From positions 32,054,001-32,118,000 of the forward strand of contig NW_027266297.1 in assembly GCF_022045235.1 (NCBI RefSeq): 64,000 nucleotides of DNA, written 5' to 3'. This DNA is from Haliotis cracherodii (Eukaryota). This document shows, piece by piece, positions 1 through 64,000 of this stretch (positions within the stretch are counted from its first letter, which is position 1; the number at the start of each line of letters is the position of its first letter). The notes beneath the pieces were generated by a model. That model was not told where the DNA came from. It worked only from the letters and a program-made list of their open reading frames with translations, and made no database searches. A program made the translations under genes and the position numbers.

Positions 1-614
1 GTAAAATAGATCCTGCTACTAGCACACAATGACATGTCATTACTGAGATTAAATATTTCTGAATAGTCAGGTCGTTATTTTTTATTGCTTACAAATGAAT
101 GTTAAGTGTATGGGTATCAGTGAGTTTACTACGAGTTTAATATTGTTTTTAACAGTTTAAGATTGATTGGATGATATTGTGAAAGTTTTATATGTTTGTT
201 AAATGTACGAAAAGCGATCAAGTTTTCTAATAAAAGGTCTTTTTGTGACTAATGCTGAATATGACCACAGAATTTATCAAGTGTGTGACATTTGGTGTGA
301 AACTGGGGTTGGTGTGTTAGCTTCCTGTACTCAGACAAAGAGCTGGCTAAGCAAGCCAAACTTTGTGATTTTATTGCAGCTTTATGGACAGACTGAGCAC
401 ACGTGTACACGTCATGGCTGTTGAATGCCTCGTTATTCACAAACAAAAACCGTCACTATAGAAATCTATGAAAATAGACACACAAAAAATTTGGTTGTGT
501 GTAACCTAATCACACCTGACCTTCTTTCGTTCGAGTTAATAATGACCAAGACATTATCCCCTGCAGGTCGGCCACTGTTACTTACACCTCTCGCCAGGTC
601 TACATTGGAATAAA

Positions 615-891
615 GGGGGCACGGGTGGCCCACTCGTCTAAGGCCCCGCGATTCGCTGTGCAGAGTTGCATCCCTTAGGCACGCCAGAAACCTATGATTC
701 TGGGTTCGAATCCCGGTTCGCCCCGATTATGTTTCTAGGTTTGTCAGCACCATACCCGTGCTCGTGGGTTTCACCGAAGTGGTAAACGTCTGAGACCTGC
801 TTCACTTCGGTCTTTCCTCCCACATTAAGCTGATACGCCGTGATATAACTGGAATACTGTTAAAAGCGGCGTCAAACTCAACTCACTCACT
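615..891 (+). mobile_element. tRNA-derived SINE (family 1), full length
   Basis: A-box-like GGTGGCCCACTCGTCTAAGG, B box GGTTCGAATCC, (ACTC)n tail, 12-bp TSD CATTGGAATAAA (603-614 and 892-903). Confidence 0.9.
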
Positions 892-955
892 CATTGGAAT
901 AAACCGTTACAGTAAGGCATTACTGCGAGATGGATGATCAAGTAACACGTAGGCT

Positions 956-1283
956 TGAGGTGAGGTGAGGTGAGATGGGGTGAACTGAGGTGAGGTAAGG
1001 TGAGGTGTGGTTTAACGTCTGCTTGTACAAGCCAGAACTAATACCGGTTTCATAGTGCTAGCTCACTGATATACCATGCCGCTGTTTGACATGAATACCC
1101 CACACAGACATAATATACTGACTCCGAGCCGACCAGTTTAAAATCACCTTAATGCCGAGCGCGAGGTAGGGTAACAACAAGTGCCATCATTTAACGTATT
1201 TTGGTATGACGCGGCCGGGTATCAAGCCACCGACCTTCCGCTCTCCGGGTAGACTGTTTATCCACTAGACTACGGAGGCGGTC
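956..1283 (-). mobile_element. tRNA-derived SINE (family 2, Meta-domain-like)
   Basis: Minus strand reads tRNA-like head, then GCGTCATACCAAAA..TAAATGATGGCACTTGTTG..CTCGGCATTAAGG (recalled MetaSINE core), then a (CCTCA)n tail. A related copy lies at 58780-58970. Confidence 0.7.
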
Positions 1284-1356
1284 ACGAGGCAAGCGACGCA
1301 ATGTGTTAAACACGAACTGTGGCGAATGTGATGGTGGAGATATGTTTTGTGTATCT

Positions 1357-1560
1357 GTTTGTTTGTTATTTAACGCCGCACTCACCAATATTTCAGTTAT
1401 ATGACGGCCGTCTGTAAATAGACGAGTCTGGACCAGACAATTCAGTGATTGACATCATGAGCATCGATCCACGCAACTGGGATACGATAACATGCATGAA
1501 CCAAGTCAGCGAGCCCGACCACCCAGTCCCGTCAGTCAGTTCTTACGACAAGCATAGTCT
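1357..1560 (-). mobile_element. Family 3 retroposon, 5'-truncated
   Basis: Reverse complement of 54773-54970. Confidence 0.8.
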
Positions 1561-1618
1561 ATAAAACGCGAACGCAAGAGAATAACCAGTCTAGATTATC
1601 AGTCGAAACAGAATCCAG

Positions 1619-2839
1619 GGCGAAACCGCATTATCAGTGGTTCATATTGGAAAGGAGGGTGACTCTAATTTCCAACGGGAGCTATCTCCGTTGTTTTCGT
1701 ATTTGCGAGTAATGGCGTCACCCACGCTGTACGTTGTTGCTCCAGCTATTAAATGCCCAGCTTATCCCTCAGGTAAAACGTATGCGTAATTAAATGTTTG
1801 AATGCATTATATATTTATGTTTCCATCCGTACATCTTCTAAGACTGGTTTAGTGGTGATAACCATTTTCTAAAATGTGGGCCCACATCTTTCCCGTCATC
1901 TATGGTGATTGAAACAAGTGGGCCCACATTTGTATTTCGCCTAGCTTCGTTAGGTTGTTTCGTTAGTTCTGATAATCAATCCCTAAATGTGGGCAGACGT
2001 TCTTCCGTCATATTGATTGCAACAGGAGGGACCACATTAAAAAATCGCTAGCTTCATTAGCTTGGCTTACTTATAACCATTTTCTAAAATGTGGCCCCAC
2101 ATTGTTCCCGTCATATATGGTGATCGAAACAGGTGGGCCCACATTTTTAAATCGCTGGGTTTCATTAGGTTGACGAAGTCATTTAGGCTAGTGGGCTCAC
2201 GTTTGTCATTATGTGACATTATATATTATTCATATTTTGTAATATTAATGGGAAATATCTTTATAAATCATTTCGTGTGACATTAATTCCATGGAAGGCA
2301 CAAAAGTCTTTGAAGTTTGAATAACTGCGTCATAGCTGACCACACTAGTTTTACAAAAATAGCTACCAAGCAAGAATTTTAAATCTACTTAAAATCTTTT
2401 TTACAGAGGCAATACCACTCATTCTACTTTTTCCAATATAACACATCAATCTAATCATAAGTGTTGTTAGCGATAAAAGCCTGAAAGTATGTCTACACTT
2501 GAATTGATCTCGGACATGATACAAGCCTCAAACGTTTCCGAGAACTTGTTCCATAAAAGGAATAACTCTTGAATATTAATGACCCCACGACCTAGTTTGG
2601 CGATGTTCGTAGACGTGAGTTCTGCTGTATTGCCATCTTATTTGTACATTTTAATCAAATCATAAGTCATAATACTTATTTTAAAAAGAGAAATTATGAG
2701 TTCGTTATGCGGGTTTGTTTACGTAGTATATATTCTCAACAACAAGTGCGTTTAGTTTCGAATGTGGGCCCACCTCGAACTTTCGATTAGGCAAACGGAG
2801 TTAGCTCCCTTCTCGAACCACCGATAATGCGGTTTCGCC
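1619..2839. mobile_element. Non-autonomous DNA transposon (MITE-like, Merlin-type ends)
   Basis: 25-bp TIRs GGCGAAACCGCATTATC(A/G)GTGGTTC, 8-bp TSD GAATCCAG (1611-1618 and 2840-2847), GG..CC termini. Confidence 0.85.
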
Positions 2840-3115
2840 GAATCCAGTTTGCGTAAAAGGCAAAATAGCCATGAAAATTATATGAATGGAAACGTATATA
2901 TGTATTACCTTGTTGCAAGCTAGACTGCATCCAATGGGATTCAGAGTCGAGTCGTTACCCAGTATATCATCTGTAGCAACGCCGTTAGGAAATAGGGTTC
3001 GATTGCTTGGTTGTTCTCAGTGATGCAGCTGGAATATTGCTGATACAGAATAGACACAGAAACAACTACACAAAGCGTTAGATAAAGGGATAAGAGACGA
3101 ATTAATCCACAATAA

Positions 3116-3862
3116 GTTCGTACTGCGCCATGCTTCGTACTGCTTCATACCTCGCACTGCTTCGTGCTTCATACTTGCTCGTGCTTCGTACTGCTTCGCA
3201 CATTTTGCTTCGTACTGCTTCTTGCTTCATACTGCATCAAGCTTCGTACTGCGTCATGCTTCGTTCTGATTCATGCTCCGTTCTGCTTCTTGCTTGGTAC
3301 TGCTCTATACTTCGTGCTGCGTGATGCTTCGTACGGTTTCGCGCTTCGTACTGCTTCATGCTTCGTACATCCTCGTATTTCGTTCTGCTTCGTGCTTCGT
3401 GTTGCTCCATGCTTCGTACTACTTCGTGCTTCTTGCTTTGTACTGATTCTTGCTTTGTACTGCTTCATGTTTCGTACTGCTTCTTGCTTCGTACTGCTTC
3501 ATGCTTCGTAATTCTATGCGCTTCGTGTTGCTTCATACGTCCTACTTCCTCGTGCTTCTCGCTGTTTTGTGCCTCATACTGCTTCATGCTTCTTGCTTCG
3601 TACTCCTTCATGCTCGTCCTGCTTCGTGCTTTGTACTGCTTCATGCTTCTTGCTTCGTATTGCATCGAGCTTCGTACTGCCTCTTTGTTGGTTAAGCTCC
3701 ATGCTTCCTGCTTATGCTTTATCTTTCGTACTGCTTCGAGCTTCGTACTGTTTCATGCTTTGTACTGCTCCATGCTTCGTACTGCTTAATGATTCATACT
3801 GCTTCATGCTTCGTATTGTTTCGCGCTGCTGCGTTCTTCGTAATACTTCGTACTTCGTAGCT
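3116..3862. repeat. Degenerate satellite of GCTTCGTACT/GCTTCAT subunits (~17-bp unit)
   Basis: Direct tandem iteration. It explains the Cys/Leu/Phe-rich spurious ORFs. Confidence 0.9.
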
Positions 3863-3899
3863 TGGTGCTATTGTGCTTGACTAGATAAAAATCCATACA

Positions 3900-4930
3900 A
3901 AGAGAGAAATATAGCTGGGTCCATCAAATATACCACCAACTACTTTTCGCAAAGATGTAACCATAGGTCTAAATACCATCAAGGAATGACTTTCTACATA
4001 TTCACAGACAGTATTTGAAACAGGAGGAATTAAAACCATGTGGATTCTCAAAATCTCAAATTAATTACTTGAATCTCATAAAAGAACCAAGTTCAATCAT
4101 GTCAAAACATTTGACTTTGTACACCACTATCCCGCATTACAAACATAAAAATGTAATTCCTGGATCTATGGGGTATTTGCACTAAACTTAGTGACCATAG
4201 ATATATCTCCAAAGGTTCAGGAAATTGTCACAAATTGAAGCAAATGACATTAAAGTTTACGGAGAAAACAATATGAGAAAACTGCGCTTTCTCTCAGATG
4301 ACATCCATGTGAAAGGCCGGATTAGGACATTCGGGCAAGAAGTTGGCATCCCCATGGGCACCAATTGTGATTCCCTTCTTGCTCGTCTGTTTCTTCATAC
4401 TTACGCGTCAGAGTTTCGTCTCCGATTGTCAAAAGTAATACAAGGGAATCGACCAAGAAGCTCAACTTCAGCTTCGGGTATATCGATGATCTGATATCTC
4501 TCAATAATTCTCAATTAGCTAATTCCCTTCCTTCGTGTGAAGCCGCCTCATTTATTTCATATTTAGAGTGAGAAAAACTATCCAAAAGACCGTATGATAA
4601 GAGGGATGATTTCAACTTTCAAATAGTCTACTTTCCCTTTATGTCGAAAAATATTCCAGCAGCTCTAGCCTTTAATGTCTACATTTCGCAATATTTTAGG
4701 TATAATCGAGTGTGTTCCTTCCAAGAAATATTCAAAGAACGTCATACAACTCATGCTAGAATGGTGTGATCAAGATGACAACATTGATGTCCGATGCAGT
4801 TCTCTATTTTAACTTGTACGATATGTTCCCGGTTTTTTTCCAAGTGACTTGCCTTTGCATGTGTTTGCGACGGGTGTCACCTGCGGAGCTGGACATACTC
4901 AATATTTCGCGAACACCTGGTATCCTCAAC
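3900..4930 (+). pseudogene. Penelope-like retroelement reverse transcriptase relic
   Basis: QEVGIPMGTNCDSLLARLFLHTY, FGYIDDLISLNN (~4474) and YDKRDDFNFQIVYFPF (~4595) lie in different frames, with stops and frameshifts. Confidence 0.8.
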
Positions 4931-5199
4931 ATTTGAAACAGACTCATAAACACATGGTTATGATACTGCTGGATTCATCAGTGGGCTTTGCTTTTTGTGG
5001 ACATTTTCTTACCATGATTATGAAAAATGGTTTTATTTATGTACGATTCTCCCCACACGTGCGTCTAAGGCTCACTCTCAGTGGCGCAGTGAAGTGTAGA
5101 GAGTTTAAACAACATGTGCCATACTTACTTTACGGAGTCACTACATCGTACAAATTAAGTTACAACATAAATATATATAACCATCATTGTTACCCTTTA

Positions 5200-6640
5200 G
5201 TTGCATTAAATTGCTTGTACTATATAAGATTACATTATATGACATACGAACATCCATTAAATGCATGTTATTAACCTTAATGTTTTGCAGCTGATTATGG
5301 TACTTTTTATAAGGTATTAACATTTTTATGGTTCTTTTACCGCGCATCTTCTCAAGGTGGAGTAAAGTCCAATGTACTTCTGTTCGTTTACATAACTGTT
5401 TTATTCAATTCTCATCACTATAATAGTTTAGATTTATATGACCTGCGAATAATGATAAATGCACCCACCGCGCTAATAATTTTGTCATCATGATTGTTTT
5501 CGTTTTCTTGTTATATTACAACGGGTCAGCCCAATGTGGGACTTCGTGGACTCTTACCATTTGGTCGATCATGAAACACACAAGCATGGGGTCGGTACTG
5601 AGAGACCAAGGGTCATAATCGGGACGAATCTTAAATCCATATAAACGAGCAACAGATCCTGACGTACTGGTACGCGGTGTGAACATTAAACATTTGAGAA
5701 TCAAAGACTTCCTTAACATCTTGCGACCGAACATCACTGCACCTTTATTGTTGTCATTGCTTTTTGTCAACGAAATATCGTATTGATATTGTGGTTGTGT
5801 TAATATTCGTTGTGGTGTCTTTACTCAAATTGTGTATTCATGGGGAAACTGAGAGGATGTATGTCCATAGTACAACACAATTACGTGATATGTGTGTTTC
5901 TTTCAACTAGCAATGCAGAATGTATGTTCGATGCATTAATGTTATTAATGTAACATTGATTATTTGTTTGTCTATCCACATATGCTGAAAACAATCTTTA
6001 GCTAATGTCTTTACTCAGACGAGGGTGCGTATGGCTGTGATATGAATGAGTGTTGCCTCAGACCCAAGTCAGGGTGCCTTTAATGATATTGAATCGAAAA
6101 AAGATAACCAATGGTCTTAGTTGTGTGAAACGTGTCATGTCATTGGGGTACGACGACACACTCCTGTAAGAATACATTGTCAATGAAAATAAACAACACG
6201 CAAGCCTTAATAGTGTGTTTTATTCCTTTCTATTCTAATATTGCACATGTTACAAAGTGGGACAAAATCAATGAATGAGTTTCATTGACACCATAATATA
6301 AACAATTAAATATGCACGTTTCACAAACCAGACCAATAACGATAATCAGTCTCAATCATTCGGTAGAACACACTTTTCAGTCACGCACTGTAATGACACA
6401 TCATGCCCTCTCATTCGCACTGGGGATCTGGCAAGTGGCATAATATGACATTTGATCTCGATGTTTTCGATTTGATCTCTAGTCAAATACTCATGATCAC
6501 TTATATCACGGTAGTTTACAGTAAGTCCTTTGAAATATGACATCTTAAGAAAAACGTCCTTATCTCACTATATATTAGGATATGTCAGAAACATTCTATA
6601 CTTTGTCTGATGAAATTGTGCTGCCTTGTTTGAACACATA
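5200..6640 (-). pseudogene. Remnant of a sixth array copy: last ~14 codons, stop, 3' UTR and downstream flank only
   Basis: 6596-6639 encodes ..VFKQGSTISSDKV* as in the intact copies. 6140-6595 is a diverged 3' UTR with AATAAA at ~6218-6223. The sequence joins directly to upstream spacer (atgttggtatctttgaca). Confidence 0.8.
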
Positions 6641-7977
6641 ATGTTGGTATCTTTGACACTGTTTGTCAATGTATTTCAGGAATAGAAACAGTTGTTTTCA
6701 TAATCAATATAGGACGCGAAGTATCTTTTTTTCACGAGACTGCAACTGGTAATACTTTTCAAAAAGCTCTTTTCCCTTACATGTAAAAAATATTTACTTT
6801 TATTTCAACTCCCGAGAATACGTTTTAAAAATATATCAATAAATTGTTATTCAAGATAACAACATTGACCAGTTTTCATGACATATATTTATAATACTCT
6901 TGCGACCAGATTTGATGTGAAGTATCTGCCGTACTACCGTGGCCAGTTTCCTTGATATATACAGCTGGAAAAGAATTTAAGCATTACATGTTTCATGTTT
7001 TCATATATCCTGAACTACCGTTTATCGTTGGGAGATATTTACACATGACATTGATTTCATTTTGATGAAAGTTGAAGAAAACGCCGATGTCTGCTATGAA
7101 GTCAGTTCAAGAGAATGCCATATCGTAAAATGCAAAGAAGTTGAAGCAAATGAAAGGGTTGTCACATAATTATTTCCACAGAACAGTTACAAAACATGTT
7201 ACTAGATTATCGATTTCCGTTTCTGTGTTTCAGTTTGGGCTTGTCGATATGTAAAAAATAAAGGGGTTTCGTAAGAACATTAATACCGGATGCGATTTTG
7301 AAACATGCAGTGTTTTCCATGATATATGTCGGAAACAAAATAAACGTTGCTCCGTTTCATAACATTAATCTAAGCATGAACACTTTCTGGTCTTTTAAAA
7401 GTTATAAAAACGTATGATTTATAACATGTTGATATACATCTTCCGACATGGAAAGGTGGTGATTGTACATTCAGGAAATGCGTTCACGACTTGAGGAACA
7501 TATCTCTCCAACACGTTGTTTACCTTCGTTTCTCCTCACACGTGAGTCTAGGACTCGGTTTCATTGAGTAGCGCAGTGTAGTGAAGCGAGTTTAGAAAGA
7601 ATGTGTGACGTATTTACATCGCGGATTGTTATGCTCAGTCAGCAGTTCTCCTGTCCATGCAACAACATTACACACCGATGTAATTTTCAAACTCAATACA
7701 TTAGATGCAGAGAACAGGAATAGCAAATCAATGCAAATTTTGACTAAATAATGCATGCAAAATGTGCAGTAAATACATTGTACACAATTGAGATGAAACA
7801 TAAATACATTATATATTCGTTTGACTATGTAAGTTAAAAGTATGTGAATTACGAACATACATAAGATGTATTTTGGTCCTTTTTATTATGTCATCGCGTT
7901 ATTTATTCACCTAATGCGTGTATTCATGTATTTACATTTGTAATATTATAAAACTGCGCATCATCTCAAGGTGGGAG

Positions 7978-8052
7978 TGAGTGAGTGAGTGAGTGAGTGA
8001 GTGAGTTGGGTTTAACGCCGCTTTTAACATTATTCCAGTCATATCACGGCGT
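7978..8052 (-). mobile_element. 5'-truncated family 1 SINE tail (also at 13878-13952 and 19780-19838)
   Basis: (GAGT)n + tail sequence, flanked by the TSD TCAAGGTGGGAG. Empty sites at 25585 and 31926. Confidence 0.85.
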
Positions 8053-9202
8053 TCAAGGTGGGAGGACAGCCCAATGCATTTCAGATATGCCAGGTTACAA
8101 TATAGGAGTTTAAACTCATATGACGTGTGAATATGAATAAATGCACGTGAGTGCTCATAGCTGGATCATATTATATATATGAATTTCTGTTTGTTTCTGG
8201 TTACTTTACATTCCAGCACGTCAGCTTAATGTGGAAGTTCGTTGACGGTTAATATTTGGTGAAACACACGAGCATGGTTATGGCACTGACAGATTCTAAT
8301 TTACGACCAGACGATCCTGACACGGACCTTAAATAAAAACGAATAAAACACAACCTCTTTCAATATTCGTAAGAAAACTGCTGAATAGTACTTGATCATT
8401 GATTTCACGGATCAATATCCTGTAGTCGAACATCACTGCACCTTTGAGCTAGAAATGCAGTAACTTATTGACAGGCGCTCAAAAGTCCCAAAAATGTTGT
8501 CAGCGAAATATCATGCTGGAAATCGTAACAACAAGAACGGCTGTTCGTTTTGTTCCTTAAAATGTCTTTACTCAAAGAGATATGGAAGTCGGTTCTGGAT
8601 ATGGGGGGTTGTGATATGACTGAATGTTGCTATATGTCCATGTCAGGGCGCATTCAATGAAACTGAATCGAGAAAAGGGAAAGTTGAGGTCTTCAGTGTG
8701 AAACAAACGCAACGTTTCGGGGGCAGGAGGACGCACTCTTGTAAGTAGACATTTTCAAAGAAAGTAAAGTACATGCAAGTCTTATTTGTTTGTTTTATTC
8801 ATTCCTATTCTGATATTGCACATGTTAAAATGAAGTATAGATTGACGGTCAATGATTGATAGGAATTTATATACATCGTAATATAAACAATCAAATATAT
8901 ACAACGTTTCACATAACAGGAAAATAACATTCATCTGTCCATCATTCGGTAGAACACACACATTCTCAGTCACGCACTTTAATGACACATCATGCCCTCT
9001 CATTCACATAAAATATCTGGCAAGTTGTATGATATGAGATTCGATCTCGATGTTTTTCATAGTTATATACTTATGAATTTGGCCTCTTATGTGCCAGTGT
9101 TTTCCAGAATGTCCTTTGATATATGGCATGTTAAACAAACCGTCCATATCTCCGTATCTGTTAGCATATATAACAGAATGTGCGTCAGTGTTCAGAAACA
9201 TT

Positions 9203-11093
9203 CTATACTTTGTCTGATGAAATTGTGCTACCTTGTTTGAAAACATGTCGAGCAGTAGATCGTGATCTCCTCAGACGCCTCCAAGCGTAGTCATAGGACT
9301 TTAGCATGGAGGCTGTTTTGACGTGGTATAATGCTCTTCTGTACACCACCCTCCGCATATAGACACTGCAGTCCTGAGACACAACGTTGTTCACCTGAGC
9401 TCTGACAAGTTTGTTTCCAAGAAGCCGTGTTTCCCATTTAACATTATCGGGAATATAGTGGCAGAACTTACTGAATACCACACACCTTCGTCCGTACCGG
9501 ATGGACTGAACACCGATCTCATAGAGAGCTGGCTTATTGTTCTCAGACTTGAAGATTGTCTTCTTTCTGAAACCGGGGTTGGCACCCCGCCTTTTCTCCC
9601 ACTGCGCATCCTGTTTGAGTGGAACGTCAGGAGAGATAACTTTGACCCACGGTGACCAGTCCATGTTTCTTAAGCTGAAGTTGTTCTCAAAAACTTCCTC
9701 TCTTCTCAGAAGAGGTGTCACAAATTTTGTAGGTTTCTGAAATAATACATTATATATAGTGAGTCCATTTAGAAATGGACATATCTTTAAAGTTCCTCAA
9801 GGGTACAACTTTAATCGATAAATGCCATCGTTATCAGCAGTATAAGAAAGAAATGAACAACTGTATATGTCATTATCACTTGGGAAGAAACATGTCTGAA
9901 ATATACCTTCAGTGATTTAGTTCCTGGTCTTCTGGTGGATTTAGGTTTGGCCTTTCGAACTGCTGTGATTGATATAGTTTTCTTTAAGGTGGGGATCTTC
10001 ACATCTTTCTTACTGCAACCGGTTGTGGTCTTCTTTGGCGATGACAGAGAGGCTACTCCATCACGTAGTGAGGTAAACATTCCTTCCATGTCTTTGCTGA
10101 GGGCACCTTCACCACAACGAGTTCGAACTTCTTTCTCATACACCTGAAATGACATATACAAATGTCAAAACAGGAATACACGGAAAACATATTCGGTAAG
10201 GAAAGTAAACTAAATATATTATGACAAATATATATGTTTATGAACCAAATTATCGAAGAGCAAGCTTACATCAAACATATCTGCCCCGTGCTCCCTGTAG
10301 CAGATGGCCATGAGGAAGTCGAAGACATTGGAAAAGCTGTCGAGTTGAAGATGGCGTCCCCCTGTCTCCTGGGACATTCTCTTGTAGAATTCCATGCTGC
10401 CACATCCACGCTCTACCCCATATATCTTCACTCCCTGGAAACGAATGGGATGTTTCAATGTATTTACTGTACATTTGACTTATGTTAGCATGATGCAATT
10501 CTGAGTGAACTCGATTTGTATCATCCCCAACTGACAATCAAACTCAAAATGCAATTCGATATTGTATTGAGAATTTGAATCTCTTGAAAAATAGCATTTC
10601 TTAGTGATGTTAAGAATTTAATTTGGCTAAAGTAAAATTAGCTCACCATTTTATTGAGAGTTTGAATCTCCTCCCTCCAGTCTATCTTGAGTTTGTTGTC
10701 GGGGTAGTCTGGTTCATGGGGGTTGGCATCCCCGATCATGACGAGAGCACGATTGGATCCGGGAGTCCATGACAACTCCTCACCAACTTGTCTGAGAACA
10801 AGTTCGTAACATTCGTCCGAGTCTCCGCCTCCAGTGCTGCTGACGTTGTTTACAAAGTCACATAGTTCCTTAACGTCTGTGGAAAAGTCGATCCACTTTG
10901 TTACGTAGTTGTGTTTGTCACAATAGTCCCCGTGTGCGAAGACGGCAATTCTGATGGCGGGGATGTCAGCCTGGAGCCGCTGTATCATGTCCTGGAGTCG
11001 ACCTCTGACTTCGACGAGACAGCTGCTCATGGAGCCGGTTGTGTCAAAGGAGAAGACAATCTCCGGAAGTCCACCAGGAGGAAGCAAAGCCAT
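9203..11093 (-). CDS. VWA domain + Lys-rich linker + ET/HRT-like GIY-YIG-fold domain protein, copy 1 (subtype A), 460 aa
   Basis: Spliced CDS join(11093..10647,10434..10270,10143..9907,9736..9203), all GT-AG with phase-0 coding introns (149+55+79+177 aa). VWA motifs IVFSFDTTGSM, AHGDYCD, TGGGD, LVMIGD, ETGG. C-terminal motifs WSPW, PALYEIGV, ETRLL, YDYAW. Non-coding exon 1 at ~11653..11542. AATAAA at 8799..8794. Confidence 0.9.
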
Positions 11094-11650
11094 GTTGAAT
11101 CTGTTGAAATATTCAGAACAATTGAGTGTACATGTATACAAGAAGTTTTACTTTTGAAATTGATACAGCTTTATAACCATTAACTCTGGCAGTGTAAATA
11201 TAAAAATGTCTTGAAAATCCATCTTTTGGTTCATTTTAATTTTAATGTTTATATTCTCAAGTAAATTTAATAATTTCAATTTTTAATAAAGTCAATTCAG
11301 AAACAAGAATGTTGGTTTCTTTAAAATATTTGCAAAGGTTATTTCCGTAAGTATGCTATAATTTATTAGCATTTTATAGATATAGAAAAATGTGTTCAGG
11401 TTATAAATACATATGATTTAATAATTTACGCTTTTCTTATAAAATAGATATAGATGTGTAATTTATTTGGCGACGATTTCCTCGCTGTTATCAGACCCAG
11501 TACTATATACATCATCACTGTTAATATGTTCCTCAAATTACCTTTTTTGAAGGTGACAGTAGTAATATAGTTCTTTTGCTATATTTCCACGCCGCTGTCA
11601 GACGTAGTTTATATATATTCAAGTCTTTCAACTGTAGTGTATGTCACTGG

Positions 11651-11750
11651 ACTGATCTTACTCAGCAGCCCGCTCGCTTTTATACTGGCTGAGAGGCGAT
11701 CAATGGGAGCTCGCTGAGACTTGTCTTGGTTGGCATGTTTAGACCTGTTC
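11651..11750 (-). promoter_or_regulatory. Core promoter of copy 1: TATAAAA + Inr (TCAGT) + p53-family half-site cluster
   Basis: TATAAAA at 11684..11678, TCAGT at 11655..11651 (31 nt spacing), RRRCWWGYYY-like decamers at 11717, 11731 and 11741. Confidence 0.75.
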
Positions 11751-14700
11751 CGTGGTTGTGTTTAGACGAGCAGGCGATGTTCATGTTTATGCGTTTCAGT
11801 ACATGCTTCTGTTTTGAAAGAAACAAAATCAACTGATTAATCAGTTGAAGATAAATGTAATCGGGGAATTATTAAGTACCTTGGACTTTGTGAAACGTGC
11901 TGTCTTTGAATGTCTCATATTCTGAATCGACACGTGAAACATACGTCCAGAAACAGATGAACATACTCTCTCAAACACATTATTTATATCAATGCTCCTT
12001 ACACTGTCTGTCGGAAGATATTTTGGTCAGAGACGGTACATTACCGCAATGTACAGAGTTTGTATATTATAGATGACGTCACTGCTTCGCGGAATGCTTT
12101 ACTCACACAACAAAATATCGATAATTTCCTCAGCAATAACACATAGGAATCTTGTAGATGTTTCTGTGGAATATATTGTCGTTAATTGATAGTGTGTATG
12201 TACTGTACTGGAAAAAATCATCCCTTCCAGTTGATTATCCTTTGATTGTGTAAACCATCATGAGGTGTGAATATACATTGTTTTGTTCCATTTGGAGAAT
12301 ACTTTGTCGTGTCGAACTTTCCCTGAGAAGCGTTGCTTTGTTGTAATTTCGAGAAAATATGTCGGTCCTAAATGAAAAACACTATTTGATATGTATCACA
12401 ACAATGAGCACTTTCTCTATGATAGTTTTGTACTCTAAGGCGTGATGAATTACTTTGTGCACGAATTCGCAGGCCATTTTTAACACATATAAAAAACCCA
12501 TGATGTTTGTATCTTTGACAGTGTGTGTCAATGTATTTCAGGAATAGAAACAGTGTTTTCATAATCAATATAGGACGTGAGAGTACCTCTTTGTAAAATG
12601 AAGAGACACATTTAATTGTCTTTCTGTTTCACGAGACTGCAGCTGATAATACTTTTCAAAAAGTTCTTTTTCTTACATGTAAAAAATATTTACTTTTATT
12701 TCAACTCCCGAGAATACGTTTTAAAAATATATCAATAAATTGTTATTCAAGATAACAACATTGACCAGTTTTCATGACATATATTTATAATACTCTTGCG
12801 ACCAGATTTGATGTGAAGTATCAGCCGTACTACAGTGGCCAGTTTCCTTGATATATACAGCTGGAAAAGAATTTAAGCATTACATGTTTCATGTTTTCAT
12901 ATATCCTGAACTGCCGTTTATCGTTGGGAGATATTTACACATGACATTGATTTCATTTTGATGAAAGTTGAAGAAAACGCCGATGTCTGCTATGAAGTCA
13001 GTTCAAGAGAATGCCATATCGTAAAATGCAAAGAAGTTGATGAAGCAAATGAAAGGGTTGTCACATAAATATTTCCACAGAACAGTTACAAAACATGTTA
13101 CTAGATTATCGATTTCCGTTTCTGTATTTCAGTTTGGGCTTGTCGATTTGTAAAAAAATAAAGGGGTTTCGTAAGAACATTAATACCGGATGCGATTTTG
13201 AAACAAGCAGTGTTTTCCATGATATATGTCGGAAACAAAATAAACGTTGCTCAGTTTCATAACATTAATCTAAACATGAACACTTTCTAGTCTTTTAAAA
13301 GTTATAAAAACGTATGATTTATAACATGTTGATATACATCTTCCGACATGGAAAGGTGGTGATTGTACATTCAGGAAATGCGTTCATGACTTGAGGAACA
13401 TATCTCTCCAACACGTTGTTTACCTTCGTTTCTCCTCACACGTGAGTCTAGGACTCGGTTTCATTGAGTAGCGCAGTGTAGTGAAGCGAGTTTAGAAAGA
13501 ATGTGTGACGTATTTACTTCGCGGATTGTTATGCTCAGTCAGCAGTTCTCCTGTCCATGCAACAACATTACACACCGATGTAATTTTCAAACTCAATACA
13601 TTAGATGCAGAGAACAGGAATAGCAAATCAATGCAAATTTTGACTAAATAATGCATGCAAAATGTGCAGTAAATACATTGTACACAATTGAGATGAAACA
13701 TAAATACATTCTATATTCGTTTGACTATGTAAGTTAAAAGTATGTGAATTACGAACATACATAAGATGTATTTTGGTCCTTTTTATTATGTCATCGCGTT
13801 ATTTATTCACCTAATGCGTGTATTCATGTATTTACATTTGTAATATTATAAAACTGCGCATCATCTCAAGGTGGGAGTGAGTGAGTGAGTGAGTGAGTGA
13901 GTGAGTTGGGTTTAACGCCGTTTTTAACATTATTCCAGTCATATCACGGCGTTCACGGTGGGAGGACAGCCCAATGCATTTCAGATATGCCAGGTTACAA
14001 TATAGGAGTTTAAACTCATATGACGTGTGAATATGAATAAATGCACGTGAGTGCTCATAGCTGGATCATATTATATATATGAATTTCTGTTTGTTTCTGG
14101 TTACTTTACATTCCAGCACGTCAGCTTAATGTGGAAGTTCGTTGACGGTTAGTATTTGGTGAAACACACGGGCATGGTTATGGCACTGACAGATTCTAAT
14201 TTACGACCAGACGATCCTGACACGGACCTTAAATAAAAACGAATAAAACACAACCTCTTTCAATATTCGTAAGAAAACTGCTGAATAGTACTTGATCATT
14301 GATTTCACGGATCAATATCCTGTAGTCGAACATCACTGCACCTTTGAGCTAGAAATGCAGTAACTTATTGACAGGCGCTCAAAAGTCCCAAAAATGTTGT
14401 CAGCGAAATATCATGCTGGAAATCGTAACAACAAGAACGGCTGTTCGTTTTGTTCCTTAAAATGTCTTTACTCAAAGAGATATGGAAGTCGGTTCTGGAT
14501 ATGGGGGGTTGTGATATGACTGAATGTTGCTATATGTCCATGTCAGGGCGCATTCAATGAAACTGAATCGAGAAAAGGGAAAGTTGAGGTCTTCAGTGTG
14601 AAACATACGCCACGTTTCGGGGGTAGGAGGACGCACTCTTGTAAGTAGACATTTTCAAAGAAAATAAAGTATATGCAAGTCTTATTTGTTTGTTTTATTC

Positions 14701-15102
14701 ATTCCTATTCTGATATTGCACATGTTAAAATGAAGTATAGATTGACGGTCAATGATTGATAGGAATTTATATACATCGTAATATAAACAATCAAATATAT
14801 ACAACGTTTCACATAACAGGAAAATAACGTTCATCTGTCCATCATTCGGTAGAACACACACATTCTCAGTCACGCACTTTAATAACACATCATGCCCTCT
14901 CATTCACATAAAATATCTGGCAAGTTGTATGATATGAGATTCGTTCTCGAAGTTTTTCATAGTTATATACTTATGAATTTGGCCTCTTATGTGCCAGTGT
15001 TTTCCAGAATGACCTTTGATATATGGCATGTTAAACAAACCGTCCATATCTCCGTATCTGTTAGCATATATCACAGAATGTGCGTCAGTGTTCAGAAACA
15101 TT

Positions 15103-16993
15103 CTATACTTTGTCTGATGAAATTGTGCTACCTTGTTTGAACACATGTCGAGCAGTAGATCGTGATCTCCTCAGACGCCTCCAAGCGTAGTCATAGGACT
15201 TTAGCATGGAGGCTGTTTTGACGTGGTATAATGCTCTTCTGTACACCACCCTCCGCATATAGACACTGCAGTCCTGAGACACAACGTTGTTCACCTGAGC
15301 TCTGACAAGTTTGTTTCCAAGAAGCCGTGTTTCCCAATTAACATTATCGGGAATATAGTGGCAGAACTTGCTGAATACCACACACCTTCGTCCGTACCGG
15401 ATGGACTGAACACCGATCTCATAGAGAGCTGGCTTATTGTTCTCAGACTTGAAGATTATCTTCTTTCTGAAACCGGGGTTGGCACCCCGCCTTTTCTCCC
15501 ACTGCGCATCCTGTTTGAGTGGAACGTCAGGAGAGATAACTTTGACCCACGGTGACCAGTCCATGTTTCTTAAGCTGAAGTTGTTCTCAAAGACTTCCTC
15601 TCTTCTCAGAAGAGGTGTCACAAATTTTGTAGGTTTCTGAAATAATACATTATATATAGTGAGTCCATTTAGAAATGGACATATCTTTAAAGTTCCTCAA
15701 GGGTACAACTTTAATCGATAAATGCCATCGTTATCAGCAGTATAAGAAAGAAATGAACAACTGTATATGTCATTATCACTTGGGAAGAAACATGTCTGAA
15801 ATATACCTTCAGTGATTTAGTTCCTGGTCTTCTGGTGGATTTAGGTTTGGCCTTTCGAACTGCTGTGATTGATATAGTTTTCTTTAAGGTGGGGATCTTC
15901 ACATCTTTCTTACTGCAACCGGTTGTGGTCTTCTTTGGCGATGACAGAGAGGCTACTCCATCACGTAGTGAGGTAAACATTCCTTCCATGTCTTTGCTGA
16001 GGGCACCTTCACCACAACGAGTTCGAACTTCTTTCTCATACACCTGAAATGACATATACAAATGTCAAAACAGGAATACACGGAAAACATATTCGGTAAG
16101 GAAAGTAAACTAAATATATTATGACAAATATATATGTTTATGAACCAAATTATCGAAGAGCAAGCTTACATCAAACATATCTGCCCCGTGCTCCCTGTAG
16201 CAGATGGCCATGAGGAAGTCGAAGACATTGGAAAAGCTGTCGAGTTGAAGATGGCGTCCCCCTGTCTCCTGGGACATTCTCTTGTAGAATTCCATGCTGC
16301 CACATCCACGCTCTACCCCATATATCTTCACTCCCTGGAAACGAATGGGATGTTTCAATGTATTTACTGTACATTTGACTTATGTTAGCATGATGCAATT
16401 CTGAGTGAACTCGATTTGTATCATCCCCAACTGACAATCAAACTCAAAATGCAATTCGATATTGTATTGAGAATTTGAATCTCTTGAAAAATAGCATTTC
16501 TTAGTGATGTTAAGAATTTAATTTGGCTAAAGTAAAATTAGCTCACCATTTTATTGAGAGTTTGAATCTCCTCCCTCCAGTCTATCTTGAGTTTGTTGTC
16601 GGGGTAGTCTGGTTCATGGGGGTTGGCATCCCCGATCATGACGAGGGCACGATTGGATCCGGGAGTCCATGACAACTCCTCACCAACTTGTCTGAGCACA
16701 AGTTCGTAACATTCGTCCGAGTCTCCGCCTCCAGTGCTGCTGACGTTGTTTACAAAGTCACATAGTTCCTTAACGTCTGTGGAGAAGTCGATCCACTTTG
16801 TTACGTAGTTGTGTTTGTCACAATAGTCCCCGTGTGCGAAGACGGCAATTCTGATGGCGGGGATGTCAGCCTGGAGCCGCTGTATCATGTCCTGGAGTCG
16901 ACCTCTGACTTCGACGAGACAGCTGCTCATGGAGCCGGTTGTGTCAAAGGAGAAGACAATCTCCGGAAGTCCACCAGGAGGAAGCAAAGCCAT
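15103..16993 (-). CDS. VWA + ET-like domain protein, copy 2 (subtype A), 460 aa
   Basis: Exact +5900 offset from copy 1: join(16993..16547,16334..16170,16043..15807,15636..15103). Splice sites and frame are intact, and the protein is near-identical to copy 1. Confidence 0.9.
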
Positions 16994-17550
16994 GTTGAAT
17001 CTGTGGAAATATTCAGAACAATTGAGTGTACATGTATACAAGAAGTTTTACTTTTGAAATTGATACAGTTTTATAACCATTAACTCTGGCAGTGTAAATA
17101 TAAAAATGTCTTGAAAATCCATCTTTTGGTTCATTTTAATTTTAATGTTTATATTCTCAAGTAAATTTAATAATTTCAATTTTTAATAAAGTCAATTCAG
17201 AAACAAGGATGTTGGTTTCTTTAAAATATTTGCAAAGGTTATTTCCGTAAGTATGCTATAATTTATTAGCATTTTATAGATATAGAAAAATGTGTTCAGG
17301 TTATAAATACATATGATTTAATAATTTACGCTTTTCTTATAAAATAGATATAGATGTGTAATTTATTTGGCGACGATTTCCTCGCTGTTATCAGACCCAG
17401 TACTATATACATCATCACTGTTAATATGTTCCTCAAATTACCTTTTTTGAAGGTGACAGTAGTAATATAGTTCTTTTGCTATATTTCCACGCCGCTGTCA
17501 GACGTAGTTTATATATATTCAAGTCTTTCAACTGTAGTGTATGTCACTGG

Positions 17551-17650
17551 ACTGATCTTACTCAGCAGCCCGCTCGCTTTTATACTGGCTGAGAGGCGAT
17601 CAATGGGAGCTCGCTGAGACTTGTCTTGGTTGGCATGTTTAGACCTGTTC
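17551..17650 (-). promoter_or_regulatory. Core promoter of copy 2
   Basis: Identical to copy 1: TATA 17584..17578, Inr 17555..17551. Confidence 0.75.
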
Positions 17651-20600
17651 CGTGGTTGTGTTTAGACGAGCAGGCGATGTTCATGTCTATGCGTTTCAAT
17701 ACATGCTTCTGTTTGGAAAGAAACAAAATCAACTGATTAATCAGTTGAAGATAAATATAATCGGGGAATTATTAAGTACCTTTGACTTTGTGAAACGTGC
17801 TGTCTTTGAATGTCTCATATTCTGAATCGACACGTGAAACATACGTCCAGAAACAGATGAACATACTCTCTCAAACACATTATTTATATCAATGCTCCTT
17901 ACACTGTCTGTCGGAAGATATTTTGGTCGGAGACGGTACATTGCCGCAATGTACAGAGTTTGTATATTATAGATGACGTCACTGCTTCGCGGAATGCTTT
18001 ACTCACACAACAAAATATCGATAATTTCCTCAGCAATAACACATAGGAATCTTGTAGATGTTTCTGTGGAATATATTGTCGTTAATTGATAGTGTGTATG
18101 TACTGTACTGGAAAAAATCATCCCTTCCAGTTGATTATCCTTTGATTGTGTAAACCATCATGAGGTGTGAATATACATTGTTTTGTTCCATTTGGAGAAT
18201 ACTTTGTCGTGTCGAACTTTCCCTGAGAAGCGTTGCTTTGTTGTAATTTCGAGAAAATATGTCGGTCCTAAATGAAAAACACTATTTGATATGTATCACA
18301 ACAATGAGCACTTTCTCTATGATAGTTTTGTACTCTAAGGCGTGATGAATTACTTTGTGCACGAATTCGCAGGCCATTTTTAACACATATAAAAAACCCA
18401 TGATGTTTGTATCTTTGACAGTGTGTGTCAATGTATTTCAGGAATAGAAACAGTTGTTTTCATAATCAATATAGGACGTGAGAGTACCTCTTTGTAAAAT
18501 GAAGAGACACATTTAATTGTCTTTCTATTTCACGAGACTGCAGCTGATAATACTTTTCAAAAAGCTCTTTTTCCTTACATGTAAAATATATTTACTTTTA
18601 TTTCAACTCCCGAGAATACGTTTTAAAAATATATCAATAAATTGTTATTCAAGATAACAACATTGACCAGTTTTCATGACACATATTTATAATACTCTTG
18701 CGACCAGATTTGATGTGAAGTATCTGCCGTACTACCGTGGCCAGTTTCCTTGATATATACAGCTGGAAAAGAATTTAAGCATTACATGTTTCATGTTTTC
18801 ATATATCCTGAACTACCGTTTATCGTTGGGAGATATTTACACATGACATTGATTTCATTTTGATGAAAGTTGAAGAAAACGCCGATGTCTGCTATGAAGT
18901 CAGTTCAAGAGAATGCCATATCGTAAAATGCAAAGAAGTTGATGAAGCAAATGAAAGGGTTGTCACATAAATATTTCCACAGAACAGTTACAAAACATGT
19001 TACTAGATTATCGATTTCCGTTTCTGTATTTCAGTTTGGGCTTGTCGATTTGTAAAAAAATAAAGGGGTTTCGTAAGAACATTAATACCGGATGCGATTT
19101 TGAAACAAGCAGTGTTTTCCATGATATATGTCGGAAACAAAATAAACGTTGCTCAGTTTCATAACATTAATCTAAACATGAACACTTTCTAGTCTTTTAA
19201 AAGTTATAAAAACGTATGATTTATAACATGTTGATATACATCTTCCGACATGGAAAGGTGGTGATTGTACATTCAGGAAATGCGTTCATGACTTGAGGAA
19301 CATATCTCTCCAACACGTTGTTTACCTTCGTTTCTCCTCACACGTGAGTCTAGGACTCGGTTTCATTGAGTAGCGCAGTGTAGTGAAGCGAGTTTAGAAA
19401 GAATGTGTGACGTATTTACTTCGCGGATTGTTATGCCCAGTCAGCAGTTCTCCTGTCCATGCAACAACATTACACACCGATGTAATTTTCAAACTCAATA
19501 CATTAGATGCAGAGAACAGGAACAGCAAATCACTGCAAATTTTGACTAAATAATGCATGCAAAATGTGCAGTAAATACATTGTACACAATTGAGATGAAA
19601 CATAAATACATTCTATATTCGTTTGACTATGTAAGTTAAAAGTATGTGTATTACGAACATACATAAGATGTATTTTGATCCTATTCATTATGTCATCGCG
19701 TTATTTTTTCACCTAATGCGTGTATTCATGTATTTACATATGTAAGATTATAAAACTGCGCATCATCTCAAGGTGGGAGTGAGTGAAAGAGTTGGGTTTA
19801 ACGCCGCTTCAAACATTATTCCAGTCATATCATGGCGTTCAAGGTGGGAGGACAGCCCAATGCATTTCAGATATGCCAGGTTACAATATAGGAGTTTAAA
19901 CTCATATGACGTGTGAATATGAATAAATTCACGTGAGTGCTCATAGCTGGATCATATTATATATATGAATTTCTGTTTGTTTCTGGTTACTTTACATTCC
20001 AGCACGTCAGCTTAATGTGGAAGTTCGTTGACGGTTAGTATTTGGTGAAACACACGAGCATGGTTACGGCACTGACAGATTCTAATTTACGACCAGACGA
20101 TCCTGACACGGACCTTAAATAAAAACGAAAAAACACAACCTCTTTCAATATTCGTAAGAAAACTGCTGAATAGTTCTTGATCATTGATTTCACGGATTAA
20201 TATCCTGTAGTCGAACATCACTGCACCTTTGAGCTAGAAATGCAGTAACTTATTGACAGAGGCTCCCAAGTCCCAAAAATGTTGTCAGCGAAATATCATG
20301 CTGGAAATCGTAACAACAAGAACGGCTGTTCGTTTTGTTCCTTAAAATGTCTTTACTCAAAGAGATATGGAAGTCGGTTCTGGATATGGGGGGTTGTGCT
20401 ATGACTGAATGTTGCTGTATGTCTATGTCAGGGCGCATGAAATGTAACTGAATCGAGACAAGGGAAAGTTGAGGTCTTCAGTGTGAAACAAACGCCACGT
20501 TTCGGGGGCAGGAGGACGCACTCTTGTAAGTAGACATTTTCAAAGAAAATAAAGTATATGCAAGTCTTATTTGTTTGTTTTATTCATTCCTATTCTGATA

Positions 20601-20987
20601 TTGCACATGTTAAAATGAAGTATATATTGTAGGTCAATGAATGATAGGAATTTATATACATCGTAATATGAACAATCAAATATATACAACGTTTCACATA
20701 ACAGGAAAATAACGTTCATCTGTCCATCGTTCGGTAGAACACACACATTCTCAGTCACGCACTTTAATGACACATCATGCCGTCTCATTCACATAAAATA
20801 TCTGGCAAGATGTATGATATGAGATTCGATCTCGATGTTTTCCAAAGTTATATACTTATGAATTTGGCCTCTTATGTGCCAGTGTTTTCCAGAATGTCCT
20901 TTGATATATGGCATGTTAAGAAAACCGTCCATATCTCCGTATCTGTTAGCATATATAACAGAATGTGCGTCAATGTTCAGAAACATT

Positions 20988-22883
20988 CTATACTTTGTCT
21001 GATGAAATTGTGCTACCTTGTTTGAACACATGTCGAGCAGTAGATCGTGATCTCCTCAGGCGCCCCCATGCGTAGTCATAGGACTTTATCATGGAGGCTG
21101 TTTTGGCATGGTATGATGCTCTTCTGTACACCACCCTCCGCATATAGACACTGCAGTCCTGAGACACAACGTTGTTCACCTGAGCTCTGACAAGTTTGTT
21201 TCCAAGAAGCCGTGTTTCCCAATTAACATTATCGGGAATATGGTGGCAGAACTTGCTGAATACCACACACCTTCGTCCGTACCGGATGGACTGAACACCA
21301 GTCTCATAGAGAGCTGGCTTATTGTTCTCAGACTTGAAGATTGTCTTCTTTCTGAATCCGGGGTTGGCACCCCGTCTTTTCTCCCATTGTGCATCCTGTT
21401 TGAGAGGAACGTCAGGAGAGATAACTTTGACCCACGGTGACCAGTCCATGTTTTTCAAGCTGAAGTTGTTCTCAAAGACTTCCTCTCTTCTCAGGAGTGG
21501 TGTCACAAACTTTGTTGATTTCTGGAATAATATAGTGTATTGTGAGACTCCTTGACATGGTCATAGCCTAACACAATGAAAACAAGAATTAAACACTCGC
21601 ATTATGATCGCGCATTATAAAAAAAATGAGAGAATATTTTACCTTGAACGATTTCTTTCTTGGCTTTCTGATGGATTTAGGTTTTGGCTTTCGGACTCTT
21701 TGGATGGATGTTATTTTCTTTAAGGTGGGAACCTTCACATCTTTCTTAGCGGCACTGATCGTAATCGCTGTCTTTGGTTGAGGAGGGGAGACAATTCCAT
21801 CACGTAGGGATGTAAACATTCCTTCCATGTCTTTGCTGAGGGCACCATCAGCGCAACGGGCTCGAACCTCTTTCTCGTACACCTGATGAGGGCAAATGAT
21901 CATTGATGAAAGGAATTTTATAACAACGAATATCACACAATTCAAATGACAGCCGCACTACGGATTTTAAAGTGATGCAGTTATTTCAACTTACATGAAG
22001 AATCTCTGCCCCCTGTTCCCTGTAGCAGATGGCCATAAGGAAGTCAAAGATGTTTGTAAAGTTTTCCAATTTAAGATGCCGACCTCCTGTCTTGTTGGAA
22101 ATGGTTTCGTAGAACGTCGTATTGTCCGTGTCGCACTGAACTCCATAGATTTTTACTCCCTGAAATTAAAATTAATTAATAGAAAAAGTGAATGAACATC
22201 CTTGTGTCGAAGTTACGGTTGTTGTGGCGAAGCAAAAGCAAGGTCCCTGCGCATTCCTTCTTTATTCATCATTTTCGGTTGTGTCGAACCTCGGATAACT
22301 TTACTCGGATACATTTACGTGAGTCTCTTCAACGTCGACTTAAAGGTGGTTGACTGGTGACTGTCGTGTTTTTATTATTTGATTTATGTCTGAAAATGAC
22401 CACAACTTGGAAATTAATAGAAATCCAACATACCATTTCATTCAGAGTTTGTGTCTCCTTTCTCCAGTCTATTTTTAGTTTATTGGCTTTGAAGTTTGGT
22501 TCGTGGGGCTTGTCGTCCCCGACGACGACGAGAACACGGTTAGATCCTGGTGTCCATGACAACTCCTCCCTAACTTGTCGGAGAACAAGTTCGTAACACT
22601 CGCCGTGGTCGTAATCGCCTCCTGTATCTTTAACGTTCATGACGAAGTCGCAGAGCCCTTTCACGTCAGTGGAGAAGTCGATCCACTTTGTGATATATGT
22701 GGATTTGGTACAGTAGTCACCGTGTGCGAAGACGGCGATTCTGACGGCGGGGATGTCAGCCTGGAGCCGCTGTATCATGTCCTGGAGTCGTCCTCTGACT
22801 TCGGCCAGACACTTGCTCATGGAGCCGGTTGTGTCAAAGGAGAAGACAATCTCCGGAAGTCCACCAGGAGGAAGCAAAGCCAT
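20988..22883 (-). CDS. VWA + ET-like domain protein, copy 3 (A/B mosaic), 462 aa
   Basis: join(22883..22434,22159..21995,21882..21643,21521..20988), GT-AG, 150+55+80+177 aa. Exon 3 (GVKIYGVQCDTDNTTFYETISNKTGGRHL...) was translated by hand because it is missing from the ORF track. Confidence 0.9.
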
Positions 22884-23434
22884 GTTGAATCTGTTGAAAT
22901 ATTCAAAACAACTGAAGTACATGTATACAAGAAGTTTCACTCTAAAAATTGATAGAAATTTAGAACCATTATCTCTAGCAGTGTAAATAATTATAAAAAT
23001 GTTTTGAAAATCCGATTTTTTTTCCAATTTAATCTTAATTTTTATATTCTCAAATAAAAGAATAGATTAAATTTTTAACAAAGTCCATTCAGAAACAAGA
23101 ATGTTGGTTTCTTAAAAATATTTGTACAGGTAATTTCCGTTAGTATGCTATGATCATTTTTTATAGAAATAGAAGAATGGGTTTCCATTATTAGAAAATA
23201 TTTGTTCTCATCAAATAGATATAAATCGGTAAGTTATTTGGCGACGATTTCCTCGCTGTTATCAGAGGCAGTACTATATGTATATATACACCATCACCGT
23301 TATACTACATGTTCCTCTAGTTACCTGTTTTGAATGGTGAGATTAGTTATATAGTTCTTGAGCTATATTTCCACGCTGCTGTCAGACGTAGTTTATATAT
23401 ATTCAAGTCTTTCAACTGTAGTGTATGTCACTGG

Positions 23435-23534
23435 ACTGATCTTACTCAGCAGCCCGCCAGCTTTTATACTGGCTGAGAGGCGACCAATTGGAGCTCGCTG
23501 AGACTTGTCTTGGTTGTCATGTTTTGACCTGTTC
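23435..23534 (-). promoter_or_regulatory. Core promoter of copy 3
   Basis: TATA 23468..23462, Inr 23439..23435, exon-1 donor CAG|GTAACT at 23325. Confidence 0.7.
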
Positions 23535-26500
23535 CGTGGTTGAGTTTTGAAGAGCAGGCGATGTTCATGTCTATGCGTTTCAGTAGATGCTTCTGTTTGG
23601 AAAGAAACAAAATCAACTGCTTAATCAGTTGAAGATAAATGTAATCGGGGAAATATTAAACATTTTAGACTTAGGGAAACGTGTTGTCATCGAATGTCTC
23701 ATGATGTTCTGAATCGACGCGTGAAACATACATCCAGAAACGGATGAACATACTCTCACAAATACATTGTTTATATCTATGCTCATTACACTGTCTGTCG
23801 GAAGATATTTTGGTCGGAAACGGTATATACCCGCAATGTACAGAGTTGGTATATTGTAGATGACGTCATTGCTTCCTGGAATGCTTTACTCGCACAACAA
23901 ACAATGGATAATATTCTCAGTAACTACACATAGGAATCTTGATTGTGTAAACCATTATGATCAAAGAAAAGGTGTGAATATACATTGTTGTGTTCCATTT
24001 GGAGCATACTTTGTCGTATCAAACTTTCCCTAAGAAGCGTTCTTGTGTTGTATTTTCGAGAATATATGGTGGCCCTAAACGAATTCGCTATTTTGCAAAA
24101 AAACATATATTGGTATCATAACAATGAACACTTTCTCTGAGATATAATTCGATAAGAAGGCGTTTTTAATTACTTTGTTCACGGATTCGCAGACCATTTT
24201 TTAATACCCGTTAAACAACATGATGTTGGTGTCTTTGGCAGTTTATTTCAGGAATAGAAAAAGTTGTTTTAAAAATCAATATAGGAAGCGATGTAAATTT
24301 TTGTAAAATCAAGAGCTACTTTGCGTATTTTTTCTATTTCACGAGACTGAAAATACTTTTCAGAAAGCTCTTATATACACCAATTTTTCCTTACATCTAA
24401 TATATATTTACGTTTATTTTCAGCAACGAGAATACGTTTTAAAAAAATATATCAATAAACCAAGTTATTTAAAATAACAACATCGATCAGTTTTCATGAC
24501 ATACATAAATGATACTCTTGTGACCGGATTTGATATGAAGTATCAGCTGTACTACCGTGGCCAGTTTCCTTGATATATACATCTGGAAAATAATTTAAGC
24601 ATTACCTGTTTTATATTTTCATATATCCTTAACTTCCATTTATCTTTTGGAAATATCTACACATGACATTGATCTTTTTTTTTTTGAATGTTTAAGAAAA
24701 CACCGATGCCTGCTATGCAGTGAGTTCACGAAAACGCCATATCGTAATATGCAAAGAAGCTGGTGCAGCTATTGAATGGGAAGTCAAATAGTTATTTCCA
24801 CACAACCGTTACAAAACATGCAATTAGATTATCGATTTCAGTTTCTGTATTTCAGTATGGGTCTGTCGCTTTGTAGAAAATAAAGGGGTTGCGTACGAAC
24901 ATTAATACCGGATGCGATTTTGAAACAAGGCTCTTCTCTATGGAAATATAGTAAGCAGTGTTTTCCATGATATATGTCAGAAACAAAATATTGCCCCGTT
25001 TCATAACATTAATCTAAGCATGAACATTTTCTGGTCTTTTACAAGTTATAAAACGTATGATTAATAATAACTATGTTGATTATACATCTTCCGACAAGAA
25101 AAGGTGATTGTTAATTCAGGAAAAGCGTTCAGGAGTTGAGGAACATATTTCTCAAACACGTTGTTTACCTTCGTTTCTCCTCACACGCGAGTCTAGGACT
25201 CGGTTCATTGAGTAGCGCAGTGTAGTGAAGCGAGTTTGGAAAGAATGTGTGACGTATTTACTTCGCGGATTGTTATGCTCAGTCAGCGGTTCTACTGTCA
25301 ATGCAACAACATTACACGCCGATTTAATTTTCAAACTCAATATATAATTTGCGTAAAACAGGAACAGTTAATCACAGCAAATTTTGACTGAATTATGCTT
25401 GCAAAATGAGCGATAAATACACTGTACAAATTGAGATGAATCATGAATATATTTTTAAGAATGTGAATTACGAACATACATAAGATGCAGTTTGGTCCTT
25501 TTATTTATGTCAAAACGTTATTTTTTCAACTAATGCCTGTATTCGGGTATTTACATTTGTAAGGTTATATAACTGCGCATAATCTCAAGGTGGGAGGACA
25601 GCCCAGTGCATTTCAGTTCGTGGATGTTAACATGAGTGTTTCATTATATGCGAGTTTCAATACAGGAGTGTAAACTCATATGACGTGTGAATATGAATAA
25701 ATTCACGTGAGTGCTCATTACTAGATCATATTATATATATGACTTTCTGTTTGTTTCTGGTTACTTTACATTCCAGCACGTCAGTTTAATGTGGAAGATC
25801 GTTGACGTTTAGTATTTGTCGAAACACACGAGCATGGTTACGGCACTGACAGATTCTAATTCACGACCAGACAATCCTGACACGGACTTTAAATAAAAGC
25901 GAAAGAGAAATCCATTTCAATATTCATAAGAAAACTGCTGAATAGTACTTGATCAATAATTTCATGGATCTATATCCTGTAGCCGAACATCACTGCACCT
26001 TTGAGCTAGAAATGGAGTAACTTATTGACAGGCGCTCCCAAGTCCCAATAATGTTGTCAGTGAAATATCATGCTGGAAATCGTAACAAGAATGGCTGTTC
26101 GTTTTGTTCCTTACGATGTCTTTACTCAAAGAGATATGGAAGTCGGGGCTGGATATGGGGGGTTGTGATATGCGTGAATGTTGCTGTATGTCCATGTCAG
26201 GGCGCATGAAATGTAACTGAATCGAGACAAGGGAACGTTGAAGTCTTCAGCGTGAAACAAACGCCACGTTTAGGGGGTAGGAGGACGCAGTCTTGTAAGT
26301 ACACATTATCAAAGAAAATAGGATATATGTAAGTCTTATTAGTTTGTTTTATTCATTCTTATTCAGTTTGATTTTGCACATGTTAAAATGAGGTATGATC
26401 TGAAGGCCAATGAATTAGTTTTATATACATTTTAATATAAACAATATATACAGCGTTTCACATAACAGAAAAATAACGTTCATCAGTCTCTGTCATTCGG

Positions 26501-26752
26501 TAGAAAACACACATTCTCAGTCACGCACTTTAATGACACATCATGCCGTCTCATTCACATAACTATCTGGCAAGTTGTATAATATGAGATTCGATCTCGA
26601 TCTTTTCCAAAGTTATAAACTGATTAATTTGGCCTCTTATGTGCCAGTGTTTTCCAGAATGTCCTTTGATATATGGCATGTTAAGAAAACCGTCCATATC
26701 TCCGTATCTGTTAGCATATATTACAGAATGTGTGTCAATGTTCAGAAACATT

Positions 26753-28642
26753 CTATACTTTGTCTGATGAAATTGTGCTACCTTGTTTGAACACATGTCG
26801 AGCAGTAGATCGTGATCTCCTCAAACGCCTCCAAGCGTAGTCATACGACTTTATCATGGAAGCTGTTTTGACGTGGTTTGATGCTCTTCTATACACCACC
26901 CTCCGCACATAGACACTGCAGTCCTGAGACACAACGTTGTTTACCTGAGCTCTGACAATTTTGTTTCCAAGAAGCCGCGTTTCCCAATTAACATTATCGG
27001 GAATATGGTGGCAGAACTTGCTGAATACCACACACCTTCGTCCGTACCGGATGGACTGAACACCAGTCTCATAGAGAGCTGGCTTATTGTTCTCAGACTT
27101 GAAGATTGTCTTCTTTCTGAATCCAGGGTTGGCACCCCGTCTTTTCTCCCATTGTGCATCCTGTTTGAGTGGAACGTCAGGGGAGATAACTTTGACCCAC
27201 GGTGACCAGTCCATGTTTCTCAAGCTGAAGTTGTTCTCAAAGACTTCCTCTCTTCTCAGGAGTGGTGTCACAAACTTTGTTGATTTCTGGAATAATATAG
27301 TGTATTGTGAGACTCCTTGACATGGTCATAGCCTAACACAATGAAAACAAGAATTAAACACTGTGATCGCGCATTTAAAAAAAATTGAGAGAATATTTTA
27401 CCTTGAACGATTTCTTTCTTGGCTTTCTGATGGATTTAGGTTTTGGCTTTCTGACTCTTTGAATGGATGTTATTTTCTTTAAGGTGGGAACCTTCACATC
27501 TTTCTTAGCGGCACTGATCGTAATCGCTGTCTTTGGTTGAGGAGGGGAGACAATTCCATCACGTAGGGATGTAAACATTCCTTCCATGTCTTTGCTGAGG
27601 GCACCATCAGCGCAACGGGCTCGAACCTCTTTCTCGTACACCTGATGAGGGCAAATGATCATTGATGAAAGGAATTTTATAACAACGAATATCACACAAT
27701 TCAAATGACAGCCGCTCTACGGATTTTAAAGTGGTGCAGTTATTTCAACTTACATGAAGAATCTCTGCCCCCTGTTCCCTGTAGCAGATGGCCATAAGGA
27801 AGTCAAAGATGTTTGTAAAGTTTTCCAATTTAAGATGCCGACCTCCTGTCTTGTTGGAAATGGTTTCGTAGAACGTCGTATTGTCCGTGTCGCACTGAAC
27901 TCCATAGATTTTTACTCCCTGAAATTAAAATTAATTAATAGAATAAGTGAATGAACATCCTTGTGTCGAAGTTACGGTTATTGTGGCGAAGTAAAAGCAA
28001 GGTCCTTGCGCATTCCTTCTTCATTCATCATTTTCGGTTGTGTCGAACCTCGGATAACTTTACTCGGATACATTTAAGTGAGTCCCTTCAACGTCGATTC
28101 AAAGGTGTTTGACTGGTGACTGTCGTGTTCTTATTATTTGATTTATGTCTGAAAATGACCACAACCTGGAAATTAATAGAAATTCAACATACCATTTCAT
28201 TCAGAGTTTGTGTCTCCTTTCTCCAGTCTATTTTTAGTTTATTGGCTTTGAAGTTTGGTTCGTGGGGCTTGTCGTCCCCGACGACGACGAGAACACGGTT
28301 AGATCCTGGTGTCCATGACAACTCCTCCCTAACTTGTCGGAGAACAAGTTCGTAACACTCGCCGTGGTCGTAATCGCCTCCTGTATCTTCAACGTTCATG
28401 ACGAAGTCGCAGAGCCCTTTGACGTCAGTGGAGAAGTCGATCCATTTTGTGACGTATGTGGATTTGGTACAGTAGTCACCGTGTGCGAAGACGGCGATTC
28501 TGACGGCGGGGATGTCAGCCTGGAGCCGCTGTATCATGTCCTGGAGTCGACCCCTGACTTCGGCGAGACAGTCGCACATGGAGCCAGTAGTGTCAAAGGA
28601 GAAAACAATCTCCGGAAGTCCACCAGGAGGAAGCAAAGCCAT
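26753..28642 (-). CDS. VWA + ET-like domain protein, copy 4 (subtype B), 462 aa
   Basis: join(28642..28193,27918..27754,27641..27402,27286..26753), GT-AG, open frame. Confidence 0.9.
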
Positions 28643-29117
28643 GTTGAATCTGTGGAAAATGAAAACACAACTACATGAATACATACATACATGAAAGTAT
28701 ATTTGTAATATCGATTCAGTTTCATTACTAACCCTTGCAGCGGAAATGCTGAAGTAATTTAATTAATTGTCTTGTTCATTTTAATGTTATTTTAATGTTA
28801 CATTGAAAGTTTTCCTGTCAAGGTTTATTGAGAAATCACAATCTTGTTGTCTTTTCTAATTCAAGGTAATTTGCATTAGCATACTATAACTATTTGTATT
28901 ATATGCAGAAAACATGTGTTTACGTTACGTTACGTAAATTTATCAAATAATTGATCTTTTTCTTTAAAAATAGTTATTGTGGAATGTGTTCCACAAGTTA
29001 CCTTTTTTGAATGATGACAGTAGATATTTAGTTGTTGTTTTTTATTCTCCGGTGCTATTAAATGCCGTTTCAGATATACCAACGCCTTCCAACTGCTAGC
29101 GAGTGACTTGTGTGTAG

Positions 29118-29218
29118 ACTGATCTTACTCAGCGAGCCGATCAGCTTTTATAGTGGCTGAGGGGCGATCAATGGTATCTCGCCGAGACTTGTCGTGGTTG
29201 GCATGTTTAGACTTGCTC
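29118..29218 (-). promoter_or_regulatory. Core promoter of copy 4
   Basis: TATA 29152..29146, Inr 29122..29118, exon-1 donor AAG|GTAACT at 29002. Motifs are conserved despite divergent surrounding sequence. Confidence 0.75.
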
Positions 29219-31211
29219 CGTGGTTGTGTTTTGGACATCAGACGATGTTCATGCCTCTGTGTTTCTTGTTCGTATTTCAAGCTAAACTGTTGTTTGAAAA
29301 CGCGAACTAACTCAAATTATTAATGAGTTAAAGATAAAAGTGTTATCGGAGTTATTGACCATCTTTGATTGATGGCAAATTGGTCTAATTGATTAGGCGA
29401 TATTCCGAACTAATACATGACACATGCGTTCAGAAACAGTTGAACTGTCTCGCTCAAATACAGTGTTTATGCCAAGCTCCCTACAGTGACTGCAGTTGCT
29501 ATTTCGCCGTGCACAATGCGTGGAGTTTGTAAAATGAGTGGATGACGTCAATGCTTCGCGGAATAAACATTTTATGCTCAGTGATAACGGATAGGAATAT
29601 TTTTTTCTGTGAGATATATATTGTTGTTGATTAATGTTTAGTATGCACGGAAAGGAATACATAATGCCTTCCTATTTGGTCATCTTTAGACGGTATAAAG
29701 CATTAACTTGCTAATTGGAAGGAATGCATGTTTGATCCAACAAACTATGTATGTTTACAAGCGTTGCTGTGTATACACATGCGATGCGTTGAAAAGTTCG
29801 TGTGTTACATTTTCGATAATATATGGCGGCTCATCAAAAATATATCCTGTTTTGACGACTTTCTTCCACATAAATTAGCAATACCACAAAAGAGATATAG
29901 TAATGCTGTAAGGCTTTTATTATTACTTTGTGTACTTATTCCACGACCAAACATTTTTCTTCTGCGTAACTTATTTTAGCAATAAATAAACCTTAAAGAC
30001 GGTGACTATAGGAAGAACTAACAATCACCTTTTGTTTGCTTTTTTTCATTATTTCATCATGGGGACAATATCTTCCTGAAAACACTTAAAGTATGATTTA
30101 ATATTTTAATATTATTTCAACCACTGACCCTACGTTTTCAAAAACAATCCCTACACCTAGTGACTCAAAATAAGGGCGAAACGTGGTCTAGTTTTCATGA
30201 AATAAATGTTATTAGCAGTACTATAGCTACATGCTTCCATGTGAAATATCAGTTATTATTATTAAGTAAGTGTTGAAAAACTGTTTATTCCCATATACAA
30301 ATTGATATATCAGTCGAGTGACATATAACGCTTTATTCTGGAAGTACTTCCTCAAAGACAATCATTACAGATTAAAATCATGAAATAAAATACATGACAA
30401 TTAAAACAGTTTTTTTCGTGTTAAATAAACGTGTTTATCTCATCTGATGACTTGGGAAAATCACCAAGGTGAGATAAGCATGTTATTTGACCCAAACAGA
30501 CAAATATCTTCTATTAATACATTGGTCAGTTTCCATGATAAACTTCAGAAAAAAATACATTGTCCATCTTCAGTGAGATATTTGTGTAAAATAACGTTGA
30601 TCGGCTTCTCGCTGATACATTATTAATACAACTTGTACTTTATCCAGCGATTAAATACCCTTTTTGAGTTAGGTCATACTAGTCTCACCTTATGACGCTG
30701 TTCAAATTACCTTCCCGTATCTAACATATTCATGGCAACATCGTTCTGTCATAACTGTCAATCAAGATGGCGCATACACATTAATAATAGATCGGAGAAT
30801 TTTATTAACATTGTCGAATAACCAAATATTATTCCCTGGGAAGAAATATGGCAAGATGATGGTTAACCATGGTTAATCTGACATGGTGCCGGCTTTCCCT
30901 AAAAATATTCAAACCACTGTGTCCGTGCCACAGCAAATACGAAGTTGTGTCCTTGGAATTATGGCTGTTTCTGGACACAGAAATGAAAACTTCTTGAAGA
31001 GTTTCAAAAACATATGAATACCTGTTGTTCAGTGTAGGGCGTTTTGCAACATACAGCATTCACACAAAACGGACACTGTTGCTCTTCCTCCGCAATATCG
31101 TCCCATTCACGCCCAATGCCGTGGATTCACGTCGGTTACGGTATCATATAGTGCAACCAACTCAGTAAGGAATGTATTTCGTGGCTTGCAGTTTCCTCTG
31201 TACACTGACAT

Positions 31212-31685
31212 CAATCTCATTAAAATCAGATCTTAGTTCTCGCTACCGCTAAACAAAGATCTGAGGACATCCCATTACGGGTCACGTCAGACCGACCTTG
31301 CACGAACTTTGAGCGACCAATGGAATGACCAACCAGAAGGCAGCTTTCTCCAGCTTTACGGCACTAATTTCAAATTGGCGACTATGCTTCGAAACATATT
31401 TTGACAAATTCTCCATCACAAATTCGAAACCTGAACAAAAGAATATTCTGGAATGGGTAATAGATGGTGTAGATTGTATGGATTCGGTCGTTAAACCCGT
31501 AACTATCGTTCGGAATACCCCGTGTTAAAATTTTCGAGGTTGCATGATTCCGACGGTCACTTTCATGATCTGGTAAGTGACGCTCTGATTGGTCGGATGA
31601 AAGGTCGTTCTGACTTGACCCTAATGGGATATCTTCAGATCTTTGTTTAGCGGTAGTGAACTAAGGTCTGATTTTAATGAGATTG
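31212..31685. mobile_element. MITE with ~90-bp imperfect TIRs and 9-bp TSD (Mutator-like)
   Basis: CAATCTCATTAAAATCAGA... and ...TCTGATTTTAATGAGATTG, with TSD CACTGACAT. Confidence 0.85.
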
Positions 31686-33093
31686 CACTGACATTAGTGG
31701 TGGAAACAAAGGTGCAACTTTTACGACAGAAAACACGTCAGGGTAACTCACGATATAATTACCAGCGACACAGAACGTCAGCTTATGTTTAAATGTCAGC
31801 TCGCTTCACATTGCACTGGGGGACTGTTTCGAGTCACGTGACTATTTATGTCAAAACGTTATTTTTTCACCTAATGCCTGTATTCGGGTATTTACATTTG
31901 TAAGGTTATATAACTGCGCATCATCTCAAGGTGGGAGGACAGCCCAGTGCATTTCAGTTCGTGGATGTTAACATGAGTGTTTCATTATATGCAAGTTTCA
32001 ATATAGGAGTTTAAACTCATATGACGTGTGAATATGAATAAATTCACGTGAGTGCTCATTACTAGATCATATTATATATATGACTTTCTGTTTGTTTCTG
32101 GTTACTTTACATTCCAGCACGTCAGTTTAATGTGGAAGATCGTTGACGTTTAGTATTTGTCGAAACACACGAGCATGGTTACGGCACTGACAGATTCTAA
32201 TTCACGACCAGACAATCCTGACACGGACTTTAAATAAAAGCGAAAGAGAAATCCATTTCAATATTCATAAGAAAACTGCTGAATAGTACTTGATCAATAA
32301 TTTCATGGATCTATATCCTGTAGCCGAACATCACTGCACCTTTGAGCTAGAAATGGAGTAACTTATTGACAGGCGCTCCCAAGTCCCAATAATGTTGTCA
32401 GTGAAATATCATGCTGGAAATCGTAACAAGAATGGCTGTTCGTTTTGTTCCTTACGATGTCTTTACTCAAAGAGATATGGAAGTCGGGTCTGGATATGGG
32501 GGTGTGTGATATGCGTGAATGTTGCTGTATGTCCATGTCAGGGCGCATGAAATGTAACTGAATCGAGACAAGGGAACGTTGAAGTCTTCAGCGTGAAACA
32601 AACGCCACGTTTCGGGGGTAGGAGGACGCAGTCTTGTAAGTACACATTATCAAAGAAAATAGGATATATGTAAGTCTTATTAGTTTGTTTTATTCATTCT
32701 TATTCAGTTTGATTTTGCACATGTTAAAATGAGGTATGATCTGAAGGCCAATGAATTAGTTTTATATACATTTTAATATAAACAATATATACAGCGTTTC
32801 ACATAACAGGAAAATAACGTTCATCAGTCTCTGTCATTCGGTAGAAAACACACATTCTCAGTCACGCACTTTAATGACACATCATGCCCTCTCATTCACA
32901 TAACTATCTGGCAAGTTGTATAATATGAGATTCGATCTCGATCTTTTCCAAAGTTATAAACTGATTAATTTGGCCTCTTATGTGCCAGTGTTTTCCAGAA
33001 TGTCCTTTGATATATGGCATGTTAAGAAAACCGTCCATATCTCCGTATCTGTTAGCATATATTACAGAATGTGTGTCAATGTTCAGAAACATT

Positions 33094-34977
33094 CTATACT
33101 TTGTCTGATGAAATTGTGCTACCTTGTTTGAACACATGTCGAGCAGTAGATCGTGATCTCCTCAAACGTCTCCAAGCGTAGTCATACGACTTTATCATGG
33201 AAGCTGTTTTGACGTGGTTTGATGCTCTTCTATACACCACCCTCCGCACATAGACACTGCAGTCCTGAGACACAACGTTGTTTACCTGAGCTCTGACAAT
33301 TTTGTTTCCAAGAAGCCGCGTTTCCCAATTAACATTATCGGGAATATGGTGGCAGAACTTGCTGAATACCACACACCTTCGTCCGTACCGGATGGACTGA
33401 ACACCAGTCTCATAGAGAGCTGGCTTATTGTTCTCAGACTTGAAGATTGTCTTCTTTCTGAATCCAGGGTTGGCACCCCGTCTTTTCTCCCATTGTGCAT
33501 CCTGTTTGAGTGGAACGTCAGGGGAGATAACTTTGACCCACGGTGACCAGTCCATGTTTCTCAAGCTGAAGTTGTTCTCAAAGACTTCCTCTCTTCTCAG
33601 GAGTGGTGTCACAAACTTTGTTGATTTCTGGAATAATATAGTGTATTGTGAGACTCCTTGACATGGTCATAGCCTAACACAATGAAAACAAGAATTAAAC
33701 ACTCTGATCGGGCATTAAAAAACAATTGAGAGAATATTTTACCTTGAACGATTTCTTTCTTGGCTTTCTGATGGATTTAGGTTTTGGCTTTCGGACTCTT
33801 TGGATGGATGTTATTTTCTTTAAGGTGGGAACCTTCACATCTTTCTTAGCGGCACTGATCTTTGGTTGAGGAGGGGAGACAATTCCATCACGTAGGGATG
33901 TAAACATTCCTTCCATGTCTTTGCTGAGGGCACCATCAGCGCAACGGGCTCGAACCTCTTTCTCGTACACCTGATGAGGGCAAATGATCATTGATGAAAG
34001 GAATTTTATAACAACGAATATCACACAATTCAAATGACAGCCGCTCTACGGATTTTAAAGTGGTGCAGTTATTTCAACTTACATGAAGAATCTCTGCCCC
34101 CTGTTCCCTGTAGCAGATGGCCATAAGGAAGTCAAAGATGTTTGTAAAGTTTTCCAATTTAAGATGCCGACCTCCTGTCCTGTTGGAAATGGTTTCGTAG
34201 AACGTCGTATTGTCCGTGTCGCACTGAACTCCATAGATTTTTACTCCCTGAAATTAAAATTAATTAATAGAATAAGTGAATGAACATCCTTGTGTCGAAG
34301 TTACGGTTGTTGTGGCGAAGTAAAAGCAAGATCCTTGCGCATTCCTTCTTCATTCATCATTTTCGGTTGTGTCGAACCCCGGATAACTTTACTCGGATAC
34401 ATTTAAGTGAGTCAATTCAACGTCGATTCAAAGCTTAAGGTGTTTGACTGGTGACTGTCGTGTTCTTATTATTTGATTTATGTCTGAAAATGACCACAAC
34501 CTGGTAATTAATAGAAATCCAACATACCATTTCATTCAGAGTTTGTGTCTCCTTTCTCCAGTCTATTTTTAGTTTATTGGCTTTGAAGTTTGGTTCGTGG
34601 GGCTTGTCGTCCCCGACGACGACGAGAACACGGTTAGATCCTGGTGTCCATGACAACTCCTCCCTAACTTGTCGGAGAACAAGTTCGTAACACTCGCCGT
34701 GGTCGTAATCGCCTCCTGTATCTTCAACGTTCATGACGAAGTCGCAGAGCCCTTTGACGTCAGTGGAGAAGTCGATCCATTTTGTGACGTATGTGGATTT
34801 GGTACAGTAGTCACCGTGTGCGAAGACGGCGATTCTGACGGCGGGGATGTCAGCCTGGAGCCGCTGTATCATGTCCTGGAGTCGACCCCTGACTTCGGCG
34901 AGACAGTCGCACATGGAGCCAGTAGTGTCAAAGGAGAAAACAATCTCCGGAAGTCCACCAGGAGGAAGCAAAGCCAT
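33094..34977 (-). CDS. VWA + ET-like domain protein, copy 5 (subtype B), 458 aa
   Basis: join(34977..34528,34247..34083,33970..33743,33627..33094). In-frame 12-nt deletion (TAIT) in the linker exon relative to copy 4. Confidence 0.9.
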
Positions 34978-35452
34978 GTTGAATCTGTGGAAAATGAAAA
35001 CACAACTACATGAATACATACATACATGAAAGTATATTTGTAATATCGATTCAGTTTCATTACTAAACCTTGCAGCGGAAATGCTGAAGTAATTTAATTA
35101 ATTGTCTTGTTCATTTTAATGTTATTTTAATGTTACATTGAAAGTTTTCCTGTCAAGGTTTATTGAGAAATCACAATCATGTTGTCTTTTCTAATTCAAG
35201 GTAATTTGCATTAGCATACTATAACTATTTGTATTATATGCAGAAAACATGTGTTTACGTTACGTTACGTAAATTTATCAAATAATTGATCTTTTTCTTT
35301 AAAAATAGTTATTGTGGAATGTGTTCCACAAGTTACCTTTTTTGAATGGTGACAGTAGATATTTAGTTGTTGTTTTTTATTCTCCGGTGCTATTAAATGC
35401 CGTTTCAGATATACCAACGCCTTCCAACTGCTAGCGAGTGACTTGTGTGTAG

Positions 35453-35553
35453 ACTGATCTTACTCAGCGAGCCGATCAGCTTTTATAGTGGCTGAGGGGC
35501 GATCAATGGTATCTCGCCGAGACTTGTCGTGGTTGGCATGTTTAGACTTGCTC
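35453..35553 (-). promoter_or_regulatory. Core promoter of copy 5
   Basis: TATA 35487..35481, Inr 35457..35453, exon-1 donor at 35337. Confidence 0.75.
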
Positions 35554-37534
35554 CGTGGTTGTGTTTTGGACATCAGACGATGTTCATGCCTCTGTGTTTC
35601 TTGTTCGTATTTCAAGCTAAACTGTTGTTTGAAAACGCGAACTAACTCAAATTATTAATGAGTTAAAGATAAAAGTGTTGGAGTTATTGACCATCTTTGA
35701 TTGATGGCAAATTGGTCTAATTGATTAGGCGATATTCCGAACTAATACATGACACATGCGTTCAGAAACAGTTGAACTATTTCGCTCAAATACAGTGTTT
35801 ATGCCAAGCTCCTTACAGTGACTGCAGTTGCTATTTCGCCGTGCACAATGCGTGGAGTTTGTAAAATGAGTGGATGACGTCAATGCTTCGCGGAATAAAC
35901 GTTTTATGCTCAGTGATAACGGATAGGAATATTTCTTTCTGTGAGATATATATTGTTGTTGATTAATGTTTAGTATGCACGGAAAGGAATACATAATGCC
36001 TTCTTATTTGGTCATCTTTAGACGGTATAAAGCATTAACTTGCTAATTGGAAGGAATGCATGTTTGATCCAACAAACTATGTATGTTTTTAAGCGTTGCT
36101 GTGTATACACATGCGATGCGTTGAAAAGTTCGTGTGTTACATTTTCGATAATATATGGCGGCTCATCAAAAATATATCCTGTTTTGACGAGTTTCTTCCA
36201 CATAAATTAGCAATACCACAAAAGAGATATAGTAATGCTGTAAGGCTTCTATTATTACTTTGTGTACTTATTCCACGACCAAACATTTTTCTTCTGCGTA
36301 ACTTATTTTAGTAATAAATAAACCTTAAAGACGGTGACTATAGGAAGAACTAACAATCACCTTTTGTTTGCTTTTTTTCATTATTTCATCATGGGGACAA
36401 TATCTTCCTGAAAACACTTAAAGTATGATTTAATATTTTAATATTATTTCAACCACTGACCCTACGTTTTCAAAAACAATCCCTACACCTAGTGACTCAA
36501 AATAAGGGCGAAACGTGGTCTAGTTTTCATGAAATAAATGTTATTAGCAGTACTATAGCTACATGCTTCCATGTGAAATATCAGTTATTATTATTAAGTA
36601 AGTGTTGAAAAACTGTTTATTCCCATATACAAATTGATATATCAGTCGAGTGACATATAACGCTTTATTCTGGAAGTACTTCCTCAAAGACAATCATTAC
36701 AGATTAAAATCATGAAATAAAATACATGACAATTAAAACAGTTTTTTTCGTGTTAAATAAACGTGTTTATCTCATCTGATGACTTGGGAAAATCACCAAG
36801 GTGAGATAAGCATGTTATTTGACCCAAACAGACAAATATCTTCTATTAATACATTGGTCAGTTTCCATGATAAACTTCAGAAAAAAATACATTGTCCATC
36901 TTCAGTGAGATATTTGTGTAAAATAACGTTGATCGGCTTCTCGCTGATACATTATTAATACAACTTGTACTTTATCCAGCGATTAAATACCCTTTTTGAG
37001 TTAAGTCATACTAGTCTCACCTTATGACGCTGTTCAAATTACCTTCCCGTATCTAACGTATTCATGGCAACATCGTTCTGTCATAACTGTCAATCAAGAT
37101 GGCGCATACACATTAATAATAAATCGGAGAATTTTATTTACCTTGTCGAATAACCAAATATTATTCCCTGGGAAGAAATATGATGATGGTTAACCATATC
37201 TGACATGGTGCCGGCTTACCCTAAACATATTCAAACCACTGTGTCCGTGCCACAGCAAATACGAAGTTGTGTCCTTGGAATTATGGCTGTTTCTGGACAC
37301 AGAAATGAAAACTTCTTGAAGAGTTTCAAAAACATATGAATACCTGTTGTTCAGTGTAGGGCATTTTTGCAACATACAGCATTCACACAAAACGGACACT
37401 GTTGCTCTTCCTCCGCAATATCGTCCCATTCACGCCCAATGCCGTGGATTCACGTCGGTTACGGTATCATATAGTGCAACCAACTCAGTAAGCACTGTAT
37501 TTCGTGGTTTGCAGTTTCCTCTGTACACTGACAT

Positions 37535-38008
37535 CAATCTCATTAAAATCAGATCTTAGTTCTCGCTACCGCTAAACAAAGATCTGAGGCCATCCCATTA
37601 CGGGTCACGTCAGACCGACCTTGCACGAACTTTGAGCGACCAAAAGAATGACCAACCAGAAGGCAGCTTTCTCCAGCTTTACGGCACTTATTTCAAATTG
37701 GCGACTATGCTTCGAAACATATTTTGACAAATTCTCCATCACAAATTCGAAACCTGAACAAAAGAATATTCTGGAATGGGTAATAGATGGTGTAGATTGT
37801 ATGGATTCGGTCGTTAAACCCGTAACTATCGTTCGGAATACCCCGTGTTAAAATTTTCGAGGTTGCATGATTCCGACGGTCACTTTCATGATCTGGTAAG
37901 TGACGCTCTGATTGGTCGGATGAAAGGTCGTTCTGACTTGACCCTAATGGGATATCTTCAGATCTTTGTTTAGCGGTAGTGAACTAAGGTCTGATTTTAA
38001 TGAGATTG
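37535..38008. mobile_element. Same MITE, copied by the 6.3-kb duplication
   Basis: Same TIRs, TSD and flanks as 31212-31685. Confidence 0.85.
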
Positions 38009-40581
38009 CACTGACATTAGTGGTGGAAACAAAGGTGCAACTTTTACGACAGAAAACACGTCAGGGTAACTCACAATATAATTACCAGCGACACAGAACG
38101 TCGGCTTATGTTTAAATGTCAGCTCGCTTCACATTGCACTTGGGGACTGTTTCGAATCACGTGATTGAACTGAAGCAAATTATTATAAATACTAAAATGT
38201 AAATCCTTCTCATTGCTGTTTGGTGTAATGGATAATAACACACTCAGTGAATGTCTTGTAAAATGTGACTCAGTTAAACTACCCATTTTAGCTGTGTTTT
38301 ATTATGTTCAAAACGTGCTTAACGTTGGGGTAAATGTAATAAGGAGAACAGCCCGTCAATTAGCCCTGTTCGAGGATTTAAAATTTTCGGCACCTCTGAT
38401 TACAGGTTTCGTTTAAAACCCGTCTCTTATAAAACACAAGGTGAGTCCTTAATTTGGCATCTTAGAAAAGTAATAAGGTTTGCTCTATATATGTATATTG
38501 TAATAATGAATAGTTTTGCCCTGAACTATTATAACGAAAGCGTCTTCGTGCTATAACTATGATGTTAGTCTGTCATGCAGACCCTCAAACAAACATATCC
38601 AATACAGCCCATGCAAGTCTATAATGTTTGGCAAGTTTAGATTACTGCAGTACCAATATATGCAAATGAAGAAAGTCTCTGGGCTCCTTTTATTATATAA
38701 TTTTAAATGTAACAACTGTTTCTTCTGCAAAATATGTTCATTTCAGAAACCAGTATTAGTCTACTAAAATGGTTCAGAGCCAAACTTTATTACACTACAC
38801 ATGGGGTGGAGCAAACTATAGTTCATAAATGAAAAAGATTCAATTTGTTGTTCCAAATATTATATTTTCTGGTTTAAAGATCATTTGAACGTATGATCAG
38901 TAGGTTTATATGAATCTTTTGACAGAATACCGTGTGTAATGGAATCTCGCTCATCAACAAACATGTGTTTGTAGCAGACTGTCTAGTAAGGAACCTCATT
39001 CATGGCTTCTGGAGCAGTGTCTCTCAAACACATTGTTTACGTTTCCTTCTCCTCACACGTTCATCTAGGACCCGGTTTCATTGAGAAGCGTAGGGCAATG
39101 TAGCAAGTTTAAATGGAATGTGTGACGTATTTACTTCGCGGATGGCTATGATTACCAAACATTTCTGCCTGATGGCGACATCTCTATGTTGAAGGTTCTT
39201 TGGTGAAGTTTTCATGAATTAGTTATGAAATAATCATACACATTGGTTTTAGTTTCAAAGTGGGAAATGTAGATGAAGAAAATGGGGAATAGCATTTAGC
39301 AGTAAACATTGACTGGATGAGAAACTCATATTGTATAAACTGTATGAATTTATTCGCCATGATATATTTATGGTTATATCACAGCCGTCAGCTTAAAGTG
39401 GGAATATACATATATCGCTATGGTGGATCAGTGGAACACGGGTATAGTGCTGACGGTGTCTTCCCATTATAACTACTTCCCATTATGACGTATATACTGT
39501 TTCAATAAACATACTTATGAATATGGTTCAGTGACTGCTCATTACTACCTAACGTTCCTATATTTGTTTCAAGGTGAAGTTGGAAACGGAGTTTCAAAAC
39601 GCAGTAGTCAAAATGGGAAAAAGACGAAAACGAATTCCTTGTACTGTCCATGTACAAGTTAACCGTGTCAAGTAACAAGTGTCATTCAATGTCATTCAAT
39701 GTCATTCAACAAGTGAAGGTCATGTTGTGCTCCTCCCCGAGAGAACACAAACTCTACACACTGCACTTGAAAAATATTCAAAGAAACTCACACAATATGC
39801 AAAAACATCACACAGACCATGGAATTGGTGTTGTGTAAGGAAGATCCGGTTCAATCTTATGAAATTTTAAATGGTTTCTTTCAATAAGGTTTGAATTATC
39901 AAATATTTCCGAACCATTTATTAAAATTGGGACAATCATTGTGCCAAAATGCCTATCACATACATGTATAACCAAGAGGTAAGTTAATGTTTCGTGTCAT
40001 CAATGATTTTCAGTGGTCCATTCATATAATTATTCACGGCTATTTGCCCATTATGCCAAGTGGAATTTAGTTCCAACCAATCTATAAACATACAACAGTG
40101 TTTATATCCCCATTACCAGGAAACAATATCTGTAACTTTAATAGCTTTGCGCATTTAGAAAAAAACGTTAGTGTTCGTTAAATGTAAACATGTGGTGTCC
40201 AAAGAAAGGTTCAAACTTTAAAACATTACTGCAAACAAATTGGGACGGATGATTCCGAAATTATGGTATAAAGGAATGAGGATATTTAAAATGTTCTGCA
40301 AAATTGATCTTGAATGCTGTATCTGTAAATATTGTATCGTATTGTAAATGTCCTAAATGTAATGGTTTATCATTACATTATTTTCTGATTCACCTAATTT
40401 CTGGAGTAAGACATGGGGTTAGGACAAGTCTACAAATAATGTTTTGAGTCTTTGAAAGGTTCACAATTGGTTATGTATGGAATACTCTCGACGTTCTCGA
40501 CATAGGGACATTCTCGAACTGGCGTTCTCGACATTTCGGAAGAAGAACAATGTACTAGAAACACGGAAACGAGAGAATATA

Positions 40582-40695
40582 GGGGCGGTCGGGTAGCCTC
40601 GTGGTTGAAGCGTTCGCTCGTCACACCGAAGACGCGGGTTCAATTCCCGACATGGGTACAATGTGCGAAGCCTATTTCTGGTGTCCCCCGCCGAT
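40582..40695 (+). mobile_element. tRNA-derived SINE (family 4), 3'-truncated, followed by poly-C/CA tract
   Basis: A box TAGCCTCGTGG, B box GGTTCAATTCC, body CATGGGTACAATGTG..CCTATTTCTGGTGTCCCCCG. Confidence 0.75.
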
Positions 40696-41099
40696 ACCAT
40701 CCTCTTAACAGGGCCCCCCCCCCCCCCCCCACCCCCCCACCCCCCACCCCACACACACCCATTTGTCACACATGCCATCTTTCACACACCTTAAAACAAA
40801 ATAGGACAGGGTTGACTGACGGGCTAATCCCTTCCACTTAGTTCACCGTTAAAAAAGAATGATCCAGGCAGAACAATAAAACACCAGATTGTTTAGGGCA
40901 TCTTTATATCACATGCAAAAAAATAATTATTTTAAATAATTATCTTACCTTAGCTTATATATTTTTATTCATCCCTTTATTATATTACACTATCTTATAT
41001 CCAGAGACATACAACACTATTTGACACAACATTATATAACATTATCCTAAATATTGATATTCATAATAATAGACAGTGACATACAAAAACACAATCTCT

Positions 41100-42040
41100 C
41101 TCAATCAATTTTCAGCTTAGCTGCAGATGACCAATGGCATCCAGGTCCTGCATCGGTGACTTTGTTCCTGTTGGAGAGCTGGTCAGATACAATTTCCAAG
41201 GTCTGTAGACCCACCTCAAGCAAGGTGGTGCTGCACTGAAGTTCAGTTGTGTCAGTTTTTCTTTGTCTGTAGCCTTGATCTGTTGTACGACCTTGCTGAA
41301 TCTGTAGGTGTTGGGATGATAGTATGCTAAGAGACGGTTCGATCTGGTGGAACCCTTCAAGGATGTTGTTAGTGCCTGGGCCATTTGTCTGGTTATGGTT
41401 CCATACGTGAAATGGAAAAGTTGAAAGTCGAACCAGTTCGTGATCATGACGTCGTTGAATGCCTCGGCACGGGAACATCAGGGCAGGAATCCATAGCTTC
41501 AACCCACACATCTTGAACTCGTGTCAAAAGCAAATTTACGACCGAGCTTCTGCTGTACGCGTGTCTTAAGAAAGCTAGATGTAGATTGCAATCTGACGAT
41601 GACGTTAGAGTATGTATTCTTATGCATAAGAAGCACACCCACTCAAAGCATGAATTATATCAACCTGATTTCCCAAAGCGCTGGACAAGAGGGTAAAGTT
41701 TCATCCATGTATATTGTATCTGCTGACTGAAGTACTTGCCACTTATCTTGTGTGGAGAAGGGTTGGGTCTTCTTTTCTTCTCTATCGCCGAAGAGAAGAA
41801 AGGGCTGTGTCCACTCCCAAAGGAGATCAACTTCAACTTTGGTCTGAGGCAAGGCTGGTCTCCCTACACTGACTGTAGACTGCACTGCTTATACTGGAGA
41901 AGGATGGAAGAATCGGGATCTGTTCTTTGTGTTGCTCGGCAACCACACAATTATACATCACCTGACAGTATGTTGAATACTGCTGGAATTAGCCCTTTTT
42001 TAGTTGGAGGCACGGTAGCCAGTTTTGTCCATTTTCATAA
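41100..42040 (-). pseudogene. MULE (Mutator-like) transposase relic
   Basis: PFLLFGD..FST..LQSADTIYMDETLPSCPALW (MULE 'YMDGTF..CP' motif), WNH..GTNNILEGFH ('RTNN..EGWH') and HPNTYRF, frameshifted. Confidence 0.75.
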
Positions 42041-42836
42041 GCAGAGAATACTGGTCACTTGATGCCTGCATATATTTGCTGCATGGTTTTGATTTTAGTT
42101 GAAATTCTGCATGAATGAGAAGCTAACTCAGGTGGATTCAAAATATTAGCTGTGTATATATAATGTAAGTCGTAAGTTCCTTGAAAATGATGACATTAAA
42201 ATGTTTGAAAGACGTATGCGAACCGATTTGTTCACATGTTACATGCCTAGACTAGCATACATACATACCAATGTACTGTTACTGATTTTCATTTGATCCT
42301 AATCATGAATGAACCCGCGTATATGTATTTCATCGTGCTCAATAGAACTTTATTTTAAACACTCACCAGAGCTAATGTAGCAAGCTGTGATAAAGTGACA
42401 GTGGTCCTGATGTAACGTCTCAGCCAATAATGATACGTAAGTTTCCACTCAACCAACCAAATAATAGAGAATGGATAATTCGGCACTGTTTTGAACCTAC
42501 TAACGTTTTCATAACTTTTGTAGTTTGGGGGTAAAATCAACTTGTATCAAGTGTATACTATCTTTTGTCCGGATGTTTATGATATATAGCTAAATAGCGA
42601 TACCCGAGAATATTATATATCAAACATTTTCCTTATGGAAGAACAAACTTGTTATACTTCAACTGTACACGTATAGTTTGCATGAAATCAGGTTAAACCA
42701 TCTCCTTGGCATTATTTCTTATTTAAATAAAAAAAACGTCAACACCAGTGAATAACCAGTCTCGATTATCCGCCGAACCAGATTTCGCGGAAAGGGTAAG
42801 CATGTCCTGCCCTACACAATGTGCATAACGTTTTTT

Positions 42837-43325
42837 TGGTTTGGTTTGGTTTGTTGTTTAACGCCGCACTCAGCAATATTCGGGCTGTATCACGGCGGTC
42901 TGTAAATAATTAAGAATTGACCTTGATAGAGTGAGGGCCAAGCTGTATGAACGTCGGAGCTTGCGACTCTATTCTCAATGTATACTGAAACGCTGAGACC
43001 AAGAATAAAGGTTCTAAATGATCAGAAAGAACGCTTATGCATGTTTTCGTGCTAGGGAATTCCCAGGGGTTTCCCCAGGAATGTGGAAGTAGTCCGTCAG
43101 TGTTTACGTCATTTCAAGAACACGGCCTCGTGAAAAACGTATGAACGTCAAATTGTGTCGTTCATACACTTATGAACGTCAATTTCGCGGTCATGTGACC
43201 GACCTCTCGTCCAATGTAAAAGCCGTATATCGTGTAAACTTAAAAAATTATTCGAGTGTGAACCAGATAATCCAGTGATTAATATCATGAGCATCGTTCC
43301 ACGCAATTTGGATCGATGACATGTG
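42837..43325 (-). mobile_element. Family 3 retroposon interrupted by a ~330-bp insertion
   Basis: Tail at 42837-42910 resumes at ~43245-43325. The insert is bounded by TTAA on both sides. Confidence 0.65.
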
Positions 43326-43952
43326 TGCCTAAAAAGGTAGAGTTTGTTACCTGACGCCGCACAGCAACTGCCATGCGACGGAGGCCTCAACACAAACCAG
43401 ACCGTCAAGCGATTGAACTGAAAATCCAGTGACACAGTTATAAATACAACTTCCATAAATATAACTATGCTAATCCACAGCCCCGTTTATGAATCACATT
43501 ATAAGGTGTTTTTTCCAGAGTGAACTGAGAACTACCTTTATGGATATGTCACATACATGATGTTAATTTGATGCAGACATGCTGACAAGACGACGCTCAC
43601 CCTGTGAAGGGACTGGACGTAGGGCACTGAAAGTATGATTAGGACAACATAAACATCCGCTTCAATTACGTTCCTGCACCTACTCTTTATAACATAAGTT
43701 AATTATTCACATAACGAATTCAGAGGACCATTATGAATATACAAAAATAACATAGTCAAGGTATGGGAACTACTGTCATATTGTGATGAACTCAACCACC
43801 CAAACCCACTCACTCACTCACATATAAACTGCAGTGAAAGCGATTTTTGTGAAAGTAGGATTTGCCGAGTTATTCATCGAATGCCCATATACGAATCCGT
43901 TTATTAATTTGATAAAATGTTTATTTCCCTGAAACCCTGTTGTTGCAACCTC

Positions 43953-45223
43953 ACATCTCCTCCACCTTCACCCCTATTAGCCCCTACTGTTAGTATTATA
44001 CATCTCCCCCACCCTTGCCCCTATTAGCCCCTACAGTTAGTATTGTACATCTCCCCCACCCTTGCCCCTACAGTTAGTATTATACATCTCCTCCAACCTT
44101 GCCCCTATTAGCGCCTACAGTTAGTATCATACATCTCCTCCAACCTTGCCCCTATTAGCGCCTACAGTTAGTATCATACATCTCCCCCACCCTTGCCCCT
44201 ATTAGCGCCTACAGTTAGTATCATACATCTCCTCCAACCTTGCCCCTATTAGCGCCTACAGTTAGTATCATACATCTCCTCCAACCTTGCCCCTATTAGC
44301 CCTTACAGTTAGTATTATACATCTCCCCCACCCTTGCCCCTATTAGCCCTTACAGTTAGTATTATACATCTCCCCCACCCTTGCCCCAATTAGTCCCTAC
44401 AGTTAGTATTATACATCTCCCCCACCCTTGCCCCTATTAGCCCCTACAGTTAGTATTATACATCTCCCCCACCCTTGCCCCTATTGGCCCCTACAGTTAG
44501 TATTATACATCTCCCCCACCCTTGCCCCTATTAGCCCCTACAGTTAGTATTATACATCTCCCCCACCCTTGCCCCTATTAGCCCCTACAGTTAGTATTAT
44601 ACATCTCCCCCACCCTTGCCCCTATTAGTCCCTACAGTTAGTATTATACATCTCCCCCACCCTTGCCCCTACAGTTAGTATTATACATCTCCCCCACCCT
44701 TGCCCCTATTAGTCCCTACAGTTAGTATTATACATCTCCCCCACCCTTGCCCCTATTAGCCCCTACATTTAGTATGATGCATCTCATCCACCCTTGCCCC
44801 TATTAGCCCCGACAGTTAGTATTATACATCTCCCCCACCCTTGCCCCTATTAGCGCCTACAGTTAGTATCATACATCTCCCCACCCTTGCCCCTATTAGC
44901 CCCTACAGTAAGTATTATACATCTCCCCCACCCTTGCCCCTATTAGCGCCTACAGTTAGTATCATACATCTCCTCCAACCTTGCCCCTATTAGCCCCTAC
45001 AGTTAGTATTATACATCTCCCCCACCCTTGCCCCTATTAGCCCCTACAGTTAGTATTATACATCTCCCCCACCCTTGCCCCTATTAGCCCCTACTGTTAG
45101 TATTATACATCTCCCCCACCCTTGCCCCTACAGTTAGTATTATACATCTCCCCCACCCTTGCCCCTACAGTTAGTATTATACATCTCTTCCACCCTTGCC
45201 CCTACAGTTAGTATTATACATCT
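43953..45223. repeat. 47-bp minisatellite (~28 units, some 37-bp variants)
   Basis: Unit ACATCTCCCCCACCCTTGCCCCTATTAGCCCCTACAGTTAGTATTAT. Confidence 0.95.
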
Positions 45224-45519
45224 TCTGAGATATTTCATTGGTGAGGCTGGGGGTGGGATCTTTTCAGCTACAAAACCAGACTATTTTTATATTTTAAACT
45301 ATGAGCCTGATTTTATTTAAGAACCACCTTACAACAATATGGTGGCAGGTCATTTATTTTTTTTAGACAGTCTGAAGTCTGTTTTTTCAAAAACTTTTAG
45401 GTACAATGTCTTATTTTCGCTAAATTCCCAGCTCACTTCCCCAACATAAGTGCATCCGCAACAGTGTATCCGTCAGTGTATCAAAGGTTGGGGAAAGAAT
45501 GTTTAGATTGTTTACATTT

Positions 45520-46120
45520 GTCGCTTAATTTGGTCTGGTATACATTGATTACATTGTTGTTTATTCGAAGTCTCTCCCAAAGCACTTAGATTGTTTGAAA
45601 CACATAATTTCGTCAAAAGGAAAGTCTGCTATGTAGGACATGTAGTTTCAGACAACGGGCCAGGACCGGATCCAGAATAGTTAGAGATGATATTTTCACG
45701 GCCCAGACCAATTTCTCTAGGATGTCTTCACGGCCCAGACCAACTTCTCTAGGATGTCTTCATGTCCAGACCAACGTCTCCAGGCTCTGCTGGTTACTAT
45801 CTACGTTTTGTTGCCAATTTTGCGAATCGCCAGACCTTGGGGTAAACCTCTACCTCATTCCCCACGAAAAGGAAAATAGAAACGTAAGATTACGGAGAGA
45901 ATATGGGAATGAGGACCAGAGCAGGAACAATTATCATGTGAGTTGAGTGCCAGATTACTTTCACCACCGGTTTCTGTGAACTTTCTCTTCCTTTAGATTT
46001 GCAAGTAGATGCTATCCAGAAGGGTTTAGGAGCAGTTTAGACCAAACTCGAGATGGAGAGAAACGAGGAATCAGTTATGCAAGTCGTGGGAATTAAAACA
46101 AGACTACCCCGCACAAAAAC
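45520..46120 (+). pseudogene. Gypsy/Ty3 pol relic (RT-RNase H)
   Basis: Hand translation gives YIDYIVVYSK (YxDD), VCYVGHVVSDNGPGPDPE, LQVDAIQKGLGAV and ISYASR, with multiple stops. Confidence 0.7.
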
Positions 46121-46515
46121 TAGAACTCTTGGCTCTCACTTGGAAATTTACCAAATTTAATATTAATATTAATTCTATACCAGTCAAATCACTGCAAGAA
46201 TGGGCTGTGGATGGAACTTGGGTCCTTGGCTTCACTTACATGCCCAACACCACAGCATCTGTGTAAACTAGTGCAGGACAGTAAAAGGGACATGTCTCAA
46301 TAACATCTTCATTTTATGTCCCAGACAATATTAACACTAGAATATACGTTCATCATGCTTGCATATTCAAGTGTGAAGAAAGAAAAACATGCTCTGCACT
46401 TGTTCGTATGGAGGAACTAAATACTTTTATGAAATTATTGATGATAAAAAACTTAACACTCACTTGGAGTTTTGTAGACCAAAGATGATCAATTGGACAT
46501 TCATGCAGTGTTTAG

Positions 46516-46806
46516 TGAGTGAGTGAGTGAGTGAGTGAGTTGGGTTTAACGCCGCTTTTAACAGTATTCCAGTTATATCCCGGCGTGTCAGCTTAATGTG
46601 GGAGGAAAGCCCGAAGTGATGCAGGTCTCTGACGTTTACCACTTCGGTGAAACCCACGAGCACGGGTATGGTGCTAACAAACCTAGAAACATAATCGGGG
46701 CGAACCTGGATTCGAACCCACAATCATAGGTTTCTGGCGTGCCCAAGGGACGCAACTCTGCACAGCGAATCGCGGCGAATTAGACGACTGGGCCACCCGT
46801 GCCCCC
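46516..46806 (-). mobile_element. tRNA-derived SINE (family 1), full length
   Basis: Reverse complement of 615-891, with 12-bp TSD TGCAGTGTTTAG (46504-46515 and 46807-46818). Confidence 0.9.
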
Positions 46807-47684
46807 TGCAGTGTTTAGGTAACTGCCCATAAATATACATGATCATGGTCAAGATGAAAACGGACTGTGAAGCCAGATTGTAGACATCCATTGACTCAAG
46901 GTGTAAGTTGTTCCTGTATTCAGATACGTTGTAGAGCAGAAAATGGCACCATACAACACAGAGAAACTATGCTGATATTTGAGTTTAAAATGACAAAACA
47001 AATTATTTTCAGTTAGGACATTTTATTCCTTAAAAACAAAGAAACATTTGATCAATTTTGTATAAGAAATGATCATACAGGCTGTAAATAATCACGTCTC
47101 AACCAGACAAGACAATTATATATGATGAAATATTATGAGCAATGGTCCTACAGATCAAGGTACAAGGACACGTAATGAATCAAGTCACTGAGTCTGACCA
47201 CCGGATCATCTCAATCATCTCTTACATCATACATTGGTTCCTGGAGACCTATTCTGAACAAGGTAACATACAACAATATTCAGTATTAGTGCCAGAAGTT
47301 TGGTAAACACAATCCATTTATGCCTGTAGAAAAACAATAAGTCAGTAAAAGAATCTTACATAATCCCAATGTAATGTCAACTAACTTGGCTAACTAGTCC
47401 TTGGCTACCAAACATTGAATGTGAACATAACATGAATAATCTACAGAATACTCATTAATAATGATTCTGGAAAGTAAACAAACATAAACTTAAAGACAAA
47501 ATGCCTCTGTGAACAATTGAAACTATCATACAACCAAGACCACATGGCCCAAGTGTATTAACTTCCATGTCTGTTAGCTAAATGAGACTGACAGTAAACA
47601 TAATTGTTTTAGAAAAGAAGGTGTAGAGAAAATAAATTTAAAAAAAATGTGATAAGAATATCACAGGTTACGTACATGCCAACA

Positions 47685-48041
47685 AGGGCTGGGACAGGTA
47701 AATCGGGTACCCGGGTCGGGTGGGTACCGAGTAGGACCCGGGTACCCACAGGACTACCAGGACCCGTGGTTAGTCACGTGATATATTGTTTAGTGACTTA
47801 AAGTGTAGATAATTTTTGTCATTAATGTTCGCATTTCTTTCTGACTATGCATCCATTCCTTCTGATTTTTCATATTTTTGAATCAAGATATAACTTAAGT
47901 CAACTTCAGTGTGTGCACGACCAGATTGTTTAATACATGTATCTAAATATGTTTTGCCAGGACTATGGTAAAAAATTCCCAATCGGACATTTTGTACCTA
48001 TCTTTTGTGACCTACAGTGGGTACCCGGGTAGGGTCGGGTA
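47685..48041. mobile_element. Possible small DNA-transposon relic with GGGTACCC subterminal palindromes
   Basis: GGTACCCGGG clusters at both ends, flanked by direct repeat ATGCCAACA. No clean right TIR. Confidence 0.4.
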
Positions 48042-50321
48042 ATGCCAACATCTGGGGCTGGATAAAGGTTTGCTTGGGCAAGTAAAACGTACAATGATTT
48101 TGGTAGAACATTATAAACAAGAGTCATCAGAAGATGACAAATCCCCCATGCCATCTGACTGTTACTTTAAGTCTAACTTGATGAGAGAACTTCTGTCTAA
48201 TCTGTCTCTCAGTATACGAGTTATTGAACTATCAAATCAATATCAAGGAAATGGGAATCTATGTCAAACTTTTGACAAAGAAACAGAAAAAATAAATAAA
48301 TTCAAAACATCCCTTAATAGCAAAAGCCACCAGTTGACAACCTGATCTTTTTCTGGAAACTATGCACGCACAGAGTACCTCTAGTTTTAGAGATATGGTC
48401 CGGACAAACACACCACTATGAACAGAGTCAAAGTCAAACTTTTTGCCATGGGGACATGAAAACAAATTCTAAATAGCAAAAGGCTTCAGCCTTTGACTAA
48501 TGCCGGTACATGAACCAAGTTTGGATGAAAAATGTTGAATTGCTTTTTGTACTATTCCGGAAACGACACCGACCTCCATTTAAGCTAAGTCGTAACTTGT
48601 TTCAATAAAACAGGGAAAAATCAAATTTTGAATGGAGAATTTAGGCACCATTTCAGTCCTTGGTTAATATATGTACCAGTTTTGGATGAAACGTTTCACA
48701 GATTTCAAGTTGTGCTGCGGAAACGACACTTACCACATCTATTTGAGACTAAGTAGAAACTTAAGTGCTTTTGCATAGAAATCGAGAAAGAAAAATGACA
48801 AAAGTCTGCAAATAGCAAAAGGCACAACTTCAGGATCTGTTAAAACAAATATTGAACGGTTTTCGAGTAAGGCTCCGGAAACAAAATGATTACAGACGCA
48901 CAGACGTGCAGACAGACAGACAAGGCATTATTTGCCAGGGTGATAAAAAGGGAAACAAGGCTTTGTAGAATCTACTACAAGACACACAAGACATTCTCAC
49001 TGCATGATTAATTACACAAAGAAGTTTCAGAGTTGTGAGACAAAGCAACAGCACCCACAGAGTTGGTGTGCAATTCTGTGCAGTGATAATGATTCACTTA
49101 CTGTGAACACAAACACAAAATTCATGTAGTTAATGCTTTTGAGGAAATGTAAGACAATGAGGCATTGCTATATACACTCAATGGTCATAATATCGTAAAA
49201 TATCCACATGTACAAATATATACCATCTCAACACACATGTGGCATGTGCCAAATATCACAATAAGTATGAGAAGGCAAAGCAAATTGGAATGTCATCATT
49301 GATTCATATGCGTCAAATTACAAATATATGTACCGATATGGTGCAAACACAGTTCTCCTTTGAGGAGGTAGACAAAAGTTACAACCACAACAATAGTGCA
49401 AAGATATCAAAGTAAGTAATCAGTTTAAATGACATCTCCCTTAAGACAGGATTTCAGCATAAGAAATAAAATGTAAAATTTGGTAAACAAATGATGACAT
49501 TTGTATTTAATATACTAAATTGTTTTGGGGAGAACATGTGGAAAACTTGTGCCCTGCACACTGTTTGATCTCTTTGAAAGGTTTTGCAAAAACTACTCCT
49601 GCAATTGTATGTGAAAGGCACAAATGCCAGGTCACAAGGGCTCGCGAACATTACACTATTATATACACAATATACTAAGTGTGACAAGTTGGTTGTCATT
49701 AAACTTTCATAATTACATAATCAACAACCAGGAAATGCCTCATCATGAAGACAAAATCCTATACCTATAAATAGCCAAGTTGACACAAATGTCCTGGCGC
49801 TGTATAACACTATGAAACAAAGCTCCAGATAGATCCTTGTTATTCTTCAGAATCCATAGCAATGTGAACACCCATTCACGGACATCCATATTTGACTTCT
49901 TTATAGATATTGTGTTCAGCATATCCATCAGAATGTATGCAATAGCTTCCTTCATGTCCACACATGGTAATATGTGACCACTCTGAAGTGTAAGAAAAGA
50001 TACATGGGATATAACTGAGTACAATGATACACAGACAGTCAGGCAAAACATTTGCACTCTTTAAAGTCATTTCGTCCTGAAAGTCATGGGTGATAAGGAC
50101 TTCTTGTAGCTTTCTTCAAGAACCTTTTCTGGCTTATCGGGTAGAAGATTAACAATATGCGAATTAACCTCACAATTTCAAATCTATACCTTAGTAAAGG
50201 TAATGAGCAATAAGAAGGTTTGTAGTATTTGCCCTGGTTGTCAGGGACCAAATCATCTGACAATACTGACCAGAAATCTGTTTTAGTTTTGTCCAGAACT
50301 GTGGCTAAGTGTGTGTCTTCA

Positions 50322-50503
50322 GGGGGCACGGGAGGGCCAGTTATCAAAGGCGCCCCAATAAGCTGTGCAGTTATAAACATCTAAGACCTGCATCTATTCG
50401 TGTTTTTCTCCCACATTAAGCTGACACGCCATGATATAACTGGAATACTGTTAAAAGTGGCGTCAAACCAAACTAAATCACATGCTCACTCTCTCACTCT
50501 CAC
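50322..50503 (+). mobile_element. Family 1 SINE, diverged and internally deleted
   Basis: GGGGGCACGG head, and a tail CCACATTAAGCTGACACGCC...GGCGTCAAAC shared with 615-891. Confidence 0.75.
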
Positions 50504-50967
50504 CACCTTAGTACTGTTTATTAAGTTGACCATTTTATACTATACATGTATCCACTAGATGAGTAACTCAAACCCATCATAATATTGCAGACCATAAGCT
50601 AACATAGACATATATATATAAAATATTCTTACATGTACTTTTGTGTTAAACTTTCCAGCTTATTTCCAACTTGGCACTTGAACAGGTTTTATTTTCCCCG
50701 AGCACAACCTGTATCAACAGAGAGACAGTTATAAGATATATTTTACCTTGTTGGCAACATATGTTAAGTTAAGAGGACTTCACCATAAATAGTGCGATAA
50801 CACTGTATGGTCCTGAGATACCCCGGTCACACGCTTGGTTGATTCCTACCAGTGTCTGTGTGATAAAGGCTCTACATACAATAAGACTTATTATGTCTTA
50901 TGTTCGATCCCATATGGTCAGTCTGACCTCACTACGCCATCACTGCCTCAACTATACTTGGGATACG

Positions 50968-51895
50968 TACGTGGCATAGTGAGTGAGTGAGTTACAATTT
51001 TACATCGCCATACGTGGCATAGTGAGTGAGTGAGTTACAATTTTACATCGCCATACGTGGCATAGTGAGTGAGTGAGTTATTATTTTACATCGACGTACG
51101 TGGCATAGTGAGTGAGTTACAATTTTACATCGCCATACGTGGCGTAGTGAGTGAGTTACACTTTTACATCGCCGTACGTGGCATAGTGAGTGAGTGAGTT
51201 ATAATTTTACATCACCTTACGTGGCATAGCGAGTGAGTAATGATTTTACATCGCTGTACGTGGCATAGTGAGTGAGTTATAATTTTACATCGCCATACGT
51301 GGCGTAGTGAGTGAGTTACACTTTTACATCGCCGTACGTGGCATAGTGAGTGAGTGAGTTATAATTTTACATCACCTTACGTGGCATAGCGAGTGAGTAA
51401 TGATTTTACATCACCTTACGTGGCATAGCGAGTGAGTAATGATTTTACATCGCTGTACGTGGCATAGTGAGTGAGTTATAATTTTACATAGCCGTACGTG
51501 GCATAATGAGTGAGTCACACTTTTACATCACCTTACGTGGCATAGCAAGTGAGTGAGTTATTATTTTACATCGCCGAACGTGGCATAGTGAGTGAGTTAC
51601 GATTTTACATCGCCGTACATGGCATAATGAGTGAGTTTCACTTTTACATCGCCGTACGTGGCATAGTGAGGGAGTTATATTTTTACATCGGCGTACATGG
51701 CATAGTGAGTTATAATTTTACATCGCCGTACGTGGCATAGTGAGTGAGTTATATTTTTACATCACCATACGTGGCATAGTGAGTGAGTTATAATTTTACA
51801 TCACCGTACATGGCACAGTGAGTAAGTTATAATTTTACATCAATGTACGTGGCATAGTGAGTGAGTAACAATTTTACATCACCGTATGTGGCATA
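50968..51895. repeat. 39/43-bp minisatellite (~23 units)
   Basis: Unit TACGTGGCATAGTGAGTGAGTTATAATTTTACATCGCCG. Confidence 0.95.
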
Positions 51896-52479
51896 AGTAA
51901 CAATACTATTTTGCTGTATGAAGGAAAGGAATTTGGCGTATTGAGCTTTACATTTGTTTTTAAAAGTGCAAACCACTCTCCATTGCAGTCAAGGACCCCA
52001 CTGAGGAAGTTGATGCCGTTTTGAACATTTCAGTTAAATCACGGGGTATCAACTTCTTGTGGAAGGAAAGGAAAGTGATGTAGGTACAGGTTCATCACTG
52101 GTGAAACCAGTCAGCACCGACGTGGTTCCTACCAGCCAGGTGACAAGTTGACAACATGATAAAGCTAATTATTATAAAACTTTATTCAAAACAAATTTAC
52201 AAACGTTATGAGGGAAAGCACCAAGTAATCGTTTTAACAACTATTTATTCTCAAGTGCTCCAATGATAAGGGGTGTCATTAAACAAGAAAAAGTAATAAT
52301 GAAAATACGGTAATAGGTTCACAGGTACGTTACTAACAACTAATTCTACCAATAGACGACAATAAAAATGATCAAATGAGCCAAATCTGCGCTGACAAAG
52401 ATCTGATTAATTAAATCAGAGCAAAGCACAAGCGGCTGAGCTAAGCAACTGTATTACAGTAATAACATGAGAGCAGCTA

Positions 52480-52960
52480 AAACAACACTTAGGAAATACA
52501 GGATTCATCAAAAATAGTTTTGATAAAAGACAACCATTTACAATGTAAATCATCCTCCTGGTTGAAATCATATGTCTCTAAAACTCTCTCCGATACATAC
52601 TGGCCATCTTGGAAAGTGGATATTTCAAATTCAAGTAAATGCTCCTCATATCATATTTTTAAAATCGCCTATAAACTTGAAACATATTTAATAAACATCC
52701 CTCCCCAAATATATAATTCAAATTGCTATTCTGTAGGACATCTTGTCTGCCAATAGAAACCGCAAGATGGTTGTGTTGACATTGGAGATGAATTCCAGTG
52801 TAAATGTAAATACATGTATTCCAATGAACAAAGGGACAAGTACATCCCCAAAAACTATTCGTAAAGACCAAATATCTTATAACTCCAACAATTATTTAAC
52901 TGCCATAAGATATCTGTCCAAAAGAAACAATGTAAATTTGTTAACATAAAATAAAAATTG
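52480..52960 (+). pseudogene. 3' end of a non-LTR retrotransposon ORF2 (clade undetermined)
   Basis: W..DISNSSKCSSYHIFK..YKLETYL, then LPIETARW and GDEF in other frames, typical of LINE C-termini. Confidence 0.6.
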
Positions 52961-54054
52961 TAAAAAGTTCCGGGTTACCTCTGTCCGCAGTGTAAAATAC
53001 TGTTTGTACCTCATATGCCGAGGGAAACAAAGTGATGTTCTGTTCTAACAAGATACCGACCAGATGCATAGACAGCCATTTAAGTCAGCTGCAACCAGTT
53101 AACACCTGAGTTAATTAACTCAACACTCTGATGAGTGAATAACCTCTGCCCAGTTAAATAAAGGGAAATAAACACAGAGGGCCTATCCCTAAAATAAGTC
53201 CCTTGGACAATAAAATAGACGAGAACGTCATAATATCAAACTAGTCAAATAGACTAAAGATTCAGTCACTTTGACCGAGCAAGGAAATACTAAAATTCCC
53301 CAAAAGCTAGACAATCTCCACGGATTACTAGAAAAAATTGAGTATTTGAAACGCTAGTTACATGTACTAAGTTTAGCTCAATACAACCAGAGTAAGTCAG
53401 TCCTGATACGAGATCCCGTAGCAAACCGACCATTAAAACTGCCTAATGAATCCTGGGGGATAAAGATACAAGATCTTGAAAATGTTTATATATACAGGGC
53501 GCAGGCCTCAGAGAGGTCAGTCTCTCCTGGACTGCTGGGGAATACAATGGTCTGAGGCACTTAACCAACGTGTGTGTCTAAACATGGGGAAAACACAAAT
53601 AACAAACTACTATATCCATACTGATGATGAAATCATAAAAATAAAACACTGAACATAGGCTATCCAACGGTATCATCAAAGATTACAAGAAACTAAGTAC
53701 AATTATTGGGGAGGCAAAATCGATCATAAATACATGAGAAATATCTGAATGTACATATACGTGTAGTTTATTTGTTGTTTAAAGTCGCACTCAGCAATAT
53801 TCCAGCTATATGATGGCGGTCTGTAAATAATCGAGTCTAGACCAGACAATCCAGTGATTGATTTCATGAGCATCGATCCACGCAATTGGGGTCACCTCAA
53901 GGTAAAAACTGTTATACTTATTGAATATTTAGTGCATGTGTGAATGTATGGCTATCGATATGAAATACATTTGTATTGTCATTACTTTCACTGGAATTTG
54001 CAATGATAGAGGCAAAATGTGACCCAGATATGTCAAACGATTGAAACTCTATGA

Positions 54055-54700
54055 CTGTCTATACTCTTACTTTTAAGAATGCTAGGCTTGTTTTAGAAGT
54101 ATCAAATGAATACATCCAGAGCAGCATGGCTCAACCACATCTGTATGTATCCATTCTCGTGACAGACCAAAATAGATTTTCAAAATTAATATGACAAATG
54201 CAGACTGAATTTGAAACATGGCAGAAACCTATGTGTACCCTCACAGCTATAAACACTAAACTTTTATCAGTGTGGCTTTGAATTCCCAAAATATACTAAA
54301 ATTCCAAAACATTAACACTTGATCTATGTACGCTTTATAAAAATATGTAATAAATTTCATATGCCGTTGAGAAGTAGTAAGTGAGTTGTATTTTACGCCT
54401 CTTTTTATCAATTTTCAGCAATATCATGGCGGGGCACACCAGAAATGGGCTTCACACATTGTACCCATGTGGGGTATCGAACCAGCGTGTTTGGCGTGAC
54501 AAGCGAATGCTTTAACCACCAGGCTATCCCACCGGCACCTCGGTATTGAAGTAGACGGTAACACAACATGGAAGATGCATTTTCCAAAGCGGAATTGGGT
54601 TGCTATGTGGTGATGGTGATTGGAGTCCCATTTAACCCACTCATGTAGAGGTCAGTCTGTCCTGGACTGCTGGCAGCAGGGAATACAATAGTCTGAGGCA
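54055..54700 (+). repeat. Dispersed duplicated block (matches 57420-58060; sub-blocks at 53510-53760, 56420-56490, 57220-57378, 63690-63845), probably BEL LTR-derived
   Basis: Direct sequence identity. One sub-block lies just 3' of the BEL integrase and PPT. Confidence 0.6.
54380..54540 (-). mobile_element. Family 4 SINE
   Basis: Reverse complement of 40582-40695 plus tail. Duplicated with its flank at 57744-57904. Confidence 0.75.
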
Positions 54701-54711
54701 CTTTACCAACG

Positions 54712-54987
54712 GACCCGTGAAGATTCCGGGGTAGAATAGGTCTTCAGCAACCCATACTTGCCATAAAAAGCGACTATGCTTGTCGTAAAAGGCGACTAAC
54801 GGGATCGGGTGGTCAGGCTTGCTGACTTGGTTCATACATGTCATCGATCCCAATTGCGTGGATCGATGTTCATGATGTTTATCACTGGATTGTCTGGTCC
54901 AGACTCGATTATTTTACAGACCGCCGTCATATAGCTGGAATATTGCTGAGTGCGGCGTTAAACAACAAACCAAAACCAAAACCAAAA
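54712..54987 (+). mobile_element. Non-tRNA-headed short retroposon (family 3), full length
   Basis: TSD ACTT(T/A)ACCAACG (54700-54711 and 54988-54999), empty site at ~53559, (AAAAC)n-type tail. Fragments lie at 1357-1560, 42837-43325, 53765-53890 and 58231-58417. Confidence 0.85.
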
Positions 54988-56487
54988 ACTTAACCAACGC
55001 GTGTTTCAAAACCTGGGGAAAACACGAATAACAAACTACCATATGTATACCGATGATGAAAGTATCAAAACAAAGCACTGAGAATAAGCTATTCAGCGGT
55101 ATCATTAAAGATTCCAACAAGCTGTGTACAATTATTGGGGAGGCAACAATGATCATAAATACATAAGAAATATCAGAGTGTACATATAAATTCCCCTAAT
55201 GTTTGAAAATCATAGTTACAAAAACATTTTCAATATATGGATAAGGTAGCGAACATACAGGAGCTGACTTAGCAAGAACATTTCAACTGATCAAGGAATA
55301 GGGATTTGAATTGGAGACTTAGTAACCAAGGATAATGACGACATTGATATGAAGTGATACAGTTAACTACAACGTGCTGACTAGAATTATACTGATTGTC
55401 GTTATGTCTTCAGTCAGACAATCACACACAGGTGGGAGCAGCATGGCTATTGGGACACTTCAGTCCGTCGTGGATGAAAGAATCGGAGTCCAAAACTAGT
55501 CCATTGATATTCGGAGGAATTGCCTGTTGGAAAGAAAGATACATTTGTTCTATATTAATCCAGAGATGGGACTGTTGAACATGCATTTAACAGATTATTG
55601 GAGCGGAACTGAATACACGTTTTTCAATATTTTCTGTGAAAAATGATGAAGAAAATTTTGGAGAACCTACTTGTCATAAACAATGGATGACGTCATTAAT
55701 TATATGCAAACAATACTTTGATAGGACGTGGCATTGCTATGGAATGCTTCACAAATAATAAAAACAATGGGATAATGGAATTACAAAACATATTAATTGC
55801 TAATCCATGCCGACTGGCTCAGTGAGAATTAATGTAAATGTTTGTACCAATATCCTTGCCCCAATGGATAATTTGCTATATTACTATGTTGATATAATTA
55901 CTTGCCTACTGGTATATGATGGTGCAGTGCACCATAGCGGTATCCTAGATGTCTGTAATCTTCATCGTATATGCTGCTGCAGTGGCCGAGCGTGCAGACT
56001 CACCCTGACAAGCGCGGAGACAGGTGCAGTGTGCTGCCACGGCAAGTGTACCTGCAAACATACAGATTGTGATCAGATGGCATTGCATGTACACAGGAAC
56101 AATGGATTAGGTGAGGTGAAATGGGGTTTAATGTCGCATTCAAGACTTTTGCACTTATATATCAAAATCATTCAATCAATTCCTGAAAAGAGACGTTCTC
56201 CAAACACAAGTAACCTAGAACAACAGCCTAAATGTGTCAGACTTGGTTATCAAAGTAGTCCGATTTCATGAAGTCTCAGTAGCCAGTCGCCACACAGTCA
56301 ACAGGCTATTGGTCTCACAGCCAACAGGCCACTGATCTCACAGTCAACAGTCCAGCAGAGAAAGAGAACTTCCTGCTTCATCGTTGGGGACCACGTCAAC
56401 CTGGTGTTACCTCATCGACACTATAGGAATAATTTTTTATGTAGAATATGTATAGTTTCTAGTCCATATCTCACTTGAACAGCTCTC

Positions 56488-57065
56488 ATGTTGCCGCCAT
56501 CCTCAGTTGTTGCCAGCCTCAGTTGTCAGCAGCCACCAGCCTCAGTTGCCACCAGCCTTAGTTGCCACCAGCCTCAGTTGTCAGCAGCCACCAGCCTCAG
56601 TTGCCACCAGCCCCAGTTGTTGCCAGCCTTAGTTGCCACCAGCCTCAGTTGTCAGCAGCCACCAGCCTCAGTTGCCACCAGCCTCAGTTGCCACCAGCCT
56701 TAGTTGCCACCAGCCTCAGTTGTTGCCAGCCTCAGTTGTCACCAGCCTCAGTTGTCAGCAGCCACCAGCCTCAGTTGCCACCAGCCTCAGTTGCCACCAG
56801 CCTTAGTTGCCACCAGCCTCAGTTGCCACCAGCCTCAGTTGTTGCCAGCCTCAGTTGTCAGCAGCCACCAGCCTCAGATGCCACCAGCCTTAGTTGCCAC
56901 CAGCCTCAGTTGCCACCAGCCTTAGTTGCCACCAGCCTCAGTTGCCACCAGCCTTAGTTGCCACCAGCCTCAGTTGCCACCAGCCTCAGTTGTTGCCAGC
57001 CTCAGTTGTCACTTGCCTTAGTTGCCGCCAGCCTCAGTGGTCGCCTGCCTCAGTTGCCACCAGTC
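56488..57065. repeat. 16-bp satellite GCCACCAGCCTCAGTT with variants
   Basis: Direct tandem iteration. It explains the SLSCHQPQL ORFs in all frames. Confidence 0.95.
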
Positions 57066-57743
57066 TCCATTGCAACCAGACTCTGTTGTCACCAGCATTG
57101 GTTAACACTAGCCTCAGATCCCAGCCACTGCCTCAGCCACAGTCAGGGACCACGTCAACCTGGTGTTACATCTCCACATGCAGTGAGTAAAACTGAAGAT
57201 ATAAACTAATAATTTGTTCTATAGGTATGATTTTTTAATGTATAATATGTATAGTTACTAGTCTATATCTCACTTGAACAGCTGTCATGTTGGTGCCTAC
57301 ATTTCATTGTTATTCGTCTGTCTACTACCCAACAAAGTTTCAAAGAGGGTCTCACACACATGTGAATTGATCGGCATGTTATGGAAGTTATTGAATAAAT
57401 TCTTAAATTAATAAAATACTGTCTATACTCCTACTTTGAAGAATCCTAGGCTTGTTTAGAAGGTATCAAATGAATACATCCAGAGCAGCATGGCTCAACC
57501 ACATCTGTATATATCCATTCTCGTGACAGGCCAAAATAGATTTTCAAAATTAATATGACAAATGCAGACTGAATTTGAAACATGGCAGAAACCTATGTGT
57601 ACCCTCACAGCTATAAACACTAAACTTTTATCAGTGTGGCTTTGAATTCCCAAAATATACTAAAATTCCACACCATTAACACTTGATCTATGTACGCTTT
57701 ATATATATTTGAATAAATTTCTTATGCCGATTTAGAAGTAGTA

Positions 57744-57904
57744 AGTGAGTTGTATTTTACGCCGCTTTTTATCAATTTTCAGCAATATCACGGCGGGGGA
57801 CACCAGAAATGGGCTTCACACATTGTACCCATGTCGGGAATCGAACCCACATCTTCTATGTGACAGGCCAACACTTTAACCACCAAGCTATCCCACCAGC
57901 CCCT
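57744..57904 (-). mobile_element. Family 4 SINE
   Basis: Same element and flanks as 54380-54540. Confidence 0.75.
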
Positions 57905-58230
57905 AGGTTTTGGAGTAGACAGTAACACGGCATGGAAGATACATTTTCTTAAGCGGAGTTTGGCTGCTATGTGGTGATGGTGATTGGAGTCCCATTTAAC
58001 CCACTCATGTAGAGGTCAGTCTCTCCTGGACTGCCGGGGAATACAATAGTCTGAGGCGCTTAACCAATGTGTGTTTCTAAACACCGGGAAAACACGAATA
58101 ACAAACTACCATGTCCATACTGATGATGTAAGTATCAAAATAAAGCACTGAACATTAGCTATCACAATGGTAGTGAACATATAAGAGATAACAAACATCA
58201 AGTCAATACATGGTATGAGTGTGCCATTAG

Positions 58231-58417
58231 TTTGTTTGTTGCACTCAGGCGATGGTCTGTAAATAATCGAGTCTAGACCAGACAATCCAGTGATTGACAT
58301 CATGATCATCGATCCACACAGCAAGTCTGATCACCCGATCCCGTCAGTCGCTCTTATGACAAGCATAGCCACCTTTCACGGCAAGCATTGGTTGCTGAAG
58401 ACCTATTCTACCCCGGA
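58231..58417 (-). mobile_element. Family 3 retroposon, internally deleted
   Basis: 14-bp TSD GAGTGTGCCATTAG (58217-58230 and 58418-58431). Confidence 0.8.
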
Positions 58418-58779
58418 GAGTGTGCCATTAGATCACTAGAGAATGAAATAGTTGGGTCACTCATTCTCTAACACATAATGCAATGACACTGAACGACCAC
58501 TGCTGGTCTTTGCCCAGCGGTGTCAGAAATAAAGCAGGGAAGCTGACTTTGCAAGGACATTACAACTGATCAAGGAAGAAGGACTTAAATTGAAGAGGTA
58601 GTTAATTATATCACTTCATATCAATGTCGTCATAAAACGTGCTGACTATAATTATACTGATTGTCGTTACGTCTTCAGTGTGACAATCACACAGGTGGGA
58701 GAGGCATGGCTACTGGGCAGACTCCAGTCCAGTTCAAATACATGTTTTTCAATATTTTCTGTGAAAAATGATGAAGAAA

Positions 58780-58970
58780 ATACCCCACCTAGACACAGTA
58801 TACTGACTCCGAGCCCATCAGTCCTTGTTTTAGCCCCTTTATGCCAAGCGCCAGACAGGGTAACAATAAGGACCATCTTTTAACGTCTTTTGGTATGACA
58901 CAGCTCGGGTTCGAAGCCCCAACCATCCGCTCTCCAGGCAGACGCTCTATCCACTAGACCATGGAGGTCT
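58780..58970 (-). mobile_element. Family 2 SINE, partial
   Basis: Aligns with 1095-1280 (TATACTGACTCCGAGCC, TTGGTATGAC, TCCACTAGAC). Confidence 0.7.
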
Positions 58971-59159
58971 TATAGTTCTTAAGACAGTTGTTTGGAACAG
59001 TCTGTCTACAACTGAATCTCATACCTTTTAATCATCAAATAAATGCAGTCTGAAACTCACCTTGTCACTTAGTTCTGTTCAACTCTGTTCTGTTCCCTAA
59101 CTCCGTGTATCAAGAATATGAACTGAAGTAATTTGACCATAATGTGACCCTTCAACCAA

Positions 59160-62100
59160 ATGTAATATGATATTTCTTCAGACACACCAGAGAGATTTGA
59201 CACACTCATTTTAACGAGGGAGAATTTCCTGTTTCAAAATCATTCAATCAATTCCTGACAAGATACGTTCTCCAAACACAAGTAACCAAGAACAACAGCC
59301 TAAAAAAATGAAACAAATTCCGATCAGAGCCATAGACATTTTAATAAGGTTGGTTAAACGAACAATTCTGATTCCAATCGCTCAGTGTCATGTCATTCTG
59401 ATGCACATAATTTGGATAGAAAATCTAAGAGACATTCAGTGCATTCTCATAAAGTCACACATCTAGATCAGAAAATAGACGACCAGGTGAACACTCAGGT
59501 GAACACAGCAGATGTTCTGATGAAGATTCCAACCAGTCACGTCTCAGTCATAAACGCCGCCATTCGGTTCGTAGTCACATATCAGCTGCCAGTAAGCTGT
59601 CGGATCATCAGGCTGCCAAACCTGCATGTATAACGGAGCAAGCCCAACTTAATGATCTTTGCCATAGGCGCCATGAGTAACAGGAGGCAGATGAAGTCTT
59701 AAGCATACTAGAAGATAAGGTGATTGAAGCCCAACATAAGCCGAAGAAGAAGTACGCACAGCACATATTCGGGCGCAGATGGTTGAACAAAAGGCAACTC
59801 AAAGGCGAGAGAGAATGCATGCTGAATTACAACAAGTAAGGAAGATTTGGAATTTGGAAAGAACTACATGAAGCCAAGCTACTTGAATATATGCTGACAG
59901 AGAATGATGAGCTACCTGAATCCCAGTCACCAAAGAAACTGAATCCTCATGACCCAGAATTTGAGCCTTTTTCCAATGACTTCACGGCAAATGTTACAAA
60001 TAGTGATAACACTGAAGCCCCCAAGATACAAGGTAGAAGTATGTACCAGAAATCTACTCATGGGTAACCGGTCAGTGAATCTTCTGTAGACCAGAGCCCC
60101 CTTCGTCCAGGATCTGTACCTGTACTCGCAACAGTTGATCCCCAGAACACTTATCCTACAGTCAACCCTGTTTCCCAACAAGAGGCTGTAACTCATGTGA
60201 TAAACAAATGTAAAAGGTATCCATCCCCTATGATACACACAATGCCTGATATGACTGAACTGATAATTGCTTCATCATATGGTATTCCTAAACCAACATT
60301 GCCCATGTTTTCTTCCGGTAGAGAAAGAGACCTTGCCATTCTTAAATTGGCGATAGAGAGCCCAGTCAATGTGCACCCCTACCTTTCCGAGCAATATAAG
60401 TATCAGTTACTTATTGGCCAACTAGAAGGCTCACCTAGGAGTCTAGCAGAAGCCTGTCTATATGATGTGAATTCATTTACCAGAGACACATATGGACACT
60501 CACGGCAGCTTGTGCAGTCTGAAATGGCTGCAATTATGCACTTTGTCTTGTAGGGTCATTCGCTAGTGGAAATGCTGAAATCCCTTGAAGGAGAAAATGG
60601 GTATGAACTCCGATGTGGCTCTCATGTTCATCGCCTTCTGGGAAAGTTACCACCTTCAGCTGGCGATAGTTTCGTTGAGTACTGCATCAACAAGAACATC
60701 CTCAGTACTGATAAAGATCAGACATACACCCTTGTTCACTTCTCCAACTGGTTGAGAATGAAAGCACTGGCAACAAGGATCGCACACCAAGCTGTTGCTG
60801 TGTACAGACCTGAAACTCAAATCGATCAACAAAGGATAATTCTCACCCTCCACAGAAGCGAAATCCTTCAACTGCAGTATTCTCAACCAAGATTGAACAG
60901 TCCAAACCTTAACACAGGCTGCTAAACCTAAGACATTTGCAGGTACCACAGGGTTTTGTGCATACTCCAACAGTTGTGAACATAGAACTATGAACATCAT
61001 TTCTATATCAGGTGATATATAGGATATGTTCCACCAGATTAAACTCCTACCTGAAGACAAACCCATCCTCAGATTCCTGTGGCGCAATTTAAACAATAAT
61101 GTGGATCCAGATGTCTACGAATGGCAGATCCTGACCTTCGGGACTACTTGCAGTCAATGTTGTGTGACCATTGCCCTACTGAAGCAATTGATGATCAGCG
61201 GCGAACCCTGAAGTTATGAAGAGAGGCTTTCTACGAAGACAACTGAGATACTAGAAGACTTGCCTGCAGAGACCATGTCAGATACCTTCGAGCTGTGGGC
61301 AAGTCTTGGACATGATGATAAGCAAGAACCTGCTCTTGTATTGCACTGGAAATGTAATACTGACGAACATAGCTTCCAGTATCGACCAGTTACATATGAT
61401 AAACTGAAAATGAAAGTTGTGTAAAAGATCCTTGCCACATAGTATGATTGGCTACTTGACACTGTTCACGTCAAGAGCCAGAAATTTGGTGCAGGACCTA
61501 AGGCGATCAAAACATAAATGGGACGCTGTGATAGAAACTGGAAAACTTGATGATCAGTGGTGTAAGTGGGAATCTGAACGGTGTGAAATCCCTCAAGTGT
61601 GTCTACCAATATGCTACACATCTAGAAACCATGATCCTTCTCAGTCACAGAAACAACTGCACATATTCTGTGGTGCTTCGGAGTGTGCCTATGGTTCAGT
61701 TGCCTATTTGAGAAGTGCAGATAGTAATGGTGACATAGCTGTCAGTTTTGTGGCTGCGAAAAGTAGAGTGGCTCCTGAGAAGCTGCTCTCAATGCACAGA
61801 CTAGAACTCTCTGCTGCCCTTACTGGTGCACAGTTAGCCGCTAAACTTCACAAAACATCGAGTTTGATGATCCAAGATACCATATTGTGGAGTGACTCAA
61901 CAAATGTCAGTCAGAGTCCTGTCAGTACAAGGTGTTTGTTGGGACTTGGGTCTCTGAGATACAATCCCTGACTCCTGCAGACAGCTGGCGTTATGTGAAC
62001 ACAAAGGATAACCCAGCCAATGTTGTCACAGGAGGTTTAACCTTGCAGGAACTCTATGTTGCCTCCCAATGGAGGAACAGTCCTCTTTTCCTTTTAGAAT

Positions 62101-63845
62101 CCTCTGAGAAATGTCCGACACTCATAGACACATGTGATATACCTGATGCTGCTGATCGAGGTAGCAGATGAACTGAAGGAAAGTTTCTGTTGCAATATCT
62201 CAGCTGTGAACCTTCATGATTGTTCTCAGTACAACAACTGGGAATCACTAGTCAAGGCTACCATGGAATGCCTTGATGGGGCGACCATAAGTGATCAAAT
62301 TGATGAAGTTGAACTCATAGTGAAAGCTGAAACACTGTTGTTTCAACAAATTCAGCTGGAATGGCTTCCTGATGGAATTGCATCATTAAGAGAAGGCAAA
62401 GAAATAACCTGTACAAGCAAACGTATAGAACACAATCCAAAATATGACCCATCTGATGGCATGGTAGGAGTTGGTGGTAGACTCAGACAGGCCGAGGGAC
62501 TCCCAGACAATGTCAAACACCCTAAAGTCCTCCACCCTAAACATCCCATAACAAGACTCATCATCAAGGACTTTGATGAAATCTTGCACCATTATGGACC
62601 AGAATGCAGCTTCGCAAAAGTTCGATGAAAGTTATGGATACTGAGGGGATGGGAAGCAATCTGGCGCCATCAGAGACTTTGTACAGCATGTCAGCGATCG
62701 TGTGCATCTCCTCAGATACCCCAGATGGCAGATCTCCCCCATCACGCCTTCAACTGTACAAACCCGCATTCTACTCGACTGGTGTGGATTGGTTTGTACC
62801 AGTGTGGGTCAAGATTGACTGCAGAAGAGGAAAGCGATGGGGAATAGTGTTCAAGTGTCTCACAACCAGGGCAGTTCACCTGGATCTGCTGGAGAGTATG
62901 GACAGTGATGCTTTCCTCATGTCTTTGAGACGATTTATAGCCCACAGAGTGAAACCCTATGAAATACTTTCAGATTTTGGTACCAATTTCAAGGATGGTG
63001 ACCTTGAGTTGACTGAAGCATTTACCTCAATGAGCCCTGAGATCGCTCAGCAGTTGACCAAGCAGAAGATACACTTCAAGTATAATCCACCTTATGCACC
63101 TCACTTTGGTGGCTGCTGGGAGAGTGAAATAAAGTCTATAAAACATGGCCTTAGAGTTGTCCTCGGAGATCAGTCAGTGGCTGAGCCAGTCCTGTGAACT
63201 GTTCTTATAAGAGTTGAAGCCATAATGAACTCAAAACCCGTGTGGTGATGATGTGGTGTTAATCATTGACCCTCAGCAGATTCGGGTGGTTTGTCGTGTA
63301 GTTGAGACTTGTGTGAGCGCGGATGGTAAAGTTCGAACTGCAAAAGTTCGGGTTGATGATAAGGAATACACCAGACCCGTGTCAAGACTAGTCAAACTTC
63401 CAAAACTTGACAACAATTGATTGTTTGTGTTTACTGATGTATCGCACAATAGACAATGTCAAGTGACTTTGCACCTCAAATTTTTCTCACAGCCGCCCCC
63501 AAATTTTGTTCCAGTGTTTGAAGCGCCTTGATTCCTATTCCATTTTGTGATTACCTGATTCCTGTTGATTCCAAGTTTTTCTAAATCCCATTTTTAGACG
63601 AATAAATGGCAACTTCCATGAGGTGTGTGATTCCTTTTGATACCTATTTGACCCTACTTTACAGAAGGTATAAACGAATCATTAACACTATAGGAATAAA
63701 GTTTTATGTATAATATCTACAGTTTCTACTCTAAATCTCACTTGAACAGCTGTCATGTCAGTGCCTAAATTTAATTGATATTTGTCCATCCACTACGCAA
63801 CAAAACTTTAAAGAGGGTCTCACACACATGTGAATTGATCGGCAT
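59160..63845 (+). mobile_element. Degenerate BEL/Pao LTR retrotransposon (gag, partial RT, RNase H, integrase, partial 3' LTR)
   Basis: Gag: YGIPKPTLPMFSSG..EQYKYQLL, HRLLGKLP. RT: MFHQIKLLPEDKPILRFLWR..FGTTCS. RNase H: LHIFCGASECAYGSVAYLR..AKSRVAP..RLELSAA..WSDST. Integrase: TGVDWF..FKCLTTRAVHLDL..SDFGTNF..PHFGGCWE..RPVSRLV. Many stops and frameshifts, and the protease and YxDD region appear deleted. Confidence 0.9.
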
Positions 63846-64000
63846 CAGGGCTCGCATCGCACACCTAAAATGAAAATGGCACAGCTAAATCATGATCTTC
63901 GTGCCCCGATCGCACGCTTGGAAAATAGGAATTAATAACCTAACTTTGCCATATAAGGCATATTTTAATGATAAATATAAATCTCGTCAGCAATAAATTA
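63846..64000. mobile_element. Possible end of a hAT-like DNA element interrupting the LTR
   Basis: Homology to 57345-57378 stops abruptly at CAGGGCTCG. The other end is outside the window. Confidence 0.3.

Follow-up and report, generated by a model that had tools for sequence, protein, structure and literature searches.

Probable gene conversion and a divergent metal-site face in tandem VWA genes of abalone

Why do neighbouring VWA genes of Haliotis cracherodii differ around the metal site (MIDAS) of their VWA domain and share an almost identical C-terminal domain? The first-pass annotation of the locus had described a variable ligand face on a constant C-terminal domain and had set diversified recognition specificity and gene conversion of the 3' exon against each other as alternatives. 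Our analysis suggests that both are at work together: conversion is the likely cause of the constant part, and diversified specificity is the likeliest reading of the divergent part. Conversion plus functional divergence of the ligand face is the likely history of these genes.

Gene array and protein architecture

A search of the window (the whole 64-kb stretch of DNA analysed) retrieved five tandem copies of the gene, all on the minus strand (Table 1), and the proteins of all five match named H. cracherodii records. These are all the copies within the window, other H. cracherodii copies being P0002, P0014 and P0017; the span originally annotated (10270..28642) left the fifth, B3, outside. The 5.9-kb unit of A2 is 99.0% identical to that of A1 and the 6.3-kb unit of B3 98.6% identical to that of B2, differences close to the species diversity (pi 0.0103; excerpt of bioRxiv 10.1101/2024.09.16.613283), so that haplotype duplication might account for either pair. 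Nevertheless, an assembly artefact in which the copies are uncollapsed haplotypes has a practically negligible probability, as it leaves unexplained the identity of only 77% between A and B in the core, and the other three abalone species studied also carry several A and B genes.

Table 1 Features of the array, as positions within the window.
Feature	Position	Strand	Remarks
Copy A1 (P0001, XP_071118668.1)	9203..11093	-	460 aa
A1 coding exons	11093-10647, 10434-10270, 10143-9907, 9736-9203	-	
A1 MIDAS DxSxS-type motif, D17-T-T19-G-S21	11031..11045	-	variable residues 23-24 next to it
A1 beta2-beta3 loop, residues 55-65	10899..10931	-	D56 invariant
A1 loop 84-95	10809..10844	-	D91 and E94 invariant
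A1 post-beta4 loop, residues 122-138	10680..10730	-	D122 and H126 invariant
A1 post-beta5 loop, residues 159-164, exon 3	10390..10407	-	model topology
A1 exon 4, end of helical extension and start of basic linker	9907..10143	-	
A1 exon 5, GIY-YIG-fold domain	9203..9736	-	pI ~10.3; Glu missing from its usual helix; homogenised between A and B
Copy A2 (P0021)	15103..16993	-	460 aa
Copy B1 (C-terminal part of P0028)	20988..22883	-	462 aa
B-type block inside B1	21280..22780 (approximate)	-	informative-site scan
Copy B2 (P0031)	26753..28642	-	462 aa
B2 coding exons	28642-28193, 27918-27754, 27641-27402, 27286-26753	-	
B2 non-coding exon 1, 3' end	29002..29050	-	joint in run X1; donor after 29002, so left boundary exact; 29050 end approximate
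Copy B3 (P0030)	33094..34977	-	458 aa

The introns between coding exons are of the GT..AG type and in phase 0 in all five copies (15/15). Introns 2 (274 nt) and 3 (112 nt) of B2 are absent from the contigs of three of four public runs (X1, X5 and X9), which we presume to be RNA; the intron-4 joint of B2 was not found among the matches listed from these runs. All copies exhibit an in-frame stop 11-21 codons upstream of the ATG with no intervening Met, the VWA domain begins at residue 10, and neither a signal peptide nor a membrane anchor could be recognized in their sequences.

The window copies scored above the Pfam cut-off for VWA/VWA_4 and their modelled topology was that of a Rossmann-type VWA, with 483 PDB matches at E<=0.001 in a fold search, those listed being VWA domains. 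Sequence searches of the PDB yielded no significant match for the VWA or the C-terminal domain, and the tail-sheath, caspase and peregrin rows that they returned were dismissed as chance. All 34 Haliotis proteins have the same eight residues at the metal site (D17, T19, S21, D56, D91, E94, D122 and H126). The DxSxS ligand pattern takes the form D17-x-T19-x-S21, with T replacing the first S, and E94 is presumably a metal ligand, to judge from a weak alignment with integrin beta.

The C-terminal half of the full-length model was unfolded (pLDDT<50); folded alone with 44 sequences, the domain gave a model of pLDDT 94. A fold search against 48,161 chains returned GIY-YIG proteins as the top six matches (VIA), the best of which was T4 EndoII (Z 7.1, in the tool's middling range; rmsd 3.5 over 113 residues), and the top five Foldseek rows were also GIY-YIG enzymes, though with E values of at least 0.16. 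The family labels given to EndoII, Hpy188I, I-TevI, PD-T4-3 and the plant Grx domain follow in part excerpts of PMC1564403 and PMC6585611. PF19239 matched the window copies weakly (E 0.012-0.023) and exceeded the cut-off in the paralogue P0014 and in P0089; VWA and GIY-YIG families were the only plausible Pfam matches. At the positions that we take to be those of the GIY and YIG motifs, assigned from the model strands, the first strand reads ALY (Tyr in 33/44) and the second F/Y-x-K/R, with Gly outside the six commonest residues of its column. Active GIY-YIG nucleases have a central Arg and a C-terminal Glu (excerpt of PMC1564403). In the abalone domain the central Arg is unconserved (Arg104 in 15/44), no catalytic Glu was found among exon-5 residues 133-147 of the window copies, and residues 140-147 lack a conserved acidic column. 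E73 and R128 of exon 5, invariant in 44/44, could mark a remodelled active site, but the modelled domain is likely nuclease-dead. Atlas matches for the C-terminal tail all scored <0.9 and served as leads only.

Exon 5 and probable gene conversion

A recount of the amino acid differences between A and B reproduced the first-pass figures exactly (23/55 in exon 3 and 9/177 in exon 5). Exon 2 differs at 27/149 positions, and the A linker exon (exon 4) at 25/79 from B1 and B2 and at 23/76 from B3, a divergence equal to that of the VWA. The exon-by-exon comparison of dS proposed along with those figures revealed lower values in exon 5 (0.12-0.20) than in exons 2-4 (0.47-1.0), a deficit significant in all six contrasts (p<1e-3). 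The 'constant' C-terminal domain therefore appears to be a product of conversion, which likely explains the resemblance of exon 5 between copies, and not an intrinsically constant domain. Divergence is also low in the 3' flank, and the first 46 codons are 94-96% identical, yet differences at residues 23, 24 and 27 persist within them. Introns 2-4, by contrast with these homogenised parts, are unalignable between A and B. That alone would make a block to conversion possible, a route named in PMC3924837 (excerpt).

The same history can be read within B1, a clean a-b-a mosaic with an A-like 5' flank and 3' end around a B-type core. The B-type block starts near codon 33, stops roughly 240 nt inside exon 5 and holds the VWA core, introns 2-4 and the linker. 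Over codons 47-149, B1 shares 98.4% identity with B2 and 77.3% with A2; over the 5' intron 1, it shares 87.8% with A2 and 67.1% with B2.

Four abalone species carry 7-11 VWA-GIY-YIG copies each and have three VWA subtypes (A, B and C) in common. Their VWA domains group by subtype and their exon 5 by geography, the geographic clades having split ~36.4 Ma ago (excerpt of bioRxiv 10.1101/2024.09.16.613283). For exon 5, the protein distance is 0.068 between A and B within a geographic clade (0.098 when four divergent B, left out of that value, are included) and 0.137 between A of different clades. For the VWA, A and B lie 0.244 apart within a clade and 0.250 apart when taken from different clades, and A proteins of different clades only 0.044, so that A orthologues have diverged three times as much in exon 5 as in the VWA. 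Subtype C escapes conversion, with distances to A of 0.39 in exon 5 and 0.245 in the VWA. AU tests rejected A as one clade for exon 5 (p=0.0004) and an eastern-Pacific A+B group for the VWA (p=0.0008), the groups having been named after the trees were seen and the exon-5 tree being a quick one (unstarred 91/92 support).

These data weigh against the most literal version of the original proposal, in which purifying selection fixes the C-terminal domain and positive selection drives the VWA. The omega of exon 5 (0.11-0.18) is indeed the lowest of all exons, below the 0.22-0.27 of the VWA exons (dS 0.49-0.55 and ~1.0; dN 0.12 and 0.26) and the 0.31-0.40 of the linker exon. However, the low dS of exon 5 and low divergence of its 3' flank, its greater divergence between A orthologues, and the discordance of the VWA and exon-5 trees make this version extremely unlikely.

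Divergence on the metal-site face

All the loop motifs quoted in the first-pass annotation were found at the expected positions of the spliced proteins, EDTGGDYDHGE occurring in B2/B3 and KDTGGDYDHGE in B1. The differences do cluster in the MIDAS-adjacent loops, but to say that they lie 'mainly' there was an overstatement, because about half of the VWA differences, as well as the equally divergent linker exon, lie elsewhere. Mapped on the VWA model, as had been advised, they affect 25/57 sites in MIDAS-side loops and 21/141 other VWA sites (Fisher p=2.5e-5), the face being defined by the strand topology of the model, with no coordinates and with the alignment already seen; two of the loops have a pLDDT of 51-61. 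In the opposite-face loops only 1/29 VWA sites differs between A and B. Within the unconverted core, amino acid changes occur at 23/50 MIDAS-side and 20/102 other sites (p=0.0008), a face count reached by 5/152 circular shifts, the unshifted one included, and synonymous changes are evenly spread (11/27 versus 30/82, p=0.82). Thus, of the two observations that had been named as unfavourable to diversified recognition, a raised dS is present in the VWA exons, where it exceeds dN, but a lack of clustering on the MIDAS face is not.

The same face varies among the B copies. All four VWA differences between B1 and B2 lie on it (4/58 versus 0/141), and among 10 cra and ruf B copies the variable sites number 14/58 on the face and 12/141 elsewhere (p=0.004). 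A face site has undergone 1.72 parsimony changes in 18 B proteins, compared with 0.85 for a helix site and 0.45 for one of the opposite face, counts that conversion among B copies can inflate. Loop 84-95 hosts both a one-residue insertion and the most variable positions of B. Subtype A is nearly frozen, with an ancestral-like face, and B is derived and still varying: residue 59 is D in A, C and relatives (28/32 eukaryotic and 71/72 viral) and T in 18/18 B, and B has also replaced G90, kept in 91% and 93% of these relatives. With the nearest outgroup, P0040, changes on the face are 12:0 for B versus A and those at other sites 7:6; the relative-rate excess reached p<0.05 in only 5/15 outgroup pairs, which are non-independent.

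An omega above 1 was found neither in any exon nor on the pooled face of the five window DNA copies, which represent two types; since dN/dS stays below 1, positive selection on the VWA face is not established. Age, conversion and relaxed constraint might then suffice, with diverged introns shielding the central block and redundant B loops drifting without any new ligand. The omega of the VWA exons, a face pN/pS of ~0.5 (dN 0.34, dS ~1.0), the unalignable introns, the equally divergent linker and the sequence DTTAS instead of DTTGS in two B copies would all agree with this. So would the lability of most variable face sites in distant relatives: the face excess is significant only at such sites (p=0.002-0.003) and not in the two more conserved site classes (p=0.14-0.68), and the face as a whole is no more variable than the rest in 32 eukaryotic (p=0.27) and 72 viral relatives (p=0.36). 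Nevertheless, we regard relaxation as rather unlikely, as all eight metal-site residues are kept in 18/18 B, the acceleration of B off the face is not clear (the 7:6 ratio with P0040), the opposite-face loops show 0/16 differences in the core, D59T has been fixed in all 18 B across ~36 Ma, and residues 23, 24 and 27 still differ inside the converted first 46 codons. The reading that we prefer, and hold to be reasonably probable, is that conversion keeps exon 5 alike and that the old subtypes A and B, which differ on the MIDAS face, bind different partners. The tail would look constant because copies likely overwrite each other, and divergence around an unchanged metal site points to different binding partners.

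Possible function and related systems

A possible mechanism can be proposed on this basis. Exon 5, the 3' flank and the first 46 codons would be kept homogeneous by conversion and unequal crossing-over. The central block would escape in part through selection that separates the two faces and in part through the failure of its introns to pair any longer. The protein may be an intracellular, likely nuclear, adaptor with two ends: one, made up of the basic linker and the dead GIY-YIG domain, would bind nucleic acid, and at the other the MIDAS metal would grip an acidic side chain of a protein partner chosen by the surrounding loops, A retaining the ancestral partner and B copies sampling others.

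Alternatively, the face might tune a contact of the protein with itself, either the choice of paralogues in an oligomer or the docking of the VWA on the linker or GIY-YIG domain. An acidic VWA part (pI 4.7-4.9) faces a basic linker and tail (pI 10.3-11.9), and the block exchanged in B1 contains the linker along with the VWA. However, MIDAS takes an acidic residue from its ligand (excerpt of PMC6624252), and linker residues 231-295 (pI 11.8) have 20 K/R and only 2 D/E; moreover, the tail is nearly identical in A and B, and viruses pair the same VWA with unrelated C-terminal domains. Self-contact seems very unlikely. Going further than different partners, these proteins could be spiralian intracellular sensors combining a VWA clamp that large phages and giant viruses also have with a dead, nucleic-acid-binding GIY-YIG domain, expanded in abalone into a variable receptor array. 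Entire VWA cassettes would be joined by recombination to a shared promoter and tail, B1 being an example, and intracellular pathogens or mobile elements would be locked in an arms race with the B face. We judge this extension clearly unlikely.

The metal-site layout of the abalone VWA (DxSxS, a D-x-x-E loop and D-x-x-x-H) recalls the integrin beta I domain, although the sequence match to integrin beta-6 is weak (E 0.15); integrin beta chains are among the fold matches. In integrins, the beta2-beta3 loop sets specificity. Unlike integrins, the abalone proteins have no signal peptide or membrane anchor. A precedent for an intracellular MIDAS is Rea1 (midasin), where it clamps a Glu of the partner (excerpt of PMC6624252); the abalone proteins have no AAA ATPase. 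A divergence peak under gene conversion also has precedents: in red/green opsins and protocadherin clusters, the diverged part unites orthologues and the converted part paralogues (excerpt of PMC3924837). The abalone peak is broad, spanning three exons and ~1.3 kb with introns that are unalignable, which makes it weaker evidence of selection than that of opsins; in contrast with both systems, one abalone subtype is multi-copy and still variable.

Although such peaks are already known, we have not found their substrate here, a predicted intracellular VWA-GIY-YIG protein, described. A frozen ancestral A beside a variable derived B with a near-identical tail makes a natural matched pair, usable for ligand search in an uncharacterised VWA family common to phages and giant viruses. 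A B face that follows pathogens would turn the array into a new candidate immune locus of abalone, animals both endangered and farmed; with relaxation alone, the array would be an ordinary case of concerted evolution.

Besides molluscs, one annelid, one nemertean and one flatworm have the VWA-GIY-YIG architecture; our literature searches retrieved no description of this apparently undescribed spiralian family. A mussel 'GIY-YIG domain containing' transcript (PMC6215123) and a mussel 'R811' table row (PMC6401078) have no tie to the abalone family in the excerpts concerned. The domain shares its predicted fold with plant ET (EFFECTOR OF TRANSCRIPTION, PF19239) and T4 endonuclease II but has apparently lost the YIG Gly, the catalytic Glu and the terminal Asn. 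DNA nicking has been reported for ET2 (excerpt of PMC6585611). In contrast to ET, the abalone proteins (458-462 aa) have no Cys-rich ET repeats and are fused to a VWA. PHROGs contained no family for the abalone protein. The VWA itself is that of the Mimivirus R811-like/phage family (PF00092/PF25106), sharing DTTGSM, HGDYCD, GGD-x-x-E-C-YE and GD-x-x-PH at 32-49% identity, and the literature searched establishes no function for this family. The viral members carry instead a RING finger or an unrelated C-terminal domain: none of 80 viral loci has a GIY-YIG-like domain, and the viral C-terminal domain proved unrelated to the abalone tail (hhalign probability 0.6%). A viral fold search gave one match at E<=0.001, unnamed, and a relative in Mya carries the name 'YR811-like'.

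The gene array and its surroundings

Five units of ~5.9–6.3 kb follow one another head to tail in the window, each with one minus-strand gene of four coding exons (A1, A2, B1, B2 and B3) and with phase 0, GT..AG introns. The span of the first-pass annotation leaves out the fifth copy, B3. The array proteins are letter-for-letter those of named Haliotis cracherodii records, B1 corresponding to the end of a record (P0028) with 13 additional N-terminal residues, which are read from intron 1 and are probably an annotation artefact. Introns 2 and 3 of B2 were skipped in contigs from three of four public runs, and one run contig joined B2 to an upstream exon. In all five copies this exon lacks a Met and contains an in-frame stop; the protein therefore begins at the VWA, without signal peptide. 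The A1/A2 and B2/B3 pairs are as similar as alleles (species pi 0.0103), so that copy number is insecure; an assembly artefact is, in our judgement, extremely improbable.

Beyond a long 3′ UTR, one contig from the public run X1 carries on into sequence resembling 30395-30184, which suggests a different unit arrangement in that run's organism. A very high-copy repeat (contig depth thousands-fold higher) lies upstream of B2 and at the corresponding place in the B3 unit; the A and B1 units lack it. The 5′ region of B2 and B3 thus differs from that of A1, A2 and B1. The decayed relic directly beyond A1 yielded no coding remnant by tblastn. In the Pao/BEL element, the frames adjoining Peptidase_A17, which we take to resemble pol and integrase, had no Pfam match, nor did the fragment resembling a retroelement reverse transcriptase, whose GIPMG motif is presumably of that type.

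Features of the window
Feature	Position	Strand	Description
A1	11093-9203	minus	four-coding-exon gene
A2	16993-15103	minus	four-coding-exon gene
B1	22883-20988	minus	four-coding-exon gene
B2	28642-26753	minus	four-coding-exon gene
B3	34977-33094	minus	four-coding-exon gene
P0028 extra N-terminus	22883-22922		database model of B1
X1 contig, first part	26055-27259		stretch with the long 3′ UTR
X1 contig, second part	30184-30395		similar sequence, read 30395-30184
High-copy repeat	31200-31700		upstream of B2
Relic	5313-6639		71–72% identity to units' 3′ flank
Pao/BEL	59450-63200		decayed LTR retrotransposon
Peptidase_A17	61414-61968		Pfam, E 1.4e-31
Retroelement fragment	4200-4750		reverse transcriptase-like
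Minisatellite	3117-3815		period 17 nt
Minisatellite	43953-45223		period 47 nt
Minisatellite	50982-51895		period 39 nt
Minisatellite	56480-57117		period 16/32 nt

VWA subtypes and probable conversion of exon 5

The A versus B differences counted in the first-pass annotation were exact (23/55 in exon 3, 9/177 in exon 5), and all the motifs it quoted occur in the array proteins; exon 2 differed at 27/149 and the linker exon 4 at 25/79. The comparison of dS that it had proposed gave ~1.0 in exon 3 versus 0.12–0.20 in exon 5 (exon 2, 0.49–0.55; exon 4, 0.47–0.62), with omega <0.41 in every exon. Introns 2–4 were unalignable between A and B; identity reached 91–97% over 1 kb of 3′ flank and 94–96% over codons 1–46.

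A phylogenetic analysis of four species, covering 34 proteins (5 isoforms dropped from the 39 retrieved; 10 of 14 clusters expanded), resolved three VWA subtypes with 12 (A), 18 (B) and 4 (C) members, each with support of at least 100/98 and each found in all four species. As they are common to the eastern and western Haliotis groups, whose split a portion of bioRxiv 10.1101/2024.09.16.613283 places at ~36.4 Ma, the subtypes are older. The exon-5 tree, a quick version, intermixed A and B within the eastern (91) and within the western group (92). In AU tests, on groups chosen after the trees were viewed, neither tree's grouping held for the other region: both were rejected (p=0.0004; p=0.0008). 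Left alone, this tail evolves faster than the VWA, since A orthologues of the two groups differ by 0.137 in exon 5 and 0.044 in the VWA, and A and C by 0.39 and 0.245. A literally constant C-terminal domain, as proposed from the few replacements in exon 5, is therefore very unlikely given the low dS and discordant trees; exon 5 appears constant because it was probably converted between copies. In B1, A-like sequence flanks a B-type block that runs from ~codon 33 into exon 5, making this copy a mosaic; a VWA cassette has moved as one unit. According to a section of PMC3924837, selection is not needed for conversion to stop where introns have diverged; a selective 'peak of divergence' model is set beside this. 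The evolutionary pattern is already known.

Divergence on the MIDAS face

With MIDAS-side loops set, after the alignment was viewed, from the strand topology of the model and established VWA geometry, without coordinates, A and B differed at 25/57 face sites, 21/141 other VWA sites and 1/29 sites of the opposite-face loops. Age and conversion alone had been expected to raise dS in the VWA exons and to leave changes without clustering on this face; dS was indeed raised, but in the core without conversion the differences concentrated on the face (23/50 versus 20/102, p=8e-4; 0.0008–0.008 with shifted boundaries), synonymous ones being even (11/27 versus 30/82). The eight metal-site residues were invariant in 34/34 proteins. 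In 32 eukaryotic relatives (of which one was afterwards recognised as a distant Haliotis paralogue) and in 72 viral ones, variability of the face did not exceed that of the rest. B has replacements at D59 and G90, residues that ~90% or more of the relatives retain.

Face changes were assigned to B over A with 15/15 outgroup pairs, with p<0.05 in only five. Changes per site were 1.72 on the face versus 0.85 in helices within B, and 0.14 versus 0.12 within A; the most variable B sites were 23–24, the inserted residue, 90, 92, 129 and 159–164. Conversion among B copies can inflate such counts. From these rates and the mapping to B, the two subtypes are not equally diversified: A is frozen and ancestral-like, B derived and still varying.

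Several observations speak against a functionally diverged face: face pN/pS is only ~0.5, the excess is significant only at sites labile in relatives and not in conserved classes, the linker diverged as much as the VWA, and the diverged introns could by themselves have brought conversion to an end. Set beside them and the changes within B, relaxed constraint in B is possible, though we would not favour it; that the altered face, around its invariant metal site, tunes self-contact is distinctly improbable.

A shared tail and the VWA as a module

The VWA spans residues 10–198 (Pfam, predicted model and structure matches); two helices come next, and then a basic linker (pI 11.5–11.9). When exon 5 was modelled alone with 44 sequences (pLDDT 94), the six closest of 48,161 chains were all GIY-YIG proteins: T4 EndoII (Z 7.1, rmsd 3.5, 113 residues), then PD-T4-3, Hpy188I, I-TevI, UvrC and a plant glutaredoxin N-domain (Z 3.5–4.4). 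Foldseek agreed, but with E 0.16–0.30 only, and PF19239 was weak in the window copies and above cut-off in the H. cracherodii paralogue P0014. Part of PMC1564403 defines GIY-YIG nucleases by the motif pair along with a central Arg and a C-terminal Glu. Among the 44 sequences, the first Tyr is kept in 33, the central Arg in 15 and the terminal Asn in 6; at the YIG position Gly ranks below sixth in frequency, and the Glu helix shows no acidic column. The invariant E73 and R128 might mark an altered active site. With motif positions assigned from model strands and general background on such nucleases, the domain is putatively nuclease-dead.

The overall explanation that we find rather probable is that A and B VWAs clamp different partners and share a basic, non-cutting tail. 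A ligand's acidic residue completes the MIDAS metal shell, also intracellularly, as described for Rea1 with ubiquitin-like domains in a portion of PMC6624252. With the metal site constant and the rim altered, the clamped partners would differ, and nucleic acid would be bound by the common tail but left uncut.

A search of 1.84 billion representatives returned 4563 matches. The abalone tail, scored by a profile built partly from the same matches, occurred in 37/149 non-query matches among those listed; 20 of the 37 were looked up, and for 13 an organism was given, in each case a spiralian (Lottia, Lymnaea, Aplysia, Batillaria, Littorina, Haliotis at two other loci, Magallana, Mya, Pecten, Owenia, Tubulanus and Macrostomum). 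At least two additional, distant Haliotis VWA-GIY-YIG loci (protein records P0046 and P0048/P0197) lie outside the window cluster. In listings from a largely open-access literature, we found no account of this architecture or of the abalone expansion.

Taken by itself, the VWA is a mobile module, fused in other matches to ubiquitin, Ras, RING, E2, SAM or TerD domains, partners that point to an intracellular role. It was present in 164/207 candidate stretches of large viral contigs (80 kept) and in 39 phage records; the abalone tail was in 0/80 of the kept loci. Among these IMG/VR loci (L001–L080), 48 distinct VWA cases have a C-terminal tail of at least 110 aa; the aligned tails share a conserved domain, with phrog_26613 (without function annotation) as sole match, which is present in 39/149 representatives. 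Two of the loci, L028 and L037, are RING-VWA fusions.

Follow-up and report, generated by a model that had tools for sequence, protein, structure and literature searches.

The last exon of a five-copy tandem gene in the abalone Haliotis cracherodii encodes a domain that is predicted to adopt the GIY-YIG nuclease fold and is very probably dead as a nuclease. Its second tyrosine, glycine, arginine, metal-binding glutamate and conserved asparagine are all replaced, and these losses extend across the family to which it belongs; together with the fold matches, they bear out the term pseudo-nuclease used in a first-pass annotation of this DNA. In the reading that we prefer, with little more than even confidence, the domain binds nucleic acid without cutting it and forms part of an adaptor that recruits a partner through a von Willebrand factor A (vWA) domain. 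The analysis started from a window of 64,000 nucleotides (contig NW_027266297.1, positions 32,054,001 to 32,118,000), and all coordinates below refer to this whole stretch.

Gene organization and expression

The abalone gene has four exons and occurs as five tandem copies (Table 1) that encode proteins of 458-462 aa (460 aa for copy 1), in which a vWA domain is followed by a basic linker and the GIY-YIG-fold domain. All five copies have open frames and GT..AG introns, the 15 introns being intact, and no signal peptide was apparent on reading the 460-aa protein. As had been annotated, exon 4 is an open last exon of 177 codons, it is very basic (pI 10.5, net charge +13 per 100 aa), and 9 of its 177 residues distinguish copy 1 from copy 4. 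Exon 4 of copy 1 is a 100% match to a H. cracherodii protein, and its identity to 14 proteins from Haliotis ranges from 60 to 100%. In contigs from four public runs, the joint between exons 4 and 3 (acceptor joined to 9907) was present in all four, that between exons 3 and 2 in three, and that between exons 2 and 1 in all four, and the joints fit the predicted introns. The five-copy gene is spliced and apparently expressed, the evidence being the joints themselves and not the run labels, as the RNA nature of the four runs is a guess.

Table 1. Features of the tandem array and of the exon 4 domain in the window
Feature	Position	Strand	Remark
Copy 1 exon 4 (P0001), 177-aa GIY-YIG pseudo-nuclease domain and stop	9203..9736	(-)
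Copy 1 exon 3, end of vWA helical extension and Lys/Arg-rich linker	9907..10143	(-)
Copy 1 exon 2, C-terminal vWA part	10270..10434	(-)
Copy 1 exon 1, start codon and type A vWA with DTTGS MIDAS-like motif	10647..11093	(-)
5'-UTR intron	11101..11541	(-)	joint 11100-11542, single run (X1)
ALY (GIY box), Tyr72 kept, Gly replaced by Ala	9521..9529	(-)
FSK (YIG box), Tyr replaced by Phe88, Gly by Lys90	9467..9475	(-)
Residues 100-104, catalytic Arg position and Arg104	9425..9439	(-)	register test
Thr141 (metal Glu position, Asn minus 12) to Arg153 (Asn position), including YDYAW	9278..9316	(-)
Copy 2, intact, type A vWA	15103..16993	(-)	exon 4 at 15103-15636
Copy 3, intact, type B vWA	20988..22883	(-)	exon 4 at 20988-21521
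Copy 4, intact, type B vWA	26753..28642	(-)	exon 4 at 26753-27286
Copy 5, intact, type B vWA	33094..34977	(-)	exon 4 at 33094-33627
Remnant of a divergent further copy	6033..6639	(-)	last ~15 codons and 3' flank, 72% identity to copy 1

Several other features of the locus were recorded. The frame of the remnant is closed upstream of its ~15 surviving codons. Copies 1 and 2 are 98.2% identical over 8.9 kb (within 6724-21532) and copies 4 and 5 are 98.6% identical over 6.3 kb (within 25502-38164), as very recent duplications would be; alternatively, each pair may represent two haplotypes assembled in tandem. The window also holds four tandem-repeat arrays (43953-45223, 50966-51895, 56480-57117 and 3117-3814), the first two with units of ~47 bp and ~42 bp. 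A transcribed repeat beside a GAGT microsatellite, at 8000-8220 and at the equivalent positions, reaches a depth of >70,000 in all four runs and is likely a SINE-like element.

Fold of the exon 4 domain

An AF2 model of the exon 4 domain, built from 106 homologues, has a pLDDT of 96 and a pTM of 0.90. When it was compared with 48,161 chains, T4 EndoII ranked first (Z 7.1, rmsd 3.2, 113 aligned), followed at ranks 2-7 by PD-T4-3, Hpy188I, UvrC, I-TevI, the plant Grx (glutaredoxin) N-domain and Eco29kI (Z 3.3-4.3); PD-T4-3 and Hpy188I are, we take it, GIY-YIG proteins. These matches share 6-11% identity with the domain. Each Z is modest, and the best, 7.1, is middling alone, yet the ranking of GIY-YIG proteins in the model comparison is consistent. 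Foldseek returned nothing from the pdb set at E<=0.001, where T4 EndoII nonetheless took ranks 1-3, and a single match from the viral set (E 7e-5, TM 0.59). A single-sequence model of the full protein was unusable (pLDDT 35).

Profile comparisons give the stronger support. Exon 4 of copy 1 (P0001) scores 15.8 bits (E 0.012) against Pfam PF19239, below the gathering cut-off of 21.4 bits, a cut-off that is passed by its close paralogue P0015 (26.2 bits) and by several other homologues. A sister family with an intact active site, described below, was placed by the ESM Atlas through PF01541/PF19239 clusters, and its profile aligns to the dead family over the whole length (probability 99.4-99.6, E 6e-22 to 5e-24). 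The ESM Atlas gave only one weak match (0.75) for P0001 itself, and no meaningful match to a PDB sequence was obtained with P0147, A3 or A1 as query. The top seven chains, all GIY-YIG, and the sister-family profile match sustain the earlier assignment to the GIY-YIG fold over another fold, and the exon 4 domain is predicted to adopt it.

Active-site residues

The first-pass annotation had aligned the domain by eye and read GIY as ALY, YIG as FSK, the metal-binding glutamate as threonine, and DYAWN as DYAWR or DYAWG. Each of these readings stands: PALYE and VFSK are found in all five copies, Thr141 lies twelve residues before the Asn position in all five, and the last motif is DYAWR in copies 1, 2, 4 and 5 and DYAWG in copy 3. 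The placement of Thr141 at the metal Glu position was also made by reference to E118 of T4 EndoII (PMC2764454, in part). In copy 1, the replacements are Phe88 (for Tyr), Lys90 (Gly), Lys100 (Arg), Arg104 (Tyr/His), Thr141 (Glu) and Arg153 (Asn); of the canonical six, Tyr72 alone is kept and the other five are gone. The catalytic Arg position, residue 100, is Lys in copy 1 and Asn in copies 2-5.

The annotation took the arginine of ETRL as the only catalytic residue kept; this residue, Arg104, most likely falls on the His/Tyr position instead, and the first tyrosine, Tyr72, is retained. The 29 ungapped columns between the invariant Arg of the sister family and Arg128, which is invariant in both families, score +10.9 if the catalytic Arg is placed at residue 100 and -19.9 if it is placed at Arg104, and hhalign supports the former register. 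A 6-column local score prefers Arg104 over residue 100 (-0.8 vs -4.3), and an earlier hhalign alignment with six templates set the catalytic Arg on Trp101. Arg104 lies four residues, or one helix turn, past the catalytic position. In I-BmoI, H31 (Y43 in UvrC) packs on R27 (PMC2853131, in part). Most likely, to judge by these alignments, Arg104 occupies the His/Tyr position and the catalytic Arg itself has been lost, the site having been mapped from profiles and spacing.

An intact sister family and family-wide loss

A survey of 150 homologues for an intact Y/G/R/E/N set found the complete site (YxG, Glu and Asn) in two, P0147 and P0110, and not in the other 148. Used as queries, these two led to a sister family in which the site is kept, so that the intact relatives now comprise P0147, P0110, P0198, P0199, P0201 and L001-L045. 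Residues that are essential in I-BmoI, where mutating any one of Y17, R27, E74 and N87 abolishes cleavage (PMC2853131, in part), are invariant or nearly so in the sister family, and its Asn lies twelve residues past the Glu. All four of Gly, Arg, Glu and Asn are kept in 39 of 40 sister sequences, a set in which Asn is present by construction of the search pattern and many members are close kin.

The dead set numbers 139 sequences (the 150 homologues, less 10 fragments or spurious rows and the two intact ones, plus the query). Among the 127 of these that could be scored at all four sites, none of the four residues is kept in 85, one in 40, two in 2, and three or four in none. Taken by position, the first tyrosine of the GIY box (Tyr72) is kept in 122 of 139; the YIG box has its Tyr in 73 and its Gly in 5 of 139; Arg is found at position 100 in 12 of 139; and the metal Glu and the Asn persist in 5 and 25, respectively, of 127. 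The majority of the residues that are invariant in the dead family (Arg12, Glu13, Trp27, Trp30, Glu73, Arg128, YxAW and Arg163) recur in the active one and may be purely structural.

Of 30 clusters checked, 11 could be named, and these are ten molluscs (gastropods and bivalves of the genera Haliotis, Littorina, Batillaria, Babylonia, Mya, Pecten and Magallana) and one annelid, Owenia. The Owenia protein matches that of the abalone in its order of vWA, linker and dead domain. In a FastTree phylogeny rooted on a bacterial-like sequence, the dead group stands apart from the intact one, with weak support (0.86). Judged by the residues scored, the catalytic loss is old and family-wide, the named members being molluscs and the annelid. 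A recent, abalone-specific loss is ruled out by this family-wide pattern.

It is very improbable that the domain is still a nuclease with a rebuilt site, in which, for example, Glu102, Glu73 or Asp149 would serve the metal and Lys90 or Arg104 the phosphate. Such a site could draw on position 102, which is Asp or Glu in 95 of 138 members, is absent from the intact family and is the sole new semi-conserved acid, as well as on Tyr72, on Tyr88 (present in half) and on the nearness of Arg104 to the catalytic position; moreover, bacterial relatives carry Gln at the Glu site, and Slx1 does without the Asn motif (PMC1564403, in part), so the superfamily tolerates some change. However, there is no His column conserved at >=40% and no invariant new acid, Arg104 is present in only 28 of 136 family members, and copy 1 has lost nearly the whole canonical set when single losses suffice to abolish cleavage by I-BmoI (PMC2853131, in part).

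Searches for other relatives were limited in reach. A search of 8000 candidates for longer proteins (315-2000 aa) that retain an intact domain, for instance in a fusion of vWA with an active nuclease, found none, which is weak evidence. Viral contigs gave no relatives, nor did GTDB genomes searched with P0200 or phages searched with P0147, all of these being searches sensitive to close relatives. The bacterial-like PF19239 relatives (L046-L056 and P0200, ~115 aa) retain YVG, Arg, GSH and Asn; most of them carry Gln in place of the metal Glu (L047 has Glu), and they may work with a variant site. Within the sister family, L016, L017, L019, L020, L022 and L026 hold intact single-exon GIY-YIG genes of ~165 aa, with ~40% GC and in tandem pairs, on metagenomic contigs that are animal-like in look and on which several neighboring copies are broken. 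On two related contigs (L029:1-4525 and L031:3-4521, minus strand), frames of ~1060 and ~300 codons adjoin an intact GIY-YIG gene and may belong to a mobile element.

Selection and exchange among copies

The small number of differences between copies 1 and 4 had been taken as conservation, and this is partly right: exon 4 is under purifying selection, and it has also been homogenized between copies, as its dS reveals. Across the nine copy pairs with amino-acid changes, dN/dS of exon 4 is 0.10-0.19, and copies 1 and 4 differ by 9 nonsynonymous and 21 synonymous changes (P=8e-9); exon 4 is therefore functional. When type A (copies 1-2) is compared with type B (copies 3-5), dS is 0.13-0.22 in exon 4 and 0.63-0.68 in the vWA exons (P=1e-5). 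Identity between copies rises after intron 3 from 72-86% to 91-97% and remains at a high level over the following 1 kb. When H. cracherodii is compared with H. asinina, their type A vWA domains are sisters at 94% identity; the last exons cluster with paralogues of the same species, at 95-96% within species versus 86% between the two. The low dS of exon 4 and this grouping by species indicate that the tail has been homogenized by conversion or unequal crossing-over while the vWA types persist, and because the homogenized tract takes in non-coding DNA, the process need not be adaptive.

That the exon is a decaying relic, similar between copies only through recent duplication, is barely credible. 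Its dS is threefold below that of the vWA exons, which shows that some of the likeness does come from recent copying, but the dN/dS values, the five intact frames and 15 intact introns, the spliced contigs, and the invariant columns that hold in 139 divergent homologues together refute a pseudogene.

The vWA module

Exons 1-2 code for the vWA domain, which matches Pfam PF00092 above the cut-off (E 8e-7). Its MIDAS-like residues, D17, T19, S21, D91, E94 and D122, are present in 30 of 33 full-length members, and metal binding is predicted. Domains of the vWA/MIDAS type usually bind proteins. The fusion is found in 26 of the 29 homologues of >=420 aa; P0042, P0043, P0082, P0089, P0130, P0136 and P0151 are apparently without vWA, and many of the shorter homologues look like exon fragments. 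Judged by eye, the differences between vWA types cluster at and past the MIDAS-like loops. Between types A and B, vWA dN/dS is 0.23, by which positive selection on the whole domain was rejected.

Residues 8-231, including the helical extension, match the vWA of 39 phage records (<=45% identity, E 1e-57), among them crAss-like phages, Rctr197k_275 and Rhizobium phage RHph_I1_18 gp149, and a Mya protein of the family is labelled 'YR811-like'; the comparison was made with phage records only, and cellular genomes may hold a nearer source. Two phage vWA proteins of 360 aa carry an unrelated C-terminal domain, phrog_26613, in contrast to the GIY-YIG fold at the C-terminus of the abalone protein. The phage proteins near the abalone module are encoded at L057:1470-2549, L058:3980-5083, L059:3941-4729 and L060:3938-4705; in three of four annotated phages the vWA gene lies within ~1.5 kb of thymidylate synthase, and two have phrog_26613.

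The protein might be an intracellular immune or anti-mobile-element sensor, expanded in tandem, with a constant grip on foreign DNA or RNA and a variable vWA head, or else a decoy for nuclease inhibitors, a role that we consider improbable. The decoy, which the first-pass annotation had offered beside nucleic-acid binding, draws no specific support from the observations. Tandem arrays occur here and apparently, from consecutive LOC numbers, in other Haliotis and in Babylonia, distinct vWA types have outlasted speciation even as the tail was homogenized, and both the position of the vWA differences, around and after the MIDAS-like loops, and the likeness to phage vWA would suit such a sensor. 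On the other hand, the dN/dS between vWA types bears no domain-level sign of positive selection, and the homogenized tract takes in 1 kb or more of non-coding DNA, which is what plain unequal crossing-over would produce.

Proposed function

In the adaptor reading, an active PF19239-type nuclease would have fused with a vWA domain of phage or bacterial type before the split of molluscs and annelids, and the nuclease domain would have lost catalysis after that fusion. The cleft would then have been refilled with basic residues, such that the domain and linker could hold DNA (or RNA) uncut. The long basic linker would tether the GIY-YIG domain to an intracellular vWA, which is predicted to bind a partner protein via its metal site, and the adaptor, held on DNA or RNA, would bring that partner to nucleic acid, probably in the nucleus. 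Types A and B may differ in partner, with one anchor in common.

Binding of nucleic acid is proposed because of the basic character of the protein. The median charge per 100 aa is +10.9 in the 139 dead domains versus +5.4 in 40 intact ones, a cleft glycine has become Lys or Arg in 89 of 139, the dead family has ten conserved basic columns, the 55-residue linker has 17 K/R against 1 D/E, and several paralogues have a KRK-rich N-terminal stretch and long Lys-rich tails. From charge and ancestry, binding by the abalone domain is plausible. Long paralogues from Mya, Pecten and Haliotis (P0058, P0097, P0120 and P0139) have in common a KRKAS...K..KQ.TS stretch at the N-terminus, and a weak AT-hook lies within the Lys-rich linker (~450 aa) of P0120, features hinting at a chromatin role.

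Work on T4 EndoII cuts both ways by analogy: the E118A mutant is inactive and yet among the best binders, whereas G49A and R57A bind poorly (PMC2764454, in part), so the loss of Gly and Arg could also weaken binding. The poor binding of these Gly and Arg mutants would fit a domain that is dead as a nuclease and binds no nucleic acid, serving instead as a protein-binding or structural module whose charge is incidental. The new conserved columns are mainly hydrophobic (Phe20, Leu22, Trp46, Phe62, Trp101 and Ile172), which also favors such a module, and pseudo-enzymes often become scaffolds. We regard this as rather unlikely, given that the dead domain has twice the net charge of its active sister, that the replaced glycine lines the cleft, and that the linker is very basic.

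Relation to known systems

Like the dead family, the intact PF19239-type relatives have the RE...WSxW...R...G N-terminal extension, YE, Arg128 and YDYAW. They are small stand-alone frames with YxG, Arg, Tyr, GSH, Glu (Gln if bacterial-like) and Asn, all of which the dead family has lost, whereas the latter has an extra C-terminal RxxxKxGxxIS hairpin and the fusion with vWA. T4 EndoII, UvrC, I-TevI, Hpy188I and Eco29kI are catalytically active and lack a vWA partner, unlike the dead, vWA-fused domain of the abalone.

The DYAWN motif presumably ties the GIY-YIG domain of the dead family to that of the plant EFFECTOR OF TRANSCRIPTION (ET/HRT) proteins. In these, a GIY-YIG domain of prokaryotic type has been recruited into a multidomain eukaryotic regulator (PMC6585611, in part), and the abalone family is likewise a case of recruitment into a eukaryotic multidomain protein. 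ET2 reportedly has nicking activity, and Cys/His ET repeats accompany its GIY-YIG domain (PMC6585611, in part); the abalone family differs in having a vWA domain and in the loss of catalytic residues, and neither reading nor Pfam revealed Cys/His ET repeats in the 460-aa protein.

The available part of a survey of the superfamily mentions no such dead family (PMC1564403). Literature searches on GIY-YIG pseudonucleases, vWA fusions, molluscs or lophotrochozoa and PF19239, which covered few subscription papers and no supplements, found no description of it; among the matches listed, none described a natural catalytically inactive GIY-YIG family by title, and none retrieved by gene identifiers was relevant. 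A Mytilus paper names an unspecified GIY-YIG transcript with no evident tie to the dead family. The mollusc and annelid pseudo-enzyme family is real and apparently undescribed.

Significance

GIY-YIG domains are almost always taken to be nucleases, and an endonuclease label on these mollusc genes would be wrong. The dead family has kept the fold and dropped catalysis, and its intact sister offers a natural positive control for testing the role of the dead domain. In its most ambitious form, which we consider decidedly unlikely, the proposal would be of a lophotrochozoan family built from a phage-type vWA and a GIY-YIG nuclease, the latter having turned into a non-cutting sensor of nucleic acid >500 million years ago. 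Through exchange between tandem copies, one unvarying sensor tail would be placed on ancient vWA heads that persist across species, and the result would be a combinatorial receptor, inside the cell, for nucleic acid that is foreign or damaged. If that receptor reading is true, no natural GIY-YIG pseudo-nuclease that spans a whole family would, as far as the literature searched goes, have been described in animals before. In farmed shellfish, the family is a candidate for an adaptor in chromatin or immunity, and it shows two domains of prokaryotic or viral type fused in one animal gene.

Follow-up and report, generated by a model that had tools for sequence, protein, structure and literature searches.

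The window, a stretch of 64,000 nucleotides from the black abalone Haliotis cracherodii (contig NW_027266297.1, positions 32,054,001 to 32,118,000), contains no N and carries five intact genes that join a VWA domain to a GIY-YIG-fold domain. They all lie on the minus strand, in tandem, with a period of ~5.8-6.3 kb (Table 1). The coding sequence of each gene is split into four exons (149/150, 55, 76-80 and 177 aa), and copies 1 to 5 encode proteins of 460, 460, 462, 462 and 458 aa, which fall into type A (copies 1-2) and type B (copies 3-5). The introns of all copies are GT-AG and of phase 0, and the 20 exons are open, with zero internal stops. Copy 1 is matched at 100% by the NCBI 'uncharacterized protein' P0151, in which its exon peptides follow one another from the first to the fourth. 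The junction of the VWA exons with the last exon is thus also present in an independent gene model.

These genes had been proposed in a preliminary description of the sequence, and the five spliced copies, the N-terminal VWA and the 177-aa last exon were all recovered. The last exon had been called exon 5. It is as described, but the coding exons number four, and a putative fifth exon would be 5' non-coding: in the five copies an AG acceptor lies 7 nt 5' of the ATG and a conserved TATAAAA block ~590 nt upstream. As anticipated, no signal peptide was found, and there is no membrane segment either (VWA beta-1 begins at residue 10, and mean hydropathy over 19 aa peaks at 0.89). We show that the array consists of functional genes, each coding for a cytoplasmic or nuclear two-module protein.

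Table 1. Coding exons of the five genes, in window positions.
Feature	Position	Strand	Description
Copy 1 (type A), exon 1	10647..11093	-	Start codon and VWA N-terminal part, 149 aa; Pfam VWA_4 7.4e-07 (29.3 bits, cut-off 27), VWA 9.5e-05; 149/149 aa as P0151 residues 1-149
Copy 1, exon 2	10270..10434	-	VWA C-terminal part, 55 aa; AG/GT borders, phase 0; 55/55 aa as P0151 residues 150-204
Copy 1, exon 3	9907..10143	-	79 aa: conserved helical YEKEVR segment, then disordered basic linker; 79/79 aa as P0151 residues 205-283
Copy 1, exon 4	9203..9736	-	177-aa GIY-YIG-fold domain and stop codon; 177/177 aa as P0151 residues 284-460
Copy 2 (type A), exon 1	16547..16993	-	VWA; 99.3% nt identity to copy 1; 149/149 aa as P0151
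Copy 2, exon 2	16170..16334	-	100% nt identity to copy 1
Copy 2, exon 3	15807..16043	-	Helices and basic linker; 100% nt identity to copy 1
Copy 2, exon 4	15103..15636	-	GIY-YIG fold and stop; 99.1% nt identity to copy 1; 175/177 aa as P0151
Copy 3 (type B), exon 1	22434..22883	-	VWA, 150 aa; ATG, GT donor, stop-free; 82.9% nt identity to copy 1; Pfam VWA 7.8e-06
Copy 3, exon 2	21995..22159	-	55 aa; AG/GT borders, frame open
Copy 3, exon 3	21643..21882	-	80 aa; open, canonical splice sites
Copy 3, exon 4	20988..21521	-	GIY-YIG fold and stop; 95.1% nt identity to copy 1; PF19239 E 0.023
Copy 4 (type B), exon 1	28193..28642	-	VWA; open, canonical splice sites
Copy 4, exon 2	27754..27918	-	Open, canonical splice sites
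Copy 4, exon 3	27402..27641	-	Open, canonical splice sites
Copy 4, exon 4	26753..27286	-	GIY-YIG fold and stop; 94.4% nt identity to copy 1
Copy 5 (type B), exon 1	34528..34977	-	VWA; open, canonical splice sites
Copy 5, exon 2	34083..34247	-	Open, canonical splice sites
Copy 5, exon 3	33743..33970	-	76 aa; linker deletion of 4 codons
Copy 5, exon 4	33094..33627	-	GIY-YIG fold and stop; 94.2% nt identity to copy 1

An acidic VWA module and a basic linker

The first module (residues 1-198, exons 1-2) is a VWA domain. Its MIDAS is complete (D17-x-T19-x-S21, T87, D122), and the MIDAS residues are invariant in an alignment of 92 homologues, except T87 (90% or more). In addition to the Pfam matches, a Foldseek search of the fold recovered the integrin beta-I and TFIIH p44 VWA domains at E ~1e-9. 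Two conserved helices follow the domain (200-232, AF2), and this half of the protein is acidic (net -14). Residues 236-292 form a disordered linker that is as basic as originally described (17 K/R against 1 D/E in 57 residues, net +16). The full-length AF2 model (pTM 0.54) has a pLDDT below 50 at 236-266, 273-275 and 277-279, and the disorder at 236-290 leads to a two-module model.

A GIY-YIG fold in the last exon

The second module (residues 292-460) is encoded in a single exon and is very basic (37 K/R against 14 D/E). In the AF2 model of the 177-aa last exon (pLDDT 95.8, pTM 0.90), it has the beta1-beta2-alpha1-alpha2-beta3-alpha3 topology of GIY-YIG nucleases, with an N-terminal beta extension. 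When 48,161 PDB chains were scanned with VIA-align, seven of the eight best matches were GIY-YIG nucleases: T4 EndoII (2wsh; Z 7.2, 113 aligned residues, 3.2 A, N-terminal extension included), Hpy188I (4.7), PD-T4-3 (4.3), UvrC-N (4.1), I-TevI (3.7), GRXS16-N (3.6) and Eco29kI (3.3). Among unrelated chains, 8z5n reached Z 3.5 and the rest 2.7 or less. The expectation that a structure search would place the last exon among GIY-YIG proteins was thus borne out by VIA-align but not by Foldseek, which gave no significant match to the PDB.

Sequence searches of PF01541 and of the PDB with the domain gave no match (identity to GIY-YIG nucleases is 3-11%), and no similarity to canonical Penelope-type GIY-YIG sequences emerged from hhalign (probability 1%). 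The last exon of copy 1 matches another Pfam family, PF19239 (GIY_YIG_domain), at E 0.011 and 15.9 bits, under the cut-off of 21.4, with exon residues 104-153 aligned to profile positions 105-155. The paralogue P0003 exceeds this cut-off (26.2 bits), as do several homologues scanned singly, and 21 of 52 homologues match at E 0.01 or better. P0131 spans profile positions 4-156 of 163, co-linearly, and its language-model neighbours are the PF01541 and PF19239 clusters. The predicted structure and these matches support a GIY-YIG fold that belongs with PF19239, which we take to be the family containing the GIY-YIG domain of plant EFFECTOR OF TRANSCRIPTION (ET)/HRT.

The motifs first listed for this exon are partly type-specific. 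LRREE, WSPW, VVFSK, ETRLL and ARHV occur in the five copies; PALYEIGV and MLKSYDYAW are found in copies 1-2 and read PALYETGV and MIKSYDYAW in copies 3-5; SVYMRR is found in copies 1-3 and reads SVYVRR in copies 4-5.

Family range and evolution

The VWA plus GIY-YIG-fold architecture gave 953 matches, and the best 120 of these include Mollusca, Brachiopoda and Nemertea. Other molluscs also carry many paralogues. One homologue has a TRAF2-type zinc finger, and P0001 of H. rubra is an aberrant 300-aa model. In the abalone genome, the domain exon is present in at least 15 copies, 10 of them inside ~170 kb, and nearly all adjoin a VWA exon; in some cluster members outside the window the VWA exon has stops. 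The fusion is locally expanded and uncharacterised, as had been suggested. It defines a genuine family that is found widely among molluscs and has not been studied before; the function given below is what we infer for it.

The stops, the aberrant P0001 model and the many Penelope-like GIY-YIG copies of the genome (36 PF01541 matches) would fit an array of pseudogenes, of mis-joined models, or of genes with a domesticated or inserted Penelope-type nuclease exon. This is already disfavoured, and we consider it very improbable: all window exons are open with canonical splice sites, dN/dS is well below 1, the architecture recurs in hundreds of proteins of three phyla, the domain exon has its VWA neighbour in nearly every genomic copy, and hhalign found no similarity to the Penelope domain.

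Values of dN/dS (0.11-0.34 in all exons) indicate purifying selection. Between types A and B, exon 4 and ~1.3 kb of its 3' flank are 95-99% identical, with lower identity beyond, whereas exons 1-3, with their introns, reach 33-87%; dS is 0.16-0.20 in exon 4 and 0.5-1.2 in the other exons. Between species, P0153 of H. asinina and type A share 98% identity in exon 1 but 86% in exon 4. Homogenisation thus also covers the non-coding 3' flank, and the near-identical last exons of otherwise diverged paralogues reflect gene conversion of the 3' end, not special constraint alone.

Strong purifying selection, and the conservation of two old paralogue types between Haliotis species and of the family in three phyla, could also be expected of a housekeeping DNA-repair or chromatin factor, a lophotrochozoan analogue of VWA-containing DNA-transaction proteins such as Ku70/80 or TFIIH p44, whose GIY-YIG-derived module would read DNA structures and whose tandem copies would be simple paralogues, for dosage or for tissues, and not conflict genes. 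The basic C-terminal half and the presence of the p44 VWA among the best structural matches agree with this, but integrin-type VWA domains match equally well. Furthermore, core repair factors seldom show such a high and variable copy number or such tandem arrays, and the named matches among the best 120 of 953 come from three lophotrochozoan phyla only. We thus regard this explanation as rather unlikely.

An incomplete catalytic site

Residue equivalences were taken, without superposition, from the ranges aligned by VIA-align (I-TevI, model 68..156 to chain 2..93; UvrC, 55..154 to 1..89), the order of secondary structures and the sequence alignment. In both ranges, Y72 of the last exon corresponds to the GIY Tyr, and position 153 to the Asn. 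None of the five copies has the full canonical catalytic set: the first Tyr is kept, the second is Phe, the Glu is absent and the Asn is replaced by Arg. The two losses and the change of the second Tyr extend to essentially the entire VWA-fused clade, and the six commonest residues at the Glu position in 142 VWA-fused members include no acidic one. Across the family, the metal-ligand Glu of alpha-3 was found in almost none of 254 members examined, Y72 is present in 85%, position 88 is Y in 51% and F in 30%, R104 is present in 29% and N153 in 15%. The residues that the family keeps, E73 (98%), R128 (97%), W27, W30, Y150 and W152, suggest a site, functional or structural, that is particular to the family. 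For the abalone domain, 'nuclease' names the fold rather than a demonstrated activity, because the catalytic Glu and Asn are lost and the second Tyr is Phe.

It is nevertheless possible, if less probable than the adaptor proposed below, that these proteins are active effectors: an endonuclease built on the non-canonical Y72, E73, R128 and D149, with the VWA sensing a trigger, e.g., a viral or damage-associated protein, and then licensing the nuclease to cut nucleic acid, foreign or self, as would suit innate immunity or a stress response. The domain has a nuclease fold, E73 and R128 are charged and near-invariant, and Y72 is common. R104, at the alpha-1 position that matches R27 of I-TevI by helix register, occurs in the five window copies, but in less than a third of the family. 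The tandem expansion here and the many paralogues of other molluscs would suit such a system, as would the single TRAF2-type zinc finger and the nickase activity reported for plant ET2 (PMC6585611). Against this stand the missing metal ligand, the substitutions of Asn and of the second Tyr, and the VWA exon, whose dN/dS (0.2) and near-identity between two Haliotis species (98%) give no sign of diversifying selection.

A putative MIDAS-dependent adaptor

The explanation that we favour, and to which we give an even chance, is that the protein is a MIDAS-dependent adaptor bringing a partner to DNA or RNA through a GIY-YIG-derived pseudo-nuclease. As is usual for VWA domains, the MIDAS would bind a partner protein through an acidic residue of the latter. 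Judging from composition, the basic tether and the GIY-YIG-derived module would anchor the protein on nucleic acid or chromatin, and the tether may double as a nuclear localisation signal. For the second module, a canonical endonuclease is a less likely reading than a pseudo-nuclease that binds nucleic acid or a ligand, because the metal-binding Glu and the Asn are missing, and the second Tyr is Phe, across the copies and the VWA-fused clade. The invariant E73 and R128, with D149, which is mostly conserved, could make up an active site at another place, and this would count against a pseudo-nuclease; relatives may be active, since the ET2 domain, which we take to be a member of the same Pfam family, reportedly nicks DNA.

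Comparison with known systems

PF19239 and the animal family have the same ~165-residue domain, the animal sequences being co-linear with the profile, and the motif order given for ET/HRT in the preliminary description (RE, W..W, YE, VVY, ..LL,.RR/.RW, DYAW) is the consensus of the animal family. However, ET/HRT proteins have zinc/DNA-binding repeats that the abalone proteins lack, so the latter are not members of that family, whose genes are termed plant-specific in the ET literature. The abalone domain is also C-terminal and fused to a VWA, and its copies lack the Glu and Asn, whereas plant ET2 is reported to be a functional nickase (PMC6585611).

The fold is common to T4 endonuclease II, Hpy188I, the N-terminal domains of UvrC and AtGRXS16, I-TevI and Eco29kI. 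Compared with these, the catalytic pentad is incomplete in abalone, and the family has its own invariant E73, R128, W27, W30 and W152. A precedent for a pseudo-nuclease is the Unc-1 domain of ANKLE2, a non-enzymatic part of a multi-domain scaffold: this animal domain has a GIY-YIG-like fold, lacks the classic motifs and showed no endonuclease activity (PMC13179284). ANKLE2 has no detectable sequence kinship with the abalone proteins and carries ankyrin and LEM domains instead of a VWA. In the abalone domain, the first Tyr is still present, and the motif pair of beta-1 and beta-2 can be recognised.

ANKLE1 and SLX1 have the same design, a GIY-YIG module with a recruiting or regulating domain (LEM/ankyrin, or RING with SLX4), and Slx1 also lacks the C-terminal Asn (PMC1564403). 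Yet both are proven nucleases that retain Tyr, Tyr, Arg and Glu, with other partner domains and no tandem arrays. Among intracellular VWA proteins, Ku70/80, TFIIH p44 and Ro60 act on nucleic acids. The abalone proteins differ from them in the second module and in their complete, invariant MIDAS, and are not their orthologues, but in all these systems a cytosolic or nuclear VWA docks proteins beside a nucleic-acid-binding module, as the adaptor proposed here would do.

Gene models of the tandem array

The ORF listing and direct reading of the sequence place five copies of one gene on the minus strand between 9203 and 34977; copies 1 and 2 are of type A and copies 3 to 5 of type B. The window corresponds to G000:C34:32054001-32118000 of the H. 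cracherodii genome. We located the exons by aligning those of copy 1 to it with blastn, and then looked for splice sites and open frames. The preliminary description had proposed five intact spliced genes, and in all five copies the frames are indeed open, there are no internal stops, and every intron is GT-AG and of phase 0; the window contains no N bases. The 177-aa last exon and the motifs quoted for it were all recovered, with slight variation among copies, but the count of five exons has to be corrected, as each gene has four coding exons. Existing annotation contains the same join between the VWA exons and the last exon: the H. cracherodii protein P0151 (NCBI 'uncharacterized protein'), retrieved by a full-length search with the paralogue P0003, matches the four exon peptides of copy 1 at 100% identity, in the same order and gapless. 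We used P0151 in place of the copy 1 protein in full-length analyses and searched the exons separately. The homologues P0189, P0010 and P0009, of 460-483 aa, lie on Logan contigs of only ~1.6-1.9 kb, which leave no space for introns; this contig size suggests that the fusion is present in transcripts of other molluscs. That the fusion is an artefact seems to us extremely improbable.

Upstream of the coding exons, the presence in copies 1-5 of an AG acceptor 7 nt 5' of each ATG and of a conserved TATAAAA block ~590 nt upstream makes a putative 5' non-coding exon plausible. The block around the TATA box of copy 1, which has counterparts in copies 2-5, shows 96% identity between the two types, against 66-87% for its flanks, and probably represents a promoter and the start of the 5' non-coding exon. 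It holds at least one decamer (AGACAAGTCT) that matches the p53-type half-site pattern.

Coordinates of the array genes and of other features (window positions, unless the contig C34 of the H. cracherodii genome, G000, is named)
Feature	Position	Strand	Description
Copy 1, coding exons 1-4	11093-10647, 10434-10270, 10143-9907, 9736-9203	minus	460 aa
Copy 2, coding exons 1-4	16993-16547, 16334-16170, 16043-15807, 15636-15103	minus	460 aa
Copy 3, coding exons 1-4	22883-22434, 22159-21995, 21882-21643, 21521-20988	minus	462 aa
Copy 4, coding exons 1-4	28642-28193, 27918-27754, 27641-27402, 27286-26753	minus	462 aa
Copy 5, coding exons 1-4	34977-34528, 34247-34083, 33970-33743, 33627-33094	minus	458 aa
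Conserved upstream block, copy 1	11605-11746		predicted promoter
TATA box	11678-11684	minus	TATAAAA, inside the upstream block, kept in 5/5 copies
Tract shared by types A and B	9203-9736 and 20988-21521		extends to ~7900; begins inside intron 3; conversion or exchange
Exon 4 fragment	6596-6639		44 nt, matches the 3' end of exon 4 at 95%
Flank-like sequence	6033-6639		the ~600 nt that follow the 44-nt fragment; resembles the gene 3' flank (~71%)
Satellite-like array	3117-3815		17 nt x 40
Satellite-like array	43953-45223		C-rich, 47 nt x 26
Satellite-like array	50982-51895		39 nt x 23
Satellite-like array	56480-57117		16/32/103 nt; yields a spurious proline-rich ORF
Retrotransposon fragment	61417-61971	plus	Pao/BEL-type LTR, Peptidase_A17 E 1.4e-31
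pol-like ORFs	60197-63197		frameshifted, adjoin the Pao/BEL fragment
Further array gene	G000:C34 32049989-32052760		one gene, ~1 kb before the window start
Further array genes	G000:C34 32200270-32229150		four or five genes, 82-111 kb past the window end; some VWA exons with stops

Fold of the last exon

Searching 1.84 billion representatives, we found 149 relatives of the exon peptide at E ≤0.001. The AF2 model of the last exon, computed from an alignment of 51 shorter relatives (A1), has a pLDDT of 95.8 and a pTM of 0.90. After a small beta extension, its elements follow in the order beta 70-77, beta 85-92, alpha 101-105, alpha 109-120, beta 124-131 and alpha 136-145, and AF2 and VIA-align together give the three-stranded alpha/beta arrangement beta1-beta2-alpha1-alpha2-beta3-alpha3 that characterises GIY-YIG domains. 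In a VIA-align comparison with 48,161 chains, which is independent of Foldseek, GIY-YIG nucleases fill seven of the eight top ranks (Z 7.2 to 3.3). The best match is T4 EndoII (Z 7.2, 113 residues, 3.2 A), and the others are Hpy188I, PD-T4-3, the UvrC N-terminal domain, I-TevI, the AtGRXS16 N-terminal domain and Eco29kI; the unrelated chain 8z5n stands at rank 7 (Z 3.5), and all other unrelated chains are at or below 2.7. A Z of 7 alone is middling, and the match is persuasive because one fold family heads the list and spans the whole domain. On these models, the last exon has a GIY-YIG fold. The check by AlphaFold and fold search that had been suggested for it was thus positive with VIA-align, whereas Foldseek of the C-terminal model against the PDB gave no match at E ≤0.001 and placed EndoII and Hpy188I no higher than ranks 6-7. 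The TNF/TRAF-like fold in the top Foldseek rows (TM 0.12-0.24) is noise, overruled by the low TM and by VIA-align.

Searches of the PDB by sequence and profile, with the exon, A1 and a further alignment (A5), returned nothing meaningful, and the best score of the window exon in the ESM Atlas, 0.75, was uninformative; the Atlas neighbours of the homologue P0131 are PF01541 and PF19239 clusters. M1I060 (E 8e-5, probability 1.00) and M1HHK8, both viral proteins in BFVD, share the fold; their accession block is presumably that of chlorovirus proteomes. With PF19239 ('GIY_YIG_domain'), the window exons reach 15.9 bits (E 0.011) and 14.9 bits (E 0.023) and stay below the cut-off of 21.4, which is passed by the relatives P0003 (26.2 bits), P0131 (33.6), P0095 (30.0) and P0016 (28.8). 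The profile is found at E ≤0.01 in 21 of 52 homologues and is spanned by P0131 from position 4 to 156 of 163. The window genes are thus divergent kin of PF19239, linked to it via intermediates. A six-frame PF19239 search of the H. cracherodii genome gave no match at a genome-wide E of 0.01.

The same genome contains many near-identical copies of Penelope-like GIY-YIG endonucleases (at least 36 PF01541 matches, loci L002-L012, on various contigs), which hold the full Y/Y/R/E/N set and have no sequence relation to the VWA-fused domain. We rejected a transposon origin of the last exon on the basis of hhalign, in which neither A1 nor A5 had similarity to the Penelope-type GIY-YIG sequences of the genome.

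Catalytic residues

The defining residues of the GIY-YIG superfamily are the Tyr of each motif (GIY and YIG), a central Arg, a C-terminal Glu and often an Asn, the last of which is not universal and is missing in the Slx1 family (PMC1564403). We took residue equivalences from the ranges aligned by VIA-align with I-TevI (model 68..156 to chain 2..93) and UvrC (55..154 to 1..89), which place Y72 on the GIY Tyr (I-TevI Y6) and position 153 on the Asn, in the numbering of the last exon.

Canonical GIY-YIG residues in the window copies and in the family
Residue	Window copies	Family	State
GIY Tyr, beta-1	Y72 (L-Y-E) in 5/5	Y 85% of 266 sequences	kept
YIG Tyr, beta-2	F88 (V-V-F-S-K) in 5/5	Y 51%, F 30%, L 8%	not kept
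Central Arg, alpha-1	R104 (W-E-T-R-L-L) in 5/5, fits the I-TevI F-E-K-R-W register	R 29%	
Metal-binding Glu, alpha-3 (136-145)	no acidic residue in any copy		not kept
C-terminal Asn, position 153	R in copies 1, 2, 4, 5; G in copy 3	N 15%	not kept

Twelve residues before the Asn position, Glu occurs in 7 of the 112 members without a detected VWA, and it is outside the six commonest residues in the 142 VWA-fused members. A small, more canonical subgroup (P0131, P0267, P0268 and P0095) keeps V-Y-V-G, Arg residues (at 100 and 106, not 104, in P0131), G-S-H-L, a Glu and D-Y-A-W-N. Judged by its sequences, this subgroup looks like a complete enzyme, next to which the VWA-fused clade appears to be a degenerate branch; catalysis has probably been lost in the VWA-fused domain. 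The family has near-invariant residues of its own, E73 (98%), R128 (97%), W27, W30, Y150 and W152, and E73 and R128 may either pair as a salt bridge beneath the sheet or make up a new active site. The loss of Glu and Asn beside near-invariant new residues poses an experimental choice between a pseudo-nuclease adaptor and a re-invented active site. An active sensor-nuclease with such a site is the main rival to a non-catalytic adaptor; the reported nicking of DNA by plant ET2 (PMC6585611) lends it some plausibility, and we consider it somewhat unlikely.

The VWA module and the tether

Exon 1 alone matches VWA_4 with 29.3 bits (Pfam cut-off 27), and Foldseek finds the VWA domains of integrin beta-I, TFIIH p44 and collagen VI with E values of 1e-9 to 2e-8. 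The MIDAS positions D17-x-T19-x-S21, T87 and D122 of the full-length protein are invariant in an alignment of 92 full-length homologues, apart from T87, which is kept in at least 90%. The MIDAS is complete, with Thr at the place of the first Ser. In the AF2 model of P0151 (pLDDT 82.6), the Rossmann-like VWA fold (1-198) is followed by two conserved helices (200-232), which bear the invariant Y206, E207 and E209 and the near-invariant R211 and R213 in the same alignment, and then by a disordered stretch (236-290) that leads to the C-terminal domain. The pTM of 0.54 is expected of two domains on a flexible tether. The linker had been described as basic, and the tether indeed has 17 K/R against 1 D/E; the acidic VWA half has a net charge of -14, and in the C-terminal domain K/R outnumber D/E by 37 to 14. 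The protein has neither a signal peptide, as had been noted, nor a membrane segment.

Distribution and copy number

The architecture of VWA plus GIY-YIG fold gave 953 matches at E ≤0.001. The homology search upholds its animal range: the best 120 of these matches come from molluscs (gastropods, bivalves and the chiton Liolophura), brachiopods (Lingula) and nemerteans (Lineus). Among the matches listed, the labels are generic (uncharacterised, 'VWFA domain-containing' or, by transfer, 'R811-like'), and a few proteins already have automatic PF19239 labels. The family had been called uncharacterised, and searches of the literature on PF19239, and on GIY-YIG combined with vWA, mollusc or oyster, yielded no paper on the architecture; no tie to the VWA-fused family was established for a mussel 'GIY-YIG DC' transcript (PMC6215123). 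The GIY-YIG superfamily, PF19239 and VWA domains are already known, and what is new is their combination, undescribed in the papers found. It marks out a protein family that is conserved and multi-copy in molluscs, brachiopods and nemerteans and has gone unstudied, and it identifies the C-terminal half of database proteins named 'uncharacterized' or 'VWFA domain-containing' as a PF19239-type GIY-YIG-fold domain.

VWA is the recurrent partner in 58 longer homologues (15 by Pfam). The one-off partners among them, a TRAF2 zinc finger, an ENT domain and a syntaxin N-terminal domain, may be gene-model fusions, and the 'stand-alone' domain proteins of 150-200 aa may be last exons annotated by themselves on short contigs. 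In the H. cracherodii genome the domain exon occurs at least 15 times, once on contig C11, four times on C56 and ten times on C34 within 32.05-32.22 Mb, in agreement with the local expansion proposed earlier. A VWA exon lies 1.2-2.6 kb upstream of nearly every copy; one C56 copy had no VWA match at the 1e-10 threshold, and some VWA exons outside the window contain stops.

Gene conversion and selection

Types A and B differ at 17-22% of nucleotides in exons 1-3 but at only 5-6% in exon 4. In a sliding comparison, exon 4 and ~1.3 kb of 3' non-coding flank are 95-99% identical, some parts beyond 77-84%, and exons 1-3 with their introns 33-87%. Synonymous divergence is 0.16-0.20 in exon 4 and 0.5-1.2 in exons 1-3, and between type A and the H. 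asinina protein P0153 identity falls from 98% in exon 1 to 86% in exon 4. Together, these patterns show that the two VWA types are old and conserved and that the 3' end has been homogenised within the species by gene conversion. The array is a clean case of exon-limited gene conversion: homogenisation covers the 3' exon with its flank, and both old VWA types have been retained. The sequence at 6033-6639 is best read as the remnant of another copy or of the duplication boundary.

With dN/dS at 0.11-0.34 in every exon, the genes are constrained, and no arms-race signal appears in the gene-wide figures. A housekeeping role of these constrained genes in repair or chromatin is, in our view, quite unlikely.

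Proposed function and comparison with known systems

The analysis establishes how the genes are built, both folds, an intact MIDAS, the degenerate state of the catalytic set, the layout of charge, the taxonomic distribution and the gene conversion. Function is inferred, and our preferred reading of it, which we hold with moderate confidence, is a MIDAS-dependent adaptor. The VWA module would be the MIDAS-dependent part, and the basic tether and the GIY-YIG-derived module would bind nucleic acid in the absence of canonical catalysis. A broader proposal is speculative and unlikely: the ET-type GIY-YIG domain would be an old eukaryotic module, also present in viral proteins (the BFVD fold matches), that was wired in lophotrochozoans to a MIDAS-bearing VWA, giving undescribed multi-copy intracellular sensor-effectors that serve innate immunity or defend the genome. 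In this scheme a protein trigger would be sensed by the VWA, and action on nucleic acid would fall to the GIY-YIG-derived module, via a non-canonical E73/R128 site. The literature places the ET-type GIY-YIG domain in plant-specific regulators; if the link to plant ET holds, this statement and the proposed direct bacterial origin of the domain type need revisiting.

The domain had been described as ET/HRT-like. The GIY-YIG fold and the PF19239 kinship stand, but membership in ET/HRT does not: plant EFFECTOR OF TRANSCRIPTION/HRT proteins have zinc- and DNA-binding, cysteine-rich ET repeats at their C-terminus (PMC6585611), whereas the abalone protein ends at the GIY-YIG-fold domain, and Pfam finds only VWA and PF19239. 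For the adaptor reading, a precedent is provided by the Unc-1 domain of ANKLE2, a GIY-YIG-like domain shown to be non-enzymatic (PMC13179284).

Follow-up and report, generated by a model that had tools for sequence, protein, structure and literature searches.

Paired p53-type elements in the promoters of a tandem VWA-domain gene array in the abalone Haliotis cracherodii

The DNA analysed here, referred to as the window, is a 64-kb stretch of the Haliotis cracherodii genome (assembly GCF_022045235.1, contig NW_027266297.1, positions 32,054,001 to 32,118,000). Self-comparison of the window reveals a tandem array with units of approximately 5.8–6.3 kb that spans 6033 to about 38200. The array holds five intact minus-strand genes with GT..AG introns, encoding proteins of 460, 460, 462, 462, and 458 aa (Table 1). 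Copies 1, 2, 4, and 5 are identical to the H. cracherodii records P0001, P0021, P0031, and P0030, respectively, and several paralogues each are found in H. rufescens, H. rubra, and H. asinina. Judged by its sequence, copy 3 (20988–23941) is a recombinant, its promoter and intron 1 being A-type (84% to copy 1) and its coding region B-type. Exon 5 is 94–99% alike across all copies while exons 2–4 diverge (81% aa in exon 2), a pattern that suggests gene conversion. Elsewhere in the window are minisatellite arrays (3117–3869, 43953–45226, 50965–51896, and 56480–57136, with periods of about 47, 40, and shorter) and, at 60068–63197, the broken remnants of a Pao/BEL-like LTR retrotransposon, whose RNase H and integrase-like frames were recognized by eye in translation.

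Spliced transcripts of the array gene are present in RNA-like runs from several studies, the runs being called RNA-like by guess since none is on record as RNA. In run X1, contigs bridge all four introns; the bridging of 11100–11542, with X1 taken as RNA-like, confirms that the first exon of copy 1 is noncoding and that the transcript is spliced. Those of run X6 bridge three introns of the coding region and also join a variant first exon. Contigs of this kind cannot map a transcription start: cover at 11625–12100 is absent in three RNA-like runs and continues in X18, which spans the promoter with 33 differences and 7 gaps over 11107–12100, and is uninformative on this point. The start sites used below are therefore predictions.

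The array gene product consists of a VWA domain, a Lys-rich linker, and a GIY-YIG-like domain. Residues 10–230 form the VWA domain, for which both PF00092 and PF25106 score above cut-off; the predicted model has an integrin/TFIIH p34-like fold (Z 18.6, rmsd 2.6, 192 aligned), and a DTTGS MIDAS-type motif is present in 27 of 32 aligned members. A VWA domain with this motif is shared with the Mimivirus R811-like intracellular VWA proteins (Pfam VWA_4, PF25106); unlike these, the abalone family adds the linker and the C-terminal domain. The papers found describe no function. In other organisms, this VWA type occurs in fusion with ubiquitin-like, Ras, and SAM domains (P0100, P0105, P0091), which suggests a mobile intracellular adaptor module. 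A role as a shell-matrix VWA protein was rejected, as no hydrophobic leader was seen by eye at the N-terminus.

Following the VWA domain, the disordered Lys-rich linker leads into an alpha/beta domain at approximately residues 285–460, whose predicted fold has a pLDDT of about 90. The first-pass annotation of this DNA, made from the letters alone, had called this domain GIY-YIG-derived, and the Atlas lead for the GIY-YIG family was 0.87. The Pfam family PF19239 (GIY-YIG) scores above cut-off in the paralogues P0013, P0014, and P0229, where only profile positions 103–162 of 163 are matched; exon 5 of the window itself falls below cut-off (E 0.012). Fold searches with the predicted protein returned two lists filled by the VWA domain, with no GIY-YIG structural match among them, and a search of PDB by sequence gave no match. 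Residues E356, R411, W435, and R446 of the C-terminal domain are invariant or nearly so, and Y355 is kept in 24 of 32 members. What does not hold up is the active site: across the 32 aligned members, with positions mapped by inference from motif order, there is no conserved second-strand (YIG) glycine, subsequent arginine, or helix glutamate before YDYAW. In GIY-YIG nucleases, these glycine, arginine, and glutamate positions are crucial (PMC13179284). Because the catalytic residues are not conserved, the domain is probably a nuclease-dead GIY-YIG-like domain, and a repair-nuclease role of the array protein, as far as its sequence goes, is unsupported. A comparable animal domain lacking clear GIY and YIG motifs is the Unc-1 domain of ANKLE2, likened here by description; ANKLE2 was shown to be without nuclease activity (PMC13179284), whereas the abalone domain would be nuclease-dead by its sequence.

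The family is common to gastropods, bivalves, a chiton, a nemertean, and a brachiopod. Full-length homologues occur in Lottia, Lymnaea, Babylonia, Mya (P0046, labelled YR811-like), and Magallana, and the C-terminal domain is also matched in Tegillarca, Mytilus, Pecten, unionids, and Solemya and weakly in Lingula. Relatives in corals and Branchiostoma match through the VWA part only, and no relative was found in viral contigs or prokaryote genomes.

Upstream of each gene, the predicted core promoter places a TATA box 31 nt (32 in copies 4 and 5; five copies compared) from an Inr-type start. In copy 1, the segment at 11717–11750 reads AGACTTGTCT (10/10 to the p53 half-site consensus RRRCWWGYYY), TGGT, and then the abutting half-sites TGGCATGTTT (9/10) and AGACCTGTTC (9/10). 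Copy 2 has the same sequence at 17617–17650, copies 4 and 5 (29185–29218 and 35520–35553) score 9, 9, and 10, and copy 3 (23501–23534) scores 10, 8, and 8. These sequences and coordinates had been correctly reported in the first-pass annotation, as had the partial erosion of copy 3, the 19/20 match of the abutting pair in type B, and a distance of approximately 65–100 nt from the predicted start, the annotated span lying at −64 to −97 of the predicted +1. All three of its half-sites are there; it overlooked a fourth, at 11707–11716, which abuts the perfect one and matches at 8/10 in type A and 6/10 in type B. The cluster is thus four half-sites forming two abutting pairs of 20 bp, one at −54 to −73 and the other, separated from it by 4 nt, at −78 to −97. 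Pairs with spacer 0 and intact C4 and G7 reach 18/20 in type A and 19/20 in type B (16/20 and 18/20 in copy 3). They occupy a proximal-promoter position in a transcribed gene, as seen from the TATA/Inr spacing and the exon 1 joint in run X1, with the start itself predicted. Farther upstream, at 11760–11790 and in its homologues, lies a further conserved three-quarter site, RRRCATG on the minus strand, in which RRR is AAA in copy 1, AGA in copies 2 and 3, and AGG in copies 4 and 5.

Table 1. Array promoter elements and genes, in window coordinates.
Feature	Position	Strand	Details
Distal 20-bp p53-type element, copy 1, spacer 0, −78 to −97; strong site	11731–11750	.	18/20 consensus; dlogKd 0.87 Dmp53, 1.24 Hsp53, 0.66 dNp63a, 1.37 dNp73b, 1.67 Drp53
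Proximal 20-bp element, copy 1, −54 to −73; perfect half-site plus weaker half-site	11707–11726	.	18/20; dlogKd 1.61 Dmp53, 0.87 dNp63a
Element pair, copy 2 (type A)	17607–17650	.	Identical to copy 1
Element pair, copy 3 (A-type promoter); distal site weakened	23491–23534	.	Half-sites 8, 10, 8, 8; P 0.003–0.010
Element pair, copy 4 (type B); distal site 29199–29218, 19/20	29175–29218	.	dlogKd 0.41 dNp63a, 0.79 dNp73b, 0.99 Dmp53, 1.11 Hsp53
Element pair, copy 5 (type B)	35510–35553	.	Identical to copy 4
TATA box TATAAAAG, copy 1	11677–11684	-	Sequence; position same in all five copies
Inr-type start TCAGT, predicted +1 at 11653	11650–11655	-	31 nt from TATA T; prediction
Copy 1 noncoding exon 1	11542–11653	-	Joint 11100–11542 in RNA-like contig of run X1; donor GTAATT
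Copy 1 coding exons, 460 aa	11093–10647, 10434–10270, 10143–9907, 9736–9203 (span 9203–11093)	-	Intact, GT..AG introns, identical to P0001; splice joints in runs X1, X6; Pfam
Copy 2 gene, type A	16993–15103	-	
Copy 3 gene, B-type coding region	22883–20988	-	
Copy 4 gene, type B	28642–26753	-	
Copy 5 gene, type B	34977–33094	-	
3ʹ remnant of sixth copy (last 14 codons and 3ʹ flank only)	6033–6640	-	Self-BLAST, tblastn

Clusters of this kind are rare by chance. Three half-sites of at least 9/10 within 40 nt occur four times in the window (copies 1, 2, 4, and 5), where 150 dinucleotide shuffles gave 0.027 per 64 kb, and the seven abutting pairs of at least 18/20, all of them in array promoters, compare with 0.41 expected from shuffles. 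Since the five copies are of one origin, these cluster counts amount to one observation, made post hoc, and reading the copies as five confirmations was rejected for that reason. The excess of single half-sites (24 versus 15) was likewise set aside, as the array copies inflate the count.

For predicted affinity, the window was scored with five of the ten measured matrices in supplement 5 of PMC2807882; these describe fly and vertebrate proteins, which may not behave as the abalone proteins do. Specificity is common to fly p53, human p63 and p73, and vertebrate p53 (PMC2807882). The first-pass annotation had proposed a matrix scan against background, and the outcome favours its reading: under all five matrices, the top site of the 64 kb is an array promoter copy. 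The distal site has a dlogKd of 0.66–1.67 in type A and 0.41–1.33 in type B, scores that arise at 0.002–0.005 and 0–0.009 per kb, respectively, in 6 Mb of simulated sequence. In shuffles of each promoter's own 300 nt, P was 0.0013–0.0027 for copy 1, 0.003–0.010 for copy 3, and 0.0003–0.0043 for copy 4 (four matrices). Most reported p53 sites lie within 1.5 logKd units of the best site (PMC2807882), and the distal site falls within about that distance under five of five matrices in type B and four of five in type A (the exception being Drp53, 1.67). Half-site positions 1, 2, 9, and 10 are tolerant (PMC2807882), and the main mismatch of the array sites falls at such positions.

The array sites resemble the p53/p63/p73 response elements described in PMC2807882: their half-sites abut and keep C4 and G7 in the core, most of their mismatches fall where changes are tolerated, and they combine a predicted affinity in or near the reported range with a proximal-promoter position. 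They differ in the CCTG core of the type A site and in that the abalone site is predicted from sequence. Predicted p53 sites far outnumber bound ones (PMC2807882). Within the window, isolated p53-like sites with no evident gene lie outside the array at 42239–42258, 46385–46405, and 61297–61317. The first of these outranks the type A site under three of five matrices; with Hsp53, the other two, which are spacer-1 sites, score 1.0 (61297) and 1.13 (46385). The core-promoter pattern of the array had no match in metagenome contigs.

Homologous genes from distant relatives provide an independent, prospective test of the promoter site. A metagenome scan yielded 10 loci with homologues, of which three (L004–L006) have the promoter in view; L001 and L002 are coding upstream, L003 has 270 nt, and L007–L010 begin at internal exons. 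One locus carries a homologous exon with an in-frame stop (L010:508–588) and is a possible pseudogene. L004–L006 are related to each other, have 61–65% amino acid identity to the abalone protein (64–65% for L004 and L005), and differ from it in intron position. Only their VWA exons are in view, their transcription starts are predicted, and they count as one lineage. Their best named match is a nemertean protein (71%), and a 59-row VWA tree, built on a short alignment with a midpoint root, places them outside the clade of Haliotis and other named molluscs. No alignment was obtained between their promoters and that of the abalone (best E 0.38). L004 and L005 nevertheless each have a spacer-0 site ending 120 nt before the only upstream TATA, with Dmp53 scores of 0.77 and 0.67 and P of 0.0007–0.0057 and 0.0003–0.0017 (300-nt shuffles). 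The core is broken at the same place in L006 (P 0.16–0.35), and all three loci retain a second perfect half-site nearer the TATA, with consensus-preserving changes. For each of three matrices, none of 250 palindromic decoys equalled the score in both lineages, and the other 25,035 nt of locus DNA held no spacer-0 site at the same cut-offs. Recurrence in two of the three promoters in view, in one lineage among 10 loci, is the strongest evidence for the element, and it adds one extra lineage only. Spacer-1 p53-like sites at L008:296–316 (intron) and L001:2152–2172 (downstream), coral-clade VWA homologues, are outside the promoter.

The p53-type site of L004–L006 is flanked by a cluster of NF-kB-like sites (L004:1285–1380, L005:245–375, and L006:725–825), identified by the kappaB motif. 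Their promoters hold several such sites against 0.27 expected per 300 nt; two perfect GGGATTCCCC occur, in L004 and L006, and none in the abalone promoters.

Taken together, the cluster is likely a functional p53-family element of an undescribed invertebrate target family. In the open-access literature searched (main texts), the array family is missing from papers on p53, and neither a p53-target role nor its abalone expansion is described. The first-pass annotation had proposed a p53-family target that responds to DNA damage or stress, in keeping with a GIY-YIG-derived domain; its reading of the element is strengthened by affinity scoring, promoter position, and recurrence in distant homologues, and the link to a GIY-YIG nuclease is weak. 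In the proposed mechanism, a p53, p63, or p73 tetramer would bind the distal 20-mer, and a second might occupy the weaker proximal 20-mer. The bound tetramers would recruit the TATA machinery 22–46 bases away and so activate the adjacent promoter, yielding an intracellular VWA adaptor that, with its basic linker and probably nuclease-dead GIY-YIG-like domain, would bind nucleic acid or protein and not cut DNA. Binding of the element by an abalone p53-family protein is probable, and given binding, induction by stress is rather favoured. The full proposal, that abalone p53/p63/p73 turns on transcription of the array, with genotoxic or another cell stress as the probable trigger, stands at an even balance.

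Evidence from other systems bears on this proposal in both directions. Oyster p53 activated reporters of oyster Cg-Bak and Cg-Bax in HEK293T cells (PMC5550854); these are mollusc promoters activated by a mollusc p53, as is predicted for the abalone array. In the available part of that report, Cg-Bak and Cg-Bax, both of the Bcl-2 family, are represented by 2-kb fragments with no site mapped, whereas the abalone site is defined and its gene unrelated. In mussel, p53 rises after UV (PMC3634015). A mussel contig labelled R811, which may not belong to the abalone array family, is down about 40-fold after injury (PMC6401078); this, the sole expression datum found, counts against the proposal. Plant EFFECTOR OF TRANSCRIPTION (ET) proteins also carry a GIY-YIG-type domain in a eukaryotic protein, and ET2 is induced by ionising radiation in an ATM-dependent manner (PMC6585611). 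Compared by description, the ET proteins in the available account combine an active nicking domain with zinc-binding ET repeats and no VWA, whereas the abalone domain is without conserved catalytic residues, and the induction of ET2 is a parallel for the abalone gene by analogy only.

A p53-family protein might also bind for steady, p63-like expression in epithelium, germ line, or stem cells rather than for stress. Such a constitutive role would fit the sequence as well as a DNA-damage response does, and overall it is improbable. It draws on the best scores being those with dNp63a (0.41–0.66), on p53, p63, and p73 selecting the same sites (PMC2807882), on spliced transcripts appearing across several studies, and on a GIY-YIG-like domain whose missing catalytic residues weaken the link to repair. 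However, dNp63a is the least specific matrix (7.2 bits; PMC2807882), so low scores are expected of it, and the several kappaB-like sites of the L004–L006 promoters suggest an inducible gene.

It is less likely still that the cluster arose incidentally, from a single chance 20-mer that a short local duplication enlarged and that has persisted inside a core promoter conserved as a whole. A 23–26 nt internal repeat does run through the cluster, with a score reached by 6 of 500 shuffles for copy 1 and none of 500 for copy 4, and the second element may have been born of local duplication, thereby inflating the cluster; against this, TRF found no tandem repeat there. The flanks are conserved as much as the site. 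Between types A and B, identity is 31/34 over the span of the first-pass annotation, 20/22 from site to TATA, and 29/34 from TATA to Inr; it falls to 63/100 in the DNA upstream of the site, 71/109 over exon 1, and 227/441 over intron 1. The annotation was right that the cluster is conserved while intron 1 diverges, but conservation is even all the way from −100 to +3, and with the stretch up to the TATA equally kept, the site is not singled out by conservation. Substitutions in the sites spare the C/G cores in abalone, but only 3 of 15 tests showed them to be significantly milder than random ones (P ≤ 0.05). Erosion in copy 3 and L006 and the presence of one to three comparable sites within 31 kb outside the array also suit a chance origin. 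Such an origin requires a second chance event, of approximately 0.001–0.005, in the L004/L005 lineage and at a location of the kind predicted, and none of the decoy matrices gave the two-lineage match. Least likely, and quite improbable, is that another factor with an overlapping motif (such as Grainyhead/CP2, SMAD with AGAC/GTCT, RUNX, or FOX) reads the conserved bases: AGAC, GTCT, TGTTT, and AACCAC words occur in a block conserved throughout, but the two-half-site p53 pattern with 10-bp phasing is common to both lineages and the second TGTTTAGAC is not retained in type B.

With response-element function the preferred reading, the element itself is of a known type, and the interest lies in its target, a family of invertebrate genes that is uncharacterised. 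In molluscs, hardly any direct p53 targets have been mapped, the one study located having worked with promoter fragments of 2 kb. More tentatively, and with the odds somewhat against it, the family might be an ancient arm of the p53 network: a VWA and nuclease-dead GIY-YIG family across molluscs and other spiralians, under direct p53-family control kept despite complete promoter turnover, with NF-kB sites added in one lineage and, in abalone, amplification together with its p53 switch. If the proposal is true, a strong, defined site would be the first function-level clue for this family, would offer a ready reporter and biomarker for following p53 activity in both abalone and bivalves, and would represent a regulatory link kept over deep time even as the promoter around it turned over.
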